Positions 1 through 63,543 of a stretch of DNA of 63,543 bases are shown piece after piece. Source of the DNA: Gemmatimonadota bacterium. Lineage in GTDB: Bacteria > Gemmatimonadota > Gemmatimonadetes > Gemmatimonadales > GWC2-71-9. How positions within the stretch are numbered: the stretch's first letter is position 1; the number at the start of each line of letters is the position of its first letter. Under the pieces are notes generated by a model that saw nothing but the letters and a program-made list of their open reading frames with translations, was not told the origin of the DNA and ran no database searches. The stretch spans positions 1-63,543 of the forward strand of contig JANRJZ010000178.1 in assembly GCA_033763675.1 (NCBI GenBank), in the 5' to 3' direction. Made by a program: the position numbers and the translations under genes.

Positions 1-47
1 GCTCGGCGGCTCGGCGGCTTGGCGGCTGGCGGCTTGGCGGCTCGGCG
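1..47. repeat. Tandem octamer array (GCTCGGCG / GCTTGGCG units), truncated by the window edge
   Basis: Read directly: gctcggcg gctcggcg gcttggcg gctggcg gcttggcg gctcggcg. The unit is the reverse complement of the array at 703-777. Confidence 0.85.
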
Positions 48-116
48 CGATTTTCTTGGTCCGCGAGATGGCGAATTGATGGGGTGGCCCCGCGCCCATG
101 ATCCCAGCCTTGGGGC

Positions 117-620
117 ATGCCTGAAGCAGCTTGCCTCCCCCAGCGCCGCTCCATTCGCCTCTGGAGCTGGGATTATTCCCGCCCTGGCTGGTACTTCGTC
201 ACCATCACCACGCGGCTGGGCTGGTGGTATTTCGGGTTGAATGACGAGCGCGGATTACGACTCTCAGAACCCGGCCGCGTGGTCTCGGCAACCTGGGCCG
301 AGATGCCCGCCCGATTTCCACGGCTCCAGCTGGATGCCTGGGTGGTGATGCCGAACCACTTTCACGCCATCCTGCACCTGATTCCTGGAACTGAGGCCTC
401 TCGTCGCACCGTCGGGAGAATCATCAGCGCCTTCAAATCCCTCACCACCGTCCGCTACCTGCGCGGGATCCGGGCCTGCGGCTGGCCGCCATTCCACCGG
501 CGCCTCTGGCACCGGAATTATCACGACCGGATCCTCCACACCCCCACAGCGCTGGCCGCCACCCGCCGCTATATCGAGCAGAACCCCCAGATCCACCTGC
601 AGCGCGCCCGCCGCCAATAG
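117..620 (+). CDS. REP-associated tyrosine transposase (RAYT) / IS200-type Y1 HUH transposase
   Basis: 167-aa ORF with an HUH motif (VVMPNHFHAILH) and a C-terminal catalytic-Tyr context (LWHRNYHDRIL). Size and motif order are typical of the TnpA_REP/IS200 family. It is flanked by inverted short-repeat arrays. Confidence 0.8.
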   Translation: MPEAACLPQRRSIRLWSWDYSRPGWYFVTITTRLGWWYFGLNDERGLRLSEPGRVVSATWAEMPARFPRLQLDAWVVMPNHFHAILHLIPGTEASRRTVGRIISAFKSLTTVRYLRGIRACGWPPFHRRLWHRNYHDRILHTPTALAATRRYIEQNPQIHLQRARRQ

Positions 621-660
621 CCGCATGGGCCGCGGCTGGGCATGGCCCCCCAATAGCGGT

Positions 661-685
661 ACGGGCGACCCTTGTGGTCGCCCGT
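661..685 (+). terminator. Stem-loop downstream of the RAYT gene (possible terminator or REP-like hairpin)
   Basis: acgggcgac (661-669) pairs perfectly with gtcgcccgt (677-685) around a 7-nt loop. There is no U-tract. Confidence 0.35.
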
Positions 686-702
686 CCATGCTTCAAGCTT
701 CC

Positions 703-777
703 GCCGAGCCGCCGAGCCGCCGAGCCGCCGAGCCGCCGAGCCGCCGCGCCGCCGCGCCGCCGCGCCGCCGCGCCGCC
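703..777. repeat. Tandem octamer array: 5x GCCGAGCC followed by 4x GCCGCGCC
   Basis: Counted directly, with perfect 8-nt periodicity. It lies between the RAYT stop and the stop of the convergent gene at 777, and is inverted relative to the array at 1-47. Confidence 0.95.
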
Positions 778-1133
778 TACCCCATCACCAGTCCGAGCAG
801 CACCCCGGCCACAAGGATCCGGAGCACCCCACCGATCAGCGGCTTGACCGCCACCGCCCGGAGCGATTGCCCCCGGATCCGGCCGGGCACCTCCATCAGC
901 AGCCCCACCAGGAGGAACAACAGCACCGCCCCGCCGCTGCCGAGACTCCCGAACCAGAGCCCGGCGAACAGCGTCAGCAGCCCGGCCTCCACCAGCAGCG
1001 AGGGCCACGGCACTCCGGCCGGAGCGGCGGCAGCCGGTTCCTCGCTCGATCCCAGCCGGCGGCCCACCTCATTCCACGCCAGGAGGAACACGCCGACCGC
1101 GACGAACCCGAGCAGAACCCGGCCGAACGTCAT
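777..1133 (-). CDS. Small hydrophobic membrane protein (hypothetical)
   Basis: 118-aa ORF with about 3 predicted TM stretches (LLGFVAVGVFLLAW, LLTLFAGLWFGSL, AVLLFLLVGLL, VLLGLVMG). The ATG lies 3 nt after the stop of the upstream amidohydrolase gene (TAACCGATG). Confidence 0.5.
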   Translation of the reverse strand: MTFGRVLLGFVAVGVFLLAWNEVGRRLGSSEEPAAAAPAGVPWPSLLVEAGLLTLFAGLWFGSLGSGGAVLLFLLVGLLMEVPGRIRGQSLRAVAVKPLIGGVLRILVAGVLLGLVMG

Positions 1134-1136
1134 CGG

Positions 1137-2507
1137 TTACAGGCCGGCCTTGAGCGAGTCGGCGTTGTAGAGCTGACCCCGGACCATGACCCGCTGCACC
1201 GTCCGCGTGTTGCGGATGTCGGTGAGGGGGTTGGACCCCAGGATGAGGAGATCGGCCACCTTGCCCGGCTGGATTACTCCCAGGGAATCGGCGCCGAGGA
1301 GTTGTGCCGCGTTGCGGGTGGCGGTCTCAATGGCGTCCTGCGGCGTGAGGCCGGCGGTAACCAGCAGCTCCAGCTCGGTGTGCAGGCTCCACCCCGGCAC
1401 CAGCATCTGGTTGACGGCATCGGTCCCGGCCACGATCCGCCCGCCGGCGGCGCGGAACTCCCGAAGGAAGAGGTCCTGATTGGCCCGCGAGGCACGGAAC
1501 GCGGGGTAGTCATTCGCCGTCCACCCCGCCCGGGCGATCATCTCCGGCAGGTTCCAGCGCTGCAGTTGGGCATCGGGAATGGTGCGCAGGTCGGGATGGC
1601 TGAGGATGGCGGGATCGTCGAGCCGGCTGAAGGTCTCGTGCAGCACCAGCGTCGGGATGAGAATGATCTTCCGTTCCGCGAGGGTCTGGGCCACCCGGGC
1701 CAGCGCGGCACTGTCCAGCGTGGCCCAGCTCTTCTCGAAGTAGGTCCATCCCCGGAAGAAGCCCGCCCGGTGCTCGGCGTAGAACTTGTCCGGCTTGGGG
1801 CTCGCGGCCTCCGGGACGCCACTCATGTGTTCGATGGCCGCGACACCCAGCTGGCTGGCGGTCAGCGCATCGGTGAGGCCGAGGTGCGCGGTGACCTTGA
1901 TGCTGAAGGTGTTGGCCTCGTCGAGCAGGGGCCGGAAGAGCGCCGGGGTGACATGGGTATAGGTCTTGATGTAGTCGACACCGGCCACCGCGCGCGAGTC
2001 CACCGCGCGGCGCGCGGAGTCGGGGGTGGCCACCTCGGTGGCGGACGGGTAGGTGGCGGGCGGGCCGTCGATCATGGCGCCGGCGCTGTACACTCGGGGC
2101 GCGACCAGCCCGCCCAGGTTCACCTCTTCCCGCAGCGCCAGGATCGAATCCTGTTCGCCGTGGACATCGCGCACCGTGGTGACGCCCGCGATCACGTAGC
2201 GGCTCAGCGCCCAGCGCTCCAGGTGCCCATGGCCGTCCACCAGGCCGGGGAGGATCCAGGACCCGGTCACGTCCACTTCCTCCGCGGAGGAGGGGATCTC
2301 GAACCCCTCGCGCGGGGCGACGGTCTCGATCCGTCCCTGGTGGACCACGATGACCGCGTCCCGGAGCACCGGGTCGCCGGCGCCGCTGATGACGTTGCCG
2401 CCGACCAGCGCGATCCGGTCCTTGGGCTTCGGGGTGCACGCCTGAAGCAGTGCCAGGGCCGCGAGCAGCACCCAGGCCGCCGAGCCGCTGAGCCGCCGAG
2501 CCGTCAT
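1137..2507 (-). CDS. Metal-dependent amidohydrolase family protein, lipoprotein signal
   Basis: HxH metal motif (GLVDGHGHLERW) and amidohydrolase-like length and architecture. I chose the start at MTARRLSGSAAWVLLAALALLQAC (signal peptide plus lipobox) rather than the upstream ORF extension. Confidence 0.8.
   Translation of the reverse strand: MTARRLSGSAAWVLLAALALLQACTPKPKDRIALVGGNVISGAGDPVLRDAVIVVHQGRIETVAPREGFEIPSSAEEVDVTGSWILPGLVDGHGHLERWALSRYVIAGVTTVRDVHGEQDSILALREEVNLGGLVAPRVYSAGAMIDGPPATYPSATEVATPDSARRAVDSRAVAGVDYIKTYTHVTPALFRPLLDEANTFSIKVTAHLGLTDALTASQLGVAAIEHMSGVPEAASPKPDKFYAEHRAGFFRGWTYFEKSWATLDSAALARVAQTLAERKIILIPTLVLHETFSRLDDPAILSHPDLRTIPDAQLQRWNLPEMIARAGWTANDYPAFRASRANQDLFLREFRAAGGRIVAGTDAVNQMLVPGWSLHTELELLVTAGLTPQDAIETATRNAAQLLGADSLGVIQPGKVADLLILGSNPLTDIRNTRTVQRVMVRGQLYNADSLKAGL
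2479..2502. repeat. Three octamer units (GCCGAGCC / GCTGAGCC / GCCGAGCC) inside the signal-peptide codons of the amidohydrolase
   Basis: Read directly. On the minus strand it translates as RRLSGSAA. Confidence 0.7.
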
Positions 2508-2624
2508 CGTGATCCTCCGACGTGTGATGCCGCGTGGACGCCCGAAACGTGGCCCCGCCGATGGGGGGACGCAAGTTGAGCCCGGGGCTTCCCTCCGCGC
2601 CCCCTCCGGAGCTACCCTGCGACC

Positions 2625-4088
2625 ATGGCGATCTTCCGCTGGCTGTCCCGGGCCCCCGCCACGCCCCTGATCCTGCTCAGCAACCGCGAGCCGTACGTGC
2701 ACACGCGCGGCGCGAACGGCGAGGTACTGGTATCACGGCCCGCCGGTGGCCTGACCAGCGCACTGCAGCCGGTCATGGCGGCCGCCGGGGGCACCTGGGT
2801 CGCGTGGGGCCACGGGAGCGCGGACTTCGATGTCACCGACATCGGCGATACCATCGGCCTGCCGCCAGAAGCCCCCAGCTATCGCCTCCGCCGCATGCGG
2901 CTCACCGCCGAAGAGGTCGTGGGCTACTACCTCGAAACCGCCAACCGCGCCCTCTGGCCCCTCTGCCACGCCCAGCTGCCCCGGTTCGTGTATGACGCGG
3001 CCAGCTGGCTCACCTATCGGCGGGTGAACGAGCGGTTCGCCGCCGCGGCGATCGCGGAGGCACAGGGCCGGCCGGCCACCTGCTGGGTGCAGGACTATCA
3101 CCTGGCGCTGGTGCCGGGGGTCCTGCGCCGGGTGCGGCACCTGTTCGTGCACCAGTTCTGGCACATCCCCTGGCCGGCGCCGGACATCCTCCGGGTGCTG
3201 CCGAACGCGCGCGCCCTGGTGCGCGGGCTGCTGGGCAACCACCTCCTCGGGTTCCAGACCGGGCTCGACGTTCGCAACTTCCTCGACAGCGCCCGCCGCA
3301 TGTTCCGGGATGCGGTGGTGGAGCCCACCCGGGGCCTGATCCGCTACCGCGGGCGCCGCACCCACGTGCGCGAGTTTCCCATCTCGATCGATGTCGCCAC
3401 CTTCGCCGCCCAGGCCCGGACCCCCGAGACCGAGGCCCACGCCCGCGAGCTCCGTCGCCGCATGGTGCCCGCCGGCGGCCAGCTGCTGCTCGGCGTGGAC
3501 CGGGTGGACTACACCAAGGGCATTCCGCGCCGCTTCACCGCCTTTGCGCGGCTGCTGGAAGAGCACCCCGAGCTGCACGGCCGGGTCACCCTGCTGCAGG
3601 TCGGCGTCCCCAGCCGCACCGACGTTCCGGAGTATGCCGCCTTCGAGCAGGAGGTCGCGGACCGCGCGGCCGAGGTCAATGCCCGCTTCGGTCGGGACGG
3701 CTGGCTGCCGGTGGAGCTGGTGCGGGAAAGCCTCGACCAGGCCACCCTGACGGCCTACTACCGCGCCGCCGACGTCTGCATCGTCTCGCCGCTGCAGGAC
3801 GGGATGAACCTGGTGGCCAAGGAGTATGTCGCCTGCCAGCAGGGGCGCATGGGCGTCCTGGTGCTGTCCCGGTTTGCCGGCGCGGCGCGGCAGCTCAAGG
3901 AAGCGCTGCTCATCAATCCCTACGACATCGGCGCCACCGCGGAGGCGCTGTACCGCGCCCTGACCCTGCCCGCGGAGGAGCGGGAGCGGCGCAGCATCGC
4001 GCTGCACCATCGGGTCGAGCGTCACACCATCCATGACTGGATGGGCGATATCTTTGCGGAGGTGGATCGCCTCCGGCCGCGGGCGTGA
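2625..4088 (+). CDS. otsA: Alpha,alpha-trehalose-phosphate synthase (GT20)
   Basis: 487 aa with GT20 hallmarks: LLSNREPY, GGLTSAL, YYLETANRALWPLCH, VQDYHLALVP, HIPWP, SPLQDGMNLVAKEY. Confidence 0.9.
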   Translation: MAIFRWLSRAPATPLILLSNREPYVHTRGANGEVLVSRPAGGLTSALQPVMAAAGGTWVAWGHGSADFDVTDIGDTIGLPPEAPSYRLRRMRLTAEEVVGYYLETANRALWPLCHAQLPRFVYDAASWLTYRRVNERFAAAAIAEAQGRPATCWVQDYHLALVPGVLRRVRHLFVHQFWHIPWPAPDILRVLPNARALVRGLLGNHLLGFQTGLDVRNFLDSARRMFRDAVVEPTRGLIRYRGRRTHVREFPISIDVATFAAQARTPETEAHARELRRRMVPAGGQLLLGVDRVDYTKGIPRRFTAFARLLEEHPELHGRVTLLQVGVPSRTDVPEYAAFEQEVADRAAEVNARFGRDGWLPVELVRESLDQATLTAYYRAADVCIVSPLQDGMNLVAKEYVACQQGRMGVLVLSRFAGAARQLKEALLINPYDIGATAEALYRALTLPAEERERRSIALHHRVERHTIHDWMGDIFAEVDRLRPRA

Positions 4089-4918
4089 CCCATCCCCTTG
4101 GCCGGGGGCCGGCGGCGCGGCGGGCCTTCCAGGGCCTGGTCCGGGCCGAGCGGCCGCTGCTCTTTCTTGACCTCGACGGGACCCTGGCGCCGCTGCAGGA
4201 GAATCCGGATCGCGCGCGCGTCCCCGCCGCCACCCGGCGCACCATCGCCGCGCTCCGCCGGACCGGCGCCGGGGTGGTCCTGGTCTCGGGCCGCTCGGCC
4301 CGGGCCGTGGCCCGCATCAGCGGCACGCCGGTGGATGCCATTCTCGGCGATCACGGCGCGCGACTGCTCCAGGGTGGCCGGCTCCAGCCCTGGCTCCCCG
4401 CCGACCGCGCCCGGCTGCGGCGAGCGGCCCGGGCGGTGGCGCAGTTCCTCGCCGGTCGGCGCGGAATCTGGCTGGAGCGGAAGGACCGGTCGCTGGCCAT
4501 CCACCTCCGGCTGCCCGGCGGGCATGCGCACCGGACGGTGGGGAACGTGGCCGCGCTCCTCCGGCGGATGGGGCTCCGGGTGCTGGCTGGCAACCGGGTG
4601 CTGGACGCCCAGCTCCCGGGGGTGAACAAGGGTGCCGCAGTGCGCCGCTGGCTCGGGCGCGGAAAGCAGGATGCCGTGCTCTACGCCGGCGACGACACCA
4701 CCGATCAGGACGCCTTTCTCGCGCTCAGGCCGGGGGCCGTGACCATCGCCATCGGCCGGCGGGTGAAGGGGGCGGCCTTCGCCACCCGGAACCCCGCCAC
4801 CTTCGCCGCCTGGCTTGGGGGCCTCGCCCGGGCGCGCGCCGCCGTACGGGCGGGCCTTGTGCCCGCCCGTGCCGGCTTGGGCGCGCGCCGGGCCCCCCGG
4901 CGAGGGGCTGAAGGATGA
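4085..4918 (+). CDS. otsB: Trehalose-phosphatase (HAD-IIB)
   Basis: HAD motif I LLFLDLDGTLAP, a later GDHGA, KG (VNKGAAV) and the GDDTTDQDAF motif. GTGA overlap with the otsA stop. The exact start is uncertain. Confidence 0.8.
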   Translation: MTHPLGRGPAARRAFQGLVRAERPLLFLDLDGTLAPLQENPDRARVPAATRRTIAALRRTGAGVVLVSGRSARAVARISGTPVDAILGDHGARLLQGGRLQPWLPADRARLRRAARAVAQFLAGRRGIWLERKDRSLAIHLRLPGGHAHRTVGNVAALLRRMGLRVLAGNRVLDAQLPGVNKGAAVRRWLGRGKQDAVLYAGDDTTDQDAFLALRPGAVTIAIGRRVKGAAFATRNPATFAAWLGGLARARAAVRAGLVPARAGLGARRAPRRGAEG

Positions 4919-6699
4919 CCGACCAACCCACCATCTCCGATTACGGCCTCATCGGCGACATGCAGAGCGCCGCCCTGGTGGGCCGCCACGGGGGGATCGA
5001 CTGGTGCTGCCTGCCCCGGTTCGACAGCGGCAGCGTCTTCGCCGCGCTGCTCGACCCGCAGCGCGGCGGTACCTGGCTGATCCAGCCCGCCGAGCCCTAC
5101 GCCGCCGTGCAACGCTACCTCACCGGCACCAACATCCTGGAGACCACGTTCCGCACCGCGGCCGCCGAGGCGGTCCTGACCGACTTCATGCCGGTCACCG
5201 CCGAAGGGCGCCCCGCGGGGAATCACCGGGAGATCCACCGCCGGCTGCACGGGCTCCGGGGGGAGATGCCAATGCGGGTGCGCTTCATGCCCCGGTTCGA
5301 GTACGGGGCGCGCAGCACCCGCCTCGAGATGATCGGCGAAGGCCTCTTCGCCAGCGATCGCACCGACCAGGTCCTGACCCTGGCCAGCGTCCGGCCATTC
5401 GAGTGGCGCATCGAGCAGGGGGCGGCGGAGACCGACTTCACCCTCCCGGCCGGCGACACCCGCTGGCTGGTGCTGCGCCACGACGACGACGATGTGCACC
5501 CGGTGGACCGCTACGAGAGCCAGCGGAAACTCGAGGCAACCACCGCCTTCTGGCTCCGCTGGAGCTCCAAGGTGCGGTACACCGGCCCCTGGCGCGACGC
5601 GGTGGAGCGGTCGGCGCTCACCCTCAAGCTGCTCACCGACTGCGAGACCGGGGCGGTCATCGCGGCCCCGACGACGTCGCTGCCCGAGACCCTGGGCGGC
5701 ATCCGCAACTGGGACTACCGCTTTGTCTGGCTGCGCGACGCAGTCTTCACCCTCACCGCGCTGCAGAGCGTGGGGCACGGCGCGGAGGCCGATGCCTTCA
5801 TGCGATTCCTCCGCCGGGTCTGCCGCCATGAGGGGGGCGGCCACCTGCAGATCATGTACACGGTGAACGGCCGGCGGGACCTGGAGGAGCGACAGCTGGA
5901 GCACCTCAGCGGCTACCGCGGCAGCCGCCCGGTGCGGGTGGGGAATGGGGCGGTGGACCAGCTTCAGCTGGATGTCTACGGGGAGGTGCTCGCCGCCGCG
6001 GATGCCTGGCGGCGCGAGCACCCGATGAGCGAGGGCGTCTGGCGCACCCTGCGGCCACTGGTGGACTGGGTGAGTGGCCACTGGCACCTTCCCGACTCCA
6101 GCATCTGGGAGGTCCGCGGCGAGACCCGGCACTACGTCTTCAGCAAGGTGATGAACTGGGTGGCACTCGATCGTGGCATCCGGATCGCCACCGACCTCTC
6201 ACTACCGGCGGATCTGCCCGCCTGGACCGCCGCCCGTGCCGCCGTGCGGGCCGAGATCCTCGAGTGCGGCTGGAACCCGGCCCGCGGGGCGTTCATCCAG
6301 GCCTACGACCATCCGGACACCCTCGATGCGGCGGCGCTGACGATCCCCATGATGGGGTTCCTGCCGTGGGACGACCCGCGGGTGATCTCCACCGTGCGGG
6401 CCATCCAGCGGGACCTCACCACCCCCGACGGCGAACTGGTCTATCGCTACCTCACCCCCGACGGGCTCGACGGGGAGGAGGGGGCATTCTCCATCTGCAC
6501 CTTCTGGCTGGCGGAGGCCCTCTGCCGGATCGGGGACCGCCCCCAGGCCGAGCGGATCTTCCACCGCATGCTCGGCTACGCCAACCACCTCGGCCTCTAT
6601 TCCGAGGAGATCGATCCCCTGTCCGGCGAATTCCTCGGCAACTTCCCCCAGGCCTTCACCCACATCGGCCTGATCCAGTGCGCGGTGGCGCTGGGCTGA
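4915..6699 (+). CDS. Glycoside hydrolase family 15 protein (glucoamylase/trehalase-like)
   Basis: 594 aa. The N-terminal ISDYGLIGDMQSAALVGRHGGIDWCCLPRFDSGSVFAALLD is characteristic of bacterial GH15 proteins. ATGA overlap with otsB. Confidence 0.88.
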   Translation: MTDQPTISDYGLIGDMQSAALVGRHGGIDWCCLPRFDSGSVFAALLDPQRGGTWLIQPAEPYAAVQRYLTGTNILETTFRTAAAEAVLTDFMPVTAEGRPAGNHREIHRRLHGLRGEMPMRVRFMPRFEYGARSTRLEMIGEGLFASDRTDQVLTLASVRPFEWRIEQGAAETDFTLPAGDTRWLVLRHDDDDVHPVDRYESQRKLEATTAFWLRWSSKVRYTGPWRDAVERSALTLKLLTDCETGAVIAAPTTSLPETLGGIRNWDYRFVWLRDAVFTLTALQSVGHGAEADAFMRFLRRVCRHEGGGHLQIMYTVNGRRDLEERQLEHLSGYRGSRPVRVGNGAVDQLQLDVYGEVLAAADAWRREHPMSEGVWRTLRPLVDWVSGHWHLPDSSIWEVRGETRHYVFSKVMNWVALDRGIRIATDLSLPADLPAWTAARAAVRAEILECGWNPARGAFIQAYDHPDTLDAAALTIPMMGFLPWDDPRVISTVRAIQRDLTTPDGELVYRYLTPDGLDGEEGAFSICTFWLAEALCRIGDRPQAERIFHRMLGYANHLGLYSEEIDPLSGEFLGNFPQAFTHIGLIQCAVALG

Positions 6700-6705
6700 C
6701 CGGCC

Positions 6706-7146
6706 CTATTTGAGGAAGATGCCCAGCCCGAAGTAACAGGGCTCCTCCTTGCACGCCGCCATCTCCACGTTGATGGTGTACCGCCCCGCCTTCTCCGGCT
6801 GCAGGGACAGGACCGGCGTGTCGTCGTCCTTCCGGTCCTTGTCCACCGTGTTGCCGTCGGCGTCCTTGATCAGCAGGTCGACGTTGCTGCAGTCGTTGTC
6901 GCAGGCACCCGTGATGATGTAGCTCTTGCCCTTGTCGAAGTAGAACGTCCAGCTGTCGGTCCCGCCCTTGTTCAGCCGCCCCATCAGGTAGTTCTGCAGG
7001 TACCAGTCGTCGTCATTCTTGGAGATGGTCTTCCAGTGCTCCTGCAGCTGGTCCCAGACCTGGACGGCATAGCTCTGGGCGGTGAGCCGCTCCGGCGCGA
7101 GGCCAAGCAGCAGGAGGCAGGCGGGGACCAGCAGGCGGCTGGACAT
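6706..7146 (-). CDS. Secreted hypothetical protein (Cys-containing, Asp/Lys-rich)
   Basis: 146-aa ORF with an N-terminal signal (LLVPACLLLLGLAPERLTAQS). Coding-like composition, and visibly less GC-rich than its neighbours. Confidence 0.55.
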   Translation of the reverse strand: MSSRLLVPACLLLLGLAPERLTAQSYAVQVWDQLQEHWKTISKNDDDWYLQNYLMGRLNKGGTDSWTFYFDKGKSYIITGACDNDCSNVDLLIKDADGNTVDKDRKDDDTPVLSLQPEKAGRYTINVEMAACKEEPCYFGLGIFLK

Positions 7147-7181
7147 GGGGGCGTGTTCCTTTCGGGGTGCCCGGGTGAGGG

Positions 7182-7676
7182 TCAGTACGCGATGGTGCCG
7201 TCGAGGGTGGACAGGTCGCCGTCGGCCAGGGCGGCGGTGAGCGGCAGCGCCGTAAACGTAATCGTGCCCAGCGCCAGGTCGGCGACGCCCTTCGCCGGAT
7301 CACACGGGGATCCGACCATGCCGCCCGCATCACACAGGGTGAAGCCATCCGGGGCGTTCAGGTCGGTTCCCCAGGAGTGCTCCAGGTTCGGGATGCTGGC
7401 GTCGGACTTGAGGATGTTGAGGGAAATGGAATGCTGGATGCTGCCGACCGATCCGGTGATGACCACGAGCACGGCCGGTCCCTGCGACACCGCCGAATTG
7501 GTGTCTACGATGATGTTAATGCCGGTCAGCGCGCCATTGCCATTGCTCGGGGTGGCGTTGCTCACGGTCAGGGCGCTGCTCCCGCCCCCACCGCCCCCGC
7601 CGTTATTCGGGCCGGAGGAACTGGAGCAGGCGACACCGGTGGCCAGCAGGACAAGGAGCGGGATGGGGCGACGCAT
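7182..7676 (-). CDS. Lipoprotein, hypothetical (Gly-rich linker)
   Basis: Lipobox LLATGVAC followed by SSSSGPNNGGGGGGGSS. Confidence 0.55.
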   Translation of the reverse strand: MRRPIPLLVLLATGVACSSSSGPNNGGGGGGGSSALTVSNATPSNGNGALTGINIIVDTNSAVSQGPAVLVVITGSVGSIQHSISLNILKSDASIPNLEHSWGTDLNAPDGFTLCDAGGMVGSPCDPAKGVADLALGTITFTALPLTAALADGDLSTLDGTIAY

Positions 7677-7843
7677 GAGCGAGTCTCCGGGAGGGGATGG
7701 CTCGGGACCCCGGCCGGGATGACCGGAGCAACTCCCTGTGCCATCGTCGGATAGGCCAGCGCCACGATTTGTGGAGTGCCTACCTGCGCGGTACCTTGCA
7801 CCTGCGGGCTCACCCCCCTCTCACCCAGGTCTCACCGCTCAGC

Positions 7844-10654
7844 ATGCACCAGCTCCAGACCTTCGGCGCCCTCGATCTTCGGGGTCCGGATGGCCGCGCG
7901 GTGGACGCTCTGCTGCAGCAGCCGCGTCGCATGGCGCTCCTGGCGTACCTGGCCGCGCATCGGCCCGGGGTGCTGGTGCGCCGCGACCGGCTGCTGCTCC
8001 TGTTCTGGCCCGAGCTGGAGGACGGCCGGGGGCGGGCCGCGCTGTCACAAGCGCTGCACGTCATCCGGAGGGCGCTGGGAGCGGAGGCCCTGGTGGCCCG
8101 GGGCACGGAAGAAGTGGGGCTCGATCCGGCGCACCTCACGGCGGACGTGACCCGCTTCCTTGACGCGGCGGCGGCGCAAGACTGGACCGGGATGGACCGG
8201 ACCTATACCGGGGAGTTTCTGCCGGGGTTCCACCTCGGGGACGCCCCCGAGTTCGGTCAATGGCTGGACGAGACCAGGACCGCCCTCCGGCGGCAAGCGT
8301 GCCAGGCGGCATCCCGGCTGGCCGAAGCGGCGGCCGCCGGCGGCGACCCGGCCGCCGCGGTCGGCTGGAGCCGGCGGGCGCTGGGCCACGATCCGCTCGA
8401 CGAGGCGCGGGTCCGTGACCTGCTCACCCGGCTGGGTGCCTTGGGAGACCGCACCGGCGCCGCCCGGGCCTACGAGGAGTTTGCCGGCCGGCTGAGCCGT
8501 GAGTTGGACCTCGAGCCCTCGCCCGAGACCCGCCAGCTCCGGGACGCGATCCTCGACGCCGATCTGCCGCCGGCGTTCCTGCCCGCCGCATCCGGCGATC
8601 GTGCCGCGCCCCCGGTGACGGCTCCCGCCGCGGAACCGGCGGCGTCCCCCAGCCGCCGCCGCTGGTTGCCCCCGCTGCTCCTCGCCGGCTGCGCCGCGGT
8701 CGCCCTCCTGCTCTGGCGCCCGTGGGTCCGCCCCCCCGCCACCGGCCCCGAACGGGTGCTGGTCCTCCCCTTTGCCATCCTCGGAGACAGCTCCCTCGCC
8801 TATTTGCACGAGGGCATGGTGGACCTGCTGGGGAGCCGGCTCGAGGCCTTTGGCGTCCTCCACGTGGTGGATCCCGCCCAGGTGCTGACCCACCTCGCGG
8901 CCGAGGACTCGAGCGGCGCGGTGCCCACGCCGAAGCCGGCGCTGGCCCGCGCCCTGGCGGAGCGGTTCCAGGCCCAGATGTACCTGACGGGGACGGTGGT
9001 TCGGCTGGGCAGCGGGATCGAGATCTCGGTCGCGCTGCACGACCGGAACGGCGAGCGTCGCGCCACCGTCACCCGGAGCGCGGCGACCGAGTCGGACCTG
9101 GGCGGCGCGGTGGACGCCATTGCCCGGGAGCTGCTCGGCCGGCGCTGGTCCCGCCCCGCCGAGCGACTGCTCCGGTGGGCCGCGCTGGAGACCGAGTCTC
9201 CGGAGGCGCTCCGCGCCTACCTGGCGGGGGAGCGCGCCTTCCGGCAGGGCAACTACGGGGACGCGCGCGCCCAGTTCGCCCTGGCCGCCGAGGTGGACAC
9301 GCTCTTCGCGCTGGCCTGGTATCGCTGGAGCGTCGCGGGAGGCTGGCTGGGGGACAGTGTGGCCTATGTCCGGGGTGCGGAGCGCGCCGTGGCGCTGGCC
9401 GGGCGGCTCGGCGACCGCGACGCCCGGCTCATGCGGGCCCACCTGGCCTATGTCCGCGGGGAGGTGGACCAGGCCGAAGGGTACTATCGCGAGATCCTCG
9501 CGCAGTACCCCGACGACGCCGAGGCTTGGTACAACCTCGGCGAGGTACTGTTCCACTGGAACCCCCGCCGCGGCCGCGGGATGGACGAGTCGGTGGAGCC
9601 CTTCACCCGCGCCACCGCCATCATGGGGCCACAGGCCGAGTCCGCCAGCCATCTGGTCCTGCTGCGGCTGCTCGGCGGCGAGCGCGCAACGCTGCTGCCG
9701 GCCATGGATTCGCTGGTTGCGCTCACCCCCGCCAACTCGCCGCGCCGCGTCACGTACACGGTGCTGCGCGCCATCGCGTCGGGGGAGCGGGAGGAGATGG
9801 CGGACGCGCTCGAGGGCATGGCCGGCCACGACGCCGGCGAATCGATCATCGCCGCGTGGGCGGTGAGCAACTACACCGATCGGTTCACCCTGCTGGACTC
9901 GCTGCTCGACCCCCTGACGGCACCCGCGGGGCAGCGCCCCACGCGCGCCGGCGCGCTCGGGCTCCTGGCGCACGCCGCCGTGGGACGGGGAGACTGGCCC
10001 CTGGCGCGGCGGCGCCTCGAACAGCTCTCGGCGCTGGACCATGCCACCGCCCTCGAGACCCGCGCCTGGCTGCTGGGCCAGCCGTGGGTCGCGGCCTCGC
10101 GGGACGAGCGGCTCGCCGCGCGCGCCGCACTCGAGGCGGCGCGGGAGGAATCGTACCCGCCCGGCGTGATCCACTTTGCCCCGGTTGCCCAGCAACAGCG
10201 GCTGCTGCGCGCCTTCCTCGTGGGGCTGCTGGCGCTCCGGGTGGGAGACACGTCGGCGGTGGAGGCGGCGGTCGCGGCGCTCCAGGCGGCCCCGGAGGCC
10301 CACGGCGGGCCGGGACTGGCGGTCAGCCTCCGGGTGGAGCTGGCGCTGGCGCGGGGGCAGCCGGAAATCGCGCTGGCGGAGCTGGAACACCTCGATCGGA
10401 ACCGGGTGCGGCTCCCGCCTGACATGCCGCAGCACAGCGTCGTGCGGCTCCGGCTGCTCCGGGGGGAGGCGCTGGCACGCGCGGGACGCTACGCCGAGTC
10501 GGTGGGCTGGTTCGAATCGTGCCGGGCGATCTTCACCTACGACTTTGCCTGGCGCGGGGCGGCGCTGCGGGGGCTGGCCAACGCCGCCTGGGCGGCGGGG
10601 GACAGCGCCCGGGCAGAGGGGGCCGCGCAGCGCGCCAAGCGGCTGGGGTACTGA
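7844..10654 (+). CDS. BTAD/SARP-type transcriptional regulator with a TM segment and a C-terminal TPR-like region
   Basis: The N-terminus MHQLQTFGALDLRGPDG...RRMALLAYLA is a winged-helix plus BTAD pattern (YTGEFLPGF, ARAYEEFAGRLSRELDLEPSPETRQLRDAIL). It has a hydrophobic span LLLAGCAAVALLLW and a long Ala/Leu-rich helical-repeat tail. I chose the start at the ATG at 7844. Confidence 0.75.
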   Translation: MHQLQTFGALDLRGPDGRAVDALLQQPRRMALLAYLAAHRPGVLVRRDRLLLLFWPELEDGRGRAALSQALHVIRRALGAEALVARGTEEVGLDPAHLTADVTRFLDAAAAQDWTGMDRTYTGEFLPGFHLGDAPEFGQWLDETRTALRRQACQAASRLAEAAAAGGDPAAAVGWSRRALGHDPLDEARVRDLLTRLGALGDRTGAARAYEEFAGRLSRELDLEPSPETRQLRDAILDADLPPAFLPAASGDRAAPPVTAPAAEPAASPSRRRWLPPLLLAGCAAVALLLWRPWVRPPATGPERVLVLPFAILGDSSLAYLHEGMVDLLGSRLEAFGVLHVVDPAQVLTHLAAEDSSGAVPTPKPALARALAERFQAQMYLTGTVVRLGSGIEISVALHDRNGERRATVTRSAATESDLGGAVDAIARELLGRRWSRPAERLLRWAALETESPEALRAYLAGERAFRQGNYGDARAQFALAAEVDTLFALAWYRWSVAGGWLGDSVAYVRGAERAVALAGRLGDRDARLMRAHLAYVRGEVDQAEGYYREILAQYPDDAEAWYNLGEVLFHWNPRRGRGMDESVEPFTRATAIMGPQAESASHLVLLRLLGGERATLLPAMDSLVALTPANSPRRVTYTVLRAIASGEREEMADALEGMAGHDAGESIIAAWAVSNYTDRFTLLDSLLDPLTAPAGQRPTRAGALGLLAHAAVGRGDWPLARRRLEQLSALDHATALETRAWLLGQPWVAASRDERLAARAALEAAREESYPPGVIHFAPVAQQQRLLRAFLVGLLALRVGDTSAVEAAVAALQAAPEAHGGPGLAVSLRVELALARGQPEIALAELEHLDRNRVRLPPDMPQHSVVRLRLLRGEALARAGRYAESVGWFESCRAIFTYDFAWRGAALRGLANAAWAAGDSARAEGAAQRAKRLGY

Positions 10655-10667
10655 GCCGGCGGGAACG

Positions 10668-11645
10668 CTACTCCGCGTCCGCGTCCCGTTTGGCCATCCG
10701 GTCGTTCAGCTCGTCCACGTCTTCCTTGAGCTGGTCCACCTCGGTCAGGAACTCCGCCGGCGTGGTGGTCGGGATCCAGCGCGCCGGGAGCGGCTTGAGC
10801 TGGCTGTCGGAAGAAGCCCCGGCGAATTCCGGCTGGTCCCCGCTGTTCGCCAGCGTCACCACCCCCGTGAGCGCGCCGACCACCGCGAGGCTCCACAGCC
10901 ACTGCGCCGCCCGGGAGAGCGTGGACACCCGCGCCAGGTGGGCGGCGAGCCCCCAGACGGAGAGCGCCAGCCCGACTCCCGCGATGAGCGTTGCCCACGC
11001 GAACCCTTCCGGCACCAGGAAGGAGAGCCACTCCTCCACCGTGTTGGCCACGATGTACCCCGACAGGACCACGCAGGGGATCGTGAGGTGTTCGGGAAAG
11101 CGGAAGCGCTGCTGAGTGATCCGGTTGACCAGCGCCCACCCCCCCGCCCAGACCATGACCATGAGGAGCGCGATCAGGGCCTCACCCGCCAGCTCGGAAA
11201 GCCGGGTCCGGTCGGTCTTGCCGAGCCAGGAGTTCAGCGTCAGCAGCACGCCCGTCCCGAGGATGATGGCGGCCATCACGAGCGGGTGGGCCATCGGGCC
11301 GTCCCCCTCGCGGATCGCGCCGTCGCGCAGGGCCGGCTCGAGCGCCGTGGCGGGGTCCATGAAGCGGAGCGTGGTCCGGCCCAGCCGGACCTCCACCCCC
11401 GAGCGCACCGGCAACTGGCGGGTCCGCTGTCCGGAGGCGGGGTCCCGCAGCAGGTTCACGCTCCCCTGGTCCACCAGCACCAGGCCGCCATGCCCATCCC
11501 ACTCGAGCCGCGCGTGGAGCGGGTCCACGTAGCGATCATCCAGGATGACATCGTTGCCGTAGCCCCGGCCGATGGTTGCGGGGAAGGCGGCGAGCCGCAC
11601 CCGGTGCCGCACCGCGCCGCGGCGGTCGAGGATCTCGACGATCAC
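10668..11645 (-). CDS. FHA-domain membrane protein
   Basis: N-terminal FHA pattern (IGRGYGNDVILDDRYVDPLHARLEWDG..LVLVDQGSVNLL) followed by 5-6 TM helices and an acidic coiled tail. The GTG start overlaps the stop of the upstream protease gene (GTGA). Confidence 0.72.
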   Translation of the reverse strand: MIVEILDRRGAVRHRVRLAAFPATIGRGYGNDVILDDRYVDPLHARLEWDGHGGLVLVDQGSVNLLRDPASGQRTRQLPVRSGVEVRLGRTTLRFMDPATALEPALRDGAIREGDGPMAHPLVMAAIILGTGVLLTLNSWLGKTDRTRLSELAGEALIALLMVMVWAGGWALVNRITQQRFRFPEHLTIPCVVLSGYIVANTVEEWLSFLVPEGFAWATLIAGVGLALSVWGLAAHLARVSTLSRAAQWLWSLAVVGALTGVVTLANSGDQPEFAGASSDSQLKPLPARWIPTTTPAEFLTEVDQLKEDVDELNDRMAKRDADAE

Positions 11646-12931
11646 TCCGGCGCCCTCCCGAGACTGGCCAGGAACCGCTCCACCACCCGGCGGGCGTTCT
11701 CGAAGGTCACCCCGGAGAGGGTGAGGGTCGTGATCAGCCCGCTCGAGGGGTCGCCGAGGGTGGCGGCCTTGAAGAACACATCGTACAGGCCGTCCAGCTT
11801 TCGGTAGCGGCGGGTGCAGAACACCGTGGCAAGCGCCAGGCCGGGCTGGCGGACGTTTCCGCTGGTGCAGCGCCGCGGGGTGACCACCTCGCGGCCCTGG
11901 AACGCGAAGCCGTCTCCCGAGAACTGGCTGGTGAGGAGGCTGTAGAACCGGAACCGGTTGAGATCCCGGGTGGAGAGCACGGTGTGCTGCAGGGTGAGCA
12001 CCCCCGACGACTGCTCCCCGGAGATGAACACGTAGTCGTCGGTCGAGCACTGGTGCTCGATGGTCTCGTAGGGACGCGTGCGGCTGTGTGAGGCGTCCCC
12101 CCAGCACTTGAAGAACGGCGCCGGTTCGGTGGGCACCTGGTAGCCGCCCAGGGTCACCGTCCGGGCGCTGTCCGCGAACAGCCGGGCCAGGTAGGTGTCC
12201 TGGTAGCTCAGCAGCTGCTGGGCCACGGTGCGGAGCAGGCTATCGGGCCGGACGTACCCGGGGCGCGTGGCCTCGTCCACGAGGGCGATCACCCGGTCCA
12301 CCGGCACCAGGAAGCTGACCTGCTCCCCGGCGGTGGAGACGTTCACGCCCACCACCGTCCCTTCCGCATTGACGGTCGGGCCCCCGCTCATCCCCGGGTT
12401 GATGGAGCCGGTGAAGTGGATCTTGGGGTAGAGGGTGTGCTCCAGCAGGCCGTTGTAGGTCCCCTCGACGATCGAGAGCCCGAGGTCGTGCGGATGGCCC
12501 ATGGAGTAGAGCCGGGTGCCCCGGTCCGGGGAGGCCGGGGCGAGCGTGAACCAGGGATCGCCCGCGGGCCCGGCCTGGAGCACCGCGAGGTCGTGGACCA
12601 CGTCGATGGCGAGGACCTCCACCGGCCGGCTGCGCTCCCCGCCGTCCACCAGCTCGGCCCGGTAGCGCTCCGGCCGGTTGATCAGCTCCGAGACGACGTG
12701 ATAGTTGGTGACCACGTGCCCGGCGCCGGAGACAAAGAAGCCCGACCCGATTGCCGACTTGGCCCCCGAGCGCTTCTCGATGCTCTGGATCTTGACCACC
12801 CGGGCCGCGAAGCGCCGGTACACCAGCGCCGCGTCCGGGCTCCCGGCCTGGGCCGGCAGTCCGCTCCCGAGGGCAACTCCCAAAACCGCGAGCGCTCCGG
12901 AAATCCGGAGCGCTCGGTGGACCAGGCTCAT
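11642..12931 (-). CDS. Trypsin-like serine protease (S1C-like, no PDZ), secreted
   Basis: Signal peptide MSLVHRALRISGALAVLGVALG. Catalytic triad contexts are TNYHVV (His), VHDLAVL (Asp) and NPGMSGGP (Ser). The ATG overlaps the stop of the upstream Lys-rich ORF (ATGA). Confidence 0.8.
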   Translation of the reverse strand: MSLVHRALRISGALAVLGVALGSGLPAQAGSPDAALVYRRFAARVVKIQSIEKRSGAKSAIGSGFFVSGAGHVVTNYHVVSELINRPERYRAELVDGGERSRPVEVLAIDVVHDLAVLQAGPAGDPWFTLAPASPDRGTRLYSMGHPHDLGLSIVEGTYNGLLEHTLYPKIHFTGSINPGMSGGPTVNAEGTVVGVNVSTAGEQVSFLVPVDRVIALVDEATRPGYVRPDSLLRTVAQQLLSYQDTYLARLFADSARTVTLGGYQVPTEPAPFFKCWGDASHSRTRPYETIEHQCSTDDYVFISGEQSSGVLTLQHTVLSTRDLNRFRFYSLLTSQFSGDGFAFQGREVVTPRRCTSGNVRQPGLALATVFCTRRYRKLDGLYDVFFKAATLGDPSSGLITTLTLSGVTFENARRVVERFLASLGRAPE

Positions 12932-13278
12932 CTCTTCTTCTTTTTCTTGCCGCTCTTCTTGGCCGGCCGCTTCGCCGCCTTCCGGGCCACCTTCTTTGCC
13001 GCCTTCTTCCTGGCGACCTTCCGGGCCGGCCGCTTCTTGGCCACCTTCTTTGCCGGCTTCTTCTTGGCGGCCTTCTTCTTGGCCGGCTTCTTCGCCGCGG
13101 CCTTCTTCGCGGCCGGCTTCTTCATGGCGGGCTTCCTGGCGGCCATGGGCATCGCTGCGGGCGCGGCCGCGGGGGCTGGAGCGGCCGCCGGGGGGGTGAC
13201 CGGCTCCATCGGCACGGGCGCGGGATCCATCCAGCCCGAATCCGTCCAGCTCATCTCCATATCGTCCAGCTCGGCCAT
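12928..13278 (-). CDS. Lys/Ala-rich histone-H1-like / AlgP-like basic protein with an acidic N-terminus
   Basis: 116 aa: MAELDDMEMSWTDSGWMDP... then KKPAAKKAAAKKPAKKKAAKKKPAKKVAKK repeats. A GGAGGAAG Shine-Dalgarno lies about 6 nt upstream of the ATG at 13278. Lys codons are mostly AAG, consistent with GC3 bias. Confidence 0.6.
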   Translation of the reverse strand: MAELDDMEMSWTDSGWMDPAPVPMEPVTPPAAAPAPAAAPAAMPMAARKPAMKKPAAKKAAAKKPAKKKAAKKKPAKKVAKKRPARKVARKKAAKKVARKAAKRPAKKSGKKKKKR

Positions 13279-13530
13279 GGGTGCTTCCTCCACAGTCTGC
13301 CGCGGCGCGAGACCCGCCGCCGGTGACGCGGGCAATCACTGCCCGCAACGATGCCTCGCTGGTAAGATGCACTTCTTCCGAATGAGTGCAAGACGGGGCG
13401 CCACACCGACCGCGTGCAGCCAGCCGGCCTCCGCCCCGGGCCACGCCGGGCCCCCCGGCAAGGCCCGAGACGCCGGGATCGCGATCCCGCTTCTGCATCG
13501 CAACATGGTATACGACAAGGGCTTACAGCC

Positions 13531-14187
13531 ATGATCGAACACCAGGATCTCCTGCGGAATAATCGGGAATGGGCCGCGCGGAAGCTGGCCGCCGATCCCC
13601 AGTTCTTCTCTCGCCTGCAGCACCAGCAGGCCCCCAAGTGGCTGTGGATCGGCTGTTCCGACAGCCGCGTCCCGGCCAACGAGATCGTCGGTCTCGATCC
13701 GGGCGAGATGTTCGTGCACCGGAACGTGGCCAATGTCGTGGTGCACACCGACCTCAACTGCCTTTCGGTGCTGCAGTACGCGGTCGAGGTGCTCAAGGTG
13801 CAGGATGTCATCGTCTGCGGGCACTACGGGTGCGGCGGGGTGCGCGCCGCCTGGGAGCGGCGTCAGTTCGGGCTGATCGACAACTGGCTCCGCAACGTCC
13901 AGGACGTCGCCGAACACCACCACGATCACCTCGGCCGCCTCACCGGCGGCAGCCGGGCGGAGGACCGGCTCTGCGAGCTCAACGTCCTGGAGCAGGCCCG
14001 GAACGTCTGCCGCACCACGGTGCTCCAGGATGCGTGGCGCAGTCACTCCGCCGTGACGGTCCATGGCTGGATCTACTCGCTCCAGGACGGACTGATCCGG
14101 GAGACCGGCTTCCGTGTCTCCCGCCGCGAGGATATGGACCGGGGCTACGCCGAGGCACTCGAGAGCATCCGCACCAAACAGTCCTGA
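13531..14187 (+). CDS. can: Beta-class carbonic anhydrase
   Basis: Zinc-ligand motifs CSDSRV and HYGCGG. The N-terminal NREWA..DPQFFSRL is typical of Can/CynT. Confidence 0.9.
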   Translation: MIEHQDLLRNNREWAARKLAADPQFFSRLQHQQAPKWLWIGCSDSRVPANEIVGLDPGEMFVHRNVANVVVHTDLNCLSVLQYAVEVLKVQDVIVCGHYGCGGVRAAWERRQFGLIDNWLRNVQDVAEHHHDHLGRLTGGSRAEDRLCELNVLEQARNVCRTTVLQDAWRSHSAVTVHGWIYSLQDGLIRETGFRVSRREDMDRGYAEALESIRTKQS

Positions 14188-14199
14188 CCGGGGCTTCCC

Positions 14200-16869
14200 A
14201 TGCCGGCACCCACGCTGCCCTCCCGCCTGGCCTTCGGCCTGCTGCTGCCGCTGGCTCCCCTCGCCGCCCAGGCGGCGCCCGACTCGACCGCCCTCCGCCC
14301 CATCGAGGTCCACCGGAGCGCCGTGGACCTGCACGGCCCGGCGCGGCCCGGCAGCTACGTGAGCGCGGTCGGGCGGCGGTCGCTCGGGATGGGGAGCGAA
14401 CTCGGCGGCTTCGAGGTCTGGGCCTGGCCGCTCAAGCTGCTGCACCACTTCGAGCTCCGGTTCCAGACTCCGCTGTTCCAGGAGCCGATTCCGGCCCGCA
14501 CCCTGGCGCGTGAGGTGACCATCACCCCCGCCGGCCCGGTCATCACCTACACCCACCCCGCCTTCACGGTGCGGCAGACGGTCTTCGCAGCCCGCAACGA
14601 GCCGGCCATCGTCATGCTGCTGGACGTGGACGCGGTCCGCCCCATCGAGATCCTGGCCGAGTTCGTCTCCGACCTGGAGCTGGCGTGGCCCGGGGCCATC
14701 GGGGGCCAGTACGTGTTCTGGGACCAGGGAGAGAAGGCCTTCGTGCTCTCGGAGAGCCAGCGGAAGGCGAGCGCCCTGGTGGGCAGCCCGTTCACCACCA
14801 GCGCCACCAACCAGCCGGCGCACGACGTCCCCGACGCCCCCAACCAGCTGCGGATCGCGGTGGGGGATCCCACGCGCACCCCGATGCCGCGGCCCGGCGA
14901 GCCCGCCGGGCGGCTGACGAGCCTCCATGTGCGGGGGATCCCGATCGTCATCGCGGGGGCCCTCGCCCCGCGGGATACGGTCAAGGCGATCTATCGCCGG
15001 GTGCTGGCGGAGATCCCCCGGCTCTACGCCGAGCGGGTGGCGGCGGCGCAGGCGGTGCTGGACGGCTCGCTGTCGGTGGAGTCGCCCGATCCGCGGTTTG
15101 ATCTCGCGGTCCGCTGGGCGGCGCTCAACCTCGACGAGGCGATGGCCTGCAACCCCGACTTGGGGTGCGGCCTGGTGGCGGGCTACGGGCCGAGCGAGTC
15201 CCGGGGCGCCCGCCCCGGCTTCGGCTGGTACTTCGGGGGGGACGCCTCGATCAACTCCCTCGGCATCGGCGCCCTGGGCCAGTACGACCTGGCCCGCGAC
15301 GGGCTCGAGTTCTTCGTGAAGTACCAGCGGCCGGACGGCAAGATTCCGCATGAGATCTCACAGAGCGCCGGCCGCATCCGCTGGTTCGAGGACTACCCCT
15401 ACGCCTTCTACCACGCGGACACGACCCCCTACTGGCTGCTGGCCTGGGGAGACTACTGGAAGGCGACCAGCGACACGACGACGATCCGCCGGGTCTGGCC
15501 CGCCATCCGGAAGGCGTTCGACTGGTGCCGCGGCACTGTGGACTCCACCACCGGGCTGATGCTCAACTCGAAGGGCGGGCTGGGCGCGGTGGAGGTGGGC
15601 GATCTGGGCGTCGGGGTGGAGTCCGACATCTACCTGAGTGCGGTGTGGGTGGAGGCGCTGGACCGGATGGCCCGGATGGCGGAGGTCATGGAGCGGAAGC
15701 CCGCCCGGCGCAATGAATCGCCCAATCGCCCAAGCGCCCAATCGCCATTGGTGGCGCAGGCCCGCCAGCTCCACGCCCGCGCCCTCACCTCCCTGCGCGA
15801 GCGGTTCTGGCTGCCCGCGGAGCAGATGTATGCCTTCGCGCTGCTGGAACGGGGGGAGATCCGGCCCGAACTGACGGTCTGGCCCACTACCGCCATGAGC
15901 TTCGGGCTGTTCGAGCCGGAGCGCGGCATGCTGGCCGCCCAGGCCCAGGCCCGCGCGTCGCTCACCACGGACTGGGGGGCCCGGTCCCTGTCCAGCGGCA
16001 GCCGCCTGTTCGATCCGCTGCACTACAACAACGGCACCGTGTGGCCCTTCGTTACCGGCTTCGCGGCGCTGGCCCAGTACCGGTACCGGAACCCGACCAG
16101 CGGCTACCAGTTGCTGCAGAGCATCGTCCGGAGCGGCTGGGACCGGGGGCTGGGACGGAATCCGGAGGTCTACGCCGGCCTGATGCACGAGCCGCTCGAG
16201 ACCGCGGTGCCGCAGCAGTTCTTCGGCACCAGCTTCATCCCCACCGTGCTGGTGCGCGGGCTGCTCGGCTGGGAACCGGACCTGCCGGCCGGGACGGTAC
16301 GGCTGGCGCCGCAGCTCCCGATCGAGTGGGACCGCCTGGCGGTGAAGAACGCCCCTGCCGGGGAGAATCGCTACAGCCTGAGTGTCCAGCGGAGTTCCAC
16401 CCGGCTCGAGGTCACGCTGCGGCGCACCGCCGGCGCCCGGCCGCTCACCCTCGAGTTCGCTCCGCGGCTGCCGCTCGGTGCAGTGGTCCGGCGCGCCACC
16501 GCCACCGGGGCGGAGCCAGCGCCGTGCGGCGCCCCCGAGGCCACGGCGCGGGACGTGACCCTCCTCTGCCGGGTGCCGCTCACCGATTCGACCCGGTTCA
16601 TCATCGATTACGACGCCGGCTACGAGGTGCTGCTCCCTCCGGCCGAGGTGCCGCGGGGCGCGTCCTCACGGCAGCTTCGCCTGCTGGACCAGCGGCTGGT
16701 GCAGGACACCCTGGCGCTGGTGCTGGAGGGGCCCGCCGGCTCCACTTCGCCGATCCTGGTGCGCCGGAGCGGCAGCGTGCATCCGGTGGTCGTCTTTCCG
16801 ATGCCGGGAGATTCGGTGGACGGCTATAGCCGCACCGAGCTCCGGGTGCACCTGCCCGCCACACCCTGA
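14200..16869 (+). CDS. Secreted six-hairpin glycosidase-like protein (amylo-alpha-1,6-glucosidase / GDE_C-like)
   Basis: 889 aa with a signal peptide (LLLPLAPLAAQA). The central region GFGWYFGGDASINSLG...FFVKYQRPDGKIPHE...TPYWLLAWGDYW resembles the GDE_C/(alpha/alpha)6 glycosidase family. The family assignment is approximate. Confidence 0.65.
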   Translation: MPAPTLPSRLAFGLLLPLAPLAAQAAPDSTALRPIEVHRSAVDLHGPARPGSYVSAVGRRSLGMGSELGGFEVWAWPLKLLHHFELRFQTPLFQEPIPARTLAREVTITPAGPVITYTHPAFTVRQTVFAARNEPAIVMLLDVDAVRPIEILAEFVSDLELAWPGAIGGQYVFWDQGEKAFVLSESQRKASALVGSPFTTSATNQPAHDVPDAPNQLRIAVGDPTRTPMPRPGEPAGRLTSLHVRGIPIVIAGALAPRDTVKAIYRRVLAEIPRLYAERVAAAQAVLDGSLSVESPDPRFDLAVRWAALNLDEAMACNPDLGCGLVAGYGPSESRGARPGFGWYFGGDASINSLGIGALGQYDLARDGLEFFVKYQRPDGKIPHEISQSAGRIRWFEDYPYAFYHADTTPYWLLAWGDYWKATSDTTTIRRVWPAIRKAFDWCRGTVDSTTGLMLNSKGGLGAVEVGDLGVGVESDIYLSAVWVEALDRMARMAEVMERKPARRNESPNRPSAQSPLVAQARQLHARALTSLRERFWLPAEQMYAFALLERGEIRPELTVWPTTAMSFGLFEPERGMLAAQAQARASLTTDWGARSLSSGSRLFDPLHYNNGTVWPFVTGFAALAQYRYRNPTSGYQLLQSIVRSGWDRGLGRNPEVYAGLMHEPLETAVPQQFFGTSFIPTVLVRGLLGWEPDLPAGTVRLAPQLPIEWDRLAVKNAPAGENRYSLSVQRSSTRLEVTLRRTAGARPLTLEFAPRLPLGAVVRRATATGAEPAPCGAPEATARDVTLLCRVPLTDSTRFIIDYDAGYEVLLPPAEVPRGASSRQLRLLDQRLVQDTLALVLEGPAGSTSPILVRRSGSVHPVVVFPMPGDSVDGYSRTELRVHLPATP
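15719..15756. repeat. CGCCCAAT-family octamer array (3 units plus an inverted ATTGGTGGCG) embedded in-frame in the glycosidase CDS
   Basis: cgcccaat cgcccaag cgcccaat cgcc attggtggcg. It translates as SPNRPSAQSPLVA. Confidence 0.8.
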
Positions 16870-16875
16870 GCGGCC

Positions 16876-18930
16876 ATGCTGACCCTGCTTGCCACGCTGA
16901 CCCTGCTCGCCGCCCCGGCCGATTCGCTGTACGACTACCGCACCGAGCGCGGGTTCATCACCCTGCCGGACGGCGCCCGCCTGGCCGCCACCTGGTGGCG
17001 CCCGGTGCCGAAGCACCCCGGCGAGCGATTCCCCGCGCTGCTCGAGTTCCTCCCGTATCGCAAGGACGACAGCTTCTACGCCCGGGACTTCCCGCTGTAC
17101 GACTACTTCGCGCGGCGCGGGCTGCTCATGGTCAAGGTGGACCTCCGCGGCACCGGCGGGTCGGCGGGGCGGGTGCCGGAGCGGGAGTACTCGGAGCAGG
17201 AACTGGACGATGCCGTGGCGCTCATCGCGGTGCTCGCGCGGGACTCGATGTCCAACGGTAGTGTGGGGATGTGGGGCATCTCCTGGGGCGGATTCAACGC
17301 CATCCAGGTGGCCCTGCGGCAGCCGCCCGCGCTCAAGGCCATCCTGGCGCTCCACGCCTCCGATGACCTGTTCCACGACGACGTGCGCTACATCGACGGC
17401 GCGCTGCACCTCGACCCCTACGTCCTGCAGATCGACCACGAGAATGCGCTCCCCCGCACCCCCGCCTACGCCCTGGACAGCGCCTACATCCGCGACCGCT
17501 TCGAGGCCTACCCGTGGGTGCTCACCTACCTGAAGCAGCCGGTGGATGGCCCCTTCTGGCGGACGAACGGCCTCCGCTACCGCCCAGACGATCTCACCAT
17601 CCCTGCCTATTTCATCGGAGGCCTGCTGGATGGCTACCGCGACACCCCGATCCGCGCCCTCGAGTACCTGAAGGGCACGGTGAAGGTGGAGATCGGCCCA
17701 TGGGTGCATGACTGGCCCGACGACGGCACCCCCGGCCCCAACTACGAGTGGCGCGCGCGCGCCGTGGCCTGGTGGAACCACTGGCTGCGGGGCGTCCCCA
17801 GCCCGATCGTGGGCGAGCCGCGGCTGCTGGTCTTCGAGCGGGAGGCCGCCCCCCCGGACCGGAACCTCGAGCAGACGCCGGGGCGCTGGCGCTTCGAGGA
17901 CTGGCCGGTGCGCGGCGCGCGAAGGGACACGCTTTTCCTGGCGCCGGAGTTCCGGCTGGCCCGCCGGATCGATTCCCTGGATGACGCCCCCCCGCACTCC
18001 TGCGCCGAGCCGGACCGGCCGCCGGCGCCGGTGCGGCTGGTGTACCGCCCGGGCTTCGGGGTGATGGCGGGGGACTGGTGGGGGGATCCCACCGGGGACA
18101 TGCGGCGGGACGACGCCGGCAGCCTGGTGTTCGACTCCCCGGTGCTGGATTCGTCGCTCACGCTGATCGGGCTGCCCGCCGTGCGGATCAACACCATCGC
18201 GGGGGCACCGCTCGCCAACTGGACGGCGCGGCTCGAGGATGTGGCCCCGAACGGCGAGGTGGCGCTGGTGGCGGGCGGGGCGCTGAACGCCACCCAGCAC
18301 CTGTCCCGTACCGCGCCGGAGCGGCTGGTGCCTGGCCGGCGCTACACGCTGCACTGGGACCTGCACTTCACCACCTGGACCTACCGGCCGGGTCACCGGG
18401 TCCGGCTGGCGCTCTCCAACGCCCAGTTCCCGATGCTCTGGCCCACGCCCTACCCGATGGAATCCGCCGTGGAGCTGGCGGGCTCCCACCTGGTGCTGCC
18501 GGTGGCGCCGGGCCGGAGCGCCTATCCGGCCCCGGTGCTCCCCGTGCCGGAACCGCGTCGCGACCGGAGCGACGTGACCGATCGCGACGCGCCCCCCTCG
18601 GTGGAACGCACCAGCTACGAACCGCACAGCGGCGTCACCACATTCGAATGGGCCAGCTTTTCGAACTGGGACATCGGCCGGGTCAAGTACGATTACAGCG
18701 AGCGGGAGACCTACACCACCACCGACCGGGATCCCGCCCGGTCCACGTTTCTGGGAGAGGCGAGCCACCGGATCCGGCCGCCCGGACGGGACTTCACCCT
18801 CCGGACCCGGATCGACATCCGTTCCGACTCCACCGCCTTCCATGTGACCATCACCCGGACCCTCACCAGTGCCGGCCGGCAGGTGCGGCAGAAGATCTGG
18901 ACCGAGGCGGTGCCGCGCGAGTTCCATTAG
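16876..18930 (+). CDS. CocE/NonD family hydrolase (S15 X-Pro dipeptidyl-peptidase-like)
   Basis: LEFLPYRKDD, DLRGTGGSAG and nucleophile elbow GMWGISWGG, plus the C-terminal jelly-roll length typical of the family. Confidence 0.85.
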   Translation: MLTLLATLTLLAAPADSLYDYRTERGFITLPDGARLAATWWRPVPKHPGERFPALLEFLPYRKDDSFYARDFPLYDYFARRGLLMVKVDLRGTGGSAGRVPEREYSEQELDDAVALIAVLARDSMSNGSVGMWGISWGGFNAIQVALRQPPALKAILALHASDDLFHDDVRYIDGALHLDPYVLQIDHENALPRTPAYALDSAYIRDRFEAYPWVLTYLKQPVDGPFWRTNGLRYRPDDLTIPAYFIGGLLDGYRDTPIRALEYLKGTVKVEIGPWVHDWPDDGTPGPNYEWRARAVAWWNHWLRGVPSPIVGEPRLLVFEREAAPPDRNLEQTPGRWRFEDWPVRGARRDTLFLAPEFRLARRIDSLDDAPPHSCAEPDRPPAPVRLVYRPGFGVMAGDWWGDPTGDMRRDDAGSLVFDSPVLDSSLTLIGLPAVRINTIAGAPLANWTARLEDVAPNGEVALVAGGALNATQHLSRTAPERLVPGRRYTLHWDLHFTTWTYRPGHRVRLALSNAQFPMLWPTPYPMESAVELAGSHLVLPVAPGRSAYPAPVLPVPEPRRDRSDVTDRDAPPSVERTSYEPHSGVTTFEWASFSNWDIGRVKYDYSERETYTTTDRDPARSTFLGEASHRIRPPGRDFTLRTRIDIRSDSTAFHVTITRTLTSAGRQVRQKIWTEAVPREFH

Positions 18931-19097
18931 CCGGCGGCCCCCCGCACTCCGCCCCAACCTCTCGCGTCCTCCCCCCGGGGCCTGGAATCCGGCCCAGGGC
19001 TTCCAGCCTAAAGCGTTGCTACGAAAGCTGTTAGGAACATTGCGCCGGTGGTCTATTGCTTGCTCTCTGACGGGGGTCTCCCAACGGCCTCCGGACC

Positions 19098-21401
19098 ATG
19101 ACGACCAAGACTCCCACGCTGCTCCTGCTCGCTGCCCTGGCCGCGCCGCTGCCGGCCGCGCTGGCGGCGCAGACGGTCACCGAACTCTACGTCGCCCCCG
19201 ACACCCTGCGGCTCGAGGCGGGCCAGCGGCAAGGCCTCTCGGTACAGGCCTTCGATGACGCCGGCAACGCCGTCCTCGCCCTCCGGTTCCGCTCCAGCGA
19301 CACCCTGATCGCGAAGGTGGCGGAGAACGGCACCGTGACCGCGGTGACGCGGGGGCGGGCGCGGGTGATCATCGAGTCGGGCAGCAAGAGCCGCACGGTG
19401 ACCATCCTGGTGACCGGGCCGGCGCCTGCGTCCCAGCTGGCCACGGCGCGTGCCGCCGCGACCGTCCCGAAGCCGCGCGCCCCGGGACCGACCCCGCCGC
19501 CCGCCGCGCCCCCCGTTGCGGAACCCGCGGCGCCCCCCGCGCCCGCCGTCATCCAGCTTACCGCAGAGCCCGCATCACTCGAACTGCTCCCGTCGGAGCC
19601 GAGCCGGATTGCGCTCCGCGCGCTGCGGGCCGACGGATCGGTGGGGGCGCCGGAGAAGGTGGTCTGGCGCTCCACGCAGCCGCAGGTCGTCGGGATCAGC
19701 GACAGCGGCGGGGGCATCACGGCGGGCTCCTCGGGGCAGGCGCTGATCGAGGCCACGGTGCCGGGGGGGCCGACGGTCTCGGTGCCCGTAACCGTGACGC
19801 TCTCCACCATCGGTGCGGATCGGGGCCGGCTGGTGCTCTCTCCCGATGACAGCGATACGATCTCGATCCTCGTGCCGAGCCAGGGGGGACGGCGCCTGCG
19901 CCCGCAGGACCTGGTCTGGAGCACCACCGATGACGCGGTGCTCGAAGTGCGCCCCGATGGCTTCGTGCGGGCCCGCTCCGGCGGCCGGGCGGAAGTGGTG
20001 GTGCGCGGCTTCCTGCAGGAGGTCCGGGTCCCGGTGATCGTGCACCAGCGGGTGGCCCGGTTCCTGGTGGCGCCGCGCCTCGCCGACACGGTGCGGCTGC
20101 CAGTGGAAACGACTCGCGAGTTCAGCCTGATCCCGCAGACCGTGGACAGCCTCCCGATCGAGGGGGTGCCGATCACCTGGGCGGTGGGCGACACCGCGCT
20201 GGCGGCGTTCGATCCGGCCAGCGGCGTGCTCACCGCCAAGCGCGCCGGCGTGACCACGCTGAGTTTCTCCTCCCGGGGCTTCCTGCCCAGGAGCTGGACC
20301 ATCGACATCCTGCCGGGCGCCATCGCGCTGGAGCGGCAGCTCGTGTCGCTGCCCGCCGGCGAGCGCATCCAGTTCACGCCGCAGTACGTGGACCAGGCCG
20401 GCAAGCCGGTCGGGCCCGCGCGCAACGTGGCATGGGTGACGAGCAATGCCGGCATCGCCCGGGTGGGCGCGGACGGGAGTGTCGAGGGTGTCTCGCCGGG
20501 CCGTGCCACCATCACCGCCCAGGCGGGGAACGGCCCGCCGGCATCGGTGACGGTCTTCGTTCCCGGCGACCTGCTGGTCACCTCCACCCGGGCCGGCCGC
20601 TTCGGGACCTACGCCCTGCTGGCGCGCGCGCCGGAGCAGTTCCTGCCGCTCCTCGCCGACACCTTCGCCAATCATCTCGACGCCAGCTACTCGCCCGACC
20701 GCACCCGGACCGCCTACGCCTCCGACCGGCTGGGCGCGGGGAGCTATGACATCTACGTGGCCGACGCCGACGGCCGGAACCCGGTGCGCCTGACCACCGA
20801 GAGCGGCCACGACCTGCACCCGGCCTGGACTCCTGATGGATCAACGCTGGTCTTCGTCTCGGCGCGGAGCGGGGTGCGCCAGCTCTACAGCATGGGCGCG
20901 GACGGCAGCAACGTCCGGCTGCTCACCGCGCTGGCCGGCGGCGCCGACGAACCGGTGGTCTCCCCCGACGGGCGGCACATCGCCTTCACCGGTTACGCCG
21001 CCGGGCGGGAGGATGCCCCGGACATCTTCGTGATGCCTATCGAGGGGGGCACGCCCACGGCCGTCACCGCCACCCGCGACCGGCGCGAGAGCCATCCCTT
21101 CTACCTGCCGGGCGGCGAGCTGGGCTGGGTGCTGCACCGGAAGGACAAGCGGGAGCCGGAGCAGGTGGTGCGGCAGGGGCCGGCCGGCAGTCCTCCGGTG
21201 ACTCTCGTCTCGACCGAGCTGACCGTGGTGGACGTCGCGGTGGCGCGGGACGGGTCCCGCCTGGCCTGGGTGGGCAGCCGCGCGCCGGAGCGGAACGGCG
21301 GCTCCCCCGAGTTTACATTCCAGTGGCGCCCGCTCCCGGGCGGCGCGGATAGCAGCGTGCGACTCCTCCCCGGGGAACGGATCACGAGTCCCGCTTTTTG
21401 A
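19098..21401 (+). CDS. Secreted protein with Ig-like (Big_2) repeats and a C-terminal TolB-like PD40 beta-propeller
   Basis: Signal peptide. Repeated V.P....L..G....L.A...DA.GN-type Big_2 segments. The C-terminus carries PD40 repeats (SPDRTRTAYASDR..YDIYVADADG, PAWTPDGSTLVFVS, VVSPDGRHIAFTG). Confidence 0.8.
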   Translation: MTTKTPTLLLLAALAAPLPAALAAQTVTELYVAPDTLRLEAGQRQGLSVQAFDDAGNAVLALRFRSSDTLIAKVAENGTVTAVTRGRARVIIESGSKSRTVTILVTGPAPASQLATARAAATVPKPRAPGPTPPPAAPPVAEPAAPPAPAVIQLTAEPASLELLPSEPSRIALRALRADGSVGAPEKVVWRSTQPQVVGISDSGGGITAGSSGQALIEATVPGGPTVSVPVTVTLSTIGADRGRLVLSPDDSDTISILVPSQGGRRLRPQDLVWSTTDDAVLEVRPDGFVRARSGGRAEVVVRGFLQEVRVPVIVHQRVARFLVAPRLADTVRLPVETTREFSLIPQTVDSLPIEGVPITWAVGDTALAAFDPASGVLTAKRAGVTTLSFSSRGFLPRSWTIDILPGAIALERQLVSLPAGERIQFTPQYVDQAGKPVGPARNVAWVTSNAGIARVGADGSVEGVSPGRATITAQAGNGPPASVTVFVPGDLLVTSTRAGRFGTYALLARAPEQFLPLLADTFANHLDASYSPDRTRTAYASDRLGAGSYDIYVADADGRNPVRLTTESGHDLHPAWTPDGSTLVFVSARSGVRQLYSMGADGSNVRLLTALAGGADEPVVSPDGRHIAFTGYAAGREDAPDIFVMPIEGGTPTAVTATRDRRESHPFYLPGGELGWVLHRKDKREPEQVVRQGPAGSPPVTLVSTELTVVDVAVARDGSRLAWVGSRAPERNGGSPEFTFQWRPLPGGADSSVRLLPGERITSPAF

Positions 21402-22435
21402 TTGCCCTGACCCTCACCGCCACCGGCGGGCTGGACCAGTTGCAGCTGCAGGAGCTTCCGGCGCCCGAGATTGCGGCGCCGGACCAGGTGCGGGTGCGGC
21501 TGCACGCCGCCGCGCTCAACCGGCTGGACCTCTGGGTGGCCGACGGCCTCCCCGGCATCACCTACCACTTTCCCCATGTCATGGGCGCCGACGGCGCCGG
21601 GATCGTCGAATCGCTCGGCGGCGCCGTCCGCGGCTTCTCGATCGGAGACCGGGTGCTGCTCAATCCCGGTGTCTCCTGCGGCACCTGCGAGTGGTGCCAG
21701 GCGGGGGAACAGCCCCTCTGCCCCGGGTTCGGGGTGCTGGGCGAGCACCGCGCGGGGACCCTGGCCGAGTATGTCGTGGTGCCGGCCCGGAACCTGGCGC
21801 GGGTGCCCGACGGAATGAGCTGGGCGGAAGCCGCGGCGTTCCCCCTGGCCACGCTCACCGCCTGGCGGATGCTCATCACCCGGGCGCAGCTTCGGCCGGG
21901 GGAGACAGTGCTGATCTGGGGCATTGGCGGCGGGGTGGCGCTGGCGGCGCTGCAGGTGGCCAAGGAGGCGGGGGCGCGGGTCATCGTGACCAGCTCCTCC
22001 GACGCCAAGCTCGCCGCGGCCCGCGCGCTGGGCGCCGACCACGGCCTCAACCACGCCCAGGTGGACGTCCCCCGCGAGGTGAAGGCGCTTACCGGACGCC
22101 GCGGGGTGGAGGTGGGGGTGGACCGCGTGGGACAGGAGACCTGGGAGCGCTCGCTCCGGTCGCTGGCCCGGCACGGGCGGCTGGTGACCTGCGGCGGCAC
22201 CACCGGGCCGATGGTCACCACCGACATCCGCAAGCTCTTCTGGTACCAGTGGAACATCCTGGGCTCCACCATGGGGAACGACGCGGAGTTCCGCGCCGTC
22301 GTGGAGCTGGCGGGCCGGGGCCGGCTCCGGCCCCCGATTGACAGCGTGGTCCCGCTGGCCCGCGCGCGTGAAGCGTTCACGCGGCTGGCGGCGGGCGCCC
22401 AGACGGGCAAGATCGTGATCGAGGTGTCACCATGA
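21398..22435 (+). CDS. Zinc-type alcohol dehydrogenase-like / quinone oxidoreductase (MDR superfamily)
   Basis: Structural-Zn motif CGTCEWCQAGEQPLC and Rossmann motif IWGIGGGVALAALQ. TTG start overlapping the upstream stop. Confidence 0.85.
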   Translation: MIALTLTATGGLDQLQLQELPAPEIAAPDQVRVRLHAAALNRLDLWVADGLPGITYHFPHVMGADGAGIVESLGGAVRGFSIGDRVLLNPGVSCGTCEWCQAGEQPLCPGFGVLGEHRAGTLAEYVVVPARNLARVPDGMSWAEAAAFPLATLTAWRMLITRAQLRPGETVLIWGIGGGVALAALQVAKEAGARVIVTSSSDAKLAAARALGADHGLNHAQVDVPREVKALTGRRGVEVGVDRVGQETWERSLRSLARHGRLVTCGGTTGPMVTTDIRKLFWYQWNILGSTMGNDAEFRAVVELAGRGRLRPPIDSVVPLARAREAFTRLAAGAQTGKIVIEVSP

Positions 22436-23142
22436 GCGAACTGTGGGATCGGCTGCTGATCGGCTGGGGCGAGCTGGCGGAGGTGCTGCCGTCGCTGCTC
22501 GCCGCGGCGCTCATCATGCTGGCCGGCTATTTCGTCGCCCGGCAGCTGCAGCGCTGGACCGACCGCACCCTTGAACGGCTGCACTTCAAGCGCCTGGCCG
22601 ACGCCGGCGGCTTCACCGAGGCGGCCGGCCGGGTCCGGCTGGATCCGGTGCGCGCCATCGGCAAGCTGATCTTCTGGCTGACGATGCTGGTGGTGGTGCT
22701 GCTGGCGAGCTCGGCCCTCGGCCTCGAGAACGTGCGCGAGATGTTCGGCCGGATGCTCGGCTTCCTCCCCACGCTCATCTCGGCGACCGTGGTCATCATC
22801 CTCGGTATGATCGTCGGCGAGTTCGTCCGGGCCCTGATCGTCGCCTCCGCCGGCGCGGTCGAAGGGGTCCCCACCGTGGCCAAGCTCACCAAGGGCGCCA
22901 TGGTGATGATCGCCTTCTTCATGGCGCTGCAGCTGGTCGGGGTGAGCGAGGAGCTGGTTACGTCGGCGTTCACGCTGGTGGTGGGATCCATCGCGCTCGC
23001 CGCGGGCCTGGCCTTCGGGCTCGGCAACCGGGACCTGGCCGGCGAGATCACCCGCCGCTGGTACGAAGAGGGCCGCCGCCGCAACCGGCGCAGGACCGAT
23101 CCGCCGGACCCGCCCGTTCCCGAGGAAGAGGGGGGGCAGTAA
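22432..23142 (+). CDS. Conserved-TM-helix-repeat membrane protein (mechanosensitive-channel-related family)
   Basis: 236 aa with repeated TM hairpins and a charged C-tail. ATGA overlap with the upstream gene. The family call is approximate. Confidence 0.6.
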   Translation: MSELWDRLLIGWGELAEVLPSLLAAALIMLAGYFVARQLQRWTDRTLERLHFKRLADAGGFTEAAGRVRLDPVRAIGKLIFWLTMLVVVLLASSALGLENVREMFGRMLGFLPTLISATVVIILGMIVGEFVRALIVASAGAVEGVPTVAKLTKGAMVMIAFFMALQLVGVSEELVTSAFTLVVGSIALAAGLAFGLGNRDLAGEITRRWYEEGRRRNRRRTDPPDPPVPEEEGGQ

Positions 23143-23163
23143 AGGGAAGAGGGACGCCCAGCC

Positions 23164-24273
23164 CTACTTCACGGTGTACCGCCCCACCCGCTGCCCGTCG
23201 GCGTCCCGCAGGATCACGTACACCCGGCCCTCCGCCCCGAAGCCGGCCAGCGTGCTCGACTTGGGGAGCTGCACTGTCCGGACCTGCTTGCCGCTCCGGT
23301 CCACCACATCCCAGACCGGAACCGAGTCGCCGTAGGGCCGCGCCTGCTGCAGCCAGACGAAGCCCGCGGGATCGGTCTGCCCCGCGATGAAGGGCGGTTT
23401 CTCATCGGCGAACGGGTAGCTCAGCTCGATCCCCGCCGGCGCGCCCATCTGGGCCATCTGGGCCCGGAGCCGCTCGAGGAAGGCGTCCTTCTCATCCTGG
23501 GTGACGGGCACGGGGGTGAAGCTGCGTGACGGGCCGCGGGTCCACTCCCCCGAGGGCGAGCGCCAGTCCACCGCGTTGTTCGAGGCGCGCGCCGCCCAGA
23601 TGGATCCGTCGGGCAGCACGCCGAAGAGGTCGCGGCCGGAGAAGATGGTGGACACGATCTTCATCTGCTCCCCGAACTGGCCCCGGCCCCACACCGGGAG
23701 CTTGAGCCGGGCCACCGTGTCGGCGATCGTGTCGGTGAAGCGCACCCGCAGCACGTTGAGGCTGTCGAAGCCGATCTCCTCGCCCGGCTCGAGCCCCCCC
23801 AGCACCGAGCGGATGTCCTCCTTGTATCCGTGGCCGGCGTGGTCGTAGTAGAGCGGCTGGTTGTACCCCCCGACGCCGCGCCCCGGCACCACCCCCACGT
23901 ACGCGCCGGCGCCGCTCCACATGGTGGTCCGCTCCGCCGCGAAGTCCACCAGCCCGATCGTATCCCCCGCGAAGCGCAGCACGTAGCCCGGGAGCTTGTG
24001 CTTGCCCGGCGCGGGGTCGGTCGGGAGGATGGTGTCGGCGTGTTCGCCGAGGGGAGTGAACTCGCCGGAAAAACTCGCCAGCAGCAGCGTCTTGTCCTTG
24101 AGTTCCGCCAGCGCCACCCGGCCATCGGAGAGCTCCACCACATTGCTCACCTGCTGGAAGGTGCGGGGCAGGGTGGACTCGGGCTGGTCCAGGACGACCA
24201 TCGGCACGGGTGGCTCTGCGCATCCCGCCAGCAGCAGCGCGAGCGCGAAGGGACGGAAACGCCGGACCATCAT
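23164..24273 (-). CDS. Lipoprotein, member of the beta-propeller-like paralog family (copy 1 of 8)
   Basis: Lipobox LLLAGC. Its C-terminal half aligns by eye with 24303-25391 and 25484-26680 (NAVDWRSPSGEW..VPVTQDEKDAFLERL; FADEKPPF; PVWDVVDRSGKQV). Confidence 0.65.
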   Translation of the reverse strand: MMVRRFRPFALALLLAGCAEPPVPMVVLDQPESTLPRTFQQVSNVVELSDGRVALAELKDKTLLLASFSGEFTPLGEHADTILPTDPAPGKHKLPGYVLRFAGDTIGLVDFAAERTTMWSGAGAYVGVVPGRGVGGYNQPLYYDHAGHGYKEDIRSVLGGLEPGEEIGFDSLNVLRVRFTDTIADTVARLKLPVWGRGQFGEQMKIVSTIFSGRDLFGVLPDGSIWAARASNNAVDWRSPSGEWTRGPSRSFTPVPVTQDEKDAFLERLRAQMAQMGAPAGIELSYPFADEKPPFIAGQTDPAGFVWLQQARPYGDSVPVWDVVDRSGKQVRTVQLPKSSTLAGFGAEGRVYVILRDADGQRVGRYTVK

Positions 24274-24302
24274 CGGGAGGACTCCAGGGGAGGGGCGGAA
24301 GA

Positions 24303-25391
24303 CTAGTCGAGGCCGACGGGCGGCGGCGGGGGCAGGCGGAAGCGGAGCAGCCGGATCCCCGCCGCGAACGGTTCGGCCACGAGGGCGTGGGTGGCACCGA
24401 TGGCGATGATCTGTCCCAGGCCGGCGTGGCTCACCTCGCGGCGCAGCGTGCCGCGCTGGTCCACCACCTGGTAGTTCCGGAGTGAATCCCCCACCGCCCG
24501 GCTCTTCACCAGCCAGAGCATGCCGGCGGCGTCGGGGACGGCACCCTCGAACGGCGGCTTGATCGCGGCGAACGGCACCTGGGCCACGGAGGGGCGGAGC
24601 CCCGCGTCGAACCGCCGGAGGAAGAGCTCCCGGTCATTCTCGGTCACCGGCAGCACCCGGTCGGGGAGCTGGGGGCCGTGGTGGACCGCACCCAGCGTGT
24701 CGCGCCAATCCACCCGGTTCTCCGCCACCCGCGCCACCCACAGGCTCCCGTCGGGCAGGACGCCCCACCGGTCCTGCCCCGAGAGAAGTCGCCGCTCCAT
24801 CCGTCGCCGTCCCTGGCTGATCACCTCCGCCAGGTCGAGGGGCGCGAGCCGGGCCACGGTGTCGGTGACGCCACGGAGATCGGTGCGCAGCACCACGGCG
24901 GAATCCAGGTTTCCCCGCCCGTCCCGCCCCGCCACCGGCCAGATCTCGAAGTACCAGCGGCCCGCGGCGTCACGGGCGCGGGGGAGGGCACCACGGAACG
25001 CGTCTACGGCCGGGAGGGCGCCGCCGATCCGTCCCTCCAGCGACCAGGTGGTCTGCCGCCGCTGTTGCCAGTCAGCGACGTAGATCGAGTCGCTGGCGCG
25101 GAAGACGTGGAAGGGCTGCTCCAGCTCCCGGCTGCGGGGGCCGCCGAGCGGGAAGAGTCGGCGGGTCCCGAAGTCCGCCACCCCGACCGTGCGATCCTGG
25201 GGGGAGACCAGCACCCACCGGTCGCCGCCGAGCCAGGCGGCGGCGGCCACCTCCCCCTCATACGGGGCGATGATCGTGTCCGCCGCCGGCGGGAGCAGAG
25301 CCGCGGGAGCCGCGGTCTCGGACCGGGAGCAGGCGGCAATGGTGGCCAGCAGCAGCACCGGCGGGGCGAGCCGGGCGAGGGGACGGGGCAT
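24303..25391 (-). CDS. Lipoprotein, beta-propeller-like paralog family (copy 2)
   Basis: I chose the start at MPRPLARLAPPVLLLATIAAC (lipobox). Motifs shared with its neighbours: ENRVDWRD, LPVTENDRELFLRRF, IKPPFEG, NYQVVDQRGTL. Confidence 0.65.
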   Translation of the reverse strand: MPRPLARLAPPVLLLATIAACSRSETAAPAALLPPAADTIIAPYEGEVAAAAWLGGDRWVLVSPQDRTVGVADFGTRRLFPLGGPRSRELEQPFHVFRASDSIYVADWQQRRQTTWSLEGRIGGALPAVDAFRGALPRARDAAGRWYFEIWPVAGRDGRGNLDSAVVLRTDLRGVTDTVARLAPLDLAEVISQGRRRMERRLLSGQDRWGVLPDGSLWVARVAENRVDWRDTLGAVHHGPQLPDRVLPVTENDRELFLRRFDAGLRPSVAQVPFAAIKPPFEGAVPDAAGMLWLVKSRAVGDSLRNYQVVDQRGTLRREVSHAGLGQIIAIGATHALVAEPFAAGIRLLRFRLPPPPPVGLD

Positions 25392-25483
25392 GGGGCGGGA
25401 AATGTAATGCGCGGCGGTCGGGCGGGGATGGTGCGGCGTTGTGCGACCCCGACCCGGGGCCGGGCATCTTCCCGGGCGTTCGG

Positions 25484-26680
25484 ATGCTGCCGACATTCCT
25501 GACCGTTCTCCCCCGCAGGAGGGTTCCCCGCGTGCGTCGCTTGGTCAGTCTGACTCTCGTCCTGCCGCTGGCACTCTCCGCCCAGCAGGTGCCCAGCCGG
25601 GCACTGGCCACGGCGGAGGCCGAGTTTGCGGAATCCTTCGACCAGATCCTGGCGGTGAGAGAGCTTCCGTCAGGCAAGGTCCTGGTCACCGATCTCGGGC
25701 CCAAGGCGGTCCTCCTCGCCGATTTCGCCAGCGGCACCCAGAGTAACGTGGGCCGGAACGGCCAGGGTCCCGGCGAATACCAGTTCCCGGGCGAACTGCT
25801 TCCCTACCGCGGGGATTCGGTGCTGCTGGTGGACCGGGTCAGCCGTCGCTTCCTGCTCATCTCCCCCGACGGGAAGCTGGGCCGCACCATTCCGTTCCCC
25901 GACGGCCTCGGGGGGATGCCCGAGCCGCGCGGCGCCGACCGCCAGGGCCGGCTCTACTTCCAGGCCAGCCCCTTCCGCGGCGGCCCCGGGAACGGAATGG
26001 AGATCAGCGAGAACCTGCCGGACACCGTCCCCGTGATCCGTTTCGACCCGGTCACCAAGAAGGTGGACACCATCACCCGGGTGAAGATCCCCGCGCTCAA
26101 GGTCCAGACCTCCGGCAACCAGAACAGCCGTATGGTGATGATGCGCTCCCAGCCCTTCGCCGCCGCGGACGACTTGGTGGTGAGCCCGGAGGGGCGCGTG
26201 GCGGTGGCCCGCACCGGCGACTACCGGGTGGAGTGGTTCGGCGGCGCCACCCCGGTCCGCGGCGCGCCGGTGCGCTACGATCGGCTTAAGGTCGGCGCGG
26301 GGGACAAGCAGGCTTTCATGTCCGCCACGCGCAACACCCGGAACCGGATCACCGTGAACAGCGGCGGCCCTGGGCCGGGCGACGCACAGCCCCCACGTCC
26401 CCCCGAACCGTCGGCCGACGAATTCGACTGGCCGGAATACCTGCCGCCGTTCCCCGCCCGCTCGCTGCGGCTCGCCCCCGAAGGCCAGCTCTGGCTGCCC
26501 CGCTCCACCTCGGCCCGGGACTCGACGCCGGTCTACGACCTGTTCGACGCGAGCGGCAGGCACACCGGCCGGGTCACCCTGCCGCTGGGCCGTCGCCTCG
26601 TGGGCCTCGGCAAGGGCGTACTGTACGCCACCCGCACCGACGAGGACGGGCTGCAGTGGCTGGAACGGTACCGGCGGTAG
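25484..26680 (+). CDS. Secreted beta-propeller-like paralog family protein (copy 3)
   Basis: Signal peptide LVLPLALSAQQ. GRNGQGPGEYQFPG motif (NHL / 6-bladed-propeller-like). The C-terminus VYDLFDASGRHTGRVTLP...LYATRTDEDGLQWLERYRR matches the family. Confidence 0.7.
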   Translation: MLPTFLTVLPRRRVPRVRRLVSLTLVLPLALSAQQVPSRALATAEAEFAESFDQILAVRELPSGKVLVTDLGPKAVLLADFASGTQSNVGRNGQGPGEYQFPGELLPYRGDSVLLVDRVSRRFLLISPDGKLGRTIPFPDGLGGMPEPRGADRQGRLYFQASPFRGGPGNGMEISENLPDTVPVIRFDPVTKKVDTITRVKIPALKVQTSGNQNSRMVMMRSQPFAAADDLVVSPEGRVAVARTGDYRVEWFGGATPVRGAPVRYDRLKVGAGDKQAFMSATRNTRNRITVNSGGPGPGDAQPPRPPEPSADEFDWPEYLPPFPARSLRLAPEGQLWLPRSTSARDSTPVYDLFDASGRHTGRVTLPLGRRLVGLGKGVLYATRTDEDGLQWLERYRR

Positions 26681-26704
26681 CGGGTCGTTCCGGCCTTGCC
26701 CGCC

Positions 26705-27469
26705 TTACCCTGATCCGACCGCGGCACGGCCGGGACCGACGCGCCGGACCACCCCAGATCGCAGGCCCGGCACCCGGTGGGACGGTTGCCGCCCCAGGCA
26801 GCCGCTCCGCCGGAGCGCCGATTCCAGCAGCCATTCCCAGCCGGCACGGCGGCTGACCTCCGTCCAGCGGAGGTCGGTCGCGAGGCGGAGCCAGCGCCGG
26901 AGGGTCCGCGGGTCCAGCCCAGCCAGATAGGCCTGCGCCTCGAGCGTGAGGCCGTGCCCCACCCCCGCCACGATCCGCGCCAGCTCTGCCAGCCCCCGCC
27001 AGTCCCGCGCCTCGAACGGCCCCAGCGCCCGCAACCGCCGCGAGAGGGTTCGCGGGGGGTGCGGGCGGCCGCCCGAGTGGAGGCAGTCGAGCAGGAGGCC
27101 TCCGGCCGGGGACAGCCCGAGGCGCAGTTCCACCCAGCGGGCGATGCTCGCGTCCGAGGGCACCAGGCGGTGGCGCACGGCGGCGATCACCCGCTGCTCA
27201 GGAGAGAGGTGCTCAAAGTCCCCGGGATAGAGGAAGGCCCAGGTTCCGGGCACCGGCTCGAATTCGGCCAGGGTACGGGCCGGAACCCGGTGATCGGGGA
27301 GCCGGAGCACCAGGGGTGCCCAGGGTGAGATCGCGTGGGCGCTGAGGGCGCGGGCCAGCGCCGGGATGCCGTCGCTCAGGTCGGCGCACAGCAGGGTCCC
27401 CAGCCCCACGCAGAAGGGGCCAGCCGGCGTGAAGGCGGCGAAGGGCGGTTCCAGGGCGAGCAGGGTCAC
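26705..27469 (-). CDS. 254-aa HTH-like putative regulator, module A copy 1
   Basis: Paralog of 30423-31187, and identical in length if the GTG at 27469 is used (GGAGGAGG lies upstream). Shared C-terminal motif L.G/TDPRTLRRW...GWEW.LE..LRR.G. The xxDPRTLRRW segment resembles an HTH recognition-helix signature. Confidence 0.55.
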   Translation of the reverse strand: MTLLALEPPFAAFTPAGPFCVGLGTLLCADLSDGIPALARALSAHAISPWAPLVLRLPDHRVPARTLAEFEPVPGTWAFLYPGDFEHLSPEQRVIAAVRHRLVPSDASIARWVELRLGLSPAGGLLLDCLHSGGRPHPPRTLSRRLRALGPFEARDWRGLAELARIVAGVGHGLTLEAQAYLAGLDPRTLRRWLRLATDLRWTEVSRRAGWEWLLESALRRSGCLGRQPSHRVPGLRSGVVRRVGPGRAAVGSG

Positions 27470-27612
27470 GGGGCATCGGTCCTCCTCCCGCGCAGGGCGG
27501 GAGGGCGTACAGGGGGGTTGAGAGAGTAGCGCCGCCGCGGCCCCGGCGCACCGGTACCCATCCGCCTCGCCCCGCACACGATCCGGCCACGAGTGGCGCG
27601 ATCCTGTCTGGA

Positions 27613-28614
27613 GTGCGGCGCCCTCCGGCCGTAGCGTGCGGGGTGCAGACTCCCCCTGAGCCCCGCGCCCGCCGCCCCCGTGCCGCAGCCACCGTCTTTC
27701 TGATGGCGTCCCTTGCGCTGACCGTCAGCCCCCTGGACGGGCAGCGCTGCGGGCCGGAGGCGCTTCACCTGGAGCAGCTGGCGGTGCAGCCGCTGCCGCC
27801 GCACTTCGGCATCGATGGCGCGCTGTCGCTCGCGGATGGGGGCTACGCGCTCTGGTCCGCGGAGAGCGCCCTGCTCTTCATGTACCCGGATGGCCTCCGG
27901 GAGCGGCGCGCGCTGCCGGCCCTGCTCCACCCGGTCGGGCTGGCCGCCGACCCGGCCGGCTACCGCTTCCTCGATCGCGCCACCGGGATCGAGTACCGGC
28001 TCGGGGCCGACAGTATCCCGGAGCGGATCGGCGCCATGCCGCTCGCGCCCGGAGAGGAACTGGACGCCGCCCGCTGGAGCGACGGCGCATGGACCCTCGG
28101 TCTCCGCGACACCCGCGCCCGGCGCTTCCTGGTGCGGCGAGTGGACGGGGCCGGGGTCACCACGCTGTTCGCCTCCGCCGCCGCCGACTCGGTGCGGCAC
28201 ATCTCCCGATATCACCTGAGCGAGACCGGGTCCGCCCTCCTCCTCACCCGGCTCACCGAGCCGTTCGAGGTGCTGCGCCTGGAGCTCGCGACGGGCCGGG
28301 TGGATACCCTCGCGGTGCCGTTCCGGGACGCGGCACTCCGCGCGGCGCTGCCGGACACGGTGGCACAGTGGCGCGCGCTCCCCGCGGTGGCGCTCGACTG
28401 CGGCTGGCTGCTCACCCTGAGCGATCTCCGGAGCGACCGACGGCTGCTGCTGCGGTACGACGCCTCGGGCGGGCTCGCCAAGGTGACCCCGCTCGATGCC
28501 CCCTTCGGGGTGATGGCCGGGCGGCCGGCGGAGGGCACGCTGCTCGCCGCCCGGCGGGCCGGGGAGCTGGAGCTGGTCTGGTATCAATGGCGCTGGGTCC
28601 GGCAGGACCACTGA
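27613..28614 (+). CDS. ~330-aa hypothetical protein, module A copy 1 (propeller-like tail)
   Basis: Paralog of 31598-32554. Shared motifs: LSDLRSDRRLLLRYDASG..PLDAPFGV versus IADLRSDRRTIVRYDSAF..PIDAPWSI. It is divergent from the 254-aa gene. The start is uncertain (the GTG at 27613 or downstream). Confidence 0.6.
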   Translation: MRRPPAVACGVQTPPEPRARRPRAAATVFLMASLALTVSPLDGQRCGPEALHLEQLAVQPLPPHFGIDGALSLADGGYALWSAESALLFMYPDGLRERRALPALLHPVGLAADPAGYRFLDRATGIEYRLGADSIPERIGAMPLAPGEELDAARWSDGAWTLGLRDTRARRFLVRRVDGAGVTTLFASAAADSVRHISRYHLSETGSALLLTRLTEPFEVLRLELATGRVDTLAVPFRDAALRAALPDTVAQWRALPAVALDCGWLLTLSDLRSDRRLLLRYDASGGLAKVTPLDAPFGVMAGRPAEGTLLAARRAGELELVWYQWRWVRQDH

Positions 28615-28643
28615 CATCACGCACCACGAAAGGACTTGATCCG

Positions 28644-29102
28644 ATGAGACTCATGATTCGCACCGGCGCGGCCCTGGCCGCCCTGCTGCTCACCCTCGCC
28701 GTCGCCCCCACGCAGGCGCAGGTCACCGCCTCCCTGTCGGCCGTGACCGGCATGGCCAGCGCCACCACGCTGGAGAAGAAGCCCGGCTGCTGGGGCTGCG
28801 TCTACCCGTCGACGGGCGGCGTGTGCGTCGGGGGCTTCGTGCCCGGCTACTGGAACTGCACCCAGGTCTTCGGGGACTCCTGTTCCCTCAGCAGCCCGGG
28901 GTGTGGCGCGGGCGCCAGCCTGCCGCTCGACCCCGACGGCGCCACCCAGTACGTCTCGCGCGGCCGGGTGCTCGGGATTGAGGCCGGGCTGACGATTGAC
29001 GAGGCTGAATTCCGGAATTGTGAGGGCGCCATTGTTGCGCGGCGTCAGGCGGCTGACCAGATTGCAGCCGTCCGGGACCGGACGGCGACCCTGACGCTCT
29101 GA
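28644..29102 (+). CDS. Secreted 7-Cys protein (152 aa), module A copy 1
   Basis: Signal peptide MRLMIRTGAALAALLLTLAVAPTQAQ. Cys-rich core CWGC..GGVC..GYWNC..DSC..PGC, then NCEGAIVAR. Paralog of 32551-32979. AAGGA lies upstream of the ATG. Confidence 0.65.
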   Translation: MRLMIRTGAALAALLLTLAVAPTQAQVTASLSAVTGMASATTLEKKPGCWGCVYPSTGGVCVGGFVPGYWNCTQVFGDSCSLSSPGCGAGASLPLDPDGATQYVSRGRVLGIEAGLTIDEAEFRNCEGAIVARRQAADQIAAVRDRTATLTL

Positions 29103-29124
29103 ACCCGGTCCCGGACCCATCGCC

Positions 29125-30309
29125 ATGCGTGCCATGACATCTGCCGGTCTGGTGCTGCTGCTCGCGGCGGCACCAGCCGCGCTCCCGCCCGGGTTACCAT
29201 CCCGGGTGGACCTCGCGCCCGATTCCACCTTCGTGCTTCCGGACAGCGTCCTGGCCCAGCTCACACTGGTCACCGACCTGGCGCTCGATCCCGACGGCTC
29301 CCTCTACCTGGTGGACCGGAACTTCCCGGCCGTGCTGCACTTCGAGCGGAGCGGGGCGCTGCGCCGCATCATCGGCCGCCGGGGCGGCGGGCCCGGGGAG
29401 TTCAGCTACATCTACAGGGTGGGCGTCACCCGCGACTCGCTCTGGGCGGTGGATCCCGGCCTGCTCCGGATCACCATCTTTCCGACCAGCGGCGGGGGAC
29501 AGGTGACCGTCCCCTTCGGCTCCTCGCGCAACGATGCCGCCAGCGCGGTGCGCGAACCGGTCCGGCGCGGCATCCCCGCCGTGATGCTCGCCGATGGCGG
29601 CTTCGTGGTGGAAGACGCCCTCGGCATGGAATCCACCGGCGGGGTGCCCACCAGCATCGCGGTGCTCCGCACCGACCGGGACTTCGTCCTCCGGGACACG
29701 GTTACCGTGCTGCCCTTCGGCCATACCCCGCTCCGGTTTGTCTATCGCAACGGCGAAGCGCATTTCATGCAGCCGTTCAGCGACGACCCCACCATCGGCT
29801 ACGCCTCGGATGGCTCGCTGATCGCCCAAGTCAACCGCACCGCGGCGCGGGGGAGGGCGGAAAGCAGCTTCACCGTCACGGCCTGGCGCGGGGACGGGCG
29901 GCGGCTCTGGCAGCGCGAGGTGGCCTACCGGCCGGCCCGGATCACCCGCGCCATGGTGGACAGCGTGGCGGAACTGCTGGGCGGGATCCAGGACCCGCAG
30001 ATGCCGGCGCGCCCGGTGACCCCGGATTCGATCCGGGCCCGGCTGTACCGGCCGCCGATGCTGCCCCCGGTGGAGCAGGGGGTGGTGGGGCGGGATCAGA
30101 GCGTCTGGCTCAAGGTGCGCTTCGCCGATTCACCGCCCGGGCGGGCCGAGTGGCTGCTGCTTTCCCCCAGGGGGTTCCCGCTCCAGCGGGTCAACACCGA
30201 CGCGGGCTTCCGGCTGCTCGAGGCCGAGCGCGCGATGCTCTGGGGCGTGGAGGGGGATGCCGATGACATCCCGCGGGTGGTGCGGTATCGGGTATCCATG
30301 AACAGTTAG
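29125..30309 (+). CDS. Beta-propeller-like paralog family protein (copy 4), module A copy 1
   Basis: Signal peptide. Motif IGRRGGGPGEFSYIYRVGVTRDSLWAVDPGLLRITIF, very close to copy 5 (IGRRGRGPGEFLDIRSLGFSGDSLWVYDPAQLRITFW). Confidence 0.72.
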   Translation: MRAMTSAGLVLLLAAAPAALPPGLPSRVDLAPDSTFVLPDSVLAQLTLVTDLALDPDGSLYLVDRNFPAVLHFERSGALRRIIGRRGGGPGEFSYIYRVGVTRDSLWAVDPGLLRITIFPTSGGGQVTVPFGSSRNDAASAVREPVRRGIPAVMLADGGFVVEDALGMESTGGVPTSIAVLRTDRDFVLRDTVTVLPFGHTPLRFVYRNGEAHFMQPFSDDPTIGYASDGSLIAQVNRTAARGRAESSFTVTAWRGDGRRLWQREVAYRPARITRAMVDSVAELLGGIQDPQMPARPVTPDSIRARLYRPPMLPPVEQGVVGRDQSVWLKVRFADSPPGRAEWLLLSPRGFPLQRVNTDAGFRLLEAERAMLWGVEGDADDIPRVVRYRVSMNS

Positions 30310-30334
30310 GCGGGCGGGAAGGGTGGAAGCGGCG

Positions 30335-30368
30335 CAGCCCCCGTGCCACGCGAGTGGTGCGGGGGCTG
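30335..30368. terminator. Strong hairpin between convergent genes (likely bidirectional terminator)
   Basis: cagcccccgtgccac / GCGA loop / gtggtgcgggggctg. This is a 15-bp stem with two G-U pairs, followed by GTAGTTAT. Confidence 0.55.
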
Positions 30369-30422
30369 GTAGTTATCGGGGGTGTGGTTGGTGCAGCGCT
30401 GCCGGTCGGGGCCCGCGCCGGC

Positions 30423-31187
30423 TCACACCCCGGTTAACGCCGGCTGCCGCACCGCGCCCGAGGCCCGCCGGCTGGCCCCCGGCCACGTCACATAGCCGAA
30501 CCGCCGCAGCATGGCCTCCAGCTTCCACTCCCACCCGGGTGTGTCGAGGATGACGTGAGCGTCCACCCGCAGCAGCTCGGCGCTCCAGCGGCGGAGCGTC
30601 CGGGGGTCGGTGTCCGTGAGCCAGGCCTGCTGCTCCACCGAGCCCGCGGCGTGCGACTCACTAACGCGCAATAACCGGGTGAATGCGTCCCACTCCCGGC
30701 CGCGCAGCGGGCCGAAGGCCGCAAGCCGGCGGTCGAGCGCGCTCCGGGAGCGGGGTGGCGCTACCGTCGCGGGGTCGGTGTCGGTGTCGGGGAGGGTCAG
30801 CACATCCTCGATGGCCGCCCGCAGCTCCCGCGGCAAGCCCCGCGTGGCGCAATAGCCGAGGAGGTCGGTGCCGAGCGGCTGCGGACGGCTGCGGATGGCC
30901 TGGAACAGCCGTTCCGTCTCTCCCTCGAAGCTGCCCACCAGCGCGGCGGCGCCGCGCGGCAGGTGGGGCAGCGCCCTGGCGAGATCGGCCGGGGGAATCT
31001 TCTCCTCCACGAGCACCACCACCGCGCACCAAAGGGCGGCTCGGAGCGACTCGGCCACCGGCGCTGGGTGCCGGGCCGCGCGGCGGAGGTCCATGACCAC
31101 GGCATCCCCGAGGGAGGGGAGGACGCCAGGCTGCCAGGGTACCAGCGTGCGCGAGACCGCGCAGAGGGTGCGGAGGGGGTGGGGCAT
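30423..31187 (-). CDS. 254-aa HTH-like putative regulator, module A copy 2
   Basis: Paralog of 26705-27469 (TDPRTLRRWSAELL...PGWEWKLEAMLRRFG). It has the same orientation relative to its module. Confidence 0.6.
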   Translation of the reverse strand: MPHPLRTLCAVSRTLVPWQPGVLPSLGDAVVMDLRRAARHPAPVAESLRAALWCAVVVLVEEKIPPADLARALPHLPRGAAALVGSFEGETERLFQAIRSRPQPLGTDLLGYCATRGLPRELRAAIEDVLTLPDTDTDPATVAPPRSRSALDRRLAAFGPLRGREWDAFTRLLRVSESHAAGSVEQQAWLTDTDPRTLRRWSAELLRVDAHVILDTPGWEWKLEAMLRRFGYVTWPGASRRASGAVRQPALTGV

Positions 31188-31597
31188 GGGGTGCCAGATG
31201 GTACGGTGCAGGGGGTGAAGGCAAGCTAGCGGGTCAGAGTGGGTCCCGCCAGCGAGTGCTACGGCCAGCTCGGCGCCTCAAGCGGAAGCGCCGAAGTCAT
31301 CTTGCTCGCCTCGCCGGGGTGCGTCGCGGATGGCACAGTGCAGGTGGAGGATCAACCAATTGTCAAATGAGCCGGACGGTCTTGCTCACGGTAGGTGGCT
31401 GAGTCCAGAGTACAGGAATCGCGCAGGGACGCGTGATTCGTGTATGGCGTGAAAGGCTGGGCGCATCCATGCTGTGTGCGGACGGCCGGAATCGGAGCGG
31501 ATGTTGGCCAGTCGCTCCAGCGGCCTCCGGCACCGCATAGCGCCCGACTTAGGCCATGCGATCACGATCACCAGCAGGATGGTTCGTGCGCTACCTG

Positions 31598-32554
31598 ATG
31601 CCATGCACGGCCGTGGTGCTTGCCACCTGGTCTTGTTCCGATGCGGAGTCGCACCCCCCCAAGCTTGATCTTGTGGAGCGTGGGCGACTCACCCTGCCCG
31701 CCGGCTTCATTGCATCAGGTGTCTCGCAAAGCCAGACCGGTGCCGTCGTTGCATGGTCTAGCGTCGCCCCAGAAGTGCTAGTCTGGAGAAGTACTGCGGA
31801 GTCGCTTGCCATGGGCAGGCGGGCAGGGGTAACCGTCGAGGCAGACTACATAGGTGACACTCTTCGTTCAGTGGATGAGCTCGGTCAGGTCTGGGTCTCC
31901 GCGCCTATCGGGACCAACGCGGAACGAGTGGCGCGCATACCCATTCGAGCCAGCGAGCGCGTACTCGCCGCCCAGCCAAGCGCCGGCTTCTGGGTCGTCG
32001 CGCTCCAGCGGCGTGGTCGCAGCGCGGACGTTCAGCTCGCCTTCTGGCGGCCACCTATGGACAGCCTCAGTAGGACACCAACGACGATCAGCACGAGCGC
32101 GGCCGGGATGGTCTGGCTGGGACCGGCTGGGACTGCATCAGGGCTGGTGTCCGTCTCCTCGCTCCCGGACGTGGCGTACCGTGCGAAGCCTGAGGTTCCG
32201 ACTCTTGATCGCCTCGACTTGGATGTGCCGGGACAATTCCGGGCGGTGAATCAGCCGTTCGCGCTGCGATTTGCCGGCATGCCTCTTGTGCCAATAGCGA
32301 CCGGATACATCCGAGTCATCGCTGATCTCCGCAGCGATCGGCGCACCATCGTGCGGTATGACTCAGCGTTCGCGGTTCGCGCATGTGCTCCGATCGATGC
32401 GCCATGGTCTATCGTGGCGGCGACTCCCTCTGGCGGAAGCCTGGTGGCACTGGCCGGCGGGGATCCCCAGCACCTCATCGTATACGAAGTTCAGGAGTCC
32501 CCTGGGTCAAGGCAGGAAGTCACTTCAACTCACGAGAATCGAGGTTGCGAATGA
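31598..32554 (+). CDS. ~320-aa hypothetical lipoprotein, module A copy 2
   Basis: I chose the start at MPCTAVVLATWSC (lipobox-like). Paralog of 27613-28614. Confidence 0.6.
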   Translation: MPCTAVVLATWSCSDAESHPPKLDLVERGRLTLPAGFIASGVSQSQTGAVVAWSSVAPEVLVWRSTAESLAMGRRAGVTVEADYIGDTLRSVDELGQVWVSAPIGTNAERVARIPIRASERVLAAQPSAGFWVVALQRRGRSADVQLAFWRPPMDSLSRTPTTISTSAAGMVWLGPAGTASGLVSVSSLPDVAYRAKPEVPTLDRLDLDVPGQFRAVNQPFALRFAGMPLVPIATGYIRVIADLRSDRRTIVRYDSAFAVRACAPIDAPWSIVAATPSGGSLVALAGGDPQHLIVYEVQESPGSRQEVTSTHENRGCE

Positions 32555-32979
32555 GAGGACTCACTGGCGCCGTATTGACAGCGCTCGCGACAATCGTCGG
32601 CCTGAGCTATCCTTCAAGCACTCCCCTCACCGCGGAGGAGGCGACGCTCTGCCGAATCTGCGAACCCGGCGGTGGGGGCGGCGTCACCGGCCCGAATGAG
32701 GGGTGGAACTGCGCCTATTCCTCCCCCGGGTACAAGGGCTGCACAATCGCGGGTGGAATGTGTTCGAACTATGTCTGGGCACACTGCGGCGTCGCCTCAC
32801 TTCAGGTGATCCCTGTTGGTCTTGACGGGACACTGATCTGGGTCGCGGCTGCCGATGCTCCTCCCATGCAGCCGGCGTCGGACGGCTACACGAGACTCTG
32901 CGATGGAGCGATCGTCGCACGTGGGCCGCACCACGCGGTCGAGGTGGCGTGGGAAACCCCCAGCCAGATTCGGATCTAG
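32551..32979 (+). CDS. Secreted 7-Cys protein (142 aa), module A copy 2
   Basis: ATGA overlap with the upstream gene. Motifs: N-terminal hydrophobic segment, CRICEPGGGGG, EGWNC, KGC, GMC, AHC, LCDGAIVAR. Paralog of 28644-29102. Confidence 0.65.
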   Translation: MRGLTGAVLTALATIVGLSYPSSTPLTAEEATLCRICEPGGGGGVTGPNEGWNCAYSSPGYKGCTIAGGMCSNYVWAHCGVASLQVIPVGLDGTLIWVAAADAPPMQPASDGYTRLCDGAIVARGPHHAVEVAWETPSQIRI

Positions 32980-32998
32980 CGCCGGAAAGCTCCCTGAA

Positions 32999-34189
32999 AT
33001 GCTGCGAAGCAGGAACTTCCTTCCTTGGATGGCTGCCCTGGCGGGCGGTGGGCTACTCTCGCCAGGACAGCCACCCCGCGCCTTTCCCGCACCCGAGTGG
33101 AGGCTGGGGAGAGCCACGGTCATCGTACCCCGGGACGGCCCTGATGCCATCCAGCGGTTCGGGCCCATGGTCATCTCGGCAGAGGGTGCGATCTACGTGG
33201 CGGATCTGGCAGAGGCTCGGATTGGTGTGTTTGACTCCCTCGGGCGCCGAATGACCTGGATCGGACGGCGAGGGCGCGGGCCCGGAGAGTTCCTTGATAT
33301 CCGGTCACTGGGATTCAGCGGGGACAGCCTCTGGGTCTACGATCCAGCCCAACTTCGCATCACGTTCTGGAGTCTCACCGGCAAGCTCCGCACGTCAGTT
33401 TCACAAGACCGCTTCACCCATGGCAGGGTCGCGAGCGACTACCGTGTCCATGGACTCATGAAGGGAGGCGCCGCGCTTGTCGCCCAGACTCGCCGGCCAC
33501 CAACGGCTCCTGACCGCGGGGTGGACCCCCTGGTGTTTGAACTGATTCACGGCGCGAATGGCACCCCAGATACGCTGCTGGTTGCCGACATGTCCCATGA
33601 CTTGGCGTACCTCTGGGTGGCGGCCGGCCCGGTTGGCACACAGTACCAGCCATTTCGCGATGGGCCGCTCTCCGGCCCAAGCCCGGAGGGCGATGTCCAC
33701 GTGGTCGTCCACAGAGAGGCTCCTCGCCGCGGCCAATCAGGGCAGATCAGGGTTCTCAGAACCACATTCCCGGATCGCCGAGTTTCACGACAGACGATCG
33801 AGTTCACCCCGTCCCGCGTCCCTCCTGGCACCGTGGATTCCCTGCTCCAAAGCTTCGCCGGACACCTGGTGGCGATGCGGATCTACCCAAACACACAAGC
33901 GGCAATCAGGGAACTGCGGAGACGTGTTTTCCTCCCTGGCTGGTATCCCCCCATCTCGGATGCACGATTGGATCGCGAGGGGCGTCTGTGGCTGGCTGAT
34001 CCCGCGATCAGCGATCGGTCGGGCAGGCAGCCAACACGCTGGAGCGTGTACGCAGTGGACGGTCGCCTTCTTGGTGTGGTGTCCCTGCCTGCGCAGACAG
34101 TCCTGCTCACTGCATATCGAAAGAACCTGTTCGTCTTGCAGGCCGACTCGGAAGAGCGGGACGCCCTGGTGCGATTCCAAATTGAGTAG
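32999..34189 (+). CDS. Beta-propeller-like paralog family protein (copy 5), module A copy 2
   Basis: I chose the start at MLRSRNFLPWMAALAGGG. GRRGRGPGEF motif. The C-terminus is family-like (LFVLQADSEERDALVRFQIE). Confidence 0.7.
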   Translation: MLRSRNFLPWMAALAGGGLLSPGQPPRAFPAPEWRLGRATVIVPRDGPDAIQRFGPMVISAEGAIYVADLAEARIGVFDSLGRRMTWIGRRGRGPGEFLDIRSLGFSGDSLWVYDPAQLRITFWSLTGKLRTSVSQDRFTHGRVASDYRVHGLMKGGAALVAQTRRPPTAPDRGVDPLVFELIHGANGTPDTLLVADMSHDLAYLWVAAGPVGTQYQPFRDGPLSGPSPEGDVHVVVHREAPRRGQSGQIRVLRTTFPDRRVSRQTIEFTPSRVPPGTVDSLLQSFAGHLVAMRIYPNTQAAIRELRRRVFLPGWYPPISDARLDREGRLWLADPAISDRSGRQPTRWSVYAVDGRLLGVVSLPAQTVLLTAYRKNLFVLQADSEERDALVRFQIE

Positions 34190-34461
34190 TTGAACCGTCC
34201 AGGCAAACCCATGGTGGGCAGCAGCTCCTGCCGATGTGGGCAAGGGTGGGGTGATCCTGAGGCTCCCCTTGGACTGGGCCGGGCATCCAACCCGTAACAC
34301 TTCAGGCGCCCTCCTTTCCGTTCGCCCCCCCCGCTACCCCCCACCCTCCCTTCCCCCCAGATTAGAGGGTGCCCGGCTCCCCCATCCGGGCCTGCCCCCT
34401 GCGACCGATGCCCCCCCCAGGGCATCCTAGGGGGACCGAAATCCAGAGGACCTGACCCGCC

Positions 34462-35625
34462 ATGACCGACCCCCGCCGCCGGCACTCCCGGGCGCGCCGT
34501 GCCGCACCGCTCGCGGCGCTGCTCGCCAGCCTCCTCCTCCCCGCCTGCAAGGGGAAGGACGCCGGCGCTACTAGCGAGCCGCCCCCGGGCGCGACCGCCG
34601 ACGGTGACACCGCCGCCGCCTCGGGCAGCACCATCTCGCTGCCGGTCACCGGGGCCCTGGTCCGGCGCGGGGACCTGGTGCTCTCCATTGCCACCACCGG
34701 TCAGGTCCGTTCCGAAGCTGTCGCCCAGCTCAAGGTGGAAACCAACGGCACCGTGAACGAGGTGCTGGTGAAGCCCGGCGCCGTGGTCACCAAGGGGCAG
34801 GTGCTGGTCCGCCTGGATCCACGACCCTTCGACCTCGCCGTCCGCGAGGCGCAGGCCGCCCTCGACGAAGCCAACATCCGCCTCCAGGCCAACCTGGCCA
34901 GCGACTCGATCCTGCTTACTACGACGCAGGACGCCGAGCGGCAGCGGAACGCGGTGGCGCTCTCCGGCGTCCCCGGCGCGCAGGTGCGGCTGGAGCGCGC
35001 TCGGCTCGACCAGGAGCGCGCCACCATCACCGCCCCCTTCGATGGCATCGTGGATCGCATCGAGGTGGCCGCCGGCTCGCGAGTCAACTCGGGACAGGAC
35101 ATCGCCACGGTGGTGGACATGACCCACCTCCGCATCGAGGCCCAGGTGCTGGAGCATGACCTGCCGTTCGTGCGGGTGGGCGGCGAGGCCCGCATCTCCG
35201 CCCCCGCAATGGGCACCGACCCGCTCCGCGGCCGGATCACCGCCGTGCTGCCGCTGGTGGATACCGTGGCCCGCGCCGGTCGCGTGGTCGTGAGCGTAGG
35301 CGCCGGCGGCCGGTCGCCCCTCCGCCCCGGGTCGTACGCCGACCTCCGGCTCGAGGCCGCCCGCCTCCCCGATCGCATCATGGTCCCTGCCGCCGCCGTG
35401 ATCGAGCGCGACGGCCGCCCCCTCGTGTTCGTGGCGAAGGAAGGCCGCGCCCAGTGGGTGTACATCGTCCCCGGCCGGTCCAACGGCAGCGACACCGAGG
35501 TGCTCCCCGATTCCTCCACCGGTGAGATCCCGGTGGCCGTGGGCGACACGGTGCTGACCTCCGGTCACCTGACGCTGACGCACGACGCGCCGGTCCGGGT
35601 CACGCCCGCCGCTTCGCGTCCGTGA
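34462..35625 (+). CDS. RND efflux periplasmic adaptor (MFP/HlyD family), lipoprotein
   Basis: Lipobox LLLPAC. Barrel-sandwich and coiled-coil pattern (V.KGQVLVRLD, L..A.....A...L.RA.L....A.I.APFDG.V). Confidence 0.85.
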   Translation: MTDPRRRHSRARRAAPLAALLASLLLPACKGKDAGATSEPPPGATADGDTAAASGSTISLPVTGALVRRGDLVLSIATTGQVRSEAVAQLKVETNGTVNEVLVKPGAVVTKGQVLVRLDPRPFDLAVREAQAALDEANIRLQANLASDSILLTTTQDAERQRNAVALSGVPGAQVRLERARLDQERATITAPFDGIVDRIEVAAGSRVNSGQDIATVVDMTHLRIEAQVLEHDLPFVRVGGEARISAPAMGTDPLRGRITAVLPLVDTVARAGRVVVSVGAGGRSPLRPGSYADLRLEAARLPDRIMVPAAAVIERDGRPLVFVAKEGRAQWVYIVPGRSNGSDTEVLPDSSTGEIPVAVGDTVLTSGHLTLTHDAPVRVTPAASRP

Positions 35626-38600
35626 GCATCGCCGCCGCGGCGGTCCGGCGCCCCGTCACCACCATCGCCGCCACCCTCGCCCTGGTCCTCCTGGGTGCGG
35701 TGTCACTCGGCCGGCTCCCGGTGGCGCTGCTGCCGGATGTGACCCTTCCCGTGCTCACCATCCGCACCATCTACCCCGGCGCCGCCGCCACCGAAGCCAG
35801 CCGCTTCGTGGCCGAGCCGGTGGAAGAAGCCATCGCCGCCACACCGGGGCTGGTGGAAGTGCGCTCGGTGAGCCGCAACGGGGAGGTCACTACCACCGCA
35901 CGGTTTGCCTGGGGCACCGACATGGCGGCCACGGTGCTCGCGGTCCGCGAGCGGCTGGACAACGCCCGCAGCCGGCTCCCCGAGACCGCCGAACGCCCCA
36001 CCCTGCTCACTTCTGATCCGGGGCAGCGGCCGATCGCCGTGTTAGGCGTCTCCGGCACGGGGGAGCTCCGCTCCACCGCGCTGGTGGCGGAGCAGGTACT
36101 CGCCCGCCGGCTGGAGCAATTGGACGGGGTGGCCAGCGTGGCCGTGACCGGCGTGCCGGAGGACGAGATCCGGGTGGAGCTGGACCCGGCCCGGCTCCGC
36201 ACCCTGGGCCTCACCCCCGACGACGTGGTGCAGGCCATCCAGGCCGCCAACGTGAGCGCCCCCGGCGGGACCATCCGCCGGGGCCAGTTCCGCTTCTCGG
36301 TGCGGGCGCTCACCGAGCTGCGGCGGATCGAGGAGTTCGCCGACATACCCGTCGGCCCGTCGGCCCGTCGGTCCAGCGTCCGCCTGCGCGACATCGGCAC
36401 GGTCTCCCTCGCCACGGCGGAGCCGCGCACCCTCACCCGCCTCGACGGCGGGCCCGGCATCGGGCTCGTGGTGTACAAGGACGCCGGCGCCAATACCGTC
36501 GCCGTCACCCGCGACCTCGAGGCCGCGATCGCGCAGCTGGCGCGGGAGTTCCCCGCCTTCTCGCTGCGGCTGGTGGCGGCGCAGGCCCGCTTCGTGAACG
36601 ACGCCCTCTCCAACCTGACCCAGGAGATCGTGATCGGCGGCGCGCTGTCGCTGCTGGTGATCCTGCTCTTCCTCCGCGACTGGCGCAGCGCCCTCGCCAT
36701 CGGGCTGATCGTGCCGCTCTCGGTGCTGGTCTCCCTGACCGCACTCCAGCTCCTCGGCGTCACCATCAACGTCCTCTCCCTCGGCGGCCTGGCCCTGGGC
36801 GTCGGCCTGCTGGTGGACAACGCCATCGTGGTGGCGGAGGCCAGCGGCCGATTGCGGGAGACCGGCATCCCCCGGGCGCAGGCGGCGCGCGACGCCGCGG
36901 ACCAGGTCATGGGGCCGCTGATCGCCGGGACGCTCACCACGGTGCTGGTCTTCGGGCCGATCGTCTTCGTGCGCGGGCTGGCGGCGGCGCTCTTCCGCGA
37001 CCTCTCGCTGGCGGTGGTGACCAGCCTCGCGGACGCGCTGGTGCTGGCGCTGACGCTGATGCCGGTGATGCTGGCGGGGAGGCGGGACGGCTCGGCGGCT
37101 CGGCGACTCGGCGACTCGGCACCGCGGCCGAGCCGTCCAGCCGCCGAGCCGTCGAGCCGTCTCACCGCCTTTGGTCACCGTCTGGCCGAGTCCTACGAAC
37201 GCGGCATGATGTGGTGCCTCGACCACCCGCGCGCCGTCTTCCTCTCCGCCATCGCCGCGACCGCCGTCGCCGTGGTCCTGACCCTGCGCCTGCCGCGGGA
37301 GATCCTGCCCCAGGTGGACGAGGGGGTGGCCATCGCCACGCTGCGGCTGCCGGAGGGCACAGCCATCGAGGAAACCGTCCGTCAGGCCGCGCGCCTGGAG
37401 TCCGCGGCGCGGGAGCTGGGGGCGCAGGGGCTCTACACCCGCGTCGGCTCCGCCACCGACGAGGAGCTGGTGGCCGGGGCCGAGCCGGGGGGCGCCAACT
37501 TCGCGCAGCTGCTGATTCCGGTGCGCACCGGGCTCCCCGCCGCGCGCTTCGCCGAGGCGCTGCGCCAGAAGATCCCCGACCTGGCGCAGGGGTCGCTCGC
37601 CATTGACCTGGCGGGGCAGTCGGAGTTCGGCAGCCTGATCGGCCGCGAGGGGCGGCTCATGCGGGTGGAGGTGAGCGCTCCCACCGTCACCGAGGCTGCG
37701 CGTTTCGCCGACAGCGTGCAGCACGCCCTCCGCGCCATCCCCGAACTCTCCGACGTGCGCGACGCCTACGCCGGTACCCAGCCGGTGGTGGAGCTGGGGC
37801 TCGAACGGGAGCGGCTGGCGCTCCGGGGCATCACGGTGGACCAGGTGGCCAGCGCCATCGCCGGCGGGCTCTCCGGCGTGGAGGCGAGCGAACTGCGCGA
37901 GACCGACCGCCGCACCACCATCCGGGTGCGTTATGCCGGCGCCGCCAGCGAGGACCTGCAGACCGCCCTGGCCGCCACGGTGGACGGCATCCCGGTGGGG
38001 CAGCTCGTGACCGTGAAGGAGGTGCGGGACCCGGTGGAGGTGGTCCGGGTGGACCAGCGTCCGGTGCAGGTGGTGGAGGCGGCGGTGGAGCGGGGCGGCA
38101 CCGCGCGGGCCGTCAGCTCCATCCAGGACGCATTGGGCCGGCTCAAGGCGCCGGCGGGGCTCACCTGGGAGATCGCGGGGGCGGACATCGAGCAGCGCCG
38201 TACCATGCAGGAGCTGACGGTGGTCGCGGTGCTGTCGGTGGCGCTGATGTTCCTGGTGCTCGCCGGGGAGTTCGCCAGCTTCACCACGCCGCTGCTCGTC
38301 ATGCTGACGGTGCCGCTCGCCGGGGTGGGCGGGATCGTGGTGCTCTGGCTCACCGGCCAGAGCCTCAACGCGGTGTCGCTGATCGGCATGGTGGTCATGA
38401 TCGGCCTGGCGGACAACGATGCGGTGGTCAAGCTCGACGCCATCCGCCGGTTCCGTGCCCAGGGCCACTCGGTCCGCGACGCGGTGCTGCTCGGCGGGCG
38501 GCAGCGGCTCCGCGCCATCGCCATGACCTCGCTCACCACGATTGTGGGTGTGCTGCCCCTGGTCTTCGGCTGGGGCAGCGGCGGCGAGCTGTACCAGCCG

Positions 38601-38759
38601 CTCGCGGCCGGGGTCATCGGCGGCTCCATCACCGCGACGCTGGTGACCTTCTTCCTGCTGCCCACCGCCTACGCCATGGTGGAGCAGCGCGCCGAGCGGC
38701 GGGCCGCGGAACTCGTGGTTGGGCCATCGCCCAATCGCCCAATCGCCCAATCGCCGTGA
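35622..38759 (+). CDS. RND efflux permease (AcrB/MdtB-like), first of a tandem pair
   Basis: 1045 aa with 12-TM AcrB architecture: N-terminal AAVRRPVTTIAATLALVLLG, the LGGLALGVGLLVDNAIVV motif, and duplicated halves. GTGA overlap with the adaptor gene. Confidence 0.9.
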   Translation: MSIAAAAVRRPVTTIAATLALVLLGAVSLGRLPVALLPDVTLPVLTIRTIYPGAAATEASRFVAEPVEEAIAATPGLVEVRSVSRNGEVTTTARFAWGTDMAATVLAVRERLDNARSRLPETAERPTLLTSDPGQRPIAVLGVSGTGELRSTALVAEQVLARRLEQLDGVASVAVTGVPEDEIRVELDPARLRTLGLTPDDVVQAIQAANVSAPGGTIRRGQFRFSVRALTELRRIEEFADIPVGPSARRSSVRLRDIGTVSLATAEPRTLTRLDGGPGIGLVVYKDAGANTVAVTRDLEAAIAQLAREFPAFSLRLVAAQARFVNDALSNLTQEIVIGGALSLLVILLFLRDWRSALAIGLIVPLSVLVSLTALQLLGVTINVLSLGGLALGVGLLVDNAIVVAEASGRLRETGIPRAQAARDAADQVMGPLIAGTLTTVLVFGPIVFVRGLAAALFRDLSLAVVTSLADALVLALTLMPVMLAGRRDGSAARRLGDSAPRPSRPAAEPSSRLTAFGHRLAESYERGMMWCLDHPRAVFLSAIAATAVAVVLTLRLPREILPQVDEGVAIATLRLPEGTAIEETVRQAARLESAARELGAQGLYTRVGSATDEELVAGAEPGGANFAQLLIPVRTGLPAARFAEALRQKIPDLAQGSLAIDLAGQSEFGSLIGREGRLMRVEVSAPTVTEAARFADSVQHALRAIPELSDVRDAYAGTQPVVELGLERERLALRGITVDQVASAIAGGLSGVEASELRETDRRTTIRVRYAGAASEDLQTALAATVDGIPVGQLVTVKEVRDPVEVVRVDQRPVQVVEAAVERGGTARAVSSIQDALGRLKAPAGLTWEIAGADIEQRRTMQELTVVAVLSVALMFLVLAGEFASFTTPLLVMLTVPLAGVGGIVVLWLTGQSLNAVSLIGMVVMIGLADNDAVVKLDAIRRFRAQGHSVRDAVLLGGRQRLRAIAMTSLTTIVGVLPLVFGWGSGGELYQPLAAGVIGGSITATLVTFFLLPTAYAMVEQRAERRAAELVVGPSPNRPIAQSP
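37089..37158. repeat. Inverted pair of octamer arrays (4x GGCTCGGC-type, 6-nt spacer, 4x GCCGAGCC-type) inside the RND CDS
   Basis: ggctcggc ggctcggc gactcggc gactcggc accgcg gccgagcc gtccagcc gccgagcc gtcgagcc. It translates as SAARRLGDSAPRPSRPAAEPSSR, in the TM6-TM7 cytoplasmic linker. Confidence 0.9.
38720..38755. repeat. CGCCCAAT octamer array (about 4 units) forming the last codons of RND-1, immediately before the RND-2 start
   Basis: gggccat cgcccaat cgcccaat cgcccaat cgcc, then GTGA (start/stop overlap). It translates as GPSPNRPIAQSP. Confidence 0.9.
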
Positions 38760-41700
38760 TTACCTGGGCCTCCCGCCGCCCCTCCGTCATCTGGGCCACC
38801 GCCGGCGCGCTGCTCCTCGCCGGCTGGATCTCCTTCACCCGGCTGCCCTTCGCCACCCGCCCTACGGTGGAGCTCCCCCGCCTCACCGTCTCGATGAGCT
38901 GGCCCGGCGCCGCCGCCGAGCTGGTGGAGACCTACCTGGGGAGTCCGATCGAGGCCGCGGTGCAGTCGGTGCGTGGGGTCAAGAAGATCGAGAGCGAGTC
39001 GGGGGAGGGGTACACCCGGCTCGACGTGGAGCTGGAACCCACCGCCAACGTGCAGCTCGCGCGGCTCGGCGTGCTGGAGCGGCTGGAGCTGCTCCGCGCC
39101 GAGTTCCCCCCAGGCGCGTCCGGACTCGAGGTGAGCAACTACGTCCCCGAGGGACTGGATGAGGAGCCGCTCATCAGCTACACGGTGTACGGGCCGTACA
39201 CCGCGGGGACGCTGCAGGACCTGGTGGACCGGCTGGTGGAGCCGCGGCTTGCGGCGGTGGAAGGGGTCTCCGGGGTGAGCGCCATGGGCGGCGCGCTGGT
39301 CGGGGTGGCGGTGGCCTACCAGCCGGAGCGGCTGCGGCAGCTCGGTGTGTCTCCCACGGCGCTGCTCACCGCCATGAACGGCGCCCGGGTGGTGGAGGCG
39401 CTGGGCGTGCAGCTGACGGGATCCACCGAGCGGCGGGTGGTGCTCCGGGAGACGCCAACGGGCCTGGAGGACCTGGCGGCGCTGCTGGTGCCGGGGCCGG
39501 GAGGCCGCGTGTACCGGCTGGACGAGCTGGCGACCATCCGGCGCGAGGAAGACAACCAGGGCCGGCTCTATCGAGTGAATGGGGAGTCCGCGGGGCTGCT
39601 GCAGGTGGCGCGGCTTCCCGGTGCCGACGCTATCCGGACCGCCCGGAGCATCCGCGCCACCCTGAACGACCTGGGCGGCCGGCTTCCCGCAGGTGTCCGG
39701 TTCCAGGTGCTCTCGGATGAGAGTCTCCGGCTGGGCGACCAGCTCTCCGACCTGGTGCGGCGCGGGCTCATCGCCTTTGCCGCCGTGCTGCTGGTGCTCG
39801 CGGTGACGCTGCAGGCGCCGCTCGCGGTCACCTATGTCATGGCGAGCGCGGCGGTGGCCATCGCCGGCACCACGCTCGGCCTGTACCTCCTCGGCATTCC
39901 CGCCAATCTGCTCACGCTGGCGGGGCTCAGCATGGGGATCGGTATCCTGGTGCAGAACGGGCTGGTAGTGGTGAACCGGTTCCGCACGGTGCCGGACACC
40001 GCCGAGGCGCGTGCGCTCGCCGGCTGGCGCATCACGCCGGCGGTGCTCGGTTCGACGCTCACCACCGCCGTGGTGCTGCTGCCGTTTCTCTATCTCCAGG
40101 GCGATGCGCGGGCGGCGTTCACCCCCTTCGCGGTGGCCTTCGCGCTGGCGCTGGGGTGGTCGGTCGTCACCTCGGTGGTGATGCTCCCCGCCATCGGCAG
40201 AGGGCACGGGATGCACGTGGTGCGCTGGCGCCGGTCGGAGCGGGCCTATCGCCGGATGGTGATCGGGCTGCTGCGCTGGCGCTGGGTGACGATCGCCGCC
40301 ACCGTGGCGCTCCTCGCCGGACTGGGCTGGGTGTTCGCGGTGAAGGTGCCCAAGTCGAGCTTCAGCGGCTGGTGGGGACAGCGCACCACCCTCTCCGCCC
40401 GGGTGGATTTCCCCAGCGGCTCCGATCCCACCATGGTGGATGCGGCGCTGCGGGAGTTCGAGCGGATCGCGGCGGGGCAGCCGGGGGTGGAGCGGGTGGA
40501 GGCGCAGGGGATGCCGGATGGCGGCTTCGTGCGGGTGGTGTTCGAGGACGACGCGGCCCGGACCGCGCTTCCCTACCAGATGCAGGATGATTTTACCGCC
40601 CGCGCCACCTTCATCGGTGGTGCCTCGGTGAGCGTGGCGGGGTATGGGCCGGGGTTCGCGTCGGGTGGCTCGGTGGGCTCGCTGCAGAGCTTCCGGATCA
40701 AGATCCTGGGCTACTCGTTCGCCGGGGTAGAGCAGCTCGCGCTCGACCTCAAGGCTCGGCTCGAGGGGATCTCGCGGGTGCGCACGGTGGACATCAACGC
40801 CGCCGGCTTCTGGTTCGGCGGGGAGAAGGCGCGGGACGTCACCCTCACCCCGGACCGGGACCGGCTGGCGAGCTTCGGCCTCACCAGCAGCGACTTCGCC
40901 GGCATCGTGGGGCGGGAGGTCGGCGGCGCGGTGGGCCGCCAGCGGCTGCTGCTGGGAGATGAAGATCTCTGGCTCTCCCTCAAGACCCAGGGGAGCCGGG
41001 AGCGGACGCTGGATCAGTTGCGCGAGGCGCTGCTGCCCAATGACGCCAACGCCCCAGTGCGCGTAGGTGATGTGGCGACGGTCTCCGAGCGTGAGGCGCT
41101 CTCCCGTATCAGCCGCGAGGACCAGCAGTACGTGCGGATCCTGAGCTACGACTTCCGCGGGCCCGCCAAGCTCGCCAACCGGACCCACGAGGCCTTCATG
41201 CGCTCGATCAGCGTCCCCGCCGGCTACACCGTGAGCGACGAGTACTTCGGCTGGGTGGACGACCAGAGCCAGAAGGGACTCTGGCTGGTCTTCGCGGTGG
41301 GGCTGGCGCTGGTGCTGCTCACCGTGGCCATGGTCTTCGATTCCGCCTGGGGCGCCGCGATGGTCTTCCTCAGCCTGCCGATCGCGCTGGCCGGCGTGGT
41401 GGTGGCCTTCTGGGCCACCGGCACCGCGTTCACCCGGGAAGCCGCGGTAGGGGTGATCCTGGTGATCGGCCTCGCGGTGAACCAGGCGATCCTGCTGGTG
41501 GATGGCATCCTGGCTCGCCAGGCGGCGACGCCGTTGGCGCGCACGGCCGTGCGCGCCAACGCCATCGTCGCCGCCTGCCGGGACCGGGCCGGCATGATCA
41601 CCCTCGTCACCCTGACCACCCTCGCCAGCCTGATCCCGCTGGCCGTCGGGACCAGCACCACCGACCTCTTCGGCGCCATCGCGCTGGCCACCGCCGGCGG

Positions 41701-41761
41701 CACGGTGGCCGGCACCATCGGCGCGATGTTCCTGCTGCCGCCGATGCTGGTGAGGCGGTAG
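38756..41761 (+). CDS. RND efflux permease (AcrB/MdtC-like), second of the tandem pair
   Basis: 1001 aa with AcrB-family architecture (GLSMGIGILVQNGLVVV, duplicated halves). GTG start overlapping the RND-1 stop. Confidence 0.9.
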   Translation: MITWASRRPSVIWATAGALLLAGWISFTRLPFATRPTVELPRLTVSMSWPGAAAELVETYLGSPIEAAVQSVRGVKKIESESGEGYTRLDVELEPTANVQLARLGVLERLELLRAEFPPGASGLEVSNYVPEGLDEEPLISYTVYGPYTAGTLQDLVDRLVEPRLAAVEGVSGVSAMGGALVGVAVAYQPERLRQLGVSPTALLTAMNGARVVEALGVQLTGSTERRVVLRETPTGLEDLAALLVPGPGGRVYRLDELATIRREEDNQGRLYRVNGESAGLLQVARLPGADAIRTARSIRATLNDLGGRLPAGVRFQVLSDESLRLGDQLSDLVRRGLIAFAAVLLVLAVTLQAPLAVTYVMASAAVAIAGTTLGLYLLGIPANLLTLAGLSMGIGILVQNGLVVVNRFRTVPDTAEARALAGWRITPAVLGSTLTTAVVLLPFLYLQGDARAAFTPFAVAFALALGWSVVTSVVMLPAIGRGHGMHVVRWRRSERAYRRMVIGLLRWRWVTIAATVALLAGLGWVFAVKVPKSSFSGWWGQRTTLSARVDFPSGSDPTMVDAALREFERIAAGQPGVERVEAQGMPDGGFVRVVFEDDAARTALPYQMQDDFTARATFIGGASVSVAGYGPGFASGGSVGSLQSFRIKILGYSFAGVEQLALDLKARLEGISRVRTVDINAAGFWFGGEKARDVTLTPDRDRLASFGLTSSDFAGIVGREVGGAVGRQRLLLGDEDLWLSLKTQGSRERTLDQLREALLPNDANAPVRVGDVATVSEREALSRISREDQQYVRILSYDFRGPAKLANRTHEAFMRSISVPAGYTVSDEYFGWVDDQSQKGLWLVFAVGLALVLLTVAMVFDSAWGAAMVFLSLPIALAGVVVAFWATGTAFTREAAVGVILVIGLAVNQAILLVDGILARQAATPLARTAVRANAIVAACRDRAGMITLVTLTTLASLIPLAVGTSTTDLFGAIALATAGGTVAGTIGAMFLLPPMLVRR

Positions 41762-41932
41762 GCGGGGAATCGCCTGGCAACTCCGCAGCACCACCTTCGC
41801 GCCATGGACCGGCCTGTGAGTATCATCCGGGCAGCAACCAGTGATGCGGGCACACTGACGGCGAACAGGGATGCGACGATACACATTGCTGACCACACAG
41901 CGAGCGCTCGTGTGCGGGAACCTGGGCGCGGT

Positions 41933-43060
41933 GTGACTCAGAACAGGCTCGTCGGGATCCTGGGATCCGTGGGGCTTCTGGCCGGCTGCTCTTCAGATCT
42001 GACTGACCGCGCCCGAGCGTTGACGAGCGACCCCCACGTCCACCCCAACCCCGCCTACGTGGACCAGTCGCTCAAGCCTGCCTGGTCGGTAGGCATGGGC
42101 GACCCACCCGTCATCCTTGGATTCTCGCTGGGGCGGACCCTGGCCCCGCGCGGGGACGTCGAGGGAGTCGGGGATGATTCCATCGGCCGGATCGCCGACG
42201 GGCTCATCCTCCCTGCCGGCGAGATCCTCCTTGTAGATGATGCTCTGCAGGTGCTTTGGCGGTATGGCCCGGACGGTGCCCAACGACAACTCATCGGCCG
42301 TCCCGGACAGGGCCCCGGCGAGTTTCGAGGTCCACGATCCGCCACGATGGTGCGGGGCGCCCTGGCCGTCCTCGACGCCGGGATCGGCCTGCAGTTCTTC
42401 GTCCCCGCCGGGGATGGATTCACGTTCTCGAGAGGGGTCCGTCTCACGCTCGAAGCGGATGACCTCTGTGTCCTAGATTCAGCGCTGGTGGTGCAGGGAA
42501 CTGCTGCAGGTCTTCCTATCCTTCACCTCTTCTCGCAGCAGGGCGAATTGAACCGCTCCTTCGGTCAGATCTACAACTCCCCAAATATCAGCATTAACGA
42601 GGCCATCGGAAGCACCGGTCGCCTGGTGTGTGACGGCGACAACAAGCTGGTGATCTATGCACCGCGAGGCGCCCTGGGAGAGGTCCGTGCCTACCGGACT
42701 GACGGCACACCCGTGTGGCGCACCATCTTTGCCAACTTCAGGGCGAACCGTATGGAGGACCATCCGGGAGGCTGGAGGGTCACGGTCTCCCCAGATGGTG
42801 TCCACAGCCTCCATGCACTCACCGCTATCCCTGGACGGGGGCTGCTGGTCCAGTGGACCTACCGTACCTATGACGAGATCGTGGCCCGCGCCTCTTACGG
42901 CACCATCCTGAGCTACCTGCTGAATCCGGTGACGGGTGAGCCGATCGGGCCCGATACGACCCTTCCCCCAATCCTCGCGGCGACCGACTCGACCGTGCTC
43001 GTCGCCTATGAGGATCCTGAGCCTCGCTTCGAGGTTCGCGCCCTGCTGCCGCGGCGGTAA
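41933..43060 (+). CDS. Beta-propeller-like lipoprotein (copy 6)
   Basis: The GTG at 41933 gives VTQNRLVGILGSVGLLAGC (lipobox). GRPGQGPGEF motif. The C-terminal ~60 aa are nearly identical at protein level to copy 8. Confidence 0.7.
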   Translation: MTQNRLVGILGSVGLLAGCSSDLTDRARALTSDPHVHPNPAYVDQSLKPAWSVGMGDPPVILGFSLGRTLAPRGDVEGVGDDSIGRIADGLILPAGEILLVDDALQVLWRYGPDGAQRQLIGRPGQGPGEFRGPRSATMVRGALAVLDAGIGLQFFVPAGDGFTFSRGVRLTLEADDLCVLDSALVVQGTAAGLPILHLFSQQGELNRSFGQIYNSPNISINEAIGSTGRLVCDGDNKLVIYAPRGALGEVRAYRTDGTPVWRTIFANFRANRMEDHPGGWRVTVSPDGVHSLHALTAIPGRGLLVQWTYRTYDEIVARASYGTILSYLLNPVTGEPIGPDTTLPPILAATDSTVLVAYEDPEPRFEVRALLPRR

Positions 43061-43081
43061 AGGCGGAAACTCGCCGTGATC

Positions 43082-43186
43082 GCCGTCGGGCTCCTGCGGC
43101 GCCCTCGCGCTGGCCCCCGCGGCGGCACCGTGGCCGGCACCATCGGTGCGATGTTCCTGCTGCCGCCGATGCTGGTAAGGCGGTAG
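43082..43186 (+). pseudogene. Degenerate copy of the last ~100 nt of the RND-2 gene (includes its stop codon)
   Basis: Aligns by eye with 41642-41761 (gccgtcggg ... ggccggcaccatcggtgcgatgttcctgctgccgccgatgctggtaaggcggtag), with a few substitutions and a short deletion. Confidence 0.8.
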
Positions 43187-43236
43187 GGCGGGAAGGGCGG
43201 TAGGGGGCAGTAAGGAGCTGTAAGGGTGAGTGGTTA
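43174..43236. repeat. G-rich 8-nt periodic array (GGCGGTAG / GGCGGGAA / GGGGCAGTAA... family)
   Basis: ggtaaggc ggtagggc gggaaggg cggtaggg ggcagtaa ggagctgt aagggtga. The same arrangement occurs at 45663-45722. Confidence 0.7.
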
Positions 43237-43408
43237 GTCGGCTTGCGCCCAAACCCAAGTCAGGGCTGCTGTACGAATCTTGGCACTCGTGACAACATGG
43301 CGGGGGGTGATCCTAACTTCTAACTTGCTGGTGGCTAGCAACTCTGATTTTACTGGCTCAAGGCTCCCTGACTCGAAGGCCGCTCGCGGCGCCACCGGGG
43401 AGGTAGGG

Positions 43409-44014
43409 ATGCCCCTGCTCAAGTCTCTGGCCCGGCTCGTCGGGTTCCTGCTGCTCGGCTCCGCGTCCTTCGCCATTGCCCACACCCTTGCCAGCGACGC
43501 TCGGGCGCAGCGAGTCGCAGCGACGCGGCATGCTGATTCCCTCGCAACGCGCGATGGTCCGAGCCTCCTCGTTGTCTACATTGGCTCGTCGCGGTGCCCG
43601 TGGTGCCGGGATCCGAAGCTCCCGGGTCTCCTGGAGGCAGTCCATGGATGGGCGATGGCCTACGCCGAGTCTCATGGCATGGGTTATCGCATGGTAGGTC
43701 TGGCGGTTGACCGGCAGGCAGAGTCGGGGCTTGACCACCTTCGCCGAGTCGGGCCGATGTTCAGGGAGGTATCAAGTGGAGGGGAGTGGCAGGGGCTTGC
43801 TGTAGGACCCCTCTTCTCGGGCGCTGGTGCCTCCCGGCCGGGGACGCCACAAGTTCTTGTGATGGCAAGGGATATCCGGCGGGTGGAGTCGGATAGCGGT
43901 CCCAGCACCATTGAGATAACCGGGCAGCGTGTCCTGTTGCGCCTTGCGGGCCTGGACGAATTAGAGCGCTGGGTGCAGGTGAACGCCAAGCCGCGAACGG
44001 GCCGTACGATGTAG
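43409..44014 (+). CDS. Membrane-anchored thioredoxin-fold-like protein with a CPWC motif, module B copy 1
   Basis: 201 aa. N-terminal anchor LARLVGFLLLGSASFAIA. LLVVYIGSSRCPWCRD resembles a Trx-fold CxxC active site preceded by a beta-strand. GGGGAGG Shine-Dalgarno. Paralog at 45891-46523. Confidence 0.6.
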   Translation: MPLLKSLARLVGFLLLGSASFAIAHTLASDARAQRVAATRHADSLATRDGPSLLVVYIGSSRCPWCRDPKLPGLLEAVHGWAMAYAESHGMGYRMVGLAVDRQAESGLDHLRRVGPMFREVSSGGEWQGLAVGPLFSGAGASRPGTPQVLVMARDIRRVESDSGPSTIEITGQRVLLRLAGLDELERWVQVNAKPRTGRTM

Positions 44015-44099
44015 CGCAGGTCGCAAGGACCGACCGGTCCGGGATGCACCCGGGTGATGCCGTCTATGCAGTTATGCTCAATCATTCAGGAGGTGGACG

Positions 44100-44318
44100 A
44101 TGTGGACCAGACTTGAAATTCCAACGGGCCGTGTAGCGGTTGCGATTGCACTGGTCGGTGCATTGCTCGGAGTCATCGTGGGCGCCAGTCCCGCGCGTGC
44201 GGAGGGGCAATGCCCCAACATGAAGTGTGAGAACAAGCAGTGTCTTCCAGGTGGCAATCGCTGGTGCACGCACCACAGCGGGGAGGATGGCGGCTACTGC
44301 TCCACTACGGCCTGCTGA
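44100..44318 (+). CDS. Secreted 6-Cys mini-protein precursor (72 aa), module B copy 1
   Basis: Strong AGGAGG Shine-Dalgarno 6 nt upstream. Signal-like MWTRLEIPTGRVAVAIALVGALLGVIVGASPARA, then EGQCPNMKCENKQCLPGGNRWCTHHSGEDGGYCSTTAC. The paralog at 46644-46856 has the same Cys spacing. Confidence 0.7.
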   Translation: MWTRLEIPTGRVAVAIALVGALLGVIVGASPARAEGQCPNMKCENKQCLPGGNRWCTHHSGEDGGYCSTTAC

Positions 44319-44359
44319 TCCCCGGGGGTACTGGGGTCGTGACCCGCAACCACGCGCAA

Positions 44360-45484
44360 ATGCATCGCGCTGTGATCGGGCTGGTAGGGCTCGCCACCGC
44401 GCTGACATGTTCGCCGGTGCCCGACGGCGGGGAGAGTCGACCCGGGGGGACGGCCGTCCTGCACCACCCCGAGGCTCGTTGGGTGGATACCTCGATTGGA
44501 GTGGGTTTCACGATTCCCCTGGATGCTCCGGGCGATCCGGGAGCCCTCCGACTTGGTGCAGGTGCTCAGGGAGGGTGGGGCACTGAGGCCGACGCCCCGG
44601 AGCACGCAATCGGCCGGATTTACAAGGTGCTCCTCCTGCCAGATCGAGGCGTGGTCATAGTGGATGATCGGTCACAGGTCGTCCGCGTGTATGCCTCTTC
44701 GGGGAGACCACAACAAGTCGTCGGTCGCGCGGGTCAGGGCCCTGGGGAGTTCCGCCGACCCCTCTCCGCCGCTATCGATGGAATGGGTCGTCTCTACGTG
44801 TCGGATACCAATCGGCGCATTCAAGTGTTTGTACCCTCCGGAGGGGAGTATCACTACGAGCGGACACTGACCCTGGAGGTGGAGGCCCAGGACATGTGCT
44901 TCCTCGGAGATAATCTCGTTGTGCAGGGCTTGTCGCTCGCTCGGCAGGCTCTCATCCATATCTTCGACGAGGACGGGAAGCTGGTCCGGTCATTCGGTGC
45001 ACTCTACCGTTCACCCAGCCCCGACATGAACGAGGAGTTCGGTCTGGGTCGTATCTCATGTGACGGGAAACGAGGCCTCATCTACTATGCCCCCCGAATC
45101 GGGATCGGAGAGGTTCGTGCGTTCGAGGCCAGTGGCACACCGAGCTGGCGCACCGCGTTCTCGGGTTTCCGCTCCAATCCGTGGGTTTCCGAGAACCGGA
45201 CCCTCACCACCCGGCTCTCTCGTAACGGGAATCACACCCTGATTACCCTCGTGCTCGTGGAAGGGCATGGGCTCCTGGTCCAGTGGACCTTTCGAACCTG
45301 GCAGCAATTGATGGACGAGGACAGTTTCGGCTCCACGGTAAGCTTCCTGCTAGATCCCGCCACGGGGGAGCCTCTGGCACTGGGTAACGGCCTTCCGCTC
45401 ATACCGGCCATCGGTGCCGCACGAGCGGTTGCGGTGTACGAAGATCCGGTCCCCCGCTTCGAGCTCCGGGCAATGCTGCCATAG
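44360..45484 (+). CDS. Beta-propeller-like lipoprotein (copy 7), module B copy 1
   Basis: I chose the start at MHRAVIGLVGLATALTC (lipobox). The track ORF starts at 44240, overlapping the peptide gene, and that extension is probably not translated. GRAGQGPGEF motif. Confidence 0.68.
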   Translation: MHRAVIGLVGLATALTCSPVPDGGESRPGGTAVLHHPEARWVDTSIGVGFTIPLDAPGDPGALRLGAGAQGGWGTEADAPEHAIGRIYKVLLLPDRGVVIVDDRSQVVRVYASSGRPQQVVGRAGQGPGEFRRPLSAAIDGMGRLYVSDTNRRIQVFVPSGGEYHYERTLTLEVEAQDMCFLGDNLVVQGLSLARQALIHIFDEDGKLVRSFGALYRSPSPDMNEEFGLGRISCDGKRGLIYYAPRIGIGEVRAFEASGTPSWRTAFSGFRSNPWVSENRTLTTRLSRNGNHTLITLVLVEGHGLLVQWTFRTWQQLMDEDSFGSTVSFLLDPATGEPLALGNGLPLIPAIGAARAVAVYEDPVPRFELRAMLP

Positions 45485-45525
45485 CGGTAGCGACGGTAAC
45501 GACGGTACCGTCGCTACTAGTCGTC
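45483..45525. repeat. CGACGGTA-family array with a central 14-nt perfect palindrome (cgacggtaccgtcg)
   Basis: agcggtag cgacggta acgacggta ccgtcgct actagtcg. Read directly, immediately after the propeller stop. Confidence 0.75.
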
Positions 45526-45556
45526 CGCTTCAACCTTGATAACCGTCGCCGTGAGC

Positions 45557-45674
45557 GCCGTCGGGCTCCTACACCGACCTCTTCGGCGCCATCGCGCTGG
45601 CCACCGCCGGCGGCACGGTGGCCGGCACCATCGGCGCGATGTTCCTGCTGCCGCCGATGCTGGTGAGGCGGTAG
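45557..45674 (+). pseudogene. Copy of the last ~100 nt of the RND-2 gene (includes its stop codon)
   Basis: From caccgacctcttcggcgcc to ggtgaggcggtag I count about 103 consecutive nt identical to 41659-41761. Confidence 0.9.
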
Positions 45675-45722
45675 GGCGGTAAGGCGGTAGGGGGTTGTAA
45701 GGGGCTGTAAGGGTGGGTGGTT
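45663..45722. repeat. G-rich 8-nt periodic array (GGCGGTAG / GGCGGTAA family)
   Basis: gtgaggcg gtagggcg gtaaggcg gtaggggg ttgtaagg ggctgtaa gggtgggt. Homologous to 43174-43236. Confidence 0.7.
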
Positions 45723-45890
45723 AGTTGGCTGGTGGCCAAACCCAAGGCAGGGCGGCTGTACGGATCTCGGCACTCTTGACAGCATGGGGGGGGTCCTAAC
45801 TTCTGACTTGCAATTGACTAGCAACTGTGATTTGCTGCCCCAAGGCTACCTGACCCGAAGGGCGCTCGCGGCGCCACCGGGGAGGTCTGG

Positions 45891-46523
45891 ATGCCCCCGC
45901 TCAAGTCTCTGGCCCGGCTCGCCGGGTTCCTGCTGCTCGGCTCCGTGTCCTTCGCCATTGCCCACACCCTTGCCAGCGATGCTCGGGCGGAGCGAGTCGC
46001 AGCGACGCGGCATGCTGACTCCCTTGCAACGCGCGATGGTCCGGGCCTGCTCGCCGTCTACATTGGCTCGTCGCGGTGCCCGTGGTGCCGGGACCCGAAA
46101 GTCCCGGTGCTGCTGCGGGAGATTCACGCCCGTATGATCGCCCTTGCGGACTCCATTGGAGTCGGATATCGAATGGTTGGATTGGCGGTTGACCAGCAAC
46201 CAGAGCCGGGTCTCGGCCACCTTCGTCGCGTCGGGCGCATGTTCAACGAAATGTCCAGCGGTGGTGAGTGGCAAGGACTGGCGGTCTCCCCCTTGCTCTG
46301 GGGTGCATTGTCAGGTGAGCCCGGCACGCCGCAAGTGATCCTCCTCCGCCGAACGGTGCGACGGATGGTGCCGGACAGCGGACCGGTACGGTTCGAGATC
46401 GCGGATGAGATGGTGTTGCGGCGCTTGGTGGGGCTGAATGCCATTGAACAGTGGGTCAACGCGGGCCAGGTGCTGGGGACCGTCGGCTTCTCGCAACCAC
46501 AGGGCGTGGCTTTCTCCCAGTAG
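45891..46523 (+). CDS. Membrane-anchored thioredoxin-fold-like protein with a CPWC motif, module B copy 2
   Basis: 210 aa. The first ~70 codons are nearly identical at nucleotide level to 43409-43620, and the remainder is diverged. LLAVYIGSSRCPWCRD. Confidence 0.6.
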   Translation: MPPLKSLARLAGFLLLGSVSFAIAHTLASDARAERVAATRHADSLATRDGPGLLAVYIGSSRCPWCRDPKVPVLLREIHARMIALADSIGVGYRMVGLAVDQQPEPGLGHLRRVGRMFNEMSSGGEWQGLAVSPLLWGALSGEPGTPQVILLRRTVRRMVPDSGPVRFEIADEMVLRRLVGLNAIEQWVNAGQVLGTVGFSQPQGVAFSQ

Positions 46524-46643
46524 TGCCTCGGAGCTGACCCGGGCGTTGATGGCCCGGAAGGTTCGGGCGACACCAACCAAGTTCCCATGCAGTTGTTCGC
46601 CTCGTAAGTTGCGCTCGACGCAGTCTACCACGGAGGTAGGGCT

Positions 46644-46856
46644 ATGTGGACCCGACTTGGGATGTCCTCGGTGAAGGTCATGGTATTGGCAGTCCTCGTG
46701 GGCGGTGGGCTGGGCGCTCTCGTCGGAGCATTGCCACTCGCGGCCGAGGAGACGTGCCCGCAACTTCAGTGCCTCTACGGGTACTGCCAGCCAGGTGGTG
46801 GTGCCACCTTTTGCTGGCACGTCGGCAGTGAGGGATGCATTCTCCAGGTCTGCTGA
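46644..46856 (+). CDS. Secreted 6-Cys mini-protein precursor (70 aa), module B copy 2
   Basis: GGAGG Shine-Dalgarno 7 nt upstream. MWTRLGMSSVKVMVLAVLVGGGLGALVGALPLAA, then EETCPQLQCLYGYCQPGGGATFCWHVGSEGCILQVC. Confidence 0.7.
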   Translation: MWTRLGMSSVKVMVLAVLVGGGLGALVGALPLAAEETCPQLQCLYGYCQPGGGATFCWHVGSEGCILQVC

Positions 46857-46862
46857 GGGCGA

Positions 46863-48002
46863 TTGGTGCGCCCGCCACTGCTACGCTGTTGGCTGAGCTG
46901 CGTCCTGTTCGGTGGTTCGATTGCGTGTGCCGATGGTAGCACGGGACGCGCGGACAATGCCGGATCAGGCCGGATGCATCCAGTCGAGCGGTATGTCGCC
47001 AGCGATATGCCTCCGTCTTTCAGCACGGCGCTGGACGGGGCCAACACGACTCTCCCTTTCCGCTTGGGGACACAGGCCATCGCGGCATCCCCAACCGGCG
47101 GGGCGGGCGCCGAGTCACCCATCGGCCGCATCGCGAGGGGTGCGCTCCTGGCCTCGGGCGACATCGTGGTGCTCGACGACGGCGCCATGGTGGCCCACTT
47201 GTATGGCCCCGATGGCACTCCGAAAGCCCTCATTGGAAAGCCAGGCTCGGGTCCCGGCGAGTTTCGACGGCTGATCGCCCTCACGGAGGCGGCCGATGGC
47301 GGGCTGCTGATCTCAGACGCCGACCGGGTCGTGCAGCGCTACTCCCCGGCGGGGCCCGGATATCGATTCGTCGGGGACATGCGGCTACCCGTGGACGCCG
47401 AGGACATGTGCCGCCTCGGCGCTAACCTGGTCGTCCATGGACTGACCGCCGCCGATCCGAGATTGCTTCGAGTCTACCGTGACTCAGGCGGCCAGGTTAG
47501 TACCTTCGGCGAGTACTATCGTTCACCAAGCCCGCTGGTGAACGAGGTGCTGGGCAAGGGTAGGATCCTCTGCGAACCGACCCGAGACCTGGTGGTGTTC
47601 GCCCCCAATAGCGCCGTGAGTGAGGCACGGGCCTTTGGTGCCGACGGCACCCCGGTGTGGCGTGTCGTGTTTCGGGGAAGCCGAGCCGACCGGATCGAGG
47701 AAACTGAAGGCGGTTACAGCTGGAAGTTCTCCACCGATGGCCGACACCAGCTGCTGAGTCTCGTGCGACTCCCTGCTCGAGGAATCCTGATCCAGTGGAC
47801 CTTCCTCACCCGTGAGGAGGCCGTGGCCCGAGCCTCCTACGGTACGATCCTCAGCTTCCTGCTCGATCCGGTAACGGGTGAGCCTATCGGGCCCGATACG
47901 ACTCTCCCGCCAATCCTCGCGGCGACCGACTCGACCGTTCTCATCGGATACGAGGATCCGGAGCCCCGCTTCGAAGTGCGGGCTCTTGAACCGCGACGCT
48001 AA
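46863..48002 (+). CDS. Beta-propeller-like lipoprotein (copy 8), module B copy 2
   Basis: TTG/GTG start giving LVRPPLLRCWLSCVLFGGSIAC (lipobox-like). GKPGSGPGEF motif. The C-terminus ARASYGTILSFLLDPVTGEPIGPDTTLPPILAATDSTVLIGYEDPEPRFEVRALEPRR is close to copy 6. Confidence 0.7.
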   Translation: MVRPPLLRCWLSCVLFGGSIACADGSTGRADNAGSGRMHPVERYVASDMPPSFSTALDGANTTLPFRLGTQAIAASPTGGAGAESPIGRIARGALLASGDIVVLDDGAMVAHLYGPDGTPKALIGKPGSGPGEFRRLIALTEAADGGLLISDADRVVQRYSPAGPGYRFVGDMRLPVDAEDMCRLGANLVVHGLTAADPRLLRVYRDSGGQVSTFGEYYRSPSPLVNEVLGKGRILCEPTRDLVVFAPNSAVSEARAFGADGTPVWRVVFRGSRADRIEETEGGYSWKFSTDGRHQLLSLVRLPARGILIQWTFLTREEAVARASYGTILSFLLDPVTGEPIGPDTTLPPILAATDSTVLIGYEDPEPRFEVRALEPRR

Positions 48003-48058
48003 GGCGATCAGGCAATCGGGCGATTGAGTCGCGGCCCAATCGCCCAATCGCCCAATCG
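48003..48058. repeat. Inverted pair of CGCCCAAT-family arrays between convergent genes
   Basis: ggcgatca ggcaatcg ggcgattg / agtcgcgg / cccaatcg cccaatcg cccaatcg. It fills the whole gap between the stops at 48002 and 48060. Confidence 0.9.
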
Positions 48059-48059
48059 T

Positions 48060-48986
48060 CTAGTTATCCACCTCCACCTTGATCGCCGTCGCGGTAATCG
48101 CCAGCGGGCTGGCAGAGGTCACCGTCCCGCGCCCTTCGGCCCGCACGGCCTGACCCGCGCCTACCGCCGCCTCGACGCTCGCCAGGGTGAAGAGATCCCC
48201 CAGCGGATCGAGCGTGACGCTTCCCACCGTGATCACCGCGCCACCGGCCAGGGTGATGGTCCCCGCGGCCGCGTCGGCCGCCGTCACCACGCCCTCGAAC
48301 TCCACGCTGCCCGTCGGGATCCCGCCGCCCGGATTGGTGAGCGACAGCTCGGTGTTGCTGGTGATCTCGACCGGGATGTTGAACACCCGCAGGATCGCGA
48401 GCGGCGGCGGGCTGGCCACGGTCTCCAGGTTGTCGCTGTCCACGTACACCTCGATCTTGGGCTCGTCGGTCTGGTCCTCGAGCCGCAGGTCATTGGCGGT
48501 GAAGCTGGCATCGGTCGGGGCCTGAGCCGACCCGGGCGCGCTGCGCCGGGCCTCGATGGGCGGATGCTGGCCGGCGCCGAGCGCCGCCGTGATCGCCGCT
48601 TCCCACTCGCTCCGGCTCACCCGGCTGTCACTCGGGGTGCGGAACCGGGTGCCGCTGCCGTAGCTCACCACCATCCCGCCCAGGTCCAGCGTGACCGTCC
48701 CGGCCACCGGATCGATCGCGGCCACGGTGCTCACGAACTTCTCTTCCTGGTCATCGGCCTCGACGTGCACCTCGCGCGCCTCGAGCCCGCCGGGGAGGAG
48801 CTTGATCTCGATCCGGGTGGTCCAGGTGCCGAGGGTGCTGTCGAACTGGCTCAGGCTGATGACCTGGCCGAGCTGGGTGGGCGGGTTGTTGCCGCCACTG
48901 GGGCCGGTCGAATCGCCGCAGGCGGCGAGCAGGGCGGACCCGGCCAGCGCCAGGGTCGTCAGGGTGTGCTTCGCGAGCTTGTACAT
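48060..48986 (-). CDS. Lipoprotein, hypothetical (DUF5666-like repeats possible)
   Basis: I chose the start at MYKLAKHTLTTLALAGSALLAAC (lipobox), with GGAGGAACG upstream. Repeated G.VT.VD...GT.TL.G..V motifs. The longer track ORF (to 49451) is an Arg/Pro-rich artefact extension. Confidence 0.65.
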   Translation of the reverse strand: MYKLAKHTLTTLALAGSALLAACGDSTGPSGGNNPPTQLGQVISLSQFDSTLGTWTTRIEIKLLPGGLEAREVHVEADDQEEKFVSTVAAIDPVAGTVTLDLGGMVVSYGSGTRFRTPSDSRVSRSEWEAAITAALGAGQHPPIEARRSAPGSAQAPTDASFTANDLRLEDQTDEPKIEVYVDSDNLETVASPPPLAILRVFNIPVEITSNTELSLTNPGGGIPTGSVEFEGVVTAADAAAGTITLAGGAVITVGSVTLDPLGDLFTLASVEAAVGAGQAVRAEGRGTVTSASPLAITATAIKVEVDN

Positions 48987-49210
48987 CGTTCCTCCAGGGA
49001 AATCGTGGGTGACTGTCCGTCTGACTCCCCCTTCCAAGGCACGCCCGGTGCCGCCCGTCCGACCGGCTAAGTTGTTGTGCTGTAACGACGGCCTCCGCGG
49101 CGCCCGTACCGAATCGCTACGGGTGGATTGCGCCGGACCGTGTGGGGCGCCCTCGGAAACGTTGCAAGTCGCGCTCAACGAATCCTTTAGAGAATCCGTA
49201 ACCCACTCGT

Positions 49211-50686
49211 ATGCCTCGGCTGATCCCGCCCGCTGGTTGGGCCATTCTTCTGGTCCTGACCGCCTGCGCGCCCGCCTTGCCGGGGCCGCCGGGGGCTCGC
49301 CCCGTCGCCACTCGCCCCGACACCCTCTGGGTCCCGAAGGAGAATCCGCCGGCGCCGGGCGCCGGGCGGTCCGCGGTGCTGTCCGACCTCCCCCCGGAGC
49401 TGGTCGCCCGCCGGGCGGCGCTGACGCTCGAGGACGTGGTCGGGCTGGCACTGGAAGGGAACCCGGATGTCCGGGGCGCCTGGGCCACCGCGCGATCCCG
49501 CGCCGCCGCCTACGGCGCCGCCCGCGGGGCCTGGTTCCCCACCATTAATGGAGAGGCCAGCGCCACCCGGCTCCAGACCTCCGCCACCCAGGGCCGGTCC
49601 GCGGTGCAGCAGACGGTCTATGAGCCAAGCGCTTCCTTTACCTGGTTGCTGCTGGATGCCGGCGGCCGCGGCGGCTCCATCGCCGCGGCGCGAGAAGGGC
49701 TCATCGCCGCCAACTGGACCCACAACGCCACGCTGCAGTCGGTGGTGGCCCGGACCGCCGGCGCCTACTTCGAGTACGCCGCCGCCAAGGCGCTGCTCTC
49801 CGCCCAGCAGGTGTCGGTGCGGGAGGCGGAGACCAACCTGGCCGCCGCCGAGGAGCGGCGCCGGGTGGGTGTCGCCACCATCGCCGACGTGCTCCAGGCC
49901 CGCACCGCGCTGGCGCAGGCCCGGCTGGATCTCCAGAGCATCGAGGGAAACCTCTTCACCACTCGCGGCGCCCTCGCCGCCGCCACCGGCTACCCCGCCA
50001 CCCTCGAGTACGACATCGACACCACCGCCGTGCTCAATCCGGTGCTCGCGGTGGCGGAGCAGGTGGATACCCTGATCGAGCGGGCGCTCACCGCCCGGCC
50101 GGACCTCGCCGCCTCCCGCGCCCTCTACCAGCAGGCGTGGGCCCGGATCCGGGTGGCCGGCGCGGGAAGGCTTCCTTCATTAGTAGGTGGTGGCAACGCC
50201 GGGATCGCCTTTCAGCCGGGGCAGAGCGGCGGGCGCCAGGCGTACACCGTATCCCTCGGCCTCCGGCTCCCGATCTTCAATGGCTTCAGCTGGGAGTACC
50301 AGCGCGCCCAGGCCGTGGCGGATGCGGACGCCGCCCGCGCCCGCGCCGAGAGCCTGCAGCAGCAGGTGATCTACGAGGTCTTCAGCGCCTACTACGCGCT
50401 GCAGACCGCGACCCTGCGCGTGGCCACCGCCGACGAACTGCTCACCAGCGCCACCGAGTCCGCCGCGGCCGCCCGCGGCCGCTATCAGTCGGGGGTGGGC
50501 TCGCTGCTCGAACTGCTCACCGCCGAGAACGCCCTCGCCGGCGCCCGCGCCCAGCGGATCCAGGCGCGGCTCGGCTGGCAGGCCGCGCTGGTGACGCTGG
50601 CCCGGAACGCCGGCGTGCTCGATCTTCGGGGCGGGAGCACGCTCCGGCTCCAGCCCCAACTCGCTCCAACCGACAGTCAGCCATGA
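49211..50686 (+). CDS. Outer-membrane efflux lipoprotein (NodT/OprM family OMF)
   Basis: Lipobox LLVLTAC. Two OEP repeats with typical LTLEDVVGLALEGNPDV and coiled-coil Ala-rich segments. Confidence 0.85.
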   Translation: MPRLIPPAGWAILLVLTACAPALPGPPGARPVATRPDTLWVPKENPPAPGAGRSAVLSDLPPELVARRAALTLEDVVGLALEGNPDVRGAWATARSRAAAYGAARGAWFPTINGEASATRLQTSATQGRSAVQQTVYEPSASFTWLLLDAGGRGGSIAAAREGLIAANWTHNATLQSVVARTAGAYFEYAAAKALLSAQQVSVREAETNLAAAEERRRVGVATIADVLQARTALAQARLDLQSIEGNLFTTRGALAAATGYPATLEYDIDTTAVLNPVLAVAEQVDTLIERALTARPDLAASRALYQQAWARIRVAGAGRLPSLVGGGNAGIAFQPGQSGGRQAYTVSLGLRLPIFNGFSWEYQRAQAVADADAARARAESLQQQVIYEVFSAYYALQTATLRVATADELLTSATESAAAARGRYQSGVGSLLELLTAENALAGARAQRIQARLGWQAALVTLARNAGVLDLRGGSTLRLQPQLAPTDSQP

Positions 50687-51768
50687 TCCATCCAGCGCGC
50701 ATGCTCGCGGTGCTCTCGACGGCCACCCTCTCCCTTGCCTGCAAGGAAGTGGCGCCCACCGCGCCTCCGCCGGCCAGCGTGGTGGTAGCCACCGCGGTGC
50801 GGAAGGATGTGCCCGTGGTCGTGCAGGCCACCGGCAGCGTGGAGCCGATGCAGACCGCCGCCGTGGCCGCGCAGGTGGATGGGATCGTGGAGCGCGTCAC
50901 CTTCCGCGAGGGGGACGAGGTGCGGGAGGGGCAGGTGCTGTTCCAGATCGACGCCCGCCCCTACGCCTCGGCGCTGGCGCAGGCGGAAGCGGTGCTGGGG
51001 CGGGACCTGGTGCAGCTCGCCAACGCCGAGCGAGACCGGGTGCGGATGGAGGACCTGGCAGAGAAGGAGTATGTCACCCAGCAGCAGGTGGACCAGGCGC
51101 GCTCCGCCGCGCTGGCGCTCGCCGCCACGATCCGCGCCGACTCTGCCCAGCTGGAGCGCGCCCGGCTCGACCTGGAGCGCGCCACCGTGCGGGCGCCGAT
51201 CACCGGCCGCGCCGGCTCGGTCCTGGTGCGCACCGGCAACCTGGTCCGGGCCAGCTCGGGGCAGCCGCTGGTGCTGATCAACCAGATTGCCCCGATCCTG
51301 GTGCGCTTCCCCGTGCCGGCGCGGGAACTGGCGGGGATCCAGCAGGCCGGGGGCGGCCTCTCCGTCACCGCGATGCCGGTGGGGGACGGCAGCCAGGTGG
51401 AGCGGGGGACGCTGGTCTTCATTGATAACGCGGTGGATTCGCTCACCGGCACCATCGTGCTCAAGGCCAGCTTCCCCAACCAGCGCCGCCTGCTGTGGCC
51501 GGGGGCGCTGGTGCGGGTGACGCTGACGGTGACGGTGGAGCGGAATGCCCTGGTGGTGCCGGTGAGCGCGCTGATCACGGGCCAGCAGGGCACCCAGGTC
51601 TTCGTCGTGGGGGACAGCGACCGGGTGCACCTCAAGCCGGTGACGGTGTTGCGCTCCAGCGACTCGCTGGCGGTGCTGGGCGCCGGCCTCGCTGAGGGAG
51701 ACCGGGTGGTGATTGATGGCCAGGTCCGAGTTACGGAGGGCGCCCGGGTCCGGGTGCTGACGCCATGA
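50683..51768 (+). CDS. RND efflux periplasmic adaptor (AcrA/MexA-like)
   Basis: The ATG at 50683 overlaps the OMF stop (ATGA). Lipobox TLSLAC. GQVLFQIDARPY...L.RA.LDLERATVRAPITGRAG motif. Confidence 0.88.
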   Translation: MIHPARMLAVLSTATLSLACKEVAPTAPPPASVVVATAVRKDVPVVVQATGSVEPMQTAAVAAQVDGIVERVTFREGDEVREGQVLFQIDARPYASALAQAEAVLGRDLVQLANAERDRVRMEDLAEKEYVTQQQVDQARSAALALAATIRADSAQLERARLDLERATVRAPITGRAGSVLVRTGNLVRASSGQPLVLINQIAPILVRFPVPARELAGIQQAGGGLSVTAMPVGDGSQVERGTLVFIDNAVDSLTGTIVLKASFPNQRRLLWPGALVRVTLTVTVERNALVVPVSALITGQQGTQVFVVGDSDRVHLKPVTVLRSSDSLAVLGAGLAEGDRVVIDGQVRVTEGARVRVLTP

Positions 51769-54700
51769 ACATCGCCGAGCTCTTCATCAAGCGCCCGGTC
51801 ATGACCACCTTGGTCATGGCCGGGATTCTCGTCTTCGGGGTGGCCGCGTATTTCAAGTTGCCGGTGAGTGACCTGCCCTCCATCGACTATCCCACGATCT
51901 CGGTCAATGCCAGCCTCCCCGGCGCCAGCCCCGAGACCATGGCCAGCTCGGTGGCCACGCCCCTGGAGCGGCAGTTCTCCACCATCGCCGGGCTCGACGC
52001 CCTCACCAGCACCAGCGGGCAGGGGAACGTCTCCATCACCCTGCAATTCACCCTGGACCGGGACATCGACGCGGCGGCGGCGGACGTGCAGGCGGCGATC
52101 GCGCAGACGCTGCGGCAGCTGCCGCAGAACATGGTGCCGCCCAGCTATTCCAAGGTGGACCCGTCGCAGTCGCCGGTGCTGTTCTTCGCGCTGACCTCGG
52201 CCAGCCTGCCGCTCTCCACGCTGGATGAATACGGCCAGACCCTCATCAGCCAGCGGCTCTCCACGGTGGAGGGAGTGGCGCAGGTGGCGGTGTACGGCAG
52301 CCAGAAGTACGCGGTGCGGATCCAGCTCGACCCGCAGGCGCTCGCGGCCCGGAAGATCGGGCTGGACGAGGTCTCGCGGGCCATCAGTACCGGCAACGTG
52401 AACCTGCCATCGGGGATCCTCTGGGGCACCGACCGGGCCTACGCGGTGGAGGCGGAGGGCCAGCTGGAGAGCGCGGCGGCCTTCCGGCCGCTGATCGTGG
52501 CCATGCGGGACGGCGCGCCTGTCCGCCTGGGCGACCTGGGCCGGGTCATTGACAGCGTGCAGGAGACCAAGGCGGCGAGCTGGTTCAACGGCACCCGCGC
52601 CATCGTGCTCGCGATCCAGCGCCAGCCCGGCACCAACACGGTGGCGGTGGCGGAGCGGGTCAAGGCGGCGATGGTCCAGATCCAGCGCCAGCTCCCCGCC
52701 GCGGTCAAGGTGGAGACCCTGTACGACCGCTCGGAGACGATCCAGGAGTCGCTGCACGAGGTGAAGTTCACCCTCTACCTGACGCTCTGCCTCGTGGTGC
52801 TGACGATCTTCCTCTTCCTCCGGAACATCTCCGCCACGGTGATCCCGAGCCTGGCCCTGCCGATGTCGCTGGTGGGCACCTTCGCCGTGATGTACCTGCT
52901 GGGCTACAGCCTCGACAACCTGTCGCTGATGGCGCTCACCCTCTCCGTGGGCTTCGTGGTGGATGATGCCATCGTGATGCTGGAGAACATCGTCCGCCAC
53001 ATGGAGATGGGGAAATCGGCGCGGCAGGCGGCCTTCGACGGCGCCCGCGAGATCGGCTTCACGATCATCTCGATGACGATTTCCCTGGTGGCGGTGTTCA
53101 TCCCCCTGGTGTTCATGGGCGGGCTGATCGGGCGGCTGTTCCGCGAGTTCGCGGTGACCATCGGCGTGGCCATTCTGGTCTCCGGCTTCGTGTCACTCAC
53201 GCTCACGCCGATGCTGGGCAGCCGGTTCCTCAAGCCGGGCCGCCACGGCGGGCAGGGAAGGTTCTACCTCGCCACCGAGCGAGCGTACGACGGCGCCCTG
53301 CAGCTCTACCTCCGCTCCCTCGGCTGGGTCATGGCCCGGCGGGGCGCGGCGCTGAGTGCCTCGCTGCTGATCCTGGTGGCCACGGTGTGGCTGGCGATCA
53401 TCATCCCCAAGGGCTTCCTGCCGAGCGAGGACACCGCCCAGCTCCGCGGCACCACCGAGGCCGCGGAAGGAACCAGCTTCGACGCCATGCTCCGGCTGCA
53501 GCAGCAGGCCGCCGCCATCGTGCAGGCGGACAGCAACGTGGCCGGTTTCATGTCCGCGGTGGGTTCCGGCGGCCGCGGCAGCAACATCAACCAGGGGCGG
53601 TTCTTCATTCACCTCAAGCCGCGCCGGGAGCGGGAGTTCTCCGCCGATGAGGTGGCGCGGAGCCTCTCCGGCAAGATGTCCGCGGTGCCGGGGATGAAGG
53701 TCTACTTCACCAACCCGCCGCCCATCTCCATCGGGGGCCGCAGCACCAAGAGCCTGTACCAGTACACCATCCAGGGACCGGACATCCAGGAGCTGTACGC
53801 CACCGCCGCGAAGCTCGAGGCGGCACTGCGTGCCCTCCCTGAAGTGCGGGACGTCACCAGCGACCTGCAGATCAGGAACCCCGAGGTACGGGTGAAGATC
53901 GACCGGGAGCGCACCGCCGCCTACGGCCTCACGGTGCAGGCGGTGGAGCAGGCGCTGTACGACGCCTACGGTGCCCGCCAGGTCTCCACCATTTACACCG
54001 CCACCAACCAGTACTGGGTGATCCTGGAGCTGCTGCCGGAGTACCAGCGGGACCTCGGGGCACTGAGCCTCCTCGGCCTCCGCGCCACTAACGGCTCGCT
54101 GGTACCGCTCACCGCCCTCGCGGACGTCACCCCCGACGTCGGTCCCCTCACCGTGAACCACTCGGGACAGCTCCCCTCGGTGACGCTCTCCTTTGACGTG
54201 GTGCCGGGGGTCTCGATCGGGCAGGCGGTGGCGGCAGTGGAGGCCGCCGCGGAGCCACTTCTCCCCGGCGCCGTCACCGCCCGCTTCGCGGGCACGGCCC
54301 AGGCGTTCCAGCAGTCGCAGCAGGGGCTGCTGATCCTGCTGGTCCTCGCCATCGTGGTGATCTACATCGTGCTCGGCATCCTGTACGAGAGCTTCATCCA
54401 CCCGCTCACGATTCTCTCGGGGCTGCCCTTCGCCGGGTTCGGCGCGCTGGTGACGCTGCTCATCGCCGGGCTGGACCTCAGCGTCTATGCCTTCGTGGGA
54501 ATCATCATGCTGGTGGGGCTGGTCAAGAAGAACGCCATCATGATGCTCGATTTCGCCATCGATGCCGAGCGGAAGGATGGGAAGCCGCCCGAAGCGGCCA
54601 TCCTCGAGGCGGCCCGGGTCCGCTTCCGCCCCATCATGATGACCACCTTCGCCGCGCTGCTCGGCACCCTGCCGATCGCCTTCGCCACCGGCACCGGGGC

Positions 54701-54872
54701 CGAGGCCCGGCGACCCCTGGGCCTGGCCGTCGTGGGCGGGCTGCTGTTCTCACAGTTCGTGACGCTGTACGTGACGCCGGTGATCTACGTGGCGCTGGAT
54801 CGGTTGGGGGAGCGGTGGCGGGCCCGGGAAGCTGCGACGGTATCGACGGTACCGACGGTACAACAATCGTAA
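51765..54872 (+). CDS. RND multidrug efflux permease (AcrB/MexB-like, HAE1)
   Basis: 1035 aa. MNIAELFIKRPVMTTLVMAGILVFG, VGFVVDDAIVMLENI, and a C-terminal half with GIIMLVGLVKKNAIMMLDFA. Confidence 0.92.
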   Translation: MNIAELFIKRPVMTTLVMAGILVFGVAAYFKLPVSDLPSIDYPTISVNASLPGASPETMASSVATPLERQFSTIAGLDALTSTSGQGNVSITLQFTLDRDIDAAAADVQAAIAQTLRQLPQNMVPPSYSKVDPSQSPVLFFALTSASLPLSTLDEYGQTLISQRLSTVEGVAQVAVYGSQKYAVRIQLDPQALAARKIGLDEVSRAISTGNVNLPSGILWGTDRAYAVEAEGQLESAAAFRPLIVAMRDGAPVRLGDLGRVIDSVQETKAASWFNGTRAIVLAIQRQPGTNTVAVAERVKAAMVQIQRQLPAAVKVETLYDRSETIQESLHEVKFTLYLTLCLVVLTIFLFLRNISATVIPSLALPMSLVGTFAVMYLLGYSLDNLSLMALTLSVGFVVDDAIVMLENIVRHMEMGKSARQAAFDGAREIGFTIISMTISLVAVFIPLVFMGGLIGRLFREFAVTIGVAILVSGFVSLTLTPMLGSRFLKPGRHGGQGRFYLATERAYDGALQLYLRSLGWVMARRGAALSASLLILVATVWLAIIIPKGFLPSEDTAQLRGTTEAAEGTSFDAMLRLQQQAAAIVQADSNVAGFMSAVGSGGRGSNINQGRFFIHLKPRREREFSADEVARSLSGKMSAVPGMKVYFTNPPPISIGGRSTKSLYQYTIQGPDIQELYATAAKLEAALRALPEVRDVTSDLQIRNPEVRVKIDRERTAAYGLTVQAVEQALYDAYGARQVSTIYTATNQYWVILELLPEYQRDLGALSLLGLRATNGSLVPLTALADVTPDVGPLTVNHSGQLPSVTLSFDVVPGVSIGQAVAAVEAAAEPLLPGAVTARFAGTAQAFQQSQQGLLILLVLAIVVIYIVLGILYESFIHPLTILSGLPFAGFGALVTLLIAGLDLSVYAFVGIIMLVGLVKKNAIMMLDFAIDAERKDGKPPEAAILEAARVRFRPIMMTTFAALLGTLPIAFATGTGAEARRPLGLAVVGGLLFSQFVTLYVTPVIYVALDRLGERWRAREAATVSTVPTVQQS
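54835..54861. repeat. 3x nonamer CGACGGTA(T/C) array forming the last codons of the RND gene
   Basis: cgacggtat cgacggtac cgacggtac. It translates as ATVSTVPTV. It is inverted relative to 54918-54951. Confidence 0.85.
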
Positions 54873-54877
54873 AGCGA

Positions 54878-54901
54878 CCCTCCGGACTGAATTCCGGAGG
54901 G
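54878..54901. terminator. Perfect 9-bp hairpin between convergent genes (putative bidirectional terminator)
   Basis: ccctccgga / ctgaat / tccggaggg. It lies between the stops at 54872 and 54952. There is no clear U-tract. Confidence 0.55.
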
Positions 54902-54917
54902 CCGCCTGTCCACCAAC

Positions 54918-54951
54918 GCTACCGTCGTTACCGTCGCTACCATCGGTACCG
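54918..54951. repeat. About 4x nonamer G(C/T)TACCGTC array, the inverse of 54835-54861
   Basis: gctaccgtc gttaccgtc gctaccatc ggtaccgc. It abuts the stop codon of the minus-strand HEAT gene. Confidence 0.85.
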
Positions 54952-55701
54952 CTAGTTCTCCGTCAAAATCTCCTCAAACAACGCCACCGCCTCCGGCGCC
55001 TCGCTCTGCCCCAGCCAGAAGAGCGCAGTCTTCCGGAGCTTGGGATCCTGGCTGGTGCGCGCCACCCGGATGAGGGCGGGGATCCCCTCCTCCCGGGGCC
55101 GCTGGGACAGCGCGAAGATCGCCGACTCCCGCACCTCCCGGTCGCCGTTGTCATCCTGCACGATCGAGTCCAGCCCCTTCGTGGCTGCCTCGCCCGCCGC
55201 CTGGCCCAGCCAGAAGATCGCGCTGCGCCTGGTCTTCTGCGACACCCGGTCGTTGCGCACGATGCGGAGCAGCCCCGGCCAGGTCTCCACCCCCTCGGCC
55301 AGCGTGGCCGGGAAGATCGCGTCCTCGCTTGCCCCCTCGTTCCTCCCGGCCAGGCCGAAGAGCCAGTCCGCTGCCTCTTTCGCGTCCACCGCGCCGAGGT
55401 CCTGGGTGGCGGTGCCGCGCCACTGGCCGCCGACGTAGGCGCGGAGGGCGGTGGAGCGGCCACCGGCCCGGTCAATCACCACCCGCACCGGCCCCGATTC
55501 GCAGTCATGCTCCCACTCCCCGCGTGAGCCCTTCGAGTAGGTGCTGATGTTGCCCCGGCCGTTGCCGCACACCCCCTCCCGGGCGGGGAACGACAGCCGC
55601 ACCGTCCCATCCTTCACCCGGTCGATCCTCGAGGCCAGCGACTGCCCCTCCAGCATGGGGGCGGCGATGAGCGCCAGCCCCGCCAGCAGTGCGATGCGCA
55701 T
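54952..55701 (-). CDS. HEAT-repeat protein, secreted
   Basis: Signal peptide. The C-terminal half carries repeated (S/K)AIFWLGQ / SAIFALSQ HEAT-like (PBS-lyase type) units. Confidence 0.7.
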   Translation of the reverse strand: MRIALLAGLALIAAPMLEGQSLASRIDRVKDGTVRLSFPAREGVCGNGRGNISTYSKGSRGEWEHDCESGPVRVVIDRAGGRSTALRAYVGGQWRGTATQDLGAVDAKEAADWLFGLAGRNEGASEDAIFPATLAEGVETWPGLLRIVRNDRVSQKTRRSAIFWLGQAAGEAATKGLDSIVQDDNGDREVRESAIFALSQRPREEGIPALIRVARTSQDPKLRKTALFWLGQSEAPEAVALFEEILTEN

Positions 55702-55709
55702 GGTGTCCC

Positions 55710-57077
55710 CTACTCGTTGAGAAGTTCTTCGATGAGCGCGGCGGCACGCGGGTCCCGCGACTGGCCCAGCCAGAACACCGCCTTCTTGCGCATGTCAGGA
55801 TCCTTGTCCTTCCGGGCGATCTCGATCATCTGGTCCACCGCCCCGGGCCCCTTCACCTGGGACAGGGCGAAGATCACCTGCTCCTTGAGCTCCCGCTCCT
55901 GCAGCGTGGAGTAGAGCCGGCCCAGCTCCTCGGCGCTGGTCCCCCCCTGGCCGGACCAGAAGATCGCCTTCTTCCGCACCTCGACCGACTGCTTCGGATC
56001 CTGTGCCACCTCCAGCAGCCAGCGCCGGTCCTCGGGCTTCCCCGACTGCGCGATCCCGAAGATCACCTTGTCCTTGAGTTCGTCGTCGTCGAGGCGGGCG
56101 TAGAGGCCGCGCAGGTACTCCCCGCCGCCGCTCTTCGACTGGCCCAGCCAGAAGATGGCGTTGCTCCGGATCTCCCGCGGGACATCCTTCCGCTCGGCGA
56201 TGGCGCGGAGCGCCTGGGCCGCGCGGGGGTCGCGCTGCTGCGACAGGGCGAACACCGCCTTCTCCTGCAGCCCCGGGTCGGTGCTCCGCTGCGCAATCGA
56301 ATCCAGCGCCGCCACCGCCCGCGGGGTCGAGACCTGCGACAGCCAGAACACCGCCTGCTCCCGCACCTCGGGGTCGGGGTCGTGCCGCGCGGTGCTGATG
56401 AGGATCTCCTCGGTCTGCGGCCCCGCCTTCTGGGCCACCAGGAAGACCGCCTTCCGCCGGAGGCAGACGGAGCCCTCGTCCCGGCGCGCCAGCACCCGGG
56501 AGAGCAGCGGCAGCGCGCGCTCCGCGTCCATCTGCAGCACCGCGTTGAGCGCCGCGGCCTTCACGTCGGAATCCTCGTTGCAGTCGCCGCCGGCGCGGCC
56601 CCCCTCCCGGCCGGCATCCGTGGCCTCGATGGTCACCGCCTCCGCGGCCACGGGGTCGCCGCCGTGGGCCAGCGCCCCGCGGATGCGGGTGGCGAGGGTC
56701 TCGGCGTCCCCCATCGTCGCCGCCCTCGGGAAGCGGCGCCTCTGGTCCTCCAGCCGTGCCAGGGCGGTCTTGAGCTCGGCGTCCCCGCCGATCCGGTATC
56801 GGGCGAACGCCTCCCAGTAGAGCGCATCCGCCGCGTAGCCCGACCGCGGGTAGCGGCGGGTCAGCTCCGCGAAGCGCTCGACGGCGGCGCGGTACTGCTC
56901 GCGGCGGAGCGCCTCCCGCGCCATCCGGTAGAGGGAATCGCCGGGGTCGGACTGCAGCCAGGGCGCCGGCGGCTGGTCCGCGATCGCCACCGTGGCGCGC
57001 GCCTGCTGGAACAGCTGCGGCACCTCGATGGAGGAGAAGGTCAGGGCGGCCGTCAGGCCGAGCATCAGGGCGCGCAT
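55710..57077 (-). CDS. HEAT-repeat protein with an N-terminal TPR/YbgF-like region, secreted
   Basis: At least 7 repeats of the K.(A/V)(I/V)F(W/A)L(G/S)Q type (KAVFLVAQ, QAVFWLSQ, KAVFALSQ, NAIFWLGQ, KVIFGIAQ, KAIFWSGQ, QVIFALSQ, KAVFWLGQ). The ATG overlaps the anti-sigma stop (TAATG). Confidence 0.75.
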   Translation of the reverse strand: MRALMLGLTAALTFSSIEVPQLFQQARATVAIADQPPAPWLQSDPGDSLYRMAREALRREQYRAAVERFAELTRRYPRSGYAADALYWEAFARYRIGGDAELKTALARLEDQRRRFPRAATMGDAETLATRIRGALAHGGDPVAAEAVTIEATDAGREGGRAGGDCNEDSDVKAAALNAVLQMDAERALPLLSRVLARRDEGSVCLRRKAVFLVAQKAGPQTEEILISTARHDPDPEVREQAVFWLSQVSTPRAVAALDSIAQRSTDPGLQEKAVFALSQQRDPRAAQALRAIAERKDVPREIRSNAIFWLGQSKSGGGEYLRGLYARLDDDELKDKVIFGIAQSGKPEDRRWLLEVAQDPKQSVEVRKKAIFWSGQGGTSAEELGRLYSTLQERELKEQVIFALSQVKGPGAVDQMIEIARKDKDPDMRKKAVFWLGQSRDPRAAALIEELLNE

Positions 57078-57733
57078 TACAGGACTCCTTGAGTGGAAGC
57101 GGGCGTGCCCCCGGCCGGTACCGCGGCGCGGAGCCGACCCAGCGTGCCGCGCTGGTCGAGCCCGTCGGTGATCAGGTTGAGGTCCTCGCGGCGCTCGCGC
57201 TGCAACTGCGCGATCTCCGCCAGCACCAGCTCGAGGTCCTCCAGCAGCGCGCGAAGCCGTACGTCTTCGGCGGCGGGGGAATCGAGCAGCAGTCGCGCGG
57301 TGCCGAGCAGCCGGCGGGCCTCACGCGACGCGGTCTCATCGGGCTGCCCGGTGCTGGCGGCCGCCCGGAAGTCGGTCAGGAACACTTCGGTCCGGCCCAG
57401 GTACTCGGCCGCCACCAGGCGGTGGGCGGTGGTGGGCGGCTCGGTGGCTCGGCGGCTCGGCGACTCGGCGGCATGGTCGCTCGGCGACGGGGGTGCGGTC
57501 ATCCGCCCCAGCCCGAAGGCCAGCGCCAGCGTCGCGGCTACGGCCAATGGGATCAGCACCCGCCCCCACCTGATCGGCATCCTCGCTACCGTCGCTACCG
57601 TCGATACCGCCGGTACCGTCGTTTTCCGCTCCATCTGAATCCGCCGCCAGATCTCCTCCCGGGGGGCCGGGGGGGGCTGGAGGCTGTCGTGTGCGAGGCG
57701 GCGGATCATGGCCTCCCGTTCGTCGTCGTTCAT
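57077..57733 (-). CDS. Anti-sigma factor (single-pass membrane protein)
   Basis: It lies immediately downstream of the ECF sigma gene. I chose the start at MNDDEREAMIRRL, with one TM (VLIPLAVAATLALAFGL). It contains two short-repeat arrays in-frame. Confidence 0.65.
   Translation of the reverse strand: MNDDEREAMIRRLAHDSLQPPPAPREEIWRRIQMERKTTVPAVSTVATVARMPIRWGRVLIPLAVAATLALAFGLGRMTAPPSPSDHAAESPSRRATEPPTTAHRLVAAEYLGRTEVFLTDFRAAASTGQPDETASREARRLLGTARLLLDSPAAEDVRLRALLEDLELVLAEIAQLQRERREDLNLITDGLDQRGTLGRLRAAVPAGGTPASTQGVL
57438..57487. repeat. GGCTCGGC-family octamer array inside the anti-sigma CDS
   Basis: ggctcggt ggctcggc ggctcggc gactcggc ggcatggtcgctcggcgac. On the minus strand it translates as SPSDHAAESPSRRATEPP. 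Confidence 0.8.
57585..57621. repeat. TACCGTC-family nonamer array inside the anti-sigma CDS
   Basis: gctaccgtc gctaccgtc gataccgcc ggtaccgtc. On the minus strand it translates as TTVPAVSTVATVA. Confidence 0.8.
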
Positions 57734-57740
57734 CGTGTCC

Positions 57741-58280
57741 TCAGGCGAAGGCGGCGAGCGCTTCGCGAAGCCGGGCCCGGGCGCGGGAGAGGCGGGCCTT
57801 GGAGGTCCCGGTCTCCACGCCGAGGAGTCGGGCAATCTCCTCGTGGGTATAGCCTTCGACATCGTGCAGCAGGAACACCATCCGGTAGTGCTCCGCCAGG
57901 TCGGCGATCGCCTCCCGCATCCGGGTGGCGAGGTCGGGGTCGGCGCGGCGCTCGGTGCGGGCGGGGTGGTGGTCCAGGAGGACCGTCTCCCGCTGGTCGT
58001 GCCGCTGCACCTTCCGGAGCCCGGAGAGGGCCACCGAGATCGCCACCGAGCCGATCCAGGTGCCGAGGGCGGCGTCACCCCGGAAGTCGGCCAGCTTCTG
58101 GAACACCCGGACGAAGGTCTCCTGGGTCCAGTCGGCGGCGCGGTCGGCGTCGCCGGCAAACCGGTACACCATCCCCCACACCCGGTCGACGTGCGCGTCA
58201 TACAGGGCGCGCTCCGCCGCCGGATCCCCGGCCAGCACTCCTGCGATGAGTTCGGCTTCGGTCACTGACGCTCCATCCAC
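57741..58280 (-). CDS. ECF-type RNA polymerase sigma-70 factor
   Basis: Region 2 (LYDAHVDRVWGMVYRF..D...A.DWTQETFVRVFQKL..F) and region 4 (YRMVFLLHDVEGYTHEEIARLLGVETGTSKARLSRAR). Confidence 0.9.
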   Translation of the reverse strand: MDGASVTEAELIAGVLAGDPAAERALYDAHVDRVWGMVYRFAGDADRAADWTQETFVRVFQKLADFRGDAALGTWIGSVAISVALSGLRKVQRHDQRETVLLDHHPARTERRADPDLATRMREAIADLAEHYRMVFLLHDVEGYTHEEIARLLGVETGTSKARLSRARARLREALAAFA

Positions 58281-58341
58281 GGCGCTGGAGTGGTGGCCTC
58301 GTTCGGGTGCTTTGACGCGGGGGGAGGGGAAAGGGTTACGG

Positions 58342-58416
58342 GGCGATTGGGCGATTCGGTGATGGGGCGATCGGACGGGGGACGAATCGCCTAATCGCCT
58401 AATCGCCCAATCGCCC
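58342..58416. repeat. Inverted pair of CGCCCAAT-family arrays in the sigma/gyrA divergent intergenic region
   Basis: ggcgattg ggcgattc ggtgatgg ggcgatcg / gacgggggacg / aatcgcct aatcgcct aatcgccc aatcgccc. Confidence 0.9.
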
Positions 58417-58583
58417 TCCCGTCCCCGCCCCTAAGTTGTTGCCCAACCGTGATTTGCGACAAGTGGCGGCGATTGCCTCCCGGGCCCTGTGGGGGCTATA
58501 TTTCCCCGCTTCACGGCCGCCCGCGGCCACCTCCACCGCCCAGCATGGACGGGTGGCTCTCGCCGCCCCAACCACGGACCCGC

Positions 58584-61057
<2,474 letters not shown>

Positions 61058-61061
<4 letters not shown>

Positions 61062-62011
61062 TCCCCGTCGACCTCCAGAACCTGGAGGACGCCGCCCGGG
61101 GGCTCGCGGGAATCGCACTCCGCACCCCGCTGGTCGAATCGCCGGCGCTGGCCCGGCAGCTCGGGGTGCCGGTCTGGCTCAAGGCGGAGCAGCTGCAGCC
61201 GATCGGCGCCTTCAAGGTCCGGGGCGCCGTGACCGCCCTCCGGCGGCTGCCCCCGGAGGTCCGCGCCCGCGGGGTCGTCACCCACTCGAGCGGAAACCAC
61301 GGGATCGCGGTCGGCTGGGCTGCGCGGCGCCTCGGCGTTCCCGCCGTGGTGGTGGTGCCGGAGGACGCCCCGGCCATCAAGATCGAGGCGATCCGCAGCA
61401 CCGGCGCGGAGCTGGTCCTCATCCAGGATCGGGCCCAGCGGGAACCGACGGCGGTCCGTCTCATGCGGGAACGGGGCCTCTCCTTTATCCCCCCGTATGA
61501 CCACCCGGATGTGCTGGCGGGTCAGGGCACCTGCGGGCTCGAGATCCTCGAGCAGTGCCCCACGGTAGAGACCATCCTCGTCCCGGTGAGCGGCGGCGGC
61601 TTTCTCGGCGGAATCGCCACGGCGGTGCGGGGCCGGAAGCCCGGGGTGCGGGTGGTCGGGGTGGAGCCGGAAGGGGCGGCCAAGCTGACCGCCGCCCTGG
61701 CCGCGGGCGCTCCCGCCCGGGTCGAGGCGCCAAAGAGCATGGCCGACGGCCTGCTCGCTCCCGCGGTGGGCGCGATCCCCTTCCAGCAGATGGCGGGGGT
61801 GGTGAAGGAAGCGGCGCGGGTGAGCGAGGACGACCTCACCGCCGCGGTGCGGTTCCTGTGGCAGGAGCAGGGGTGGCGGGTGGAGCCCTCCGGGGCGGCG
61901 GCGGTCGCGGCCCTGCTGGGCGGCCGGCTCCGTCCCACGGGCCCGACGGTGGCGGTGGTCAGCGGAGGCAACGTGGATCCTGAGCTGTTCAGCCGGTTGA
62001 TCGCGGGATGA
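61058..62011 (+). CDS. PLP-dependent threonine/serine dehydratase-like enzyme (no ACT domain)
   Basis: PLP-lysine motif [14 protein letters not shown] and a Gly-rich GGGFLGG loop. GTGA overlap with gyrA. Confidence 0.82.
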
Positions 62012-63438
62012 GCATCCAGCCCCGCATCCTGGTCGCCGATGACGACCTGGCGCTGACCCGCACCCTCTCGTGGATCCTCAAGGAGCACGAGTACGAGGTG
62101 GTGGTGGTGAACAGCGGGAACTCCGTGCTGGAGAAGCTGTCCACCGAGCCGTACGACCTGCTCATGCTCGACATCATGATGCCCGGGTCCGACGGGCTGG
62201 TGCTGCTGGAGCGGCTCAAGGCCGATCCCCGGCTGCGCGACGTGCCGGTCCTCATGATCTCCTCCATGCCGCCCGAGGAAGCCACCGTGCGCGCGCTCGG
62301 CCTCGGCGCGGCGGACTTCATCTCCAAGCCGTTCCGGGTGCGGGAGCTGATGGCGCGGGTCAAGGCGCACCTGCGGGTGGGCCGCGAGCTCAACCTCGCC
62401 AAGGCGGAGGCGCGGAGCCGCTCGGAGATGGTGGACATCCTCCAGGAGGTCACCGCCTCCCTCAAGCCGGAGGAGATCTACCACATCCTGGTGCGCCGGG
62501 TGGCGCGCGGGCTCAAGATCTCCAAGTGCTCGCTGGTCTTCGCCAACCCCGGGCAGGAGACGGCGGTGGTGGTGGCCTCCTACGAGAACCCGATGCTCCG
62601 GGACCTCCCGATCGAGCTGCGGCGCTATCCCGAGATCCGCCGCGCCCTCGACACCCGGCAGACGGTGCTGGTCACCGACGTGGCCACCGACCCGCTCTAC
62701 GCCGAGGCCCGCGAGGCTTGGGAAACCGGCGGGGTGCGGGTGCCGACCCGCTCGGCGATCGCGATTCCGTTCGTGCTGAAGGACCAGCGGGCCGGGGTCT
62801 TCTTCCTCCGGACCACCGCCGAGGACACCCCGCTTAACCAGTCGGACCTGACCTTCGCGGAGCAGGTGATCCGCGCGGCGGTGCAGGCGCTGGAGAAGGC
62901 CTACGACCTGGAGAGCGCCGTCGTGGGCCGGGAGCAGATGAAGACCCTGGCCGAGACCGACGCCCTGACCGAGACCTACAACCGGCGGGCGCTGGCGGAC
63001 AAGCTGGTCCAGGAGATCGAGCGGGCCAACCGCTACTCCACCCAGCTGGCGTGCCTGATGATCGACGTGGACAATTTCAAGCAGATAAATGACGTCTACG
63101 GCCACCTGGCCGGGGACGTCGTGCTGCGGCAGCTGGGCGGGATCTTCCGCCGGGAACAGCGGACGGTAGATATCGTGGCGCGCTTCGGGGGCGAGGAGTT
63201 CGTCATCCTGCTTCCCGAGACGGCGGTGGCGGGGGCGCGGATCTTCGCCGACCGGGTGCTCAAGAAGGTGGCGTCCTATCCCTTCGGGGAGGGGGGCTCC
63301 GCCATCCGGGTCACGGTGAGCGTGGGCGTGGCCTGCTATCCGGATGAGCGGGTGCAGGACGGGGAGGCGCTGCTCAAACTCGCCGACCAGAACCTCTACA
63401 AGGCCAAGCAGGAAGGCCGTAACCGGTACCGCGATTGA
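62008..63438 (+). CDS. Response regulator receiver - GAF-like - GGDEF diguanylate cyclase
   Basis: REC (ILVADDD...DLLMLDIMMPG..G, ...SKPF), a central sensor region, and GGDEF (DALTETYNRR, IDVDNFKQINDVYGH, ARFGGEEFVILL, RNRY). ATGA overlap with the upstream gene. Confidence 0.88.
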   Translation: MSIQPRILVADDDLALTRTLSWILKEHEYEVVVVNSGNSVLEKLSTEPYDLLMLDIMMPGSDGLVLLERLKADPRLRDVPVLMISSMPPEEATVRALGLGAADFISKPFRVRELMARVKAHLRVGRELNLAKAEARSRSEMVDILQEVTASLKPEEIYHILVRRVARGLKISKCSLVFANPGQETAVVVASYENPMLRDLPIELRRYPEIRRALDTRQTVLVTDVATDPLYAEAREAWETGGVRVPTRSAIAIPFVLKDQRAGVFFLRTTAEDTPLNQSDLTFAEQVIRAAVQALEKAYDLESAVVGREQMKTLAETDALTETYNRRALADKLVQEIERANRYSTQLACLMIDVDNFKQINDVYGHLAGDVVLRQLGGIFRREQRTVDIVARFGGEEFVILLPETAVAGARIFADRVLKKVASYPFGEGGSAIRVTVSVGVACYPDERVQDGEALLKLADQNLYKAKQEGRNRYRD

Positions 63439-63543
63439 GCAGCCGACGCTGTCCCCGGTGCAACCGGGTGTACTCCGATCCGGCCCGCTTCTGCCCCCAG
63501 GACGGAAGCCCGCTGGTGGAGGTAGCCGGCGCCCAGGCGCCGG
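63435..63543 (+). CDS. Partial ORF with an N-terminal zinc-ribbon (CPRC...CPQDG), truncated by the window end
   Basis: The TTG at 63435 overlaps the upstream TGA. It translates as LSSRRCPRCNRVYSDPARFCPQDGSPLVEVAGAQAP. The double CxxC-type ribbon is common at the N-termini of Ser/Thr kinases and other regulators. It is not in the ORF track because it is short or uses an alternative start. Confidence 0.35.
   Translation, partial: MSSRRCPRCNRVYSDPARFCPQDGSPLVEVAGAQAP

Follow-up and report, generated by a model that had tools for sequence, protein, structure and literature searches.

The first 777 nucleotides of the window (the whole stretch of 63,543 nucleotides that was analysed, a contig of a Gemmatimonadota bacterium) probably contain an ordinary REPtron, and the octamer arrays at its two ends would belong to a separate, genome- and clade-wide population of hairpin-forming tandem arrays that arise locally. 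The original prediction had regarded the arrays themselves as a distinct class of RAYT-associated repeat. That interpretation is partly supported: in places the arrays occur independently of any RAYT, whereas at several RAYT loci arrays are found anchored on the foot of a REP.

The RAYT (TnpA_REP-like Y1 HUH) gene is an intact open reading frame of 167 aa at positions 117-620 on the plus strand. Its HUH motif is H81-F-H83, situated within PNHFHAIL, W131 and H132 lie within LWHRNY, and the presumed catalytic tyrosine is Y152 in YIEQNP, which in the AF2 model (pLDDT 85.5, pTM 0.82) is placed on the C-terminal helix 143-166. In an alignment of 19 homologues, the columns of the HUH and Tyr motifs show little or no variation. 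A protein search yielded 6703 homologues, many of them named RayT, and a Foldseek search with the model gave as best match chain 4ER8_A, the TnpAREP-REP complex (E = 4.8e-6, TM 0.58), followed in the ranking by 28 chains of IS200/IS605 TnpA. A sequence search of the PDB found 4ER8 only marginally (E = 0.14), such that the structure-based search was needed. Homologues, motifs, and structural match support the RAYT-type identity that had been predicted for the gene, whose product is a Y1 HUH protein. The protein misses both curated family thresholds (Pfam Y1_Tnp, 19.6 bits, cutoff 23; NCBIfam REP_Tyr_transpos, 50 bits, cutoff 80), a point against an ordinary REPtron; the models under-represent this subclass, and the Pfam hit is absent from most homologues, too. 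An exact database look-up of the RAYT and of its 118-aa neighbour returned no record for either, and among the matches listed in a profile scan of genome contigs with the RAYT alignment, identities were 46% at most and all from other phyla.

The RAYT is present in one copy in the 63.5-kb window, is vertically inherited, and is under purifying selection: its neighbours are identical in the relatives L001-L005, i.e., synteny is fixed, and dN/dS amounts to 0.14-0.27 in comparison with L004 and L005. Downstream it faces a convergent gene for a 118-aa membrane protein (777-1133, minus strand), which bounds the downstream array and is a conserved neighbour in all relatives.

To judge from its sequence and modelled structure, 117-620 is a Y1-HUH RAYT of TnpA_REP subclass 2.4 (Quentin et al. 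2018, PMC6006769), which equals RAYT Group 4 (Bertels et al. 2017, PMC5581495); the motifs agree with those given for this subclass. According to the parts of these two papers used here, the likeness comprises the motifs NH[IFV]H and YIxxNP, a "long canonical REP" with the stem base GGG/CCC, in-gene REP insertions, low-copy flanking repeats, and occurrence in many phyla, whereas the W motif is WH in the window and WQ in the subclass; Gemmatimonadota are not among the phyla named in those parts. The word "tandem" has no occurrence in the main texts of PMC6006769 and PMC5581495. The REPtron of E. coli (TnpAREP with REP/BIME; PDB 4ER8; PMC2817692; PMC3479197) shares with the locus the Y1 HUH fold, the HUH and Tyr motifs, the single-copy gene, and inverted flanking hairpin REPs with a conserved 5' foot. 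There are, however, some differences between them: The window RAYT is only 19% identical to E. coli TnpAREP and belongs to another subclass, the foot is GTAC instead of GTAG, the REP occurs once in 63.5 kb rather than in high copy number, and the REPs are extended outward by tandem arrays.

Concerning the flanks, it had been stated that they are not palindromes of 20-40 nt; this overlooked a perfect, canonical REP hairpin at 659-687 on the plus strand, situated past the RAYT stop codon and ahead of the downstream array. It reads GTAC-GGGCGACC-CTTGT-GGTCGCCC-GT, with a perfect stem of 10 bp (661-670/676-685), the loop CTTGT, and the foot GTAC, not GT[AG]G, and folds as ssDNA with -15 kcal/mol (z = -6.2). 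In L001-L004, the RAYT stands between two inverted copies of the REP (loops ACGAG/ACAAG versus CTTGT); the window shows only the downstream one, its upstream flank being cut off by the contig start. Directly after its 3' foot, at 686-700, follow what appear from sequence comparison to be degenerate heptamer remnants (TCCATGC TTCAAGC ...); at this position L005 possesses TCCGAGC TCCGAGC, likewise starting at the REP 3' foot.

The pattern GGGCGACC-N3-7-GGTCGCCC matches the window solely at this REP (0 expected), the bare octamer GGGCGACC is not over-represented there, and a REP search of about 95 kb from relatives returned none. With a single REP in 63.5 kb, it is the array, rather than the REP, that is abundant in this genome. 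The single cognate REP speaks against an ordinary REPtron; the 16-mers flanking Group 4 RAYTs are described as low-copy (PMC5581495), and L215 has three REP copies in 20 kb, one adjoining the RAYT and a doublet around 1.6 kb off. The 21-mer GGGCGACC-CTTGT-GGTCGCCC is identical beside the homologues L011, L027, L032, and L061, and this 21-mer or close variants of the GTAGGGGC type flank RAYT homologues in other phyla. Hairpins with a perfect stem of at least 8 bp lie within 450 nt of the gene at 55 of 80 homologue loci and are mostly of the GTAGGGGC type. In the homologues P0013 and P0019, the REP is inserted in frame (RATTRVAPT), and insertion into genes is a hallmark of subclass 2.4 in the part of PMC6006769 drawn on here. 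A metagenome scan with ACGGGCGACC-N5-GGTCGCCCGT proved unspecific, with many matches resembling intrinsic terminators of unrelated organisms (36-77% GC) and a single one near a RAYT homologue. The full REP 25-mer (loop CTTGT or ACAAG) is multicopy in one metagenome assembly of around 50% GC.

The upstream array (1-47, G-rich on the plus strand) consists of around six GCTCGGCG units (TRF: period 8, 6.0 copies, 90% matches) and is imperfect, with one unit of 7 nt and C>T variants; it begins at the contig end with base 1, such that its length is a minimum. The downstream array (701-777, C-rich on the plus strand) is given as (CCGCCGAG)5(CCGCCGCG)4 (TRF: period 8, 9.6 copies, 98% matches); direct reading gives (GCCGAGCC)5 at 703-742, (GCCGCGCC)4 at 743-774, and then GCC. 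Its end coincides with the stop codon of the convergent gene for the 118-aa protein. Reverse-complemented, GCTCGGCG becomes a rotation of GCCGAGCC, and in an inverted-repeat search 1-27 and 707-733 are 96% complementary, so that this search and TRF agree on inverted octamer arrays bracketing the RAYT. That the two would pair into a long hairpin also holds in the fold prediction: In ssDNA of 1-777, 4-47 and 701-746 form a stem of about 44 bp in both the MFE and the centroid structure (z = -8.0). Single arrays fold no better than shuffles (z = -0.3 and +3.0). The two-unit probe GCCGAGCCGCCGAGCC matches the window 22 times with up to two mismatches (0.96 expected), and the four other places reported for the octamer correspond to the clusters 2479-2502, 37089-37120, 37127-37158, and 57438-57469, to which an isolated match with two mismatches at 9397 is added. 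As read from the sequences, at least four GGG tracts are present in the GGGCGATT, GGGGCTT, and GGGAACG families; the GCTCGGCG unit and the nonamers possess GG runs only, and a G-quadruplex is therefore unlikely for the RAYT-flanking array. One family standing inverted on both RAYT flanks would, by a rough post hoc estimate, be a coincidence of about 1 in 100 if the arrays were a separate population.

Arrays with three or more copies of a unit of 7-9 nt number 21 in the window, versus 1.2 in 50 dinucleotide shuffles, and at least 12 array loci have neither RAYT nor REP nearby. The families recur, with GCCGAGCC and AATCGCCC at five places each. Apart from 1-47/701-777, inverted pairs begin at 37078, 47993, 54835, and 58341, and among the close pairs at all loci, including those of relatives, the G-rich arm precedes the C-rich one in 18 of 21. 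A GT[AG]G foot was sought at 15 array-pair boundaries, and no conserved foot was found; with units that are direct repeats of 7-9 nt, the label REP, BIME, or REPIN does not fit the arrays. Scans of the window for Rfam families and tRNAs were empty.

The arrays adjoin stop codons or are read in frame as part of a signal peptide, a linker, or a C-terminal tail. In frame are a GCCGAGCC-family array at 2476-2503 (minus strand), encoding residues 2-10 (TARRLSGSA) of an amidohydrolase signal peptide, around four AATCGCCC units at 15716-15746 (plus strand; ESPNRPSAQSP) inside an ORF of 894 aa, and (CCCGTCGG)3 at 36348-36371 (plus strand) in an RND transporter loop, which is conserved in L213 and L214. 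The inverted octamer pair (GGCTCGGC)n/(GCCGAGCC)n at 37078-37169 (plus strand, spacer of 6 nt, fold z = -5.0) likewise lies in frame, in the RND TM6-TM7 linker, and its unit is replaced in close relatives; around four ATCGCCCA units at 38724-38755 (plus strand) form an RND C-terminal tail (SPNRPIAQSP) and end at the stop codon. On the minus strand, 57427-57621 contains one array of octamers (57427-57488) and one of nonamers (57581-57621), which lie in frame and encode the linker after the TM segment as well as the N-terminal tail of an anti-sigma-like protein anchored in the membrane. Around four GGTAGGGC units at 43174-43205 provide the stop codon of a small ORF and have a paralogous copy at 45662-45713. 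A degenerate GGGCGATT arm with a (CCCAATCG)3 arm (47993-48058) adjoins the stop codon of a minus-strand gene, and L213 possesses a nonamer pair at this site. Between convergent genes, the inverted nonamer arrays (CGACGGTAC)3 and (CGCTACCGT)~4 surround a central hairpin of 9 bp (54835-54951, fold z = -6.3), and in the divergent intergenic region upstream of gyrA, (GGGCGATT)~4 and (AATCGCCY)~4 form an inverted pair with a spacer of 13 nt (58341-58416, fold z = -5.9).

Comparison with relatives does not recover one array element flanking the RAYT throughout: In the closest relative, L001, the two flanking arrays are unlike each other (GGGGCTT versus CCGCCGAG), the upstream array of L004 is GGGCTGAG, and the downstream array of L005 is vestigial and nearly absent. 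Arrays nevertheless adjoin the REPs at the RAYT in every relative as well as at the independent locus L215, and at six loci units containing REP foot or arm are found, which counts against a population unrelated to the RAYT. At the syntenic site of L208-L211, the RAYT is missing and the spacer is made up of (AGTACCG)8/(CGGTACT)5 or of a GGTGCC/GGGCACC pair, i.e., inverted heptamer pairs are carried there even in its absence. L208 contains four inverted pairs in 21 kb, each beginning within a few nt of a stop codon. In the RND linker, genomes that are 92-95% identical share the boundaries AGGCGG and TTGGTCACC, between which the unit is GGCTCGGC, GGCGGTTC, or CGGGGAA, each beginning with the flanking GGCGG. 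Such wholesale replacement at fixed boundaries is hard to obtain by point mutation and slippage, a difficulty for a local origin.

In the explanation that we prefer, a cassette of the RAYT and its cognate REP hairpin(s) would be carried between two convergent genes in this lineage. By analogy with the family, the RAYT would presumably bind folded REP ssDNA via the hairpin and the 5' GTA(C/G) foot, and would then cleave and rejoin it with its HUH/Tyr centre. The octamer arrays would not be the REPs of this RAYT; they would belong to the tandem arrays with units of 7-9 nt, usually inverted pairs forming long hairpins, which would occupy space beside stop codons and, where the total length preserves the frame, inside proteins. 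Their origin and turnover would be local, likely through slippage during replication of the repeat, the complementarity of the two arms likely being kept up by template switching within a strand, and they may be maintained in the form of hairpins at 3' ends or of disordered peptide that does no harm. The cassette would lie in the spacer of an array pair or, equivalently, the arrays would have grown outward from its REPs into intergenic space, and this would give the picture of a RAYT flanked by inverted arrays. A few unit families recur at several loci of one genome; this recurrence is not foreseen from purely local slippage and suggests dispersal or conversion between loci.

Alternatively, the arrays could be by-products of RAYT/REP processing, which we regard as possible but rather unlikely. 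Repeated cleavage and rejoining, or slipped synthesis primed at a nick, would act at the hairpin foot and multiply the arm or foot, along with neighbouring bases, into a tandem series lying 3' of the hairpin on either strand. The octamer pairs would then represent REP-like hairpins whose 8-nt arms have been polymerised, and they would be seeded in trans genome-wide. At L215, one REP is followed by (GCCCGCCAGATCAAAA)4 starting in its 3' foot and a second one by its own 3' arm repeated five times in tandem, (GGTCGCCCCCGGTGT)n; at L008, L022, L037, L048, and L074, arrays of period 12-20 whose unit contains the REP foot or arm adjoin the RAYT, and the L005 heptamers, too, begin at a REP 3' foot. 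These REP-foot-anchored arrays hint at a role of the RAYT in seeding arrays. Arrays of period 11-30 reach 0.10/kb within 500 nt of RAYT homologues compared to 0.027/kb elsewhere, but this may merely reflect the intergenic nature of gene flanks, and short arrays are not enriched (0.12/kb versus 0.15/kb; 80 homologues); with many window arrays lying far from the RAYT, the enrichment at RAYT genes that had been expected is not borne out. The REP arm is exactly 8 nt long (GGGCGACC), which invites comparison with the array family GGGCGATT/AATCGCCC and with GGGCGGTT/AACCGCCC in L213. Derivation of unit families from the arm was tried for GGGCGATT and GGGCGACC and rejected: a distance of at most two is unremarkable, within chance, because rotations on both strands are compared in a genome of 70% GC. 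The pairs with the G-rich arm first place a C-rich array 3' of the central hairpin on both strands, a polarity shared by the arrays that lie outward of the two REPs at the RAYT, and L206, where the two convergent genes are 22 nt apart and no RAYT stands between them, is also devoid of 7-8-nt arrays in 16 kb. On the other hand, REP and GT[AG]G foot are absent in or beside most array pairs, L208 and L211 are array-rich over 21 kb each with neither REP nor RAYT, L215 and L216 have few short arrays despite RAYT and REPs, and the arrays of Xanthomonas are unlinked to mobile elements (Rehm et al., PMC4692102).

It is much less probable that the arrays replace REPs as the substrate of the RAYT, with two inverted arrays forming a REPIN-like unit, as the original prediction read them. 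Inverted arrays of the same unit do bracket the gene with a possible stem of 44 bp, the octamer family is dispersed at four other places, and arrays lie in frame inside genes, as known for subclass 2.4 REPs; however, the gene has a canonical, conserved REP beside it, relatives with the RAYT have other units or nearly no array, families of 7-, 8-, and 9-mers stand side by side in one genome, the conserved foot tetranucleotide is missing from the arrays, and the syntenic site has arrays without the gene. Most of what the original prediction had itself named as speaking against it is observed. Templated addition of repeats to the 3' ends of breaks, telomerase- or reverse-transcriptase-like and followed by rejoining, would explain one unit at many loci, the inward G-rich polarity, and unit replacement at a fixed site, and the G-rich strands do run 5'>3' toward the centre from both sides, unit families recur within one genome, and units are replaced at identical boundaries. 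It is nevertheless highly improbable: the subset of window ORFs that was scanned holds no candidate enzyme or template, several unit families coexist, units drift gradually in the composite array L214:7395, and no bacterial precedent is known. An artefact, i.e., low-complexity repeats at contig ends made or mis-joined by the assembler, could be argued from the upstream array, which lies at the very contig start, from the L001-L003 contigs, which stop inside the downstream array, and from the L213 contig, which by coordinate extrapolation would begin around window position 745. It deserves next to no credence, as independent samples and assemblers recover the same arrays (L001-L003, six samples), the window shares internal arrays with L213 and L214, in frame within genes that are themselves conserved, and real repeats are expected to break contigs.

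The STRR heptamers of cyanobacteria presumably represent a comparable class of short tandem repeats. G-rich heptamer SSRs are described for Xanthomonas (GGGAATC) and Nostoc (GGGGA(C/T)T) by Rehm et al. (2015, PMC4692102), mostly with around 4 copies, mostly intergenic, and tens of nt from stop codons; Xanthomonas possesses 70-75 convergent inverted pairs per genome, and between relatives the type is kept and the length varies, with no link to mobile elements. The window arrays are similar in their short tandem units and in their convergent, G-first pairs near stop codons, whereas their units measure 7, 8, or 9 nt, several unrelated families occur per genome, in-frame coding copies are frequent, units are swapped between close relatives, and the RAYT-flanking unit has GG runs only. 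In Geobacter metallireducens, Aklujkar et al. (2009, PMC2700814) describe paired "global regulator binding sites" and Gmet_H4: 3-5 tandem octa-, hepta-, or nonanucleotides stand in pairs on opposite strands with variable spacing and are read as IHF/HU sites, and 49 elements of four heptamers, which the sister species lacks, lie within and between genes; the paper contains no comparative data on turnover. Equally to these sites, the window arrays are paired on opposite strands and are also found inside genes. REPINs, for which dependence on a RAYT acting in trans has been proposed (Bertels & Rainey 2011, PMC3116915), resemble the array pairs in their two inverted arms and spacer, hairpin formation, and dispersed intergenic location; each REPIN arm, however, is one imperfect palindrome instead of a series of tandem 7-9-mers and carries a GTAG foot, which the array pairs lack. 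Concerning a named mechanism for tandem heptamer or octamer pairs, the literature searched holds descriptive reports only.

The locus thus reveals no new RAYT substrate, the gene being a normal subclass 2.4 RAYT with a normal REP. Genomes of Gemmatimonadales are rich in paired 7-, 8-, and 9-mer arrays with unusual behaviour, by which a poorly understood repeat class, found in Xanthomonas, Nostoc, and Geobacter, is extended to a new phylum. In practical terms, such arrays break short-read assemblies and inflate or shift protein predictions. The complete exchange of units at an unchanged site between genomes that are 92-95% identical constitutes comparative evidence for fast, site-specific turnover, and the REP-foot-anchored arrays at several RAYT loci bear on whether HUH enzymes create tandem repeats. 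It is doubtful, and we consider it improbable, that hairpins of 7-9-nt arrays in general, including STRRs and the pairs of Xanthomonas and G. metallireducens, are a second product of HUH/RAYT systems. If true, processing of ssDNA at the hairpin foot would polymerise arm or foot 3' of the hairpin on both strands, and the arrays would be seeded or replaced in trans; such an origin would explain their polarity, the recurring families, the replacement at fixed sites, and the in-frame invasion of protein linkers.

The RAYT gene (ORF 117-620 on the forward strand, 167 aa) falls short of two curated cutoffs, those of Pfam Y1_Tnp (19.6 vs. 23) and NCBIfam REP_Tyr_transpos (50 vs. 80). Despite this, the predicted RAYT-type transposase is confirmed: it is identified as such by 6703 homologues at E <= 1e-5, many of them labelled RayT, by an alignment of 19 homologues in which H81 and H83 (HUH) and the blocks W-x-R-N-Y and Y152-I-x-x-N-P are kept, by an AlphaFold model (pLDDT 85.5) matching best the E. 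coli TnpAREP-REP complex (PDB 4ER8, E = 4.8e-6) and next IS200/IS605 TnpA structures, and by the hallmarks of its subclass. Because of the NHFH and YIxxNP motifs and because homologues contain in-frame insertions that derive from the REP (RATTRVAPT in proteins P0013 and P0019), it is assigned to subclass 2.4 in the classification of Quentin et al. (2018, PMC6006769), equal to Group 4 in that of Bertels et al. (2017, PMC5581495). Five metagenomic contigs carry orthologues of 80-92% identity with the same gene neighbourhood, the deeper comparisons give a dN/dS of 0.14-0.27, and the low GC (64.9%; window 70.5%) and GC3 (0.79; surrounding genes 0.87-0.92) fit a donor of lower GC or different constraints on the gene. 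In P0003, the RAYT orthologue of a close relative (L004:1665-2168), Asp replaces the otherwise nearly invariant Tyr152 of YIxxNP (RRDIEQNP); this may be a sequencing error, or the lineage may have lost catalysis.

Between the RAYT stop codon and the downstream array, a hairpin is situated at 659-687, GGTACGGGCGACC-CTTGT-GGTCGCCCGTCC, with a perfect stem of 10 bp (-15 kcal/mol, z = -6.2); it is the sole match to the REP pattern in the window, where zero are expected. In four contigs of close relatives (L001-L004), the REP hairpin is found on both sides of RAYT, the upstream copy being inverted and having the loop ACGAG or ACAAG. Perfect-stem hairpins lie within 450 nt of the gene at 55 of 80 RAYT homologue loci in other phyla; the hairpins of these loci are mostly GTAGGGGC...GCCCCTAC, and an identical GGGCGACC-CTTGT-GGTCGCCC is present at L011, L027, L032, and L061. 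The hairpin at 659-687 is of the 'long canonical REP' type, the defining feature of subclass 2.4 in Quentin et al. (2018, PMC6006769). Since REP hairpins accompany the gene in the window, in relatives, and in other phyla, the original prediction, which had missed the one at 659-687, was wrong in stating that the flanks are not palindromes.

The inverted octamer arrays described on both sides of the gene do exist. Upstream, TRF finds 6.0 copies of a period-8 unit, GCTCGGCG, at 1-47, truncated because the array starts at contig base 1; downstream, it finds 9.6 copies of period 8 at 701-777, by direct reading (GCCGAGCC)5(GCCGCGCC)4 plus GCC. The two arrays are mutual reverse complements (96% complementarity between 1-27 and 707-733), and the long hairpin proposed for them appears in the ssDNA fold of 1-777, where a stem of ~44 bp joins both (z = -8; MFE and centroid agree). 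A probe of two units matches 22 times in the window (0.96 expected), its clusters outside the flanks being the four further places expected for this unit (2479-2502, 37089-37120, 37127-37158, and 57438-57469).

Arrays of this kind are not confined to the RAYT: the window contains 21 (period 7-9, at least 3 copies) vs. 1.2 in dinucleotide shuffles, with the unit families GCCGAGCC, AATCGCCC, GGTAGGGC, CCCGTCGG, and the nonamer CGACGGTAC. Many are inverted pairs with short spacers, and those at 37078-37169, 54835-54951, and 58341-58416 form folds much more stable than those of shuffles (z -5 to -6.3). Arrays abut stop codons at 701-777, 43174, 48034-48058, and 54917-54951, and they are read in frame in an amidohydrolase signal peptide (residues 2-10), in the RND pump (a loop, the TM6-TM7 linker, and the C-terminal tail), and in an anti-sigma-like protein (N-terminal tail and post-TM linker). 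The window comes from a member of the Gemmatimonadales, and its RND transporter shares 98% identity with a Gemmatimonadetes MAG protein. In an alignment of 25 orthologues of this transporter, the array-coded segments are exactly the hypervariable ones and read as translated arrays (e.g., RRLGDSAT x3, a TRNAERGT/SAFRVP pair, and a GTGNGE/SPFPVP pair).

The pairs have a consistent polarity: of 21 close pairs, counted non-redundantly over all loci (2.17 Mb, several phyla), 18 place the G-rich arm 5' of the C-rich one, two have the opposite polarity, and one is ambiguous. Several of these pairs share a genome and are not fully independent. This is no orientation artefact, because strand reversal leaves the polarity unchanged; put differently, a C-rich array lies 3' of the centre on either strand. 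Arrays outside the two RAYT REPs keep the rule in the window, in L001 and L004, and at an independent RAYT locus, L215.

The window further holds a lower-GC segment of ~5.3 kb (about 64%, 41770-47118) that is absent in the close relatives L213 and L214, and three tandem paralogues (41804-43060, 44240-45484, and the conserved copy 46863-48002) with the ends YEDPEPRFEVRAL; after each of the first two comes a small hydrophobic ORF (...TIGAMFLLPPMLVRR) that takes its stop codon from a GGTAGGGC array. TRF arrays of period 12-54 at 12944-13140 are due to the Lys/Ala/Pro-rich, histone-H1-like C-terminal tail (AKKPAKKKAAKK...) of a small ORF on the reverse strand (12928-13335).

The units turn over rapidly. 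In L001 (dS 0.075 relative to the window), (GGGGCTT)7 lies upstream of RAYT and CCGCCGAG downstream; in L004, the upstream array is (GGGCTGAG)n; and in L005, a further relative, the downstream array is almost gone. Window 1-135 and L001:3640-3895 exhibit no homology upstream of RAYT codon ~8; despite the low dS, the window, L001, L004, and L005 differ by two or more replacements of the 5' end of RAYT and the region upstream of it. L213 and L214, which match window 26.7-54.8 kb at 92-98% identity, share with it the boundaries of the RND linker (...GCTGGCGGGRAGGCGG| and |TTGGTCACCG), within which the window has (GGCTCGGC)/(GCCGAGCC) (37078-37169), L213 (GGCGGTTC)/(AACCGCCC) with a 57-nt spacer (11460-11573), and L214 (CGGGGAA)/(TTCCCCG) (2736-2800). 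Two different octamers and one heptamer, units wholly unlike each other, at one site in genomes 92-95% identical amount to replacement, not drift. Before 48060, the same stop codon ends an array of the GGGCGATT family in the window and L214 and a nonamer pair in L213. Conserved among all three are (CCCGTCGG)3 and the RND C-tail CAATCGCC, and in a composite array of L214 (GGCGGTAG > GGCGATAA > GGCGATTG) the unit drifts gradually. Short-read contigs of the lineage recurrently end within RAYT-adjacent arrays (window 1, the 3' ends of L001-L003, the start of L213), which probably explains the absence of RAYT from NCBI MAGs of close relatives.

Syntenic loci were retrieved via the neighbouring amidohydrolase. 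L206 (83% identical) lacks RAYT at the site, where 22 nt separate the two convergent genes, and is free of 7-8-nt arrays over 16 kb. In L208-L210 and L211 (78% and 75% identical), the site is without RAYT, REP, or the 250-aa gene, and its spacer holds inverted heptamer pairs, (AGTACCG)8.3/(CGGTACT)4.7 and GGTGCC/GGGCACC; in L208, 21 kb contain four inverted pairs, and all of them begin only a few nt from a stop codon. No REP was found in ~95 kb of these relatives. Array pairs at the syntenic site of relatives that have no RAYT there speak against a RAYT-associated class of repeats. The adjoining AIRS-domain gene (L206:7422-8390, L208:~11951-13021, L211:11885-12868) has an in-frame TGA, which accounts for differing gene-caller starts; its context, HGAG-TGA-ACKLG, is typical of the selenocysteine codon of selenophosphate synthetase (SelD).

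Nor are short arrays (period 6-10) tied to RAYT genes elsewhere: within 500 nt of the 80 homologues they are not enriched (0.12/kb vs. 0.15/kb elsewhere), and no GT[AG]G foot was found at array boundaries. Arrays of period 11-30 are about fourfold denser there (0.10/kb vs. 0.027/kb), which may merely reflect the intergenic nature of gene flanks. A stronger hint comes from RAYT loci in other phyla: array units at L008, L022, L037, L048, and L074 include a REP foot or arm, and arrays of 12-20-nt units start in it at L008:664-733, L037:9885-9955, L048:178-237, and L074:9734-9870. At L215, whose RAYT is 59% identical and has a different neighbourhood, REP-anchored arrays lie at 10560-10625 and 12140-12230; a 16-mer array begins inside the REP 3' foot, and behind a second REP its own 3' arm is repeated five times in tandem. 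In L005, heptamers start right at the REP 3' foot. Tandem arrays can thus originate from REPs.

Comparable repeats are described for Xanthomonas, where GGGAATC heptamer arrays form 70-75 convergent inverted pairs, the majority close to stop codons, of a type preserved between species and of variable length, without association with mobile elements (Rehm et al. 2015, PMC4692102). Geobacter metallireducens possesses opposite-strand paired sites of tandem octa-, hepta-, and nonanucleotides and 49 four-heptamer elements, intragenic or intergenic, none of which occur in G. sulfurreducens (Aklujkar et al. 2009, PMC2700814).

With a canonical REP present, and with arrays genome-wide and also at syntenic sites lacking the RAYT, the arrays are not this RAYT's REPs, contrary to the original prediction, and are independent of it in cis. 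An origin in trans that depends on RAYT would agree with the recurrence of the same unit families within one genome, with whole units replaced at fixed sites, and with arrays anchored on REPs, yet we consider it rather unlikely. In the mechanism that we favour, slippage combined with intrastrand template switching would give rise to the arrays, the latter keeping the two arms complementary; as 3'-end hairpins and disordered peptide, the arrays might be either tolerated or under selection. Neither RAYT classification paper (PMC6006769, PMC5581495) uses the word 'tandem' in its main text, and REP-derived tandem amplification is unmentioned there. At this locus, a regular REPtron of subclass 2.4 lies inside a tandem-repeat hairpin whose class is widespread and evolves fast.

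Follow-up and report, generated by a model that had tools for sequence, protein, structure and literature searches.

The DNA analysed here (the window, 63,543 nucleotides) is one contig of G000, a 95%-complete, 3.96-Mb Gemmatimonadales MAG, and the host is a soil bacterium. Genes were called with a crude in-house caller, which leaves start-codon positions approximate, and the main relative used for comparison is G015, with flanks that are ~92% identical. A preliminary description of the window listed arrays of short tandem units in four families. All of these arrays are found again by Tandem Repeats Finder (TRF) and direct reading, and TRF adds one that had been missed, (CCCGTCGG)3 at 36348-36371; after merging of the list the window has 17 arrays. 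Of the four families, family 1 covers the arrays that begin at 1, 701, 2476, 37089 and 57435, family 2 those at 15716, 38720, 48003 and 58341, family 3 those at 45483, 54835 (with 54917) and 57583, and family 4 those at 43174 and 45663. They are given on the plus strand, except for one minus-strand array at 2476-2503.

The contig starts with a G-rich arm, (GCTCGGCG)n (1-47; TRF). Since the G000 copy of the gene that is its left-hand neighbour in G015 ends at base 1 of contig C143, the assembly break probably fell inside this array. It is the left arm of a plus-strand gene for a RAYT-like HUH/Tyr transposase (117-620), the cargo between two family 1 arms. This gene matches NCBIfam REP_Tyr_transpos (E 2.8e-13, 50 bits, under the cut-off of 80) and, weakly, Pfam Y1_Tnp; it has one copy in the genome and is missing from the orthologous gap of G015. 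Adjoining it, a REP-like hairpin, GGGCGACC-cttgt-GGTCGCCC, can be read directly at 663-685, and positions 647-687 match other G015 contigs. The right arm is C-rich, with (CCGCCGAG)5 grading into (CCGCCGCG)4 (701-777; TRF and direct reading), and runs up to the CTA stop of gene 777-1133 on the minus strand. It has 9.6 units here and ~2 units at the same place in G015.

Short arrays embedded in coding sequence are conserved between the two genomes. The array at 2476-2503 (MTARRLSGSAAW...) lies in the signal-peptide codons of an amidohydrolase gene (Pfam match) and differs in G015 by point substitutions only, with its copy number kept. The AATCGCCC-type array at 15716-15756, in a coding linker (NESPNRPSAQSP) of ORF 14200-16869, aligns with G015 without gaps, and the added array at 36348-36371, inside the first RND gene, is identical there. 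The C-rich array (ATCGCCCA)n at 38720-38755 (TRF) forms the last codons of RND-1, directly before the GTG start of RND-2 (38756), and is also conserved. The AcrB-like RND gene 35622-38759 (Pfam ACR_tran over residues 4-1020) further carries an in-frame insert at ~residues 490-513, a G->C pair (GGCTCGGC)n/(GCCGAGCC)n (37089-37161) with an RNA fold of -67.3 kcal/mol (z -8.1); at this site G015 has (GGGGAAC)n/(GTTCCCN)n, 9 nt shorter.

Two degenerate G-rich arrays each follow a copy of the RND-2 3' end, the first (GGCGGTAG/GGGCGGGA...) at 43174-43236 and the second (GGCGGTAG/GGCGGTAA...) at 45663-45722. A short 9-mer G->C pair, (GCGACGGTA)n/TACCGTCGC (45483-45525; TRF; -22.8 kcal/mol, z -2.8), stands just past the stop of ORF 44240-45484. 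According to the preliminary description, several arrays occupy exactly the space from one convergent stop codon to the other. This is the case for the G->C pair (GGCGATYR)n/(CCAATCGC)n at 48003-48058 (-32.1 kcal/mol, z -5.5), which extends from a TAA (48000-48002) to the CTA of a minus-strand gene (48060); in G015 this hairpin lies immediately 3' of the RND-2 stop, without the 6.2-kb cassette. At 54835-54951 the statement holds on the right side only: the G arm (CGACGGTAN)3 (54835-54861; TRF) overlaps the final codons of RND gene 51765-54872, while the C arm (CGCTACCGT)n (54917-54951; TRF) abuts the stop of a minus-strand HEAT-repeat gene (54952-55701; Pfam). Between these two 9-mer arms a core hairpin, CCCTCCGGA...TCCGGAGGG (54874-54905), folds at -23.6 kcal/mol (z -4.5), and G015 has CACGAAGNN/CTTCGTGNN 9-mers at the C-arm site instead. 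Inside the minus-strand ORF 57077-57733 the top strand carries a G-rich array (GGCGGCTC)n at 57435-57488, where G015 is non-repetitive, and a C-rich 9-mer array (TCGCTACCG)n at 57583-57621, where G015 has (CCCGTCGT)n. The last pair, (GGGCGATT)n/(AATCGCCY)n at 58341-58415 in the gap 58265-58584, folds at -58.4 kcal/mol (z -9.2) and corresponds to a shorter GGGCGGTC-type stretch in G015.

A genome-wide population of polar arrays

The arrays belong to a population of polar tandem repeats, with 7-9 nt per unit, that extends over the whole genome and is specific to the lineage. Exact arrays of at least three copies number 297 at period 8, against 23, 22 and 28 at periods 5 to 7 and 13, 1, 1, 0, 0, 1 and 0 at periods 9 to 15. 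The window itself contains five of period 8, with periods 5-7 and 9-12 having none, and 100 third-order Markov simulations of the window gave a mean of 0.00 period-8 arrays and a maximum of 0. The abundance is thus far beyond chance, as had been claimed, and the tandem excess, specific to period 8, is decisive. Array loci with 7-9-nt units number ~560 and make up 0.75% of the DNA; one octamer recurs at ~100 loci. The four families do not stand as independent entities: unit families in the genome number more than 15, and families 1, 2 and 4 are one mutational continuum, since single arrays contain the single-base unit steps CGGCGGCT - CGGCGGTT - GGGCGGTT - GGGCGATT - AGGCGATT.

The siting at gene boundaries, with a bias towards 3' ends, is borne out in the whole genome. 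Intergenic arrays make up 69% (~10% expected), with 115 in convergent gaps (5.9 expected), 240 in co-directional gaps (36 expected) and 45 in divergent gaps (16 expected). The arrays sit in DNA that tolerates them, namely intergenic gaps, protein linkers and gene termini. The preliminary description was incomplete in that it did not notice their strict strand polarity, nor the link of unit families to small-gene cassettes elsewhere in the genome. The G-rich strand, read 5' to 3', points away from the nearest gene, so that two arrays in one gap stand in the order G-then-C. Adjacent pairs are G->C in 102 cases and C->G in one (convergent 22:0, co-directional 41:1, divergent 6:0, intragenic 16:0). 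Solitary arrays follow the same rule, the sense strand being G-rich in 118 and C-rich in 19 beside a stop, and C-rich in 56 and G-rich in 9 beside a start, a compliance of 86% in both positions. The 5' end of the G strand lies a median of 7 nt from the adjoining gene and its 3' end a median of 81 nt from the other gene (split 194:34, p = 2e-28). In the relative G020, which has unrelated heptamer units, the polarity rule is kept (12:1).

A G->C pair gives a long hairpin where both arms carry the same unit, but in 58 of the 102 pairs the arms are non-complementary. The arrays had been described as mostly in inverted pairs; this applies to about half of the window loci, whereas genome-wide the figure is ~27% (TRF gives 121 of 561 loci, to which 32 solitary arrays that have a short partner are added).

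Turnover among relatives

Unit or copy number differs between G000 and G015 at 37089, 54835, 57435, 57583, 58341 and 701. Length variation of the slippage type, raised in the preliminary description, is seen once, as one extra GCGACGGTA unit at 54833 in an independent metagenome (X8). Array load has a ~50-fold spread among species of one genus. PF05635 genes number 3-10 in the three array-rich genomes whose loads were measured, against 0-2 in the five array-poor ones, yet G001 has many AATCGCCC arrays and no PF05635 match.

Small-gene cassettes and a possible origin of the arrays

All seven genes of G000 for PF05635 four-helix-bundle "23S-rRNA-IVS proteins" lie between same-family G->C arms, and the arms belong to seven different families, among them the four most abundant octamers, the most abundant 9-mer and a 7-mer. 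Both GxxExxY genes are bracketed in this way too, and the RAYT-like gene of the window has same-family arms at 1-47 and 701-777. These counts establish a link between unit families and cassettes. Among 11 PF05635 loci examined in relatives, each with its own unit, eight have clearly inverted arms and three are partial, decayed or unclear; one G020 cassette has the order C->G. The PF05635 protein tree follows unit type: genes with GGGCGATT arms from two species are sisters (100/97), and those with 8/9-mer arms form one clade (96/99). No PF05635 cassette was found in this 95%-complete MAG for the mid-abundance families ACCGCCCT (family 4 of the preliminary description), ACGACGGG and ACGGGCCG.

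On balance we lean towards the reading that the window arrays are mostly cargo-less arms of stem-loop cassettes. Each main unit family also serves as the arm pair around a small gene (PF05635, GxxExxY or RAYT-like). This architecture matches a ribosomal-RNA intervening sequence, except that it is located between genes for proteins. Array length would change via slippage, as in the one case observed, and at a given site either recombination between arrays or re-invasion may swap or replace unit types. Where the arms are complementary, the transcribed stem would probably be a processing or terminator-like hairpin. We infer both this role at the RNA level and the direction of the link, that is, whether cassettes were the source of the arrays or arrays the landing pad. 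Against this reading, ~73% of the loci are solitary and have no cargo, and given the share of non-complementary pairs a hairpin cassette cannot be the present state of most loci. The loops between arms are not conserved, which disfavours copy-and-paste of a master element, and we identified no enzyme able to move or write arrays. Cassettes could also have landed in pre-existing hairpins; if gene and arms were then duplicated together, the tree would agree with unit type in that case as well.

Such landing is part of a plainer account, which we hold to be possible but unlikely, in which the arrays are microsatellite-like repeats that originate locally and lengthen there through replication slippage where selection allows. 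Either strand-asymmetric expansion or selection at gene ends would produce the polarity, and small genes would insert into pre-existing hairpins as harmless, recombination-prone landing pads. The one-unit difference between populations, the 9.6 and ~2 units at 701 in two species, the mosaic arrays with single-base steps and the non-conserved loops would fit this, as would array-free gaps, which are C-rich upstream of start codons too. So would the 6.2-kb cassette and the RAYT-like gene, each centred in a G->C pair, with an uninterrupted form of the first and a near-empty form of the second in G015. However, local seeding leaves the same octamer at ~100 loci unexplained, and point mutation and slippage cannot replace both arms at 37089 together by an unrelated family. 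The protein tree tracks unit type across species, and by our estimate (not computed) seven PF05635 genes in seven families seem improbable for abundance-weighted random landing.

It is rather improbable that the arrays are selected cis-elements, with G-rich arrays forming G-quadruplexes or R-loops and complementary pairs forming stems, and with these structures acting at gene boundaries to end or insulate transcription or to stabilise the 3' ends of mRNAs. The polarity rule is obeyed equally at starts and stops and also holds inside genes, which indicates DNA-level geometry rather than transcript-level function. No T-run follows the arms in the sequences examined, the unit sequence is not kept at orthologous sites, and the ~50-fold variation in load within one genus means that the arrays are dispensable. 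In favour of this reading, among 472 intergenic arrays a two-tetrad quadruplex motif is present on the G strand in 413 and on the C strand in 7, and a three-tetrad motif in 149 and 0, respectively. The folding energies of pairs range from -32 to -67 kcal/mol (z -5 to -9), enrichment peaks in convergent gaps, and the Xanthomonas and Nostoc units discussed below form quadruplexes in vitro (PMC4692102).

Healing of breaks, in which a telomerase-like or slipping polymerase adds G-strand repeats to 3' ends of broken DNA before rejoining and so leaves head-to-head G->C junctions like fused telomeres, fits the geometry exactly (every conserved block carries G-rich repeats at the 3' end of both strands), as well as the non-complementary pairs and same-site replacement. 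It is still very doubtful, as we know of no bacterial enzyme that does this, an RVT_1 reverse transcriptase was not found in G000 or G015, and Ku was not found in G000, G015 and G008 but is present in the array-poor G018, G011 and G006.

Mobilisation as REP/BIME-type elements by the RAYT transposase of 117-620 is already largely refuted, even though the gene between inverted family 1 arrays has a formally REPtron-like layout and the arrays share with REPs their abundance, extragenic siting, frequent inversion and 3'-end enrichment: the units are short non-palindromic 7-9-mers in tandem, not 20-40-nt palindromes, a single RAYT would have to serve more than 15 families, and this RAYT, absent from the same gap in G015, has a separate REP-like hairpin of its own (663-685). 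The arrays were rejected as REPs because array load does not track RAYT genes; G015, G001 and G018 have arrays and no RAYT, and G006 has three RAYTs and almost no arrays.

Comparison with known repeats

The window arrays fall in an already described class, that of G-rich repeats at gene ends in fixed orientation. The preliminary description likened them to the STRR sequences of cyanobacteria more than to REPs. They are indeed simple tandem repeats of the STRR/LSSR type, but two published systems are their closest analogues and make up the class to which they belong: the G-rich heptamers of Xanthomonas and Nostoc, and in Geobacter metallireducens the paired sites made of tandem repeats. As described by Rehm et al. 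(2015, PMC4692102), the G-quadruplex-forming heptamers GGGAATC (Xanthomonas) and GGGGA(C/T)T (Nostoc) occur as ~190 G-rich tandem arrays that are dispersed and over-represented in non-coding DNA, with ~70 pairs in convergent (G->C) orientation and sites that are kept while copy number varies between species. For these heptamers both the polarity and the convergent pairs have already been published, and dispersed non-coding arrays and copy-number variation at kept sites are common to both. The arrays here, in the phylum Gemmatimonadota, differ in being mainly octamers with some 7- and 9-mers, in that more than 15 families co-exist where the heptamers have one consensus, and in that the whole unit can be replaced at an orthologous site. 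What is new is that each main repeat type also forms both arms around a tiny, selfish-looking gene; Rehm et al. found no link to mobile elements.

In Geobacter metallireducens, Aklujkar et al. (2009, PMC2700814) describe three classes of paired sites (GTTGCTYN x4, TCTCCGTS(Y) x3 and MTYCTGA x5), read as IHF/HU-type regulator sites, with insertion sequences beside some pairs. The likeness, taken from the published description, lies in several families, each particular to the species, in which 7-9-mers are repeated 3-5 times in tandem, mostly at two opposite-strand sites a variable distance apart; unlike here, that paper has no polarity analysis, cargo genes or turnover data. Long simple sequence repeats, whose units measure 5-11 nt (Mrazek et al. 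2007, summarised in PMC4679880 and PMC4060949), STRR heptamers and TAACTGA repeats likewise are intergenic, lineage-sporadic, non-triplet, gene-oriented arrays with whole-unit indels between strains. STRRs, however, are restricted to cyanobacteria and 7-mers, and the TAACTGA repeats of Beggiatoaceae are A/T-rich and seldom inverted, and most of them lie a short way before a start codon, in one orientation (PMC4679880).

Intervening sequences of 23S rRNA carry an S23p (PF05635) ORF, for example in Coxiella burnetii (PMC4990558), and share with the cassettes a small four-helix-bundle gene between complementary termini that give a long stem. The cassettes here are placed between or inside protein-coding genes and not in 23S rRNA helix 25 or 45, their arms are tandem 7-9-mers instead of a unique 28-bp stem, and most arm pairs have no gene. 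A PF05635 paralogue of G000 matches the S23p structure XCC0516 (PDB 2GSC, E 3.9e-19) and also TIGR02436.

Tandem arrays in the window and the genome

The arrays that the preliminary description sorted into four families of 8-9-nt units are all present where it had placed them, both in Tandem Repeats Finder (TRF) output for the window and by direct reading. One further array, (CCCGTCGG)3 at 36348-36371, can be added, and after merging the window holds 17 arrays in 63.5 kb. The tandem excess claimed for them is also borne out: exact arrays of three or more copies number five at period 8, periods 5-7 and 9-12 have none, and 100 third-order Markov simulations of the window gave no period-8 array. 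What is in excess is tandem repetition at a single period, which removes the explanation that these words are just frequent k-mers. In the whole assembly (the Gemmatimonadota MAG GCA_033763675.1, here G000; 3.96 Mb, 314 contigs, 71% G+C), of which the window is contig C178 in full, period 8 accounts for 297 exact arrays of three or more copies, and none of the periods 5-7 and 9-15 has more than 28. With a stricter TRF threshold (minimum of 3 copies and score of 45) there are 462 period-8, 73 period-9 and 37 period-7 rows. The working threshold, set at a minimum of 2.8 copies and a score of 40, gives 687 arrays in 561 loci, or 0.75% of the genome, with a median array length of 35 nt and a maximum of 176 nt.

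More than 15 unit families occur in the genome. The commonest units are AATCGCCC (about 105 arrays), AGCCGCCG (about 92), AAACGGGG (39), ACGGCAGG (37) and AATCGCCT (29); among 9-mers ACCGTCGCT and AACGACGGT lead, and among 7-mers AACGGGG. Arrays are mosaics: family 1 (CGGCGGCT) is joined to family 2 (GGGCGATT/AGGCGATT) through CGGCGGTT and GGGCGGTT, with single-base steps within arrays, and family 4 (GGGCGGTA) joins families 1 and 2 inside individual arrays. A coding repeat at 12944-13142, with periods of 12, 15, 27 and 30 (CTTCTTGGCCGC...), is of a different kind from the octamer arrays and, read on the minus strand, probably encodes a low-complexity tail rich in Lys and Ala.

On the practical side, such arrays break short-read assemblies, extend ORF calls and create low-complexity protein segments. 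Here 35 of 628 contig ends fall in arrays, the start of the window included; the gene that lies to the left of this point in the close relative G015 has a copy in G000 that stops at base 1 of contig C143. An assembly artefact can be rejected as the source of the arrays, since they are found again in independently assembled metagenomes of four studies and in relatives assembled into few contigs.

Position, polarity and turnover

On home-made and crude gene calls (3,667 genes over 91% of the genome, with approximate start codons), on which all gene-relative figures depend, 472 of the 687 arrays are intergenic, against about 10% under random placement. Convergent gaps hold 115 arrays where 5.9 are expected, co-directional gaps 240 (36 expected) and divergent gaps 45 (16 expected). 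Two or more arrays are found at 121 of the 561 loci. Set against a MITE, with its terminal inverted repeats, conserved interior and target-site duplication, about 27% of loci have inverted arms, and the spacers between arms show no conservation. The order of the arms is almost invariant, with a G-rich array followed by a C-rich one at 102 two-array loci and the reverse at one. By setting, the ratio is 22:0 in convergent, 41:1 in co-directional and 6:0 in divergent gaps, and 16:0 inside called genes genome-wide. Solitary arrays follow the same polarity: where the nearest gene end is a stop the G-rich strand is sense (118:19), and where it is a start the G-rich strand is antisense (56:9). The 5' end of the G strand lies a median of 7 nt from the adjoining gene and its 3' end a median of 81 nt from the far side of the gap, and abutment is split 194:34 between the 5' and 3' ends (p = 2e-28). 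The rule also holds in the relative G020 (12:1), where the units are unrelated and mostly heptamers.

Base composition is at most a partial explanation of this polarity, as array-free gaps are C-rich upstream of starts and neutral after stops. In array-free intergenic regions of at least 60 nt, genome-wide, the sense strand is rich in C over the 60 nt upstream of called starts (GC skew -0.1 to -0.2). Array-free gaps of this length also have no G enrichment at -10 to -1 of the called starts, themselves approximate, which suggests little use of Shine-Dalgarno sequences. The hairpin fails as the organising principle. Arms are complementary in 44 of the 102 pairs and not in the other 58, and among 398 solitary arrays a reverse-complement partner of at least 11 nt is found in 32 on the 3' side of the G strand and in 3 on the 5' side; 366 of the 398 are counted as lacking a partner. 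The idea that the unit supplies stop codons in all three frames is right for some units (GGCGGTAG, AGGCGATT) and fails for the commonest, GGGCGATT, CGGCGGCT, GGGGAAAC and GGCAGGAC. A Chi-like protection of genes would fit the orientation; a single Chi-like recognition sequence is implausible given over 15 different units in the genome. The geometry resembles a telomere fusion and so brings up two enzymatic ideas, neither of them supported. Telomerase-like or reverse-transcriptase addition is rejected as far as MAG completeness allows, with no PF00078 match in G000, G015 and 22 other relatives, and Ku-dependent end joining has no support, Ku being missing from G000, G015 and G008, present in array-poor genomes and uncorrelated with array load.

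Comparison with G015, a member of the same genus that is 90-97% identical to the window across 761-19401 and 34354-63543, shows turnover of the arrays. Short arrays embedded in coding sequence keep their copy number there, being unchanged or differing by point substitutions only; these are at 2476-2503 (in a signal peptide), 15716-15756 (in a coding linker), 36348-36371 and 38720-38755. Non-coding and linker arrays are not conserved. The array at 701-777 has 9.6 units here and about 2 in G015. The in-frame pair at 37089-37161, inside an RND pump gene, consists of (GGCTCGGC)n/(GCCGAGCC)n here; G015 has (GGGGAAC)n/(GTTCCCN)n in its place, and the lengths differ by 9 nt. At 54835-54951 the 9-mers are CGACGGTAN here and CACGAAGNN there, and the 9-mer array at 57583-57621 is replaced by (CCCGTCGT)n. 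The repeat at 57435-57488 has no counterpart in G015, and the one at 58341-58415 is shorter there and of the GGGCGGTC type. Units are thus replaced wholesale at fixed sites. Length variation, for which the preliminary description had proposed to look, occurs as well: on an independent contig from a sludge metagenome there is one GCGACGGTA unit more at 54833, a difference of a single unit. Array load spans an approximately 50-fold range in the genus, as judged from 56-200-kb samples of seven relatives and, for G000, from the stricter TRF threshold. Per 200 kb it is 57 in G015, 54 in G020 (mostly 7-mers), about 29 in G000, 6 in G018, 5 in G011 and 1 in G006; in two other families of the order it is 8 (G025) and 2 (G033).

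Some of these changes fall within proteins. Read in frame, the hairpin-forming pair at 37089-37161 contributes about 24 residues to an AcrB-type RND pump (ORF 35622-38759), a segment that we take to be, probably, the cytoplasmic TM6-TM7 linker; the G015 pump has a different repeat-encoded peptide at the matching point, 3 residues shorter. An unannotated ORF without a Pfam hit (57077-57733, minus strand) contains a stretch conserved in G015, possibly a membrane helix, flanked on both sides by array-encoded low-complexity segments that are wholly different in G015. At 56610, in the gene at 55710-57077, G015 has a 48-nt insertion relative to the window that is not an obvious tandem array.

A larger difference is the stretch at 41765-48034, which is 6.2 kb long, lower in G+C, made of two copies of a three-gene cassette and missing from G015. 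There, the stop codon of the second RND gene (CGGCGGTAG) runs directly into a (GGCGGTAG)(GGCGATTG)n...(AATCGCCY)n hairpin, and the window has the insertion in the middle of that hairpin. At each cassette junction the last ~100 nt of the second RND gene recur together with a G-rich array (43097-43205 and 45572-45692).

The RAYT-like gene and known repeat classes

The ORF at 117-620, located between inverted family-1 arrays, is a distant RAYT by its NCBIfam REP_Tyr_transpos match (E 2.8e-13, below the curated cut-off), and it has the HUH motif NHFHAIL and a tyrosine in RRYIEQNP. The arrays do not depend on it. It is the sole copy in the genome and is missing from the orthologous gap of G015, and its best relatives elsewhere are at most 41-48% identical and from other phyla. 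Homologues are found in 12 of 25 genomes of the genus and track neither the presence nor the load of arrays: G015, G001 and G018 have arrays without any RAYT, and G006 has three RAYTs with next to no arrays. A role for the RAYT as mobiliser is rejected on this single copy and the lack of tracking. Next to the gene, at 663-685, is a REP-like palindrome, GGGCGACC-cttgt-GGTCGCCC; the surrounding 647-687 matches two other contigs of G015, a genome without a close RAYT.

The units themselves are non-palindromic tandem words of 7-9 nt, not the 20-40-nt imperfect palindromes with a GTAG-type head of REP elements (GTAG precedes only 132 of 634 arrays), and their abundance does not go with a cognate RAYT as in REP/BIME systems. 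The preliminary description was therefore right in setting them apart from classical REPs. Its likeness to the STRR sequences of cyanobacteria holds for the general type of simple tandem repeat; STRRs proper are heptamers of certain consensus types in heterocystous cyanobacteria, and the units here are mainly 8 nt long and of other sequence.

Short intergenic tandem repeats of 7-9 nt have been reported for decades from cyanobacteria, Xanthomonas, Geobacter and Beggiatoaceae, with no accepted origin or function, and there is a literature on intergenic long simple sequence repeats at large (PMC4060949, PMC4679880, PMC6749651). The closest match is the work of Rehm et al. 2015 (PMC4692102) on tandem GGGAATC in Xanthomonas, with ~190 arrays, and tandem GGGGA(C/T)T in Nostoc. 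About 70 of the arrays form pairs in convergent orientation, the G-rich strand is sense just after stops and antisense just upstream of ORFs, repeat number differs between species, a quadruplex was shown in vitro, and no association with mobile elements was reported. In a similar case, Aklujkar et al. 2009 (PMC2700814) found species-specific paired sites of 3-5 tandem 7-9-mers in Geobacter metallireducens. With the class formed by the G-rich polar arrays of the Xanthomonas and Nostoc type and by long simple sequence repeats of 5-11-nt units, G000 shares tandem arrays far above what composition predicts, over-representation in non-coding DNA, G-strand polarity with convergent pairs, and variable copy number at conserved sites between related genomes. 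Since the polarity had already been published, the class is a known one, and the arrays described here are an octamer-dominated, multi-family representative from another phylum. It is an unusually rich case, with many co-existing families, strict polarity, wholesale replacement, in-frame linker insertions and a correspondence with gene cassettes.

At the level of motifs, the G strand has a two-tetrad (G2-type) quadruplex motif in 413 of 472 intergenic arrays and a three-tetrad (G3-type) one in 149. Complementary stems fold at -32 to -67 kcal/mol. These strong hairpins have no T-run after their 3' arms and differ in this from intrinsic terminators. Public RNA runs yielded sparse Logan contigs only, from strains 95-97% identical and without direction.

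Small genes between same-family arms

The main array families bracket small genes one-to-one. G000 has seven genes of PF05635, the four-helix-bundle "23S rRNA IVS protein" family (S23p), none of them in the window itself. Each of the seven is enclosed by a G-rich and a C-rich array of one family, 50-150 nt from each arm and in either gene orientation, and the seven genes correspond to seven different arm families. The arms are GGGCGATT (family 2) on contig C182, GGCGGCTC (family 1) on C30, GCGACGGTA (family 3) on C166, GGACGGCA on C210, GGCGGTTC on C87, where the gene has an internal stop, and GGGGAAAC and GGAGAAC in two cassettes on C292. They include the four commonest octamers, the commonest 9-mer and a 7-mer. 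Both GxxExxY genes of the genome (TIGR04256, E 2.4e-38; PD-(D/E)XK-like), at C27:28318-28665 and C71:16338-16688, are likewise enclosed by inverted tandem octamer arms with units of their own, of the CACGGAAG and ACGCAAAG types. Seen from the side of the arrays, about ten complementary G-rich and C-rich pairs stand 150-800 nt apart in the genome, and six of them enclose a PF05635 gene, one a GxxExxY gene and one the RAYT-like gene of the window; the seventh PF05635 cassette (C292:24474) was missed by this distance filter. G000 is a fragmented MAG, ~95% complete, and cassettes may be under-counted because its contigs break at arrays.

Of 11 PF05635 loci in relatives, two other families of the order among them, 8 have arms that are clearly inverted; every one of the 8 has a unit of its own, and one (G020:C18) runs from C-rich to G-rich. 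The other three are partial, decayed or unclear. The G033 locus has a left arm only, and the arms of the G003 locus are not clearly complementary. In G018, an array-poor genome, the orthologue of the C30 cassette (C1:375347-375538) is a PF05635 pseudogene with an internal TGA and about two decayed GGCGACTC units per side. Array-rich genomes have more PF05635 genes (seven in G000, three in G015, ten in G020) than G006, G018, G011, G025 and G033 (0-2); G001, which has AATCGCCC arrays and no PF05635 match, is an exception. In a maximum-likelihood protein tree, PF05635 proteins group according to their arms. G000 and G002 have sister genes with GGGCGATT arms (100/97), to which the GGCGGCTC gene is closest (96/94). 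The remaining genes with 8- or 9-mer arms form one clade (96/99), GGGGAAAC and GGAGAAC pair at 100/100, and genes with 7-mer arms fall outside.

A PF05635 ORF between complementary ends that can pair into a long stem is the arrangement of IVS elements, whose stem RNase III cuts out of the transcript, and the cassettes of G000 have this arrangement. IVS elements interrupt helix 25 or 45 of 23S rRNA, and the present cassettes lie between protein-coding genes; Rfam at gathering thresholds found nothing in the window, rRNA included. The arrays of the window are probably cargo-less arms of such IVS-like stem-loop cassettes. Arms of this kind would supply homology in any register for exchange between loci, and the complementary stems may act at the RNA level. 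In the main rival reading, the arrays came first and small selfish genes then landed in the centres of hairpins. The 6.2-kb cassette at 41765-48034 and the RAYT-like gene would fit such landing, as each sits at the centre of a pair with the G-rich array first; in G015 the hairpin at the former site is uninterrupted, and the latter site is a short gap with ~2 C-rich units only. Landing sits less well with seven genes that occupy seven different families and with a protein tree that follows unit type. Duplication of a gene together with its arms would, however, give the same agreement of tree and unit without recognition, so that a causal link between cassettes and arrays is held at modest confidence.

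A more specific version, in which each PF05635 paralogue, and perhaps each GxxExxY paralogue with its nuclease fold, recognises its own 7-9-nt unit and drives the spread or maintenance of arrays made of it at gene boundaries, appears unlikely to us. If it were true, a readable protein-to-repeat specificity would mark out a family of small proteins, and the G-rich heptamer and octamer repeats of Xanthomonas, Nostoc, Geobacter and many uncultured lineages, which have long lacked an explanation, would be arms or footprints of extra-rRNA IVS-like selfish cassettes. A causal cassette link in general would make the origin of this repeat class testable by binding and strain comparison, and would provide two very common families, "four helix bundle protein" and "GxxExxY protein", with a role. 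As a lead, the solved structure closest to a PF05635 paralogue of G000 is 2GSC (XCC0516; E 3.9e-19), from Xanthomonas campestris pv. campestris, which is among the species for which Rehm et al. (PMC4692102) described GGGAATC.

Follow-up and report, generated by a model that had tools for sequence, protein, structure and literature searches.

Two divergent four-gene modules of Gemmatimonadales combine a putative regulator with a Cys-rich exported protein and a beta-propeller

Two modules with the same gene layout

The DNA analyzed here (the window) is a 63,543-nt stretch of a Gemmatimonadota bacterium (GCA_033763675.1, contig JANRJZ010000178.1), and the modules studied lie within positions 26705-34189. 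Both modules have the same layout, in which the R gene on the minus strand is divergent from the A, C, and P genes on the plus strand. In module 1, R1 (26705-27469, minus strand) is 765 nt long and encodes 254 aa from a GTG start at 27469, which is backed by the N-termini of orthologues. A1 (27613-28614, plus strand) encodes an exported protein of ~300-330 aa with a likely start at GTG 27643 or ATG 27703, C1 (28644-29102, plus strand) encodes a protein of 152 aa, and P1 (29125-30309, plus strand) encodes a secreted NHL/DUF5128-type beta-propeller. Module 2 contains the corresponding paralogues R2 (30423-31187, minus strand; 765 nt, 254 aa), A2 (31556-32554, plus strand; alternative start 31598), C2 (32551-32979, plus strand; 142 aa), and the secreted NHL/DUF5128 beta-propeller P2 (32999-34189, plus strand). 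The ORF positions reported in an earlier note on this DNA, together with the equal 765-nt length of the two R genes when GTG 27469 is used, were borne out. The intergenic gaps inside A-C-P are 29, 22, and 19 nt, and the start of C2 overlaps the stop of A2 by 4 nt; because A, C, and P are so tightly packed or overlapping, they are probably carried on a single transcript.

The same note had proposed that all four gene pairs are paralogous, and the pairwise comparisons agreed with this. In BLASTP, the identities were 31% for R1/R2 (E 4e-14), 28% for A1/A2 (E 3e-12), 28% for C1/C2 (E only 3e-3), and 24% for P1/P2 (E 2e-20). Independent profiles made from only three distant orthologues (L003-L005), with no sequence from the window, each found the module-2 protein, and all four families were significant in this comparison, with E values from 1e-8 to 4e-37 (R, 9e-22, 68 bits; A, 6e-19, 58 bits; C, 1.3e-8, 25 bits; P, 4e-37, 118 bits). 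The shared motifs quoted for the pairs were all found, except that P1 reads RDSLW and not GDSLW.

Features of the putative regulator R

R1 is a cytoplasmic protein whose AF2 model (pLDDT 92.2, pTM 0.85) consists of an alpha/beta domain at the N-terminus and a helical domain at the C-terminus, the latter with an HTH-like motif (DPRTLRRW...GWEWxLE). In the Pfam search, R1 matched HTH_29 alone (E 0.056), and R2 had no match. Among 17 members of the R family, HTH_18 was found once (E 2.8e-4) and HTH_AraC twice (best E 0.01), and no member passed the Pfam HTH threshold for an AraC/XylS-type HTH (PF12833 / PF00165). The R pattern 'sLE..A...G.DpRTLR......G' lines up with HTH1 of MarA, and the hhalign probability of a 99-sequence R profile against MarA was 0.8%. 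In whole-chain Foldseek searches, the best E value in PDB was 0.16, with the Ada N-domain at a probability of 0.20, and the best named weak match in BFVD was an AraC/XylS-type protein (E 0.29, probability 0.51). Despite the pLDDT of 92, neither PDB nor BFVD gave a match with E < 0.08, and the N-domain, which contains a PWCP motif, matched nothing. The weak structural and sequence matches of R were mostly HTH and AraC-type proteins.

The R family comprises ~264 clusters at 50% identity, has a typical length of ~250 aa, and is seemingly limited to Gemmatimonadota-like high-GC metagenomic contigs. Distant relatives of R adjoin beta-lactamase-family, M20-peptidase, TonB-receptor, or helicase genes, a placement near unrelated operons that is like that of local transcription factors. 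AraC/XylS-like one-component factors, which combine a sensor domain with a C-terminal helical HTH domain and whose genes point away from the operon they control, share with R the ~250-aa size, a two-domain layout, the divergent gene arrangement around a spacer that contains a conserved palindrome, and the occurrence of members beside many different operons. Unlike these factors, R passes no Pfam HTH threshold and has an N-domain without any match. The earlier reading of R as an HTH regulator has indirect support: the confident model with its helical C-domain, the weak AraC/HTH matches, the conserved spacer palindrome, and the relatives beside unrelated operons speak for it, whereas none of the comparisons was significant. 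DNA binding is a property that we infer for R, because it has no significant likeness to any DNA-binding family. R seems to represent a previously undescribed family of local regulators, with a fold that is confidently predicted but unclassified.

Intergenic elements

Two elements were found in front of the divergent genes of module 1. A GC-rich inverted repeat of 8 bp (CCTCCCGC-N5-GCGGGAGG) lies in the R1 leader at 27484-27504, and equivalent stems are present at orthologous loci. An imperfect palindrome at 27584-27611 (plus strand), CGCC-N6-TGGCGCGAT-N-CTGYMTGG, is kept across 21 orthologous intergenic regions; it is the sole such site in the window, where 0.04 would be expected, and a TAnnnT box (TAGCGT) follows downstream at 27632-27637. 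The palindrome is a candidate R1 operator and promoter element of the A1 operon. It is missing from the R2-A2 spacer. Because A1 probably starts at GTG 27643 or ATG 27703, the R1-A1 control region would be longer than the interval 27470-27612.

Between the convergent P1 and R2 genes, the strong hairpin described in the earlier note was found at 30335-30368, with a 15-bp GC-rich stem. The whole P1-R2 spacer has a folding energy of -65.4 kcal/mol (z = -2.4). The hairpin is not called by a simple terminator scan because it has no T-tract, and it is a bidirectional terminator-like element.

The exported proteins A, C, and P

Signal peptides are present on A, C, and P. C1 carries a Sec-type signal peptide and a mature part with exactly 7 Cys, C2 likewise has 7 Cys, and the same number is present in every mature sequence of the family, consistent with the original description of a secreted 7-Cys protein; C is of the disulfide type. 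The pattern of C1 is CWGC-x8-C-x10-C-x7-C-x6-CG ... RNCEGxxVAR ... RTxTLTL-COOH, and the mature protein, of ~125 aa, is conserved across the order. The AF2 model of C was unusable (pLDDT 54). When the C profile was compared with all PDB sequences, no MauA/QhpC-type chain was found, and the only match was a weak, Cys-driven one to RNase A (E 0.023).

The homologues of A number 45, all from Gemmatimonadetes and none annotated. A1 contains two Cys that are invariant and ends in a stretch rich in Trp (ELVWYxWRWV), and the family has no Pfam or PDB match. The note had counted both A and P as propeller-type partners. This is right for P, an NHL/DUF5128 propeller, but is not supported for A, for which profile-profile comparison showed no relation to the P and U propeller families (hhalign probabilities of 2.1% and 3.1%, respectively).

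Against PF17170 (threshold 22.9 bits), P2 scored above the threshold with 31.0 bits; P1 scored just below it with 21.5 bits, yet it shares homology with P2 and with the U/D propellers. P2 also matched the NHL domain of Thin (6d69; E 6.3e-10) and TRIM2 (E 1.4e-5), with only residues 58-140 aligned. Apart from NHL scaffold motifs, no conserved metal or catalytic residue sets were found in P. The six-bladed propellers of the DUF5128 (PF17170), TolB-like (PF15869), and NHL type share with P the blade motifs GxGPGEF...DSLWV.D...RI and, like P, they are exported proteins or lipoproteins found in arrays of several paralogues. In contrast, the association with R, A, and C is particular to Gemmatimonadales, and only the first 1-2 blades of P match the DUF5128/TolB-like models. 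To our knowledge, the DUF5128/TolB-like families have no established function themselves.

P-type propellers also occur beyond the modules, with three genes at 23164-26680 and three at 41804-48002, giving 8 paralogues in the window. One of them, U3 (25484-26680, plus strand), is a secreted NHL-type paralogue convergent with R1; a U-type propeller directly precedes R in all loci with flank, and hhalign shows the U family to be homologous to the P family (99.6%). Using an ad hoc, uncalibrated filter, we found small secreted Cys-rich peptide genes at ≤2 kb from propeller genes in 9 loci, and the same filter gave no credible gene of this kind in 343 kb of propeller-free loci. In the sister cassettes and in the 41.8-48.0 kb array of the window, small secreted Cys-rich products lie beside accessory genes. 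This recurrent pairing of an NHL propeller with a secreted Cys-rich peptide offers the first hint, from gene context, of what the very large 'six-bladed beta-propeller/DUF5128' expansions do.

Module 1 is a fixed gene cluster

The divergent A-C-P genes were present at ~29/29 R1-type loci with enough flank, and the order R(-)|A-C-P(+) was held in every locus found with A or R1-type queries, down to ~40% identity. All four families have diverged at comparable rates. The four-gene unit occurs only in Gemmatimonadales, and module 1 is a fixed gene cluster conserved across the order. The synteny thus supports the view that the four families form a true functional unit. As for whether they also occur independently of each other, the A and C families are confined to the R|A-C-P context, whereas distant R relatives and propellers are found elsewhere. 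Three of the families, R, A, and C, lack any relative that is annotated or has a solved structure; nevertheless, they belong to one of the most rigidly conserved clusters of an abundant, poorly studied soil and water phylum.

Module 2 occupies a replaceable slot

Comparison by blastn with the related loci L001, L006, L068, and L002 placed breakpoints around a strain-variable replacement cassette at about 31232-34323 (plus strand), which contains A2-C2-P2 and their promoter region. Its GC content is 63.9%, compared with ~73% in the flanks. In total, four independent variable cassettes with sharp breakpoints were found, each with ~63% GC. None of the loci contains an orthologue of A2, C2, or P2 with more than 31% identity. 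In contrast, R2 orthologues are 80-87% identical and adjoin three different cassettes, so that by sequence comparison R2 is part of the conserved flank, outside the variable cassette. In close relatives, the slot is filled by another A-C-P allele or by a cassette of a Cys-peptide, DsbA, and a propeller; the DsbA/Thioredoxin_4 protein of the alternative cassettes (L002/L005) scored 66.2 bits against PF13462 (threshold 23.2) for the gene at 1173-1847 (minus strand) of L002.

The description of the modules as 'duplicated' is not supported if it is taken to mean one plain tandem event, for the two sets are ancient paralogues and A2-C2-P2 form a strain-variable low-GC replacement next to a conserved R2. 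Module 2 is not a recent duplicate of module 1. Since R2 stays constant while the neighboring cassette changes, and the palindrome is missing, R2 may be nonspecific for the cassette.

Proposed function and alternatives

As a best guess, the modules would be envelope units under the control of a regulator and centered on a Cys-rich protein with its propeller partner, and the variable locus would perhaps serve interactions between bacteria. That each module is a locally regulated operon whose three exported proteins act together in the cell envelope is a reading we hold tentatively, at somewhat less than an even chance. R would bind the candidate palindrome and control the divergent operon, and its alpha/beta N-domain would sense a ligand. 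The functional core would be the Cys-rich secreted protein and a cognate propeller that may bind, chaperone, or neutralize it. Such a pair is present in every cassette variant, as C and P here and as small 4-10-Cys peptides with a propeller elsewhere. A, or the DsbA/thioredoxin-like protein of the alternative cassettes, may be an accessory for folding or assembly. Module 1 would be the conserved 'core' version, and the R2-adjacent site a recombination-replaceable slot for diverse low-GC cassettes. The slot pattern might fit diversifying or interbacterial roles, with toxin/immunity-like or signal/receptor-like pairs. Against this reading, module 1 is at a fixed position and conserved across the order, a setting in which it differs from typical toxin or bacteriocin loci. 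The modules also contain no recognizable immunity gene and no gene for a transporter or protease.

Disulfide-containing bacteriocin loci may include a dedicated thiol-disulfide oxidoreductase, as in the sublancin sunA-bdbA-bdbB cluster. With such loci, the modules and sister cassettes share secreted Cys-rich products, a DsbA/thioredoxin-like gene (here in the sister cassettes), strain variability, and atypical composition. C and the sister-cassette Cys peptides could be RiPP-like or bacteriocin precursors in an antimicrobial-peptide island, with P and A for maturation or immunity; the hypervariable small secreted peptides with retained Cys frameworks, the dedicated DsbA-like gene, and the low-GC, strain-specific cassettes would agree with this. 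We nevertheless consider it unlikely, as the peptides carry Sec signal peptides and not leader peptides, and no ABC/C39 or other ABC/peptidase exporter, radical-SAM, LanM-type, or other known maturase was found among the eight module proteins (PADLOC, PHROGs, Pfam, NCBIfam). Furthermore, mature C is as long as ~125 aa, the partner is a propeller and not a membrane immunity protein, and module 1 is a conserved core locus. The conservation of module 1, which is like that of a housekeeping function, would suit a periplasmic redox enzyme with A, C, and P as subunits. In quinoprotein amine dehydrogenases, the heavy subunit is a propeller, the small subunit is rich in Cys and carries a cross-linked cofactor, and a thioredoxin-like factor serves in maturation. 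By analogy, the combination of a propeller with a small Cys-rich exported protein, the thioredoxin/DsbA-like genes in sister cassettes, and, in C, the conserved Trp residues and a seventh Cys that is odd yet invariant would be in line with such an enzyme. This reading is quite unlikely, given that the PDB profile search gave no MauA/QhpC-type match for C, that the modules contain no MauG-like heme protein, radical-SAM enzyme, or electron acceptor and have no heme or radical-SAM gene beside them, and that P has nothing conserved in the way of metal or catalytic sites. The hypervariability of the partner cassettes would also be unusual for enzymes.

A role in envelope stress or metal handling, in which C would be a thiol-rich protein that buffers metals or redox state in the periplasm and has a functional link to the neighboring RND efflux operon, is very unlikely. 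C is indeed Cys-rich and periplasmic, and in the window and in L003/L009 the modules are directly followed by an MFP gene, whose product has faint CusB/CzcB-type matches, and by two RND pumps. However, this adjacency is not kept in other loci (e.g., L004 and L005), the Cys spacing resembles the disulfide framework of a Sec-exported protein, and no regulator of a metal-sensor family was found. The abundance of propeller paralogues in the window might also suggest that the modules are merely neighboring members of an expanded propeller family, with the four genes uncoupled. We regard this as extremely improbable, since it is contradicted by the strict R|A-C-P order in every orthologous locus over >50% sequence divergence and by the restriction of A and C to that context.

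Returning to a locally regulated envelope module, we raise more doubtfully a broader possibility, an undescribed class of Gemmatimonadales cassettes with private R regulators. In its operons, a hypervariable secreted peptide or protein rich in disulfides would be matched with a dedicated NHL propeller and with a factor that assists folding (A or DsbA-like), and one slot would swap cassettes by recombination. If true, this would amount to a new polymorphic system of secreted effectors and cognate binders, in which the propeller serves as an immunity protein, receptor, or maturase. Tsi1 (PMC3391265) is a precedent for a propeller-like immunity protein in the periplasm. Like the modules, the periplasmic effector-immunity pair Tse1/Tsi1 (PMC3391265) combines an exported beta-propeller-type protein with a secreted partner encoded beside it, at loci polymorphic between strains; unlike that pair, the modules have no T6SS context and C has no recognizable enzymatic toxin domain. 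The R2-adjacent slot is itself a clean natural cassette replacement and a possible source of new antimicrobial or signaling peptides.

Two paralogous modules of identical layout

The eight genes form two units of identical layout in the window. In module 1, the putative regulator gene R1 (26705-27469, minus strand; 254 aa from the GTG at 27469) is divergent from the plus-strand genes A1 (exported protein; 27613-28614 with the longest-ORF start), C1 (Cys-rich protein; 28644-29102; 152 aa), and P1 (propeller; 29125-30309; 394 aa). Module 2 comprises R2 (30423-31187, minus strand; 254 aa) and, on the plus strand, A2 (31556-32554), C2 (32551-32979; 142 aa), whose first 4 nt overlap the A2 stop, and P2 (32999-34189; 396 aa). 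The intergenic gaps within the A-C-P blocks are 29, 22, and 19 nt. BLASTP aligned R1 with R2 at 31% identity (4e-14), A1 with A2 at 28% (3e-12), P1 with P2 at 24% (2e-20), and C1 with C2 at 28% (3e-3). Because the C1/C2 match was weak, independent profiles were built from three distant orthologous loci only (L003-L005), with the window sequence excluded. These profiles detected R2 (9e-22), A2 (6e-19), C2 (1.3e-8), and P2 (4e-37), and the R, A, C, and P profiles gave no cross-family matches. The paired modules described in the earlier note, with a paralogous counterpart for each gene, are thus confirmed for all four pairs by BLASTP and the window-free profiles; the shared motifs it quoted were found in the sequences, and the hairpin at 30335-30368 has a 15-bp stem that separates the convergent P1 and R2 genes.

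Conserved gene order in Gemmatimonadales

The nearest public contigs were Gemmatimonadetes/Gemmatimonadaceae metagenome-assembled genomes with about 90% nucleotide identity. A minus-strand R gene followed by plus-strand A-C-P was present in 3/3 looked-up A homologues (40-52% identity). Scanning genomes with the A profile yielded 19 loci, all in Gemmatimonadales and all with the same order plus a U-type propeller gene (related to the upstream propellers U1-U3) before R, and scanning metagenomes with the R profile added 79 loci. Among R1-type genes (at least 48% identity to R1) with enough flank, about 29/29 had a divergent A-C-P block. The four families therefore occur together, as the proposal of one functional system had implied, and the rates of divergence among loci are similar for R, A, C, and P. 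No match to known systems was obtained with PADLOC or PHROGs, and Rfam and tRNA scans found no RNAs.

Properties of the exported proteins

The A homologues (n = 45) were all from Gemmatimonadetes and all unannotated, sharing a signal peptide, two invariant Cys residues, and a Trp-rich C-terminus. The description of A as propeller-type was not borne out: hhalign found no relation to the P and U propellers, and a profile search found none to PDB chains. The longest-ORF start of A1 at 27613 falls within a conserved spacer block, and the true start is more likely the GTG at 27643 (from which translation yields a proper signal peptide) or the ATG at 27703 (the public gene call).

The C protein is secreted and Cys-rich, as noted earlier: its Sec-type signal peptide ends in AxA-Q, and the mature protein contained exactly seven Cys residues in 24/24 distinct retrieved sequences. 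The framework is CWxC-x8-C-x10-C-x7-C-x6-CG followed by RNCEG[VI][VI]VAR, and a conserved RTGTLTL motif lies at the C-terminus. No relatives of C were found in Pfam, NCBIfam, or PDB. The sole match in the PDB profile search, RNase A (E 0.023), was judged spurious because the alignment rests on Cys residues and composition and omits the conserved C-terminal motif. AlphaFold2 with 44 sequences gave an unusable model of C (pLDDT 54).

P2 exceeded the Pfam cut-off for DUF5128, a 6-bladed beta-propeller family (31.0 versus 22.9 bits), P1 scored 21.5 bits against the same cut-off, and P2 was similar to the solved NHL domains of Thin (6e-10) and TRIM2 (1e-5). P was homologous over its full length (hhalign, 99.6%) to U1-U3 (23164-26680; U1 and U2 minus-strand lipoproteins, U3 on the plus strand) and more weakly related to the downstream propellers D1-D3. 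All related genomes keep U1-U3 in synteny with module 1. A literature search found no functional study of DUF5128, NVEALA, or TolB-like propellers.

The R family and the R-A spacer

A word-level search retrieved only three relatives of R2, and an exhaustive profile search for R retrieved 264 clusters at 50% identity, 118 of them below 1e-10 and nearly all about 250 aa long. The AlphaFold2 model of R, built from 99 family sequences (pLDDT 92.2, pTM 0.85), predicted an N-terminal alpha/beta domain (residues 4-99) and a domain of eight helices (106-222). Foldseek searches with this model gave no significant match, the best E being 0.16 in PDB and 0.087 in BFVD; most of the weak matches were HTH proteins (MarR-type, VpsT, Ada N-domain), and an AraC/XylS-type protein (probability 0.51) was among them. 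Isolated weak matches to Pfam HTH_18 and HTH_AraC occurred in family members, and the motif SLE..A..G.DPRTLR aligned with HTH1 of MarA below significance in hhalign. Assignment of R to AraC did not reach significance in Pfam, in the hhalign comparison with MarA, or in the Foldseek searches of PDB and BFVD.

Alignment of 21 orthologous R-A spacers revealed an invariant CAGGGG near the R start, a GC-rich stem(-loop) just upstream of the R start codon (27484-27504), a TAGAGT-like box, an imperfect palindrome, CGCC-N6-TGGCGCGAT, followed by CTGYMTGG (27584-27611), and a TAnnnT box (TAGCGT, 27632-27637). The composite palindrome motif occurred once in the window versus 0.04 expected, and the R2-A2 spacer lacks it. 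Pairing in the palindrome is not kept by the substitutions seen between loci, which makes a protein-binding DNA site more likely than an RNA hairpin. This candidate site is probably the R1 operator and would adjoin the -35 region of the A1 promoter. A simple promoter/terminator scan made no calls. A sigma-54 promoter in this spacer (TGGCGCG-N-CTGCA) was rejected, with a GG-to-GC spacing one base short and the GC missing in half of the loci. The 27484-27504 stem is retained at equivalent positions in L003-L024 despite differing sequence, and thus may form an RNA structure within the R leader.

Module 2 as a replaceable cassette

R2-type genes (33-45% identity to R2) head diverse cassettes: A-C-P (the window, L001/L006, and L020), a D-type propeller with a CPWC thioredoxin-like protein (L041), a propeller alone, or a small Cys-rich peptide with DsbA/Thioredoxin_4 and a propeller (L002 and L005). 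Nucleotide homology with the closest relatives spans P1 and R2, ends 44-90 bp past the R2 start (31231 or 31277), and resumes at 34324, just before the RND efflux operon. Within the R2-A2 spacer, conservation between strains is limited to 31188-31280. The content of this slot differs by genome, being A2-C2-P2 in the window, another A-C-P allele only 25-31% identical in L001/L006, and a Cys peptide, DsbA-like protein, and propeller adjoining an apparently frameshifted R2 in L002. In L003/L009, the second unit is absent and the RND genes abut module 1. No orthologue of A2, C2, or P2 above 31% identity was present in any retrieved locus, and the GC content of all variable slot segments was 62.7-63.9%, compared with about 72-73% for the genomes. 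Hence, the "duplicated" module holds as to identical layout and paralogy, whereas the breakpoints, GC content, and allele differences show that module 2 is a replaceable cassette and not a fresh duplicate.

The R2 orthologue in L002 (2339-3104) is broken into ORFs of 176 and 83 aa, possibly a frameshift or pseudogene. The RND operon (34462-41761), encoding a membrane-fusion protein and two tandem pumps of about 1000 aa each, lies directly downstream of the variable cassette as a conserved right flank (94% nucleotide identity to L001).

Small Cys-rich peptides beside propeller genes

Screening for short ORFs that encode a signal peptide and four or more Cys residues yielded about 20 convincing genes, with families including TTCQAVGCFGGxPGCYWY, TDYPTTCQWNGCP, and CENDAC...YNC...CKSTxC. 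All were within 2 kb of propeller genes (L004, L005, L010, L020, L022, L040, L041, L079, and the window), and propeller-free loci totalling 343 kb yielded no credible gene of this kind. No Pfam family matched the peptides. In the window, 41600-48002 is a tandem array (64.6% GC) with units of about 2.45-2.5 kb, each combining a D-type NHL propeller lipoprotein (41804-43060, 44240-45484, and 46863-48002), a membrane-anchored CPWC thioredoxin-like protein (about 43406-44014; 45891-46523), and a secreted six-Cys peptide of 70-72 aa (44100-44318; 46644-46856). The 3' end of the RND pump gene also recurs in every unit as a 111-nt copy (41659-41769; 43084-43194, 75%; 45572-45682, 97%). In L020 (10809-11316) and L022 (10818-11287), a tandem pair of small genes for Cys-rich peptides, TTCEAIGCGGRYF... 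and TSCQGIGCHGRAY..., directly follows the module-1 P gene and precedes a further propeller gene and an R2-type gene.

Possible roles of the modules

The four-gene unit is fixed, and its three exported products appear to be co-transcribed; one is an NHL propeller and one a disulfide-type protein. Across a conserved palindrome lies the divergent gene for a two-domain cytoplasmic protein that has HTH-like features. In a composite mechanism, R would control the operon, and C and P would act as a functional pair in which the propeller binds, chaperones, or neutralizes the Cys-rich protein. Folding or assembly might be helped by A, or by the DsbA-like protein in other cassettes, and the R2 slot would swap cassettes through homologous recombination in the conserved flanks. 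This cassette exchange suggests diversifying, probably interbacterial, roles, and a propeller-like periplasmic immunity protein has a precedent in Tsi1 (PMC3391265). The composite is tentative, at somewhat less than even odds: its architectural part is solid, and its functional part is a guess.

The exported propellers could alternatively belong to a quinoprotein-like periplasmic enzyme, the locus could be a RiPP or bacteriocin island, or it could serve as a buffer for metals or redox state tied to the RND pumps, but each of these explanations is without either its defining accessory genes or a conserved context. The modules match no known system, and R, A, and C are unannotated families that, within the reach of these searches, seem confined to Gemmatimonadota. 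A divergent regulator, an exported-protein operon, and a polymorphic cassette slot make up a familiar general layout. The new gene cluster and regulator family are well supported and the cassette biology is intriguing, although they bear on no long-standing question.

Relatives of R at 32% identity or less adjoin unrelated genes (beta-lactamase-family, M20 peptidase, and TonB-receptor genes, or helicase and Fae genes), which looks like the spread expected of a local transcription factor family. In L066 (about 4743-5519), L071, L084, L089, and L105, distant R genes (27-30% identity) adjoin a secreted beta-lactamase-family protein, an M20 peptidase, and a TonB-dependent receptor, suggesting a second conserved regulon type. 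In one of these distant relatives, the 539-aa protein P0118 of L025 (832-2451), a complete R-type domain is joined to a YncE/lactonase-like beta-propeller without a signal peptide, and the divergent neighbor encodes a sigma-54 activator; the protein may be either a genuine regulator-sensor fusion or an artefact of assembly.
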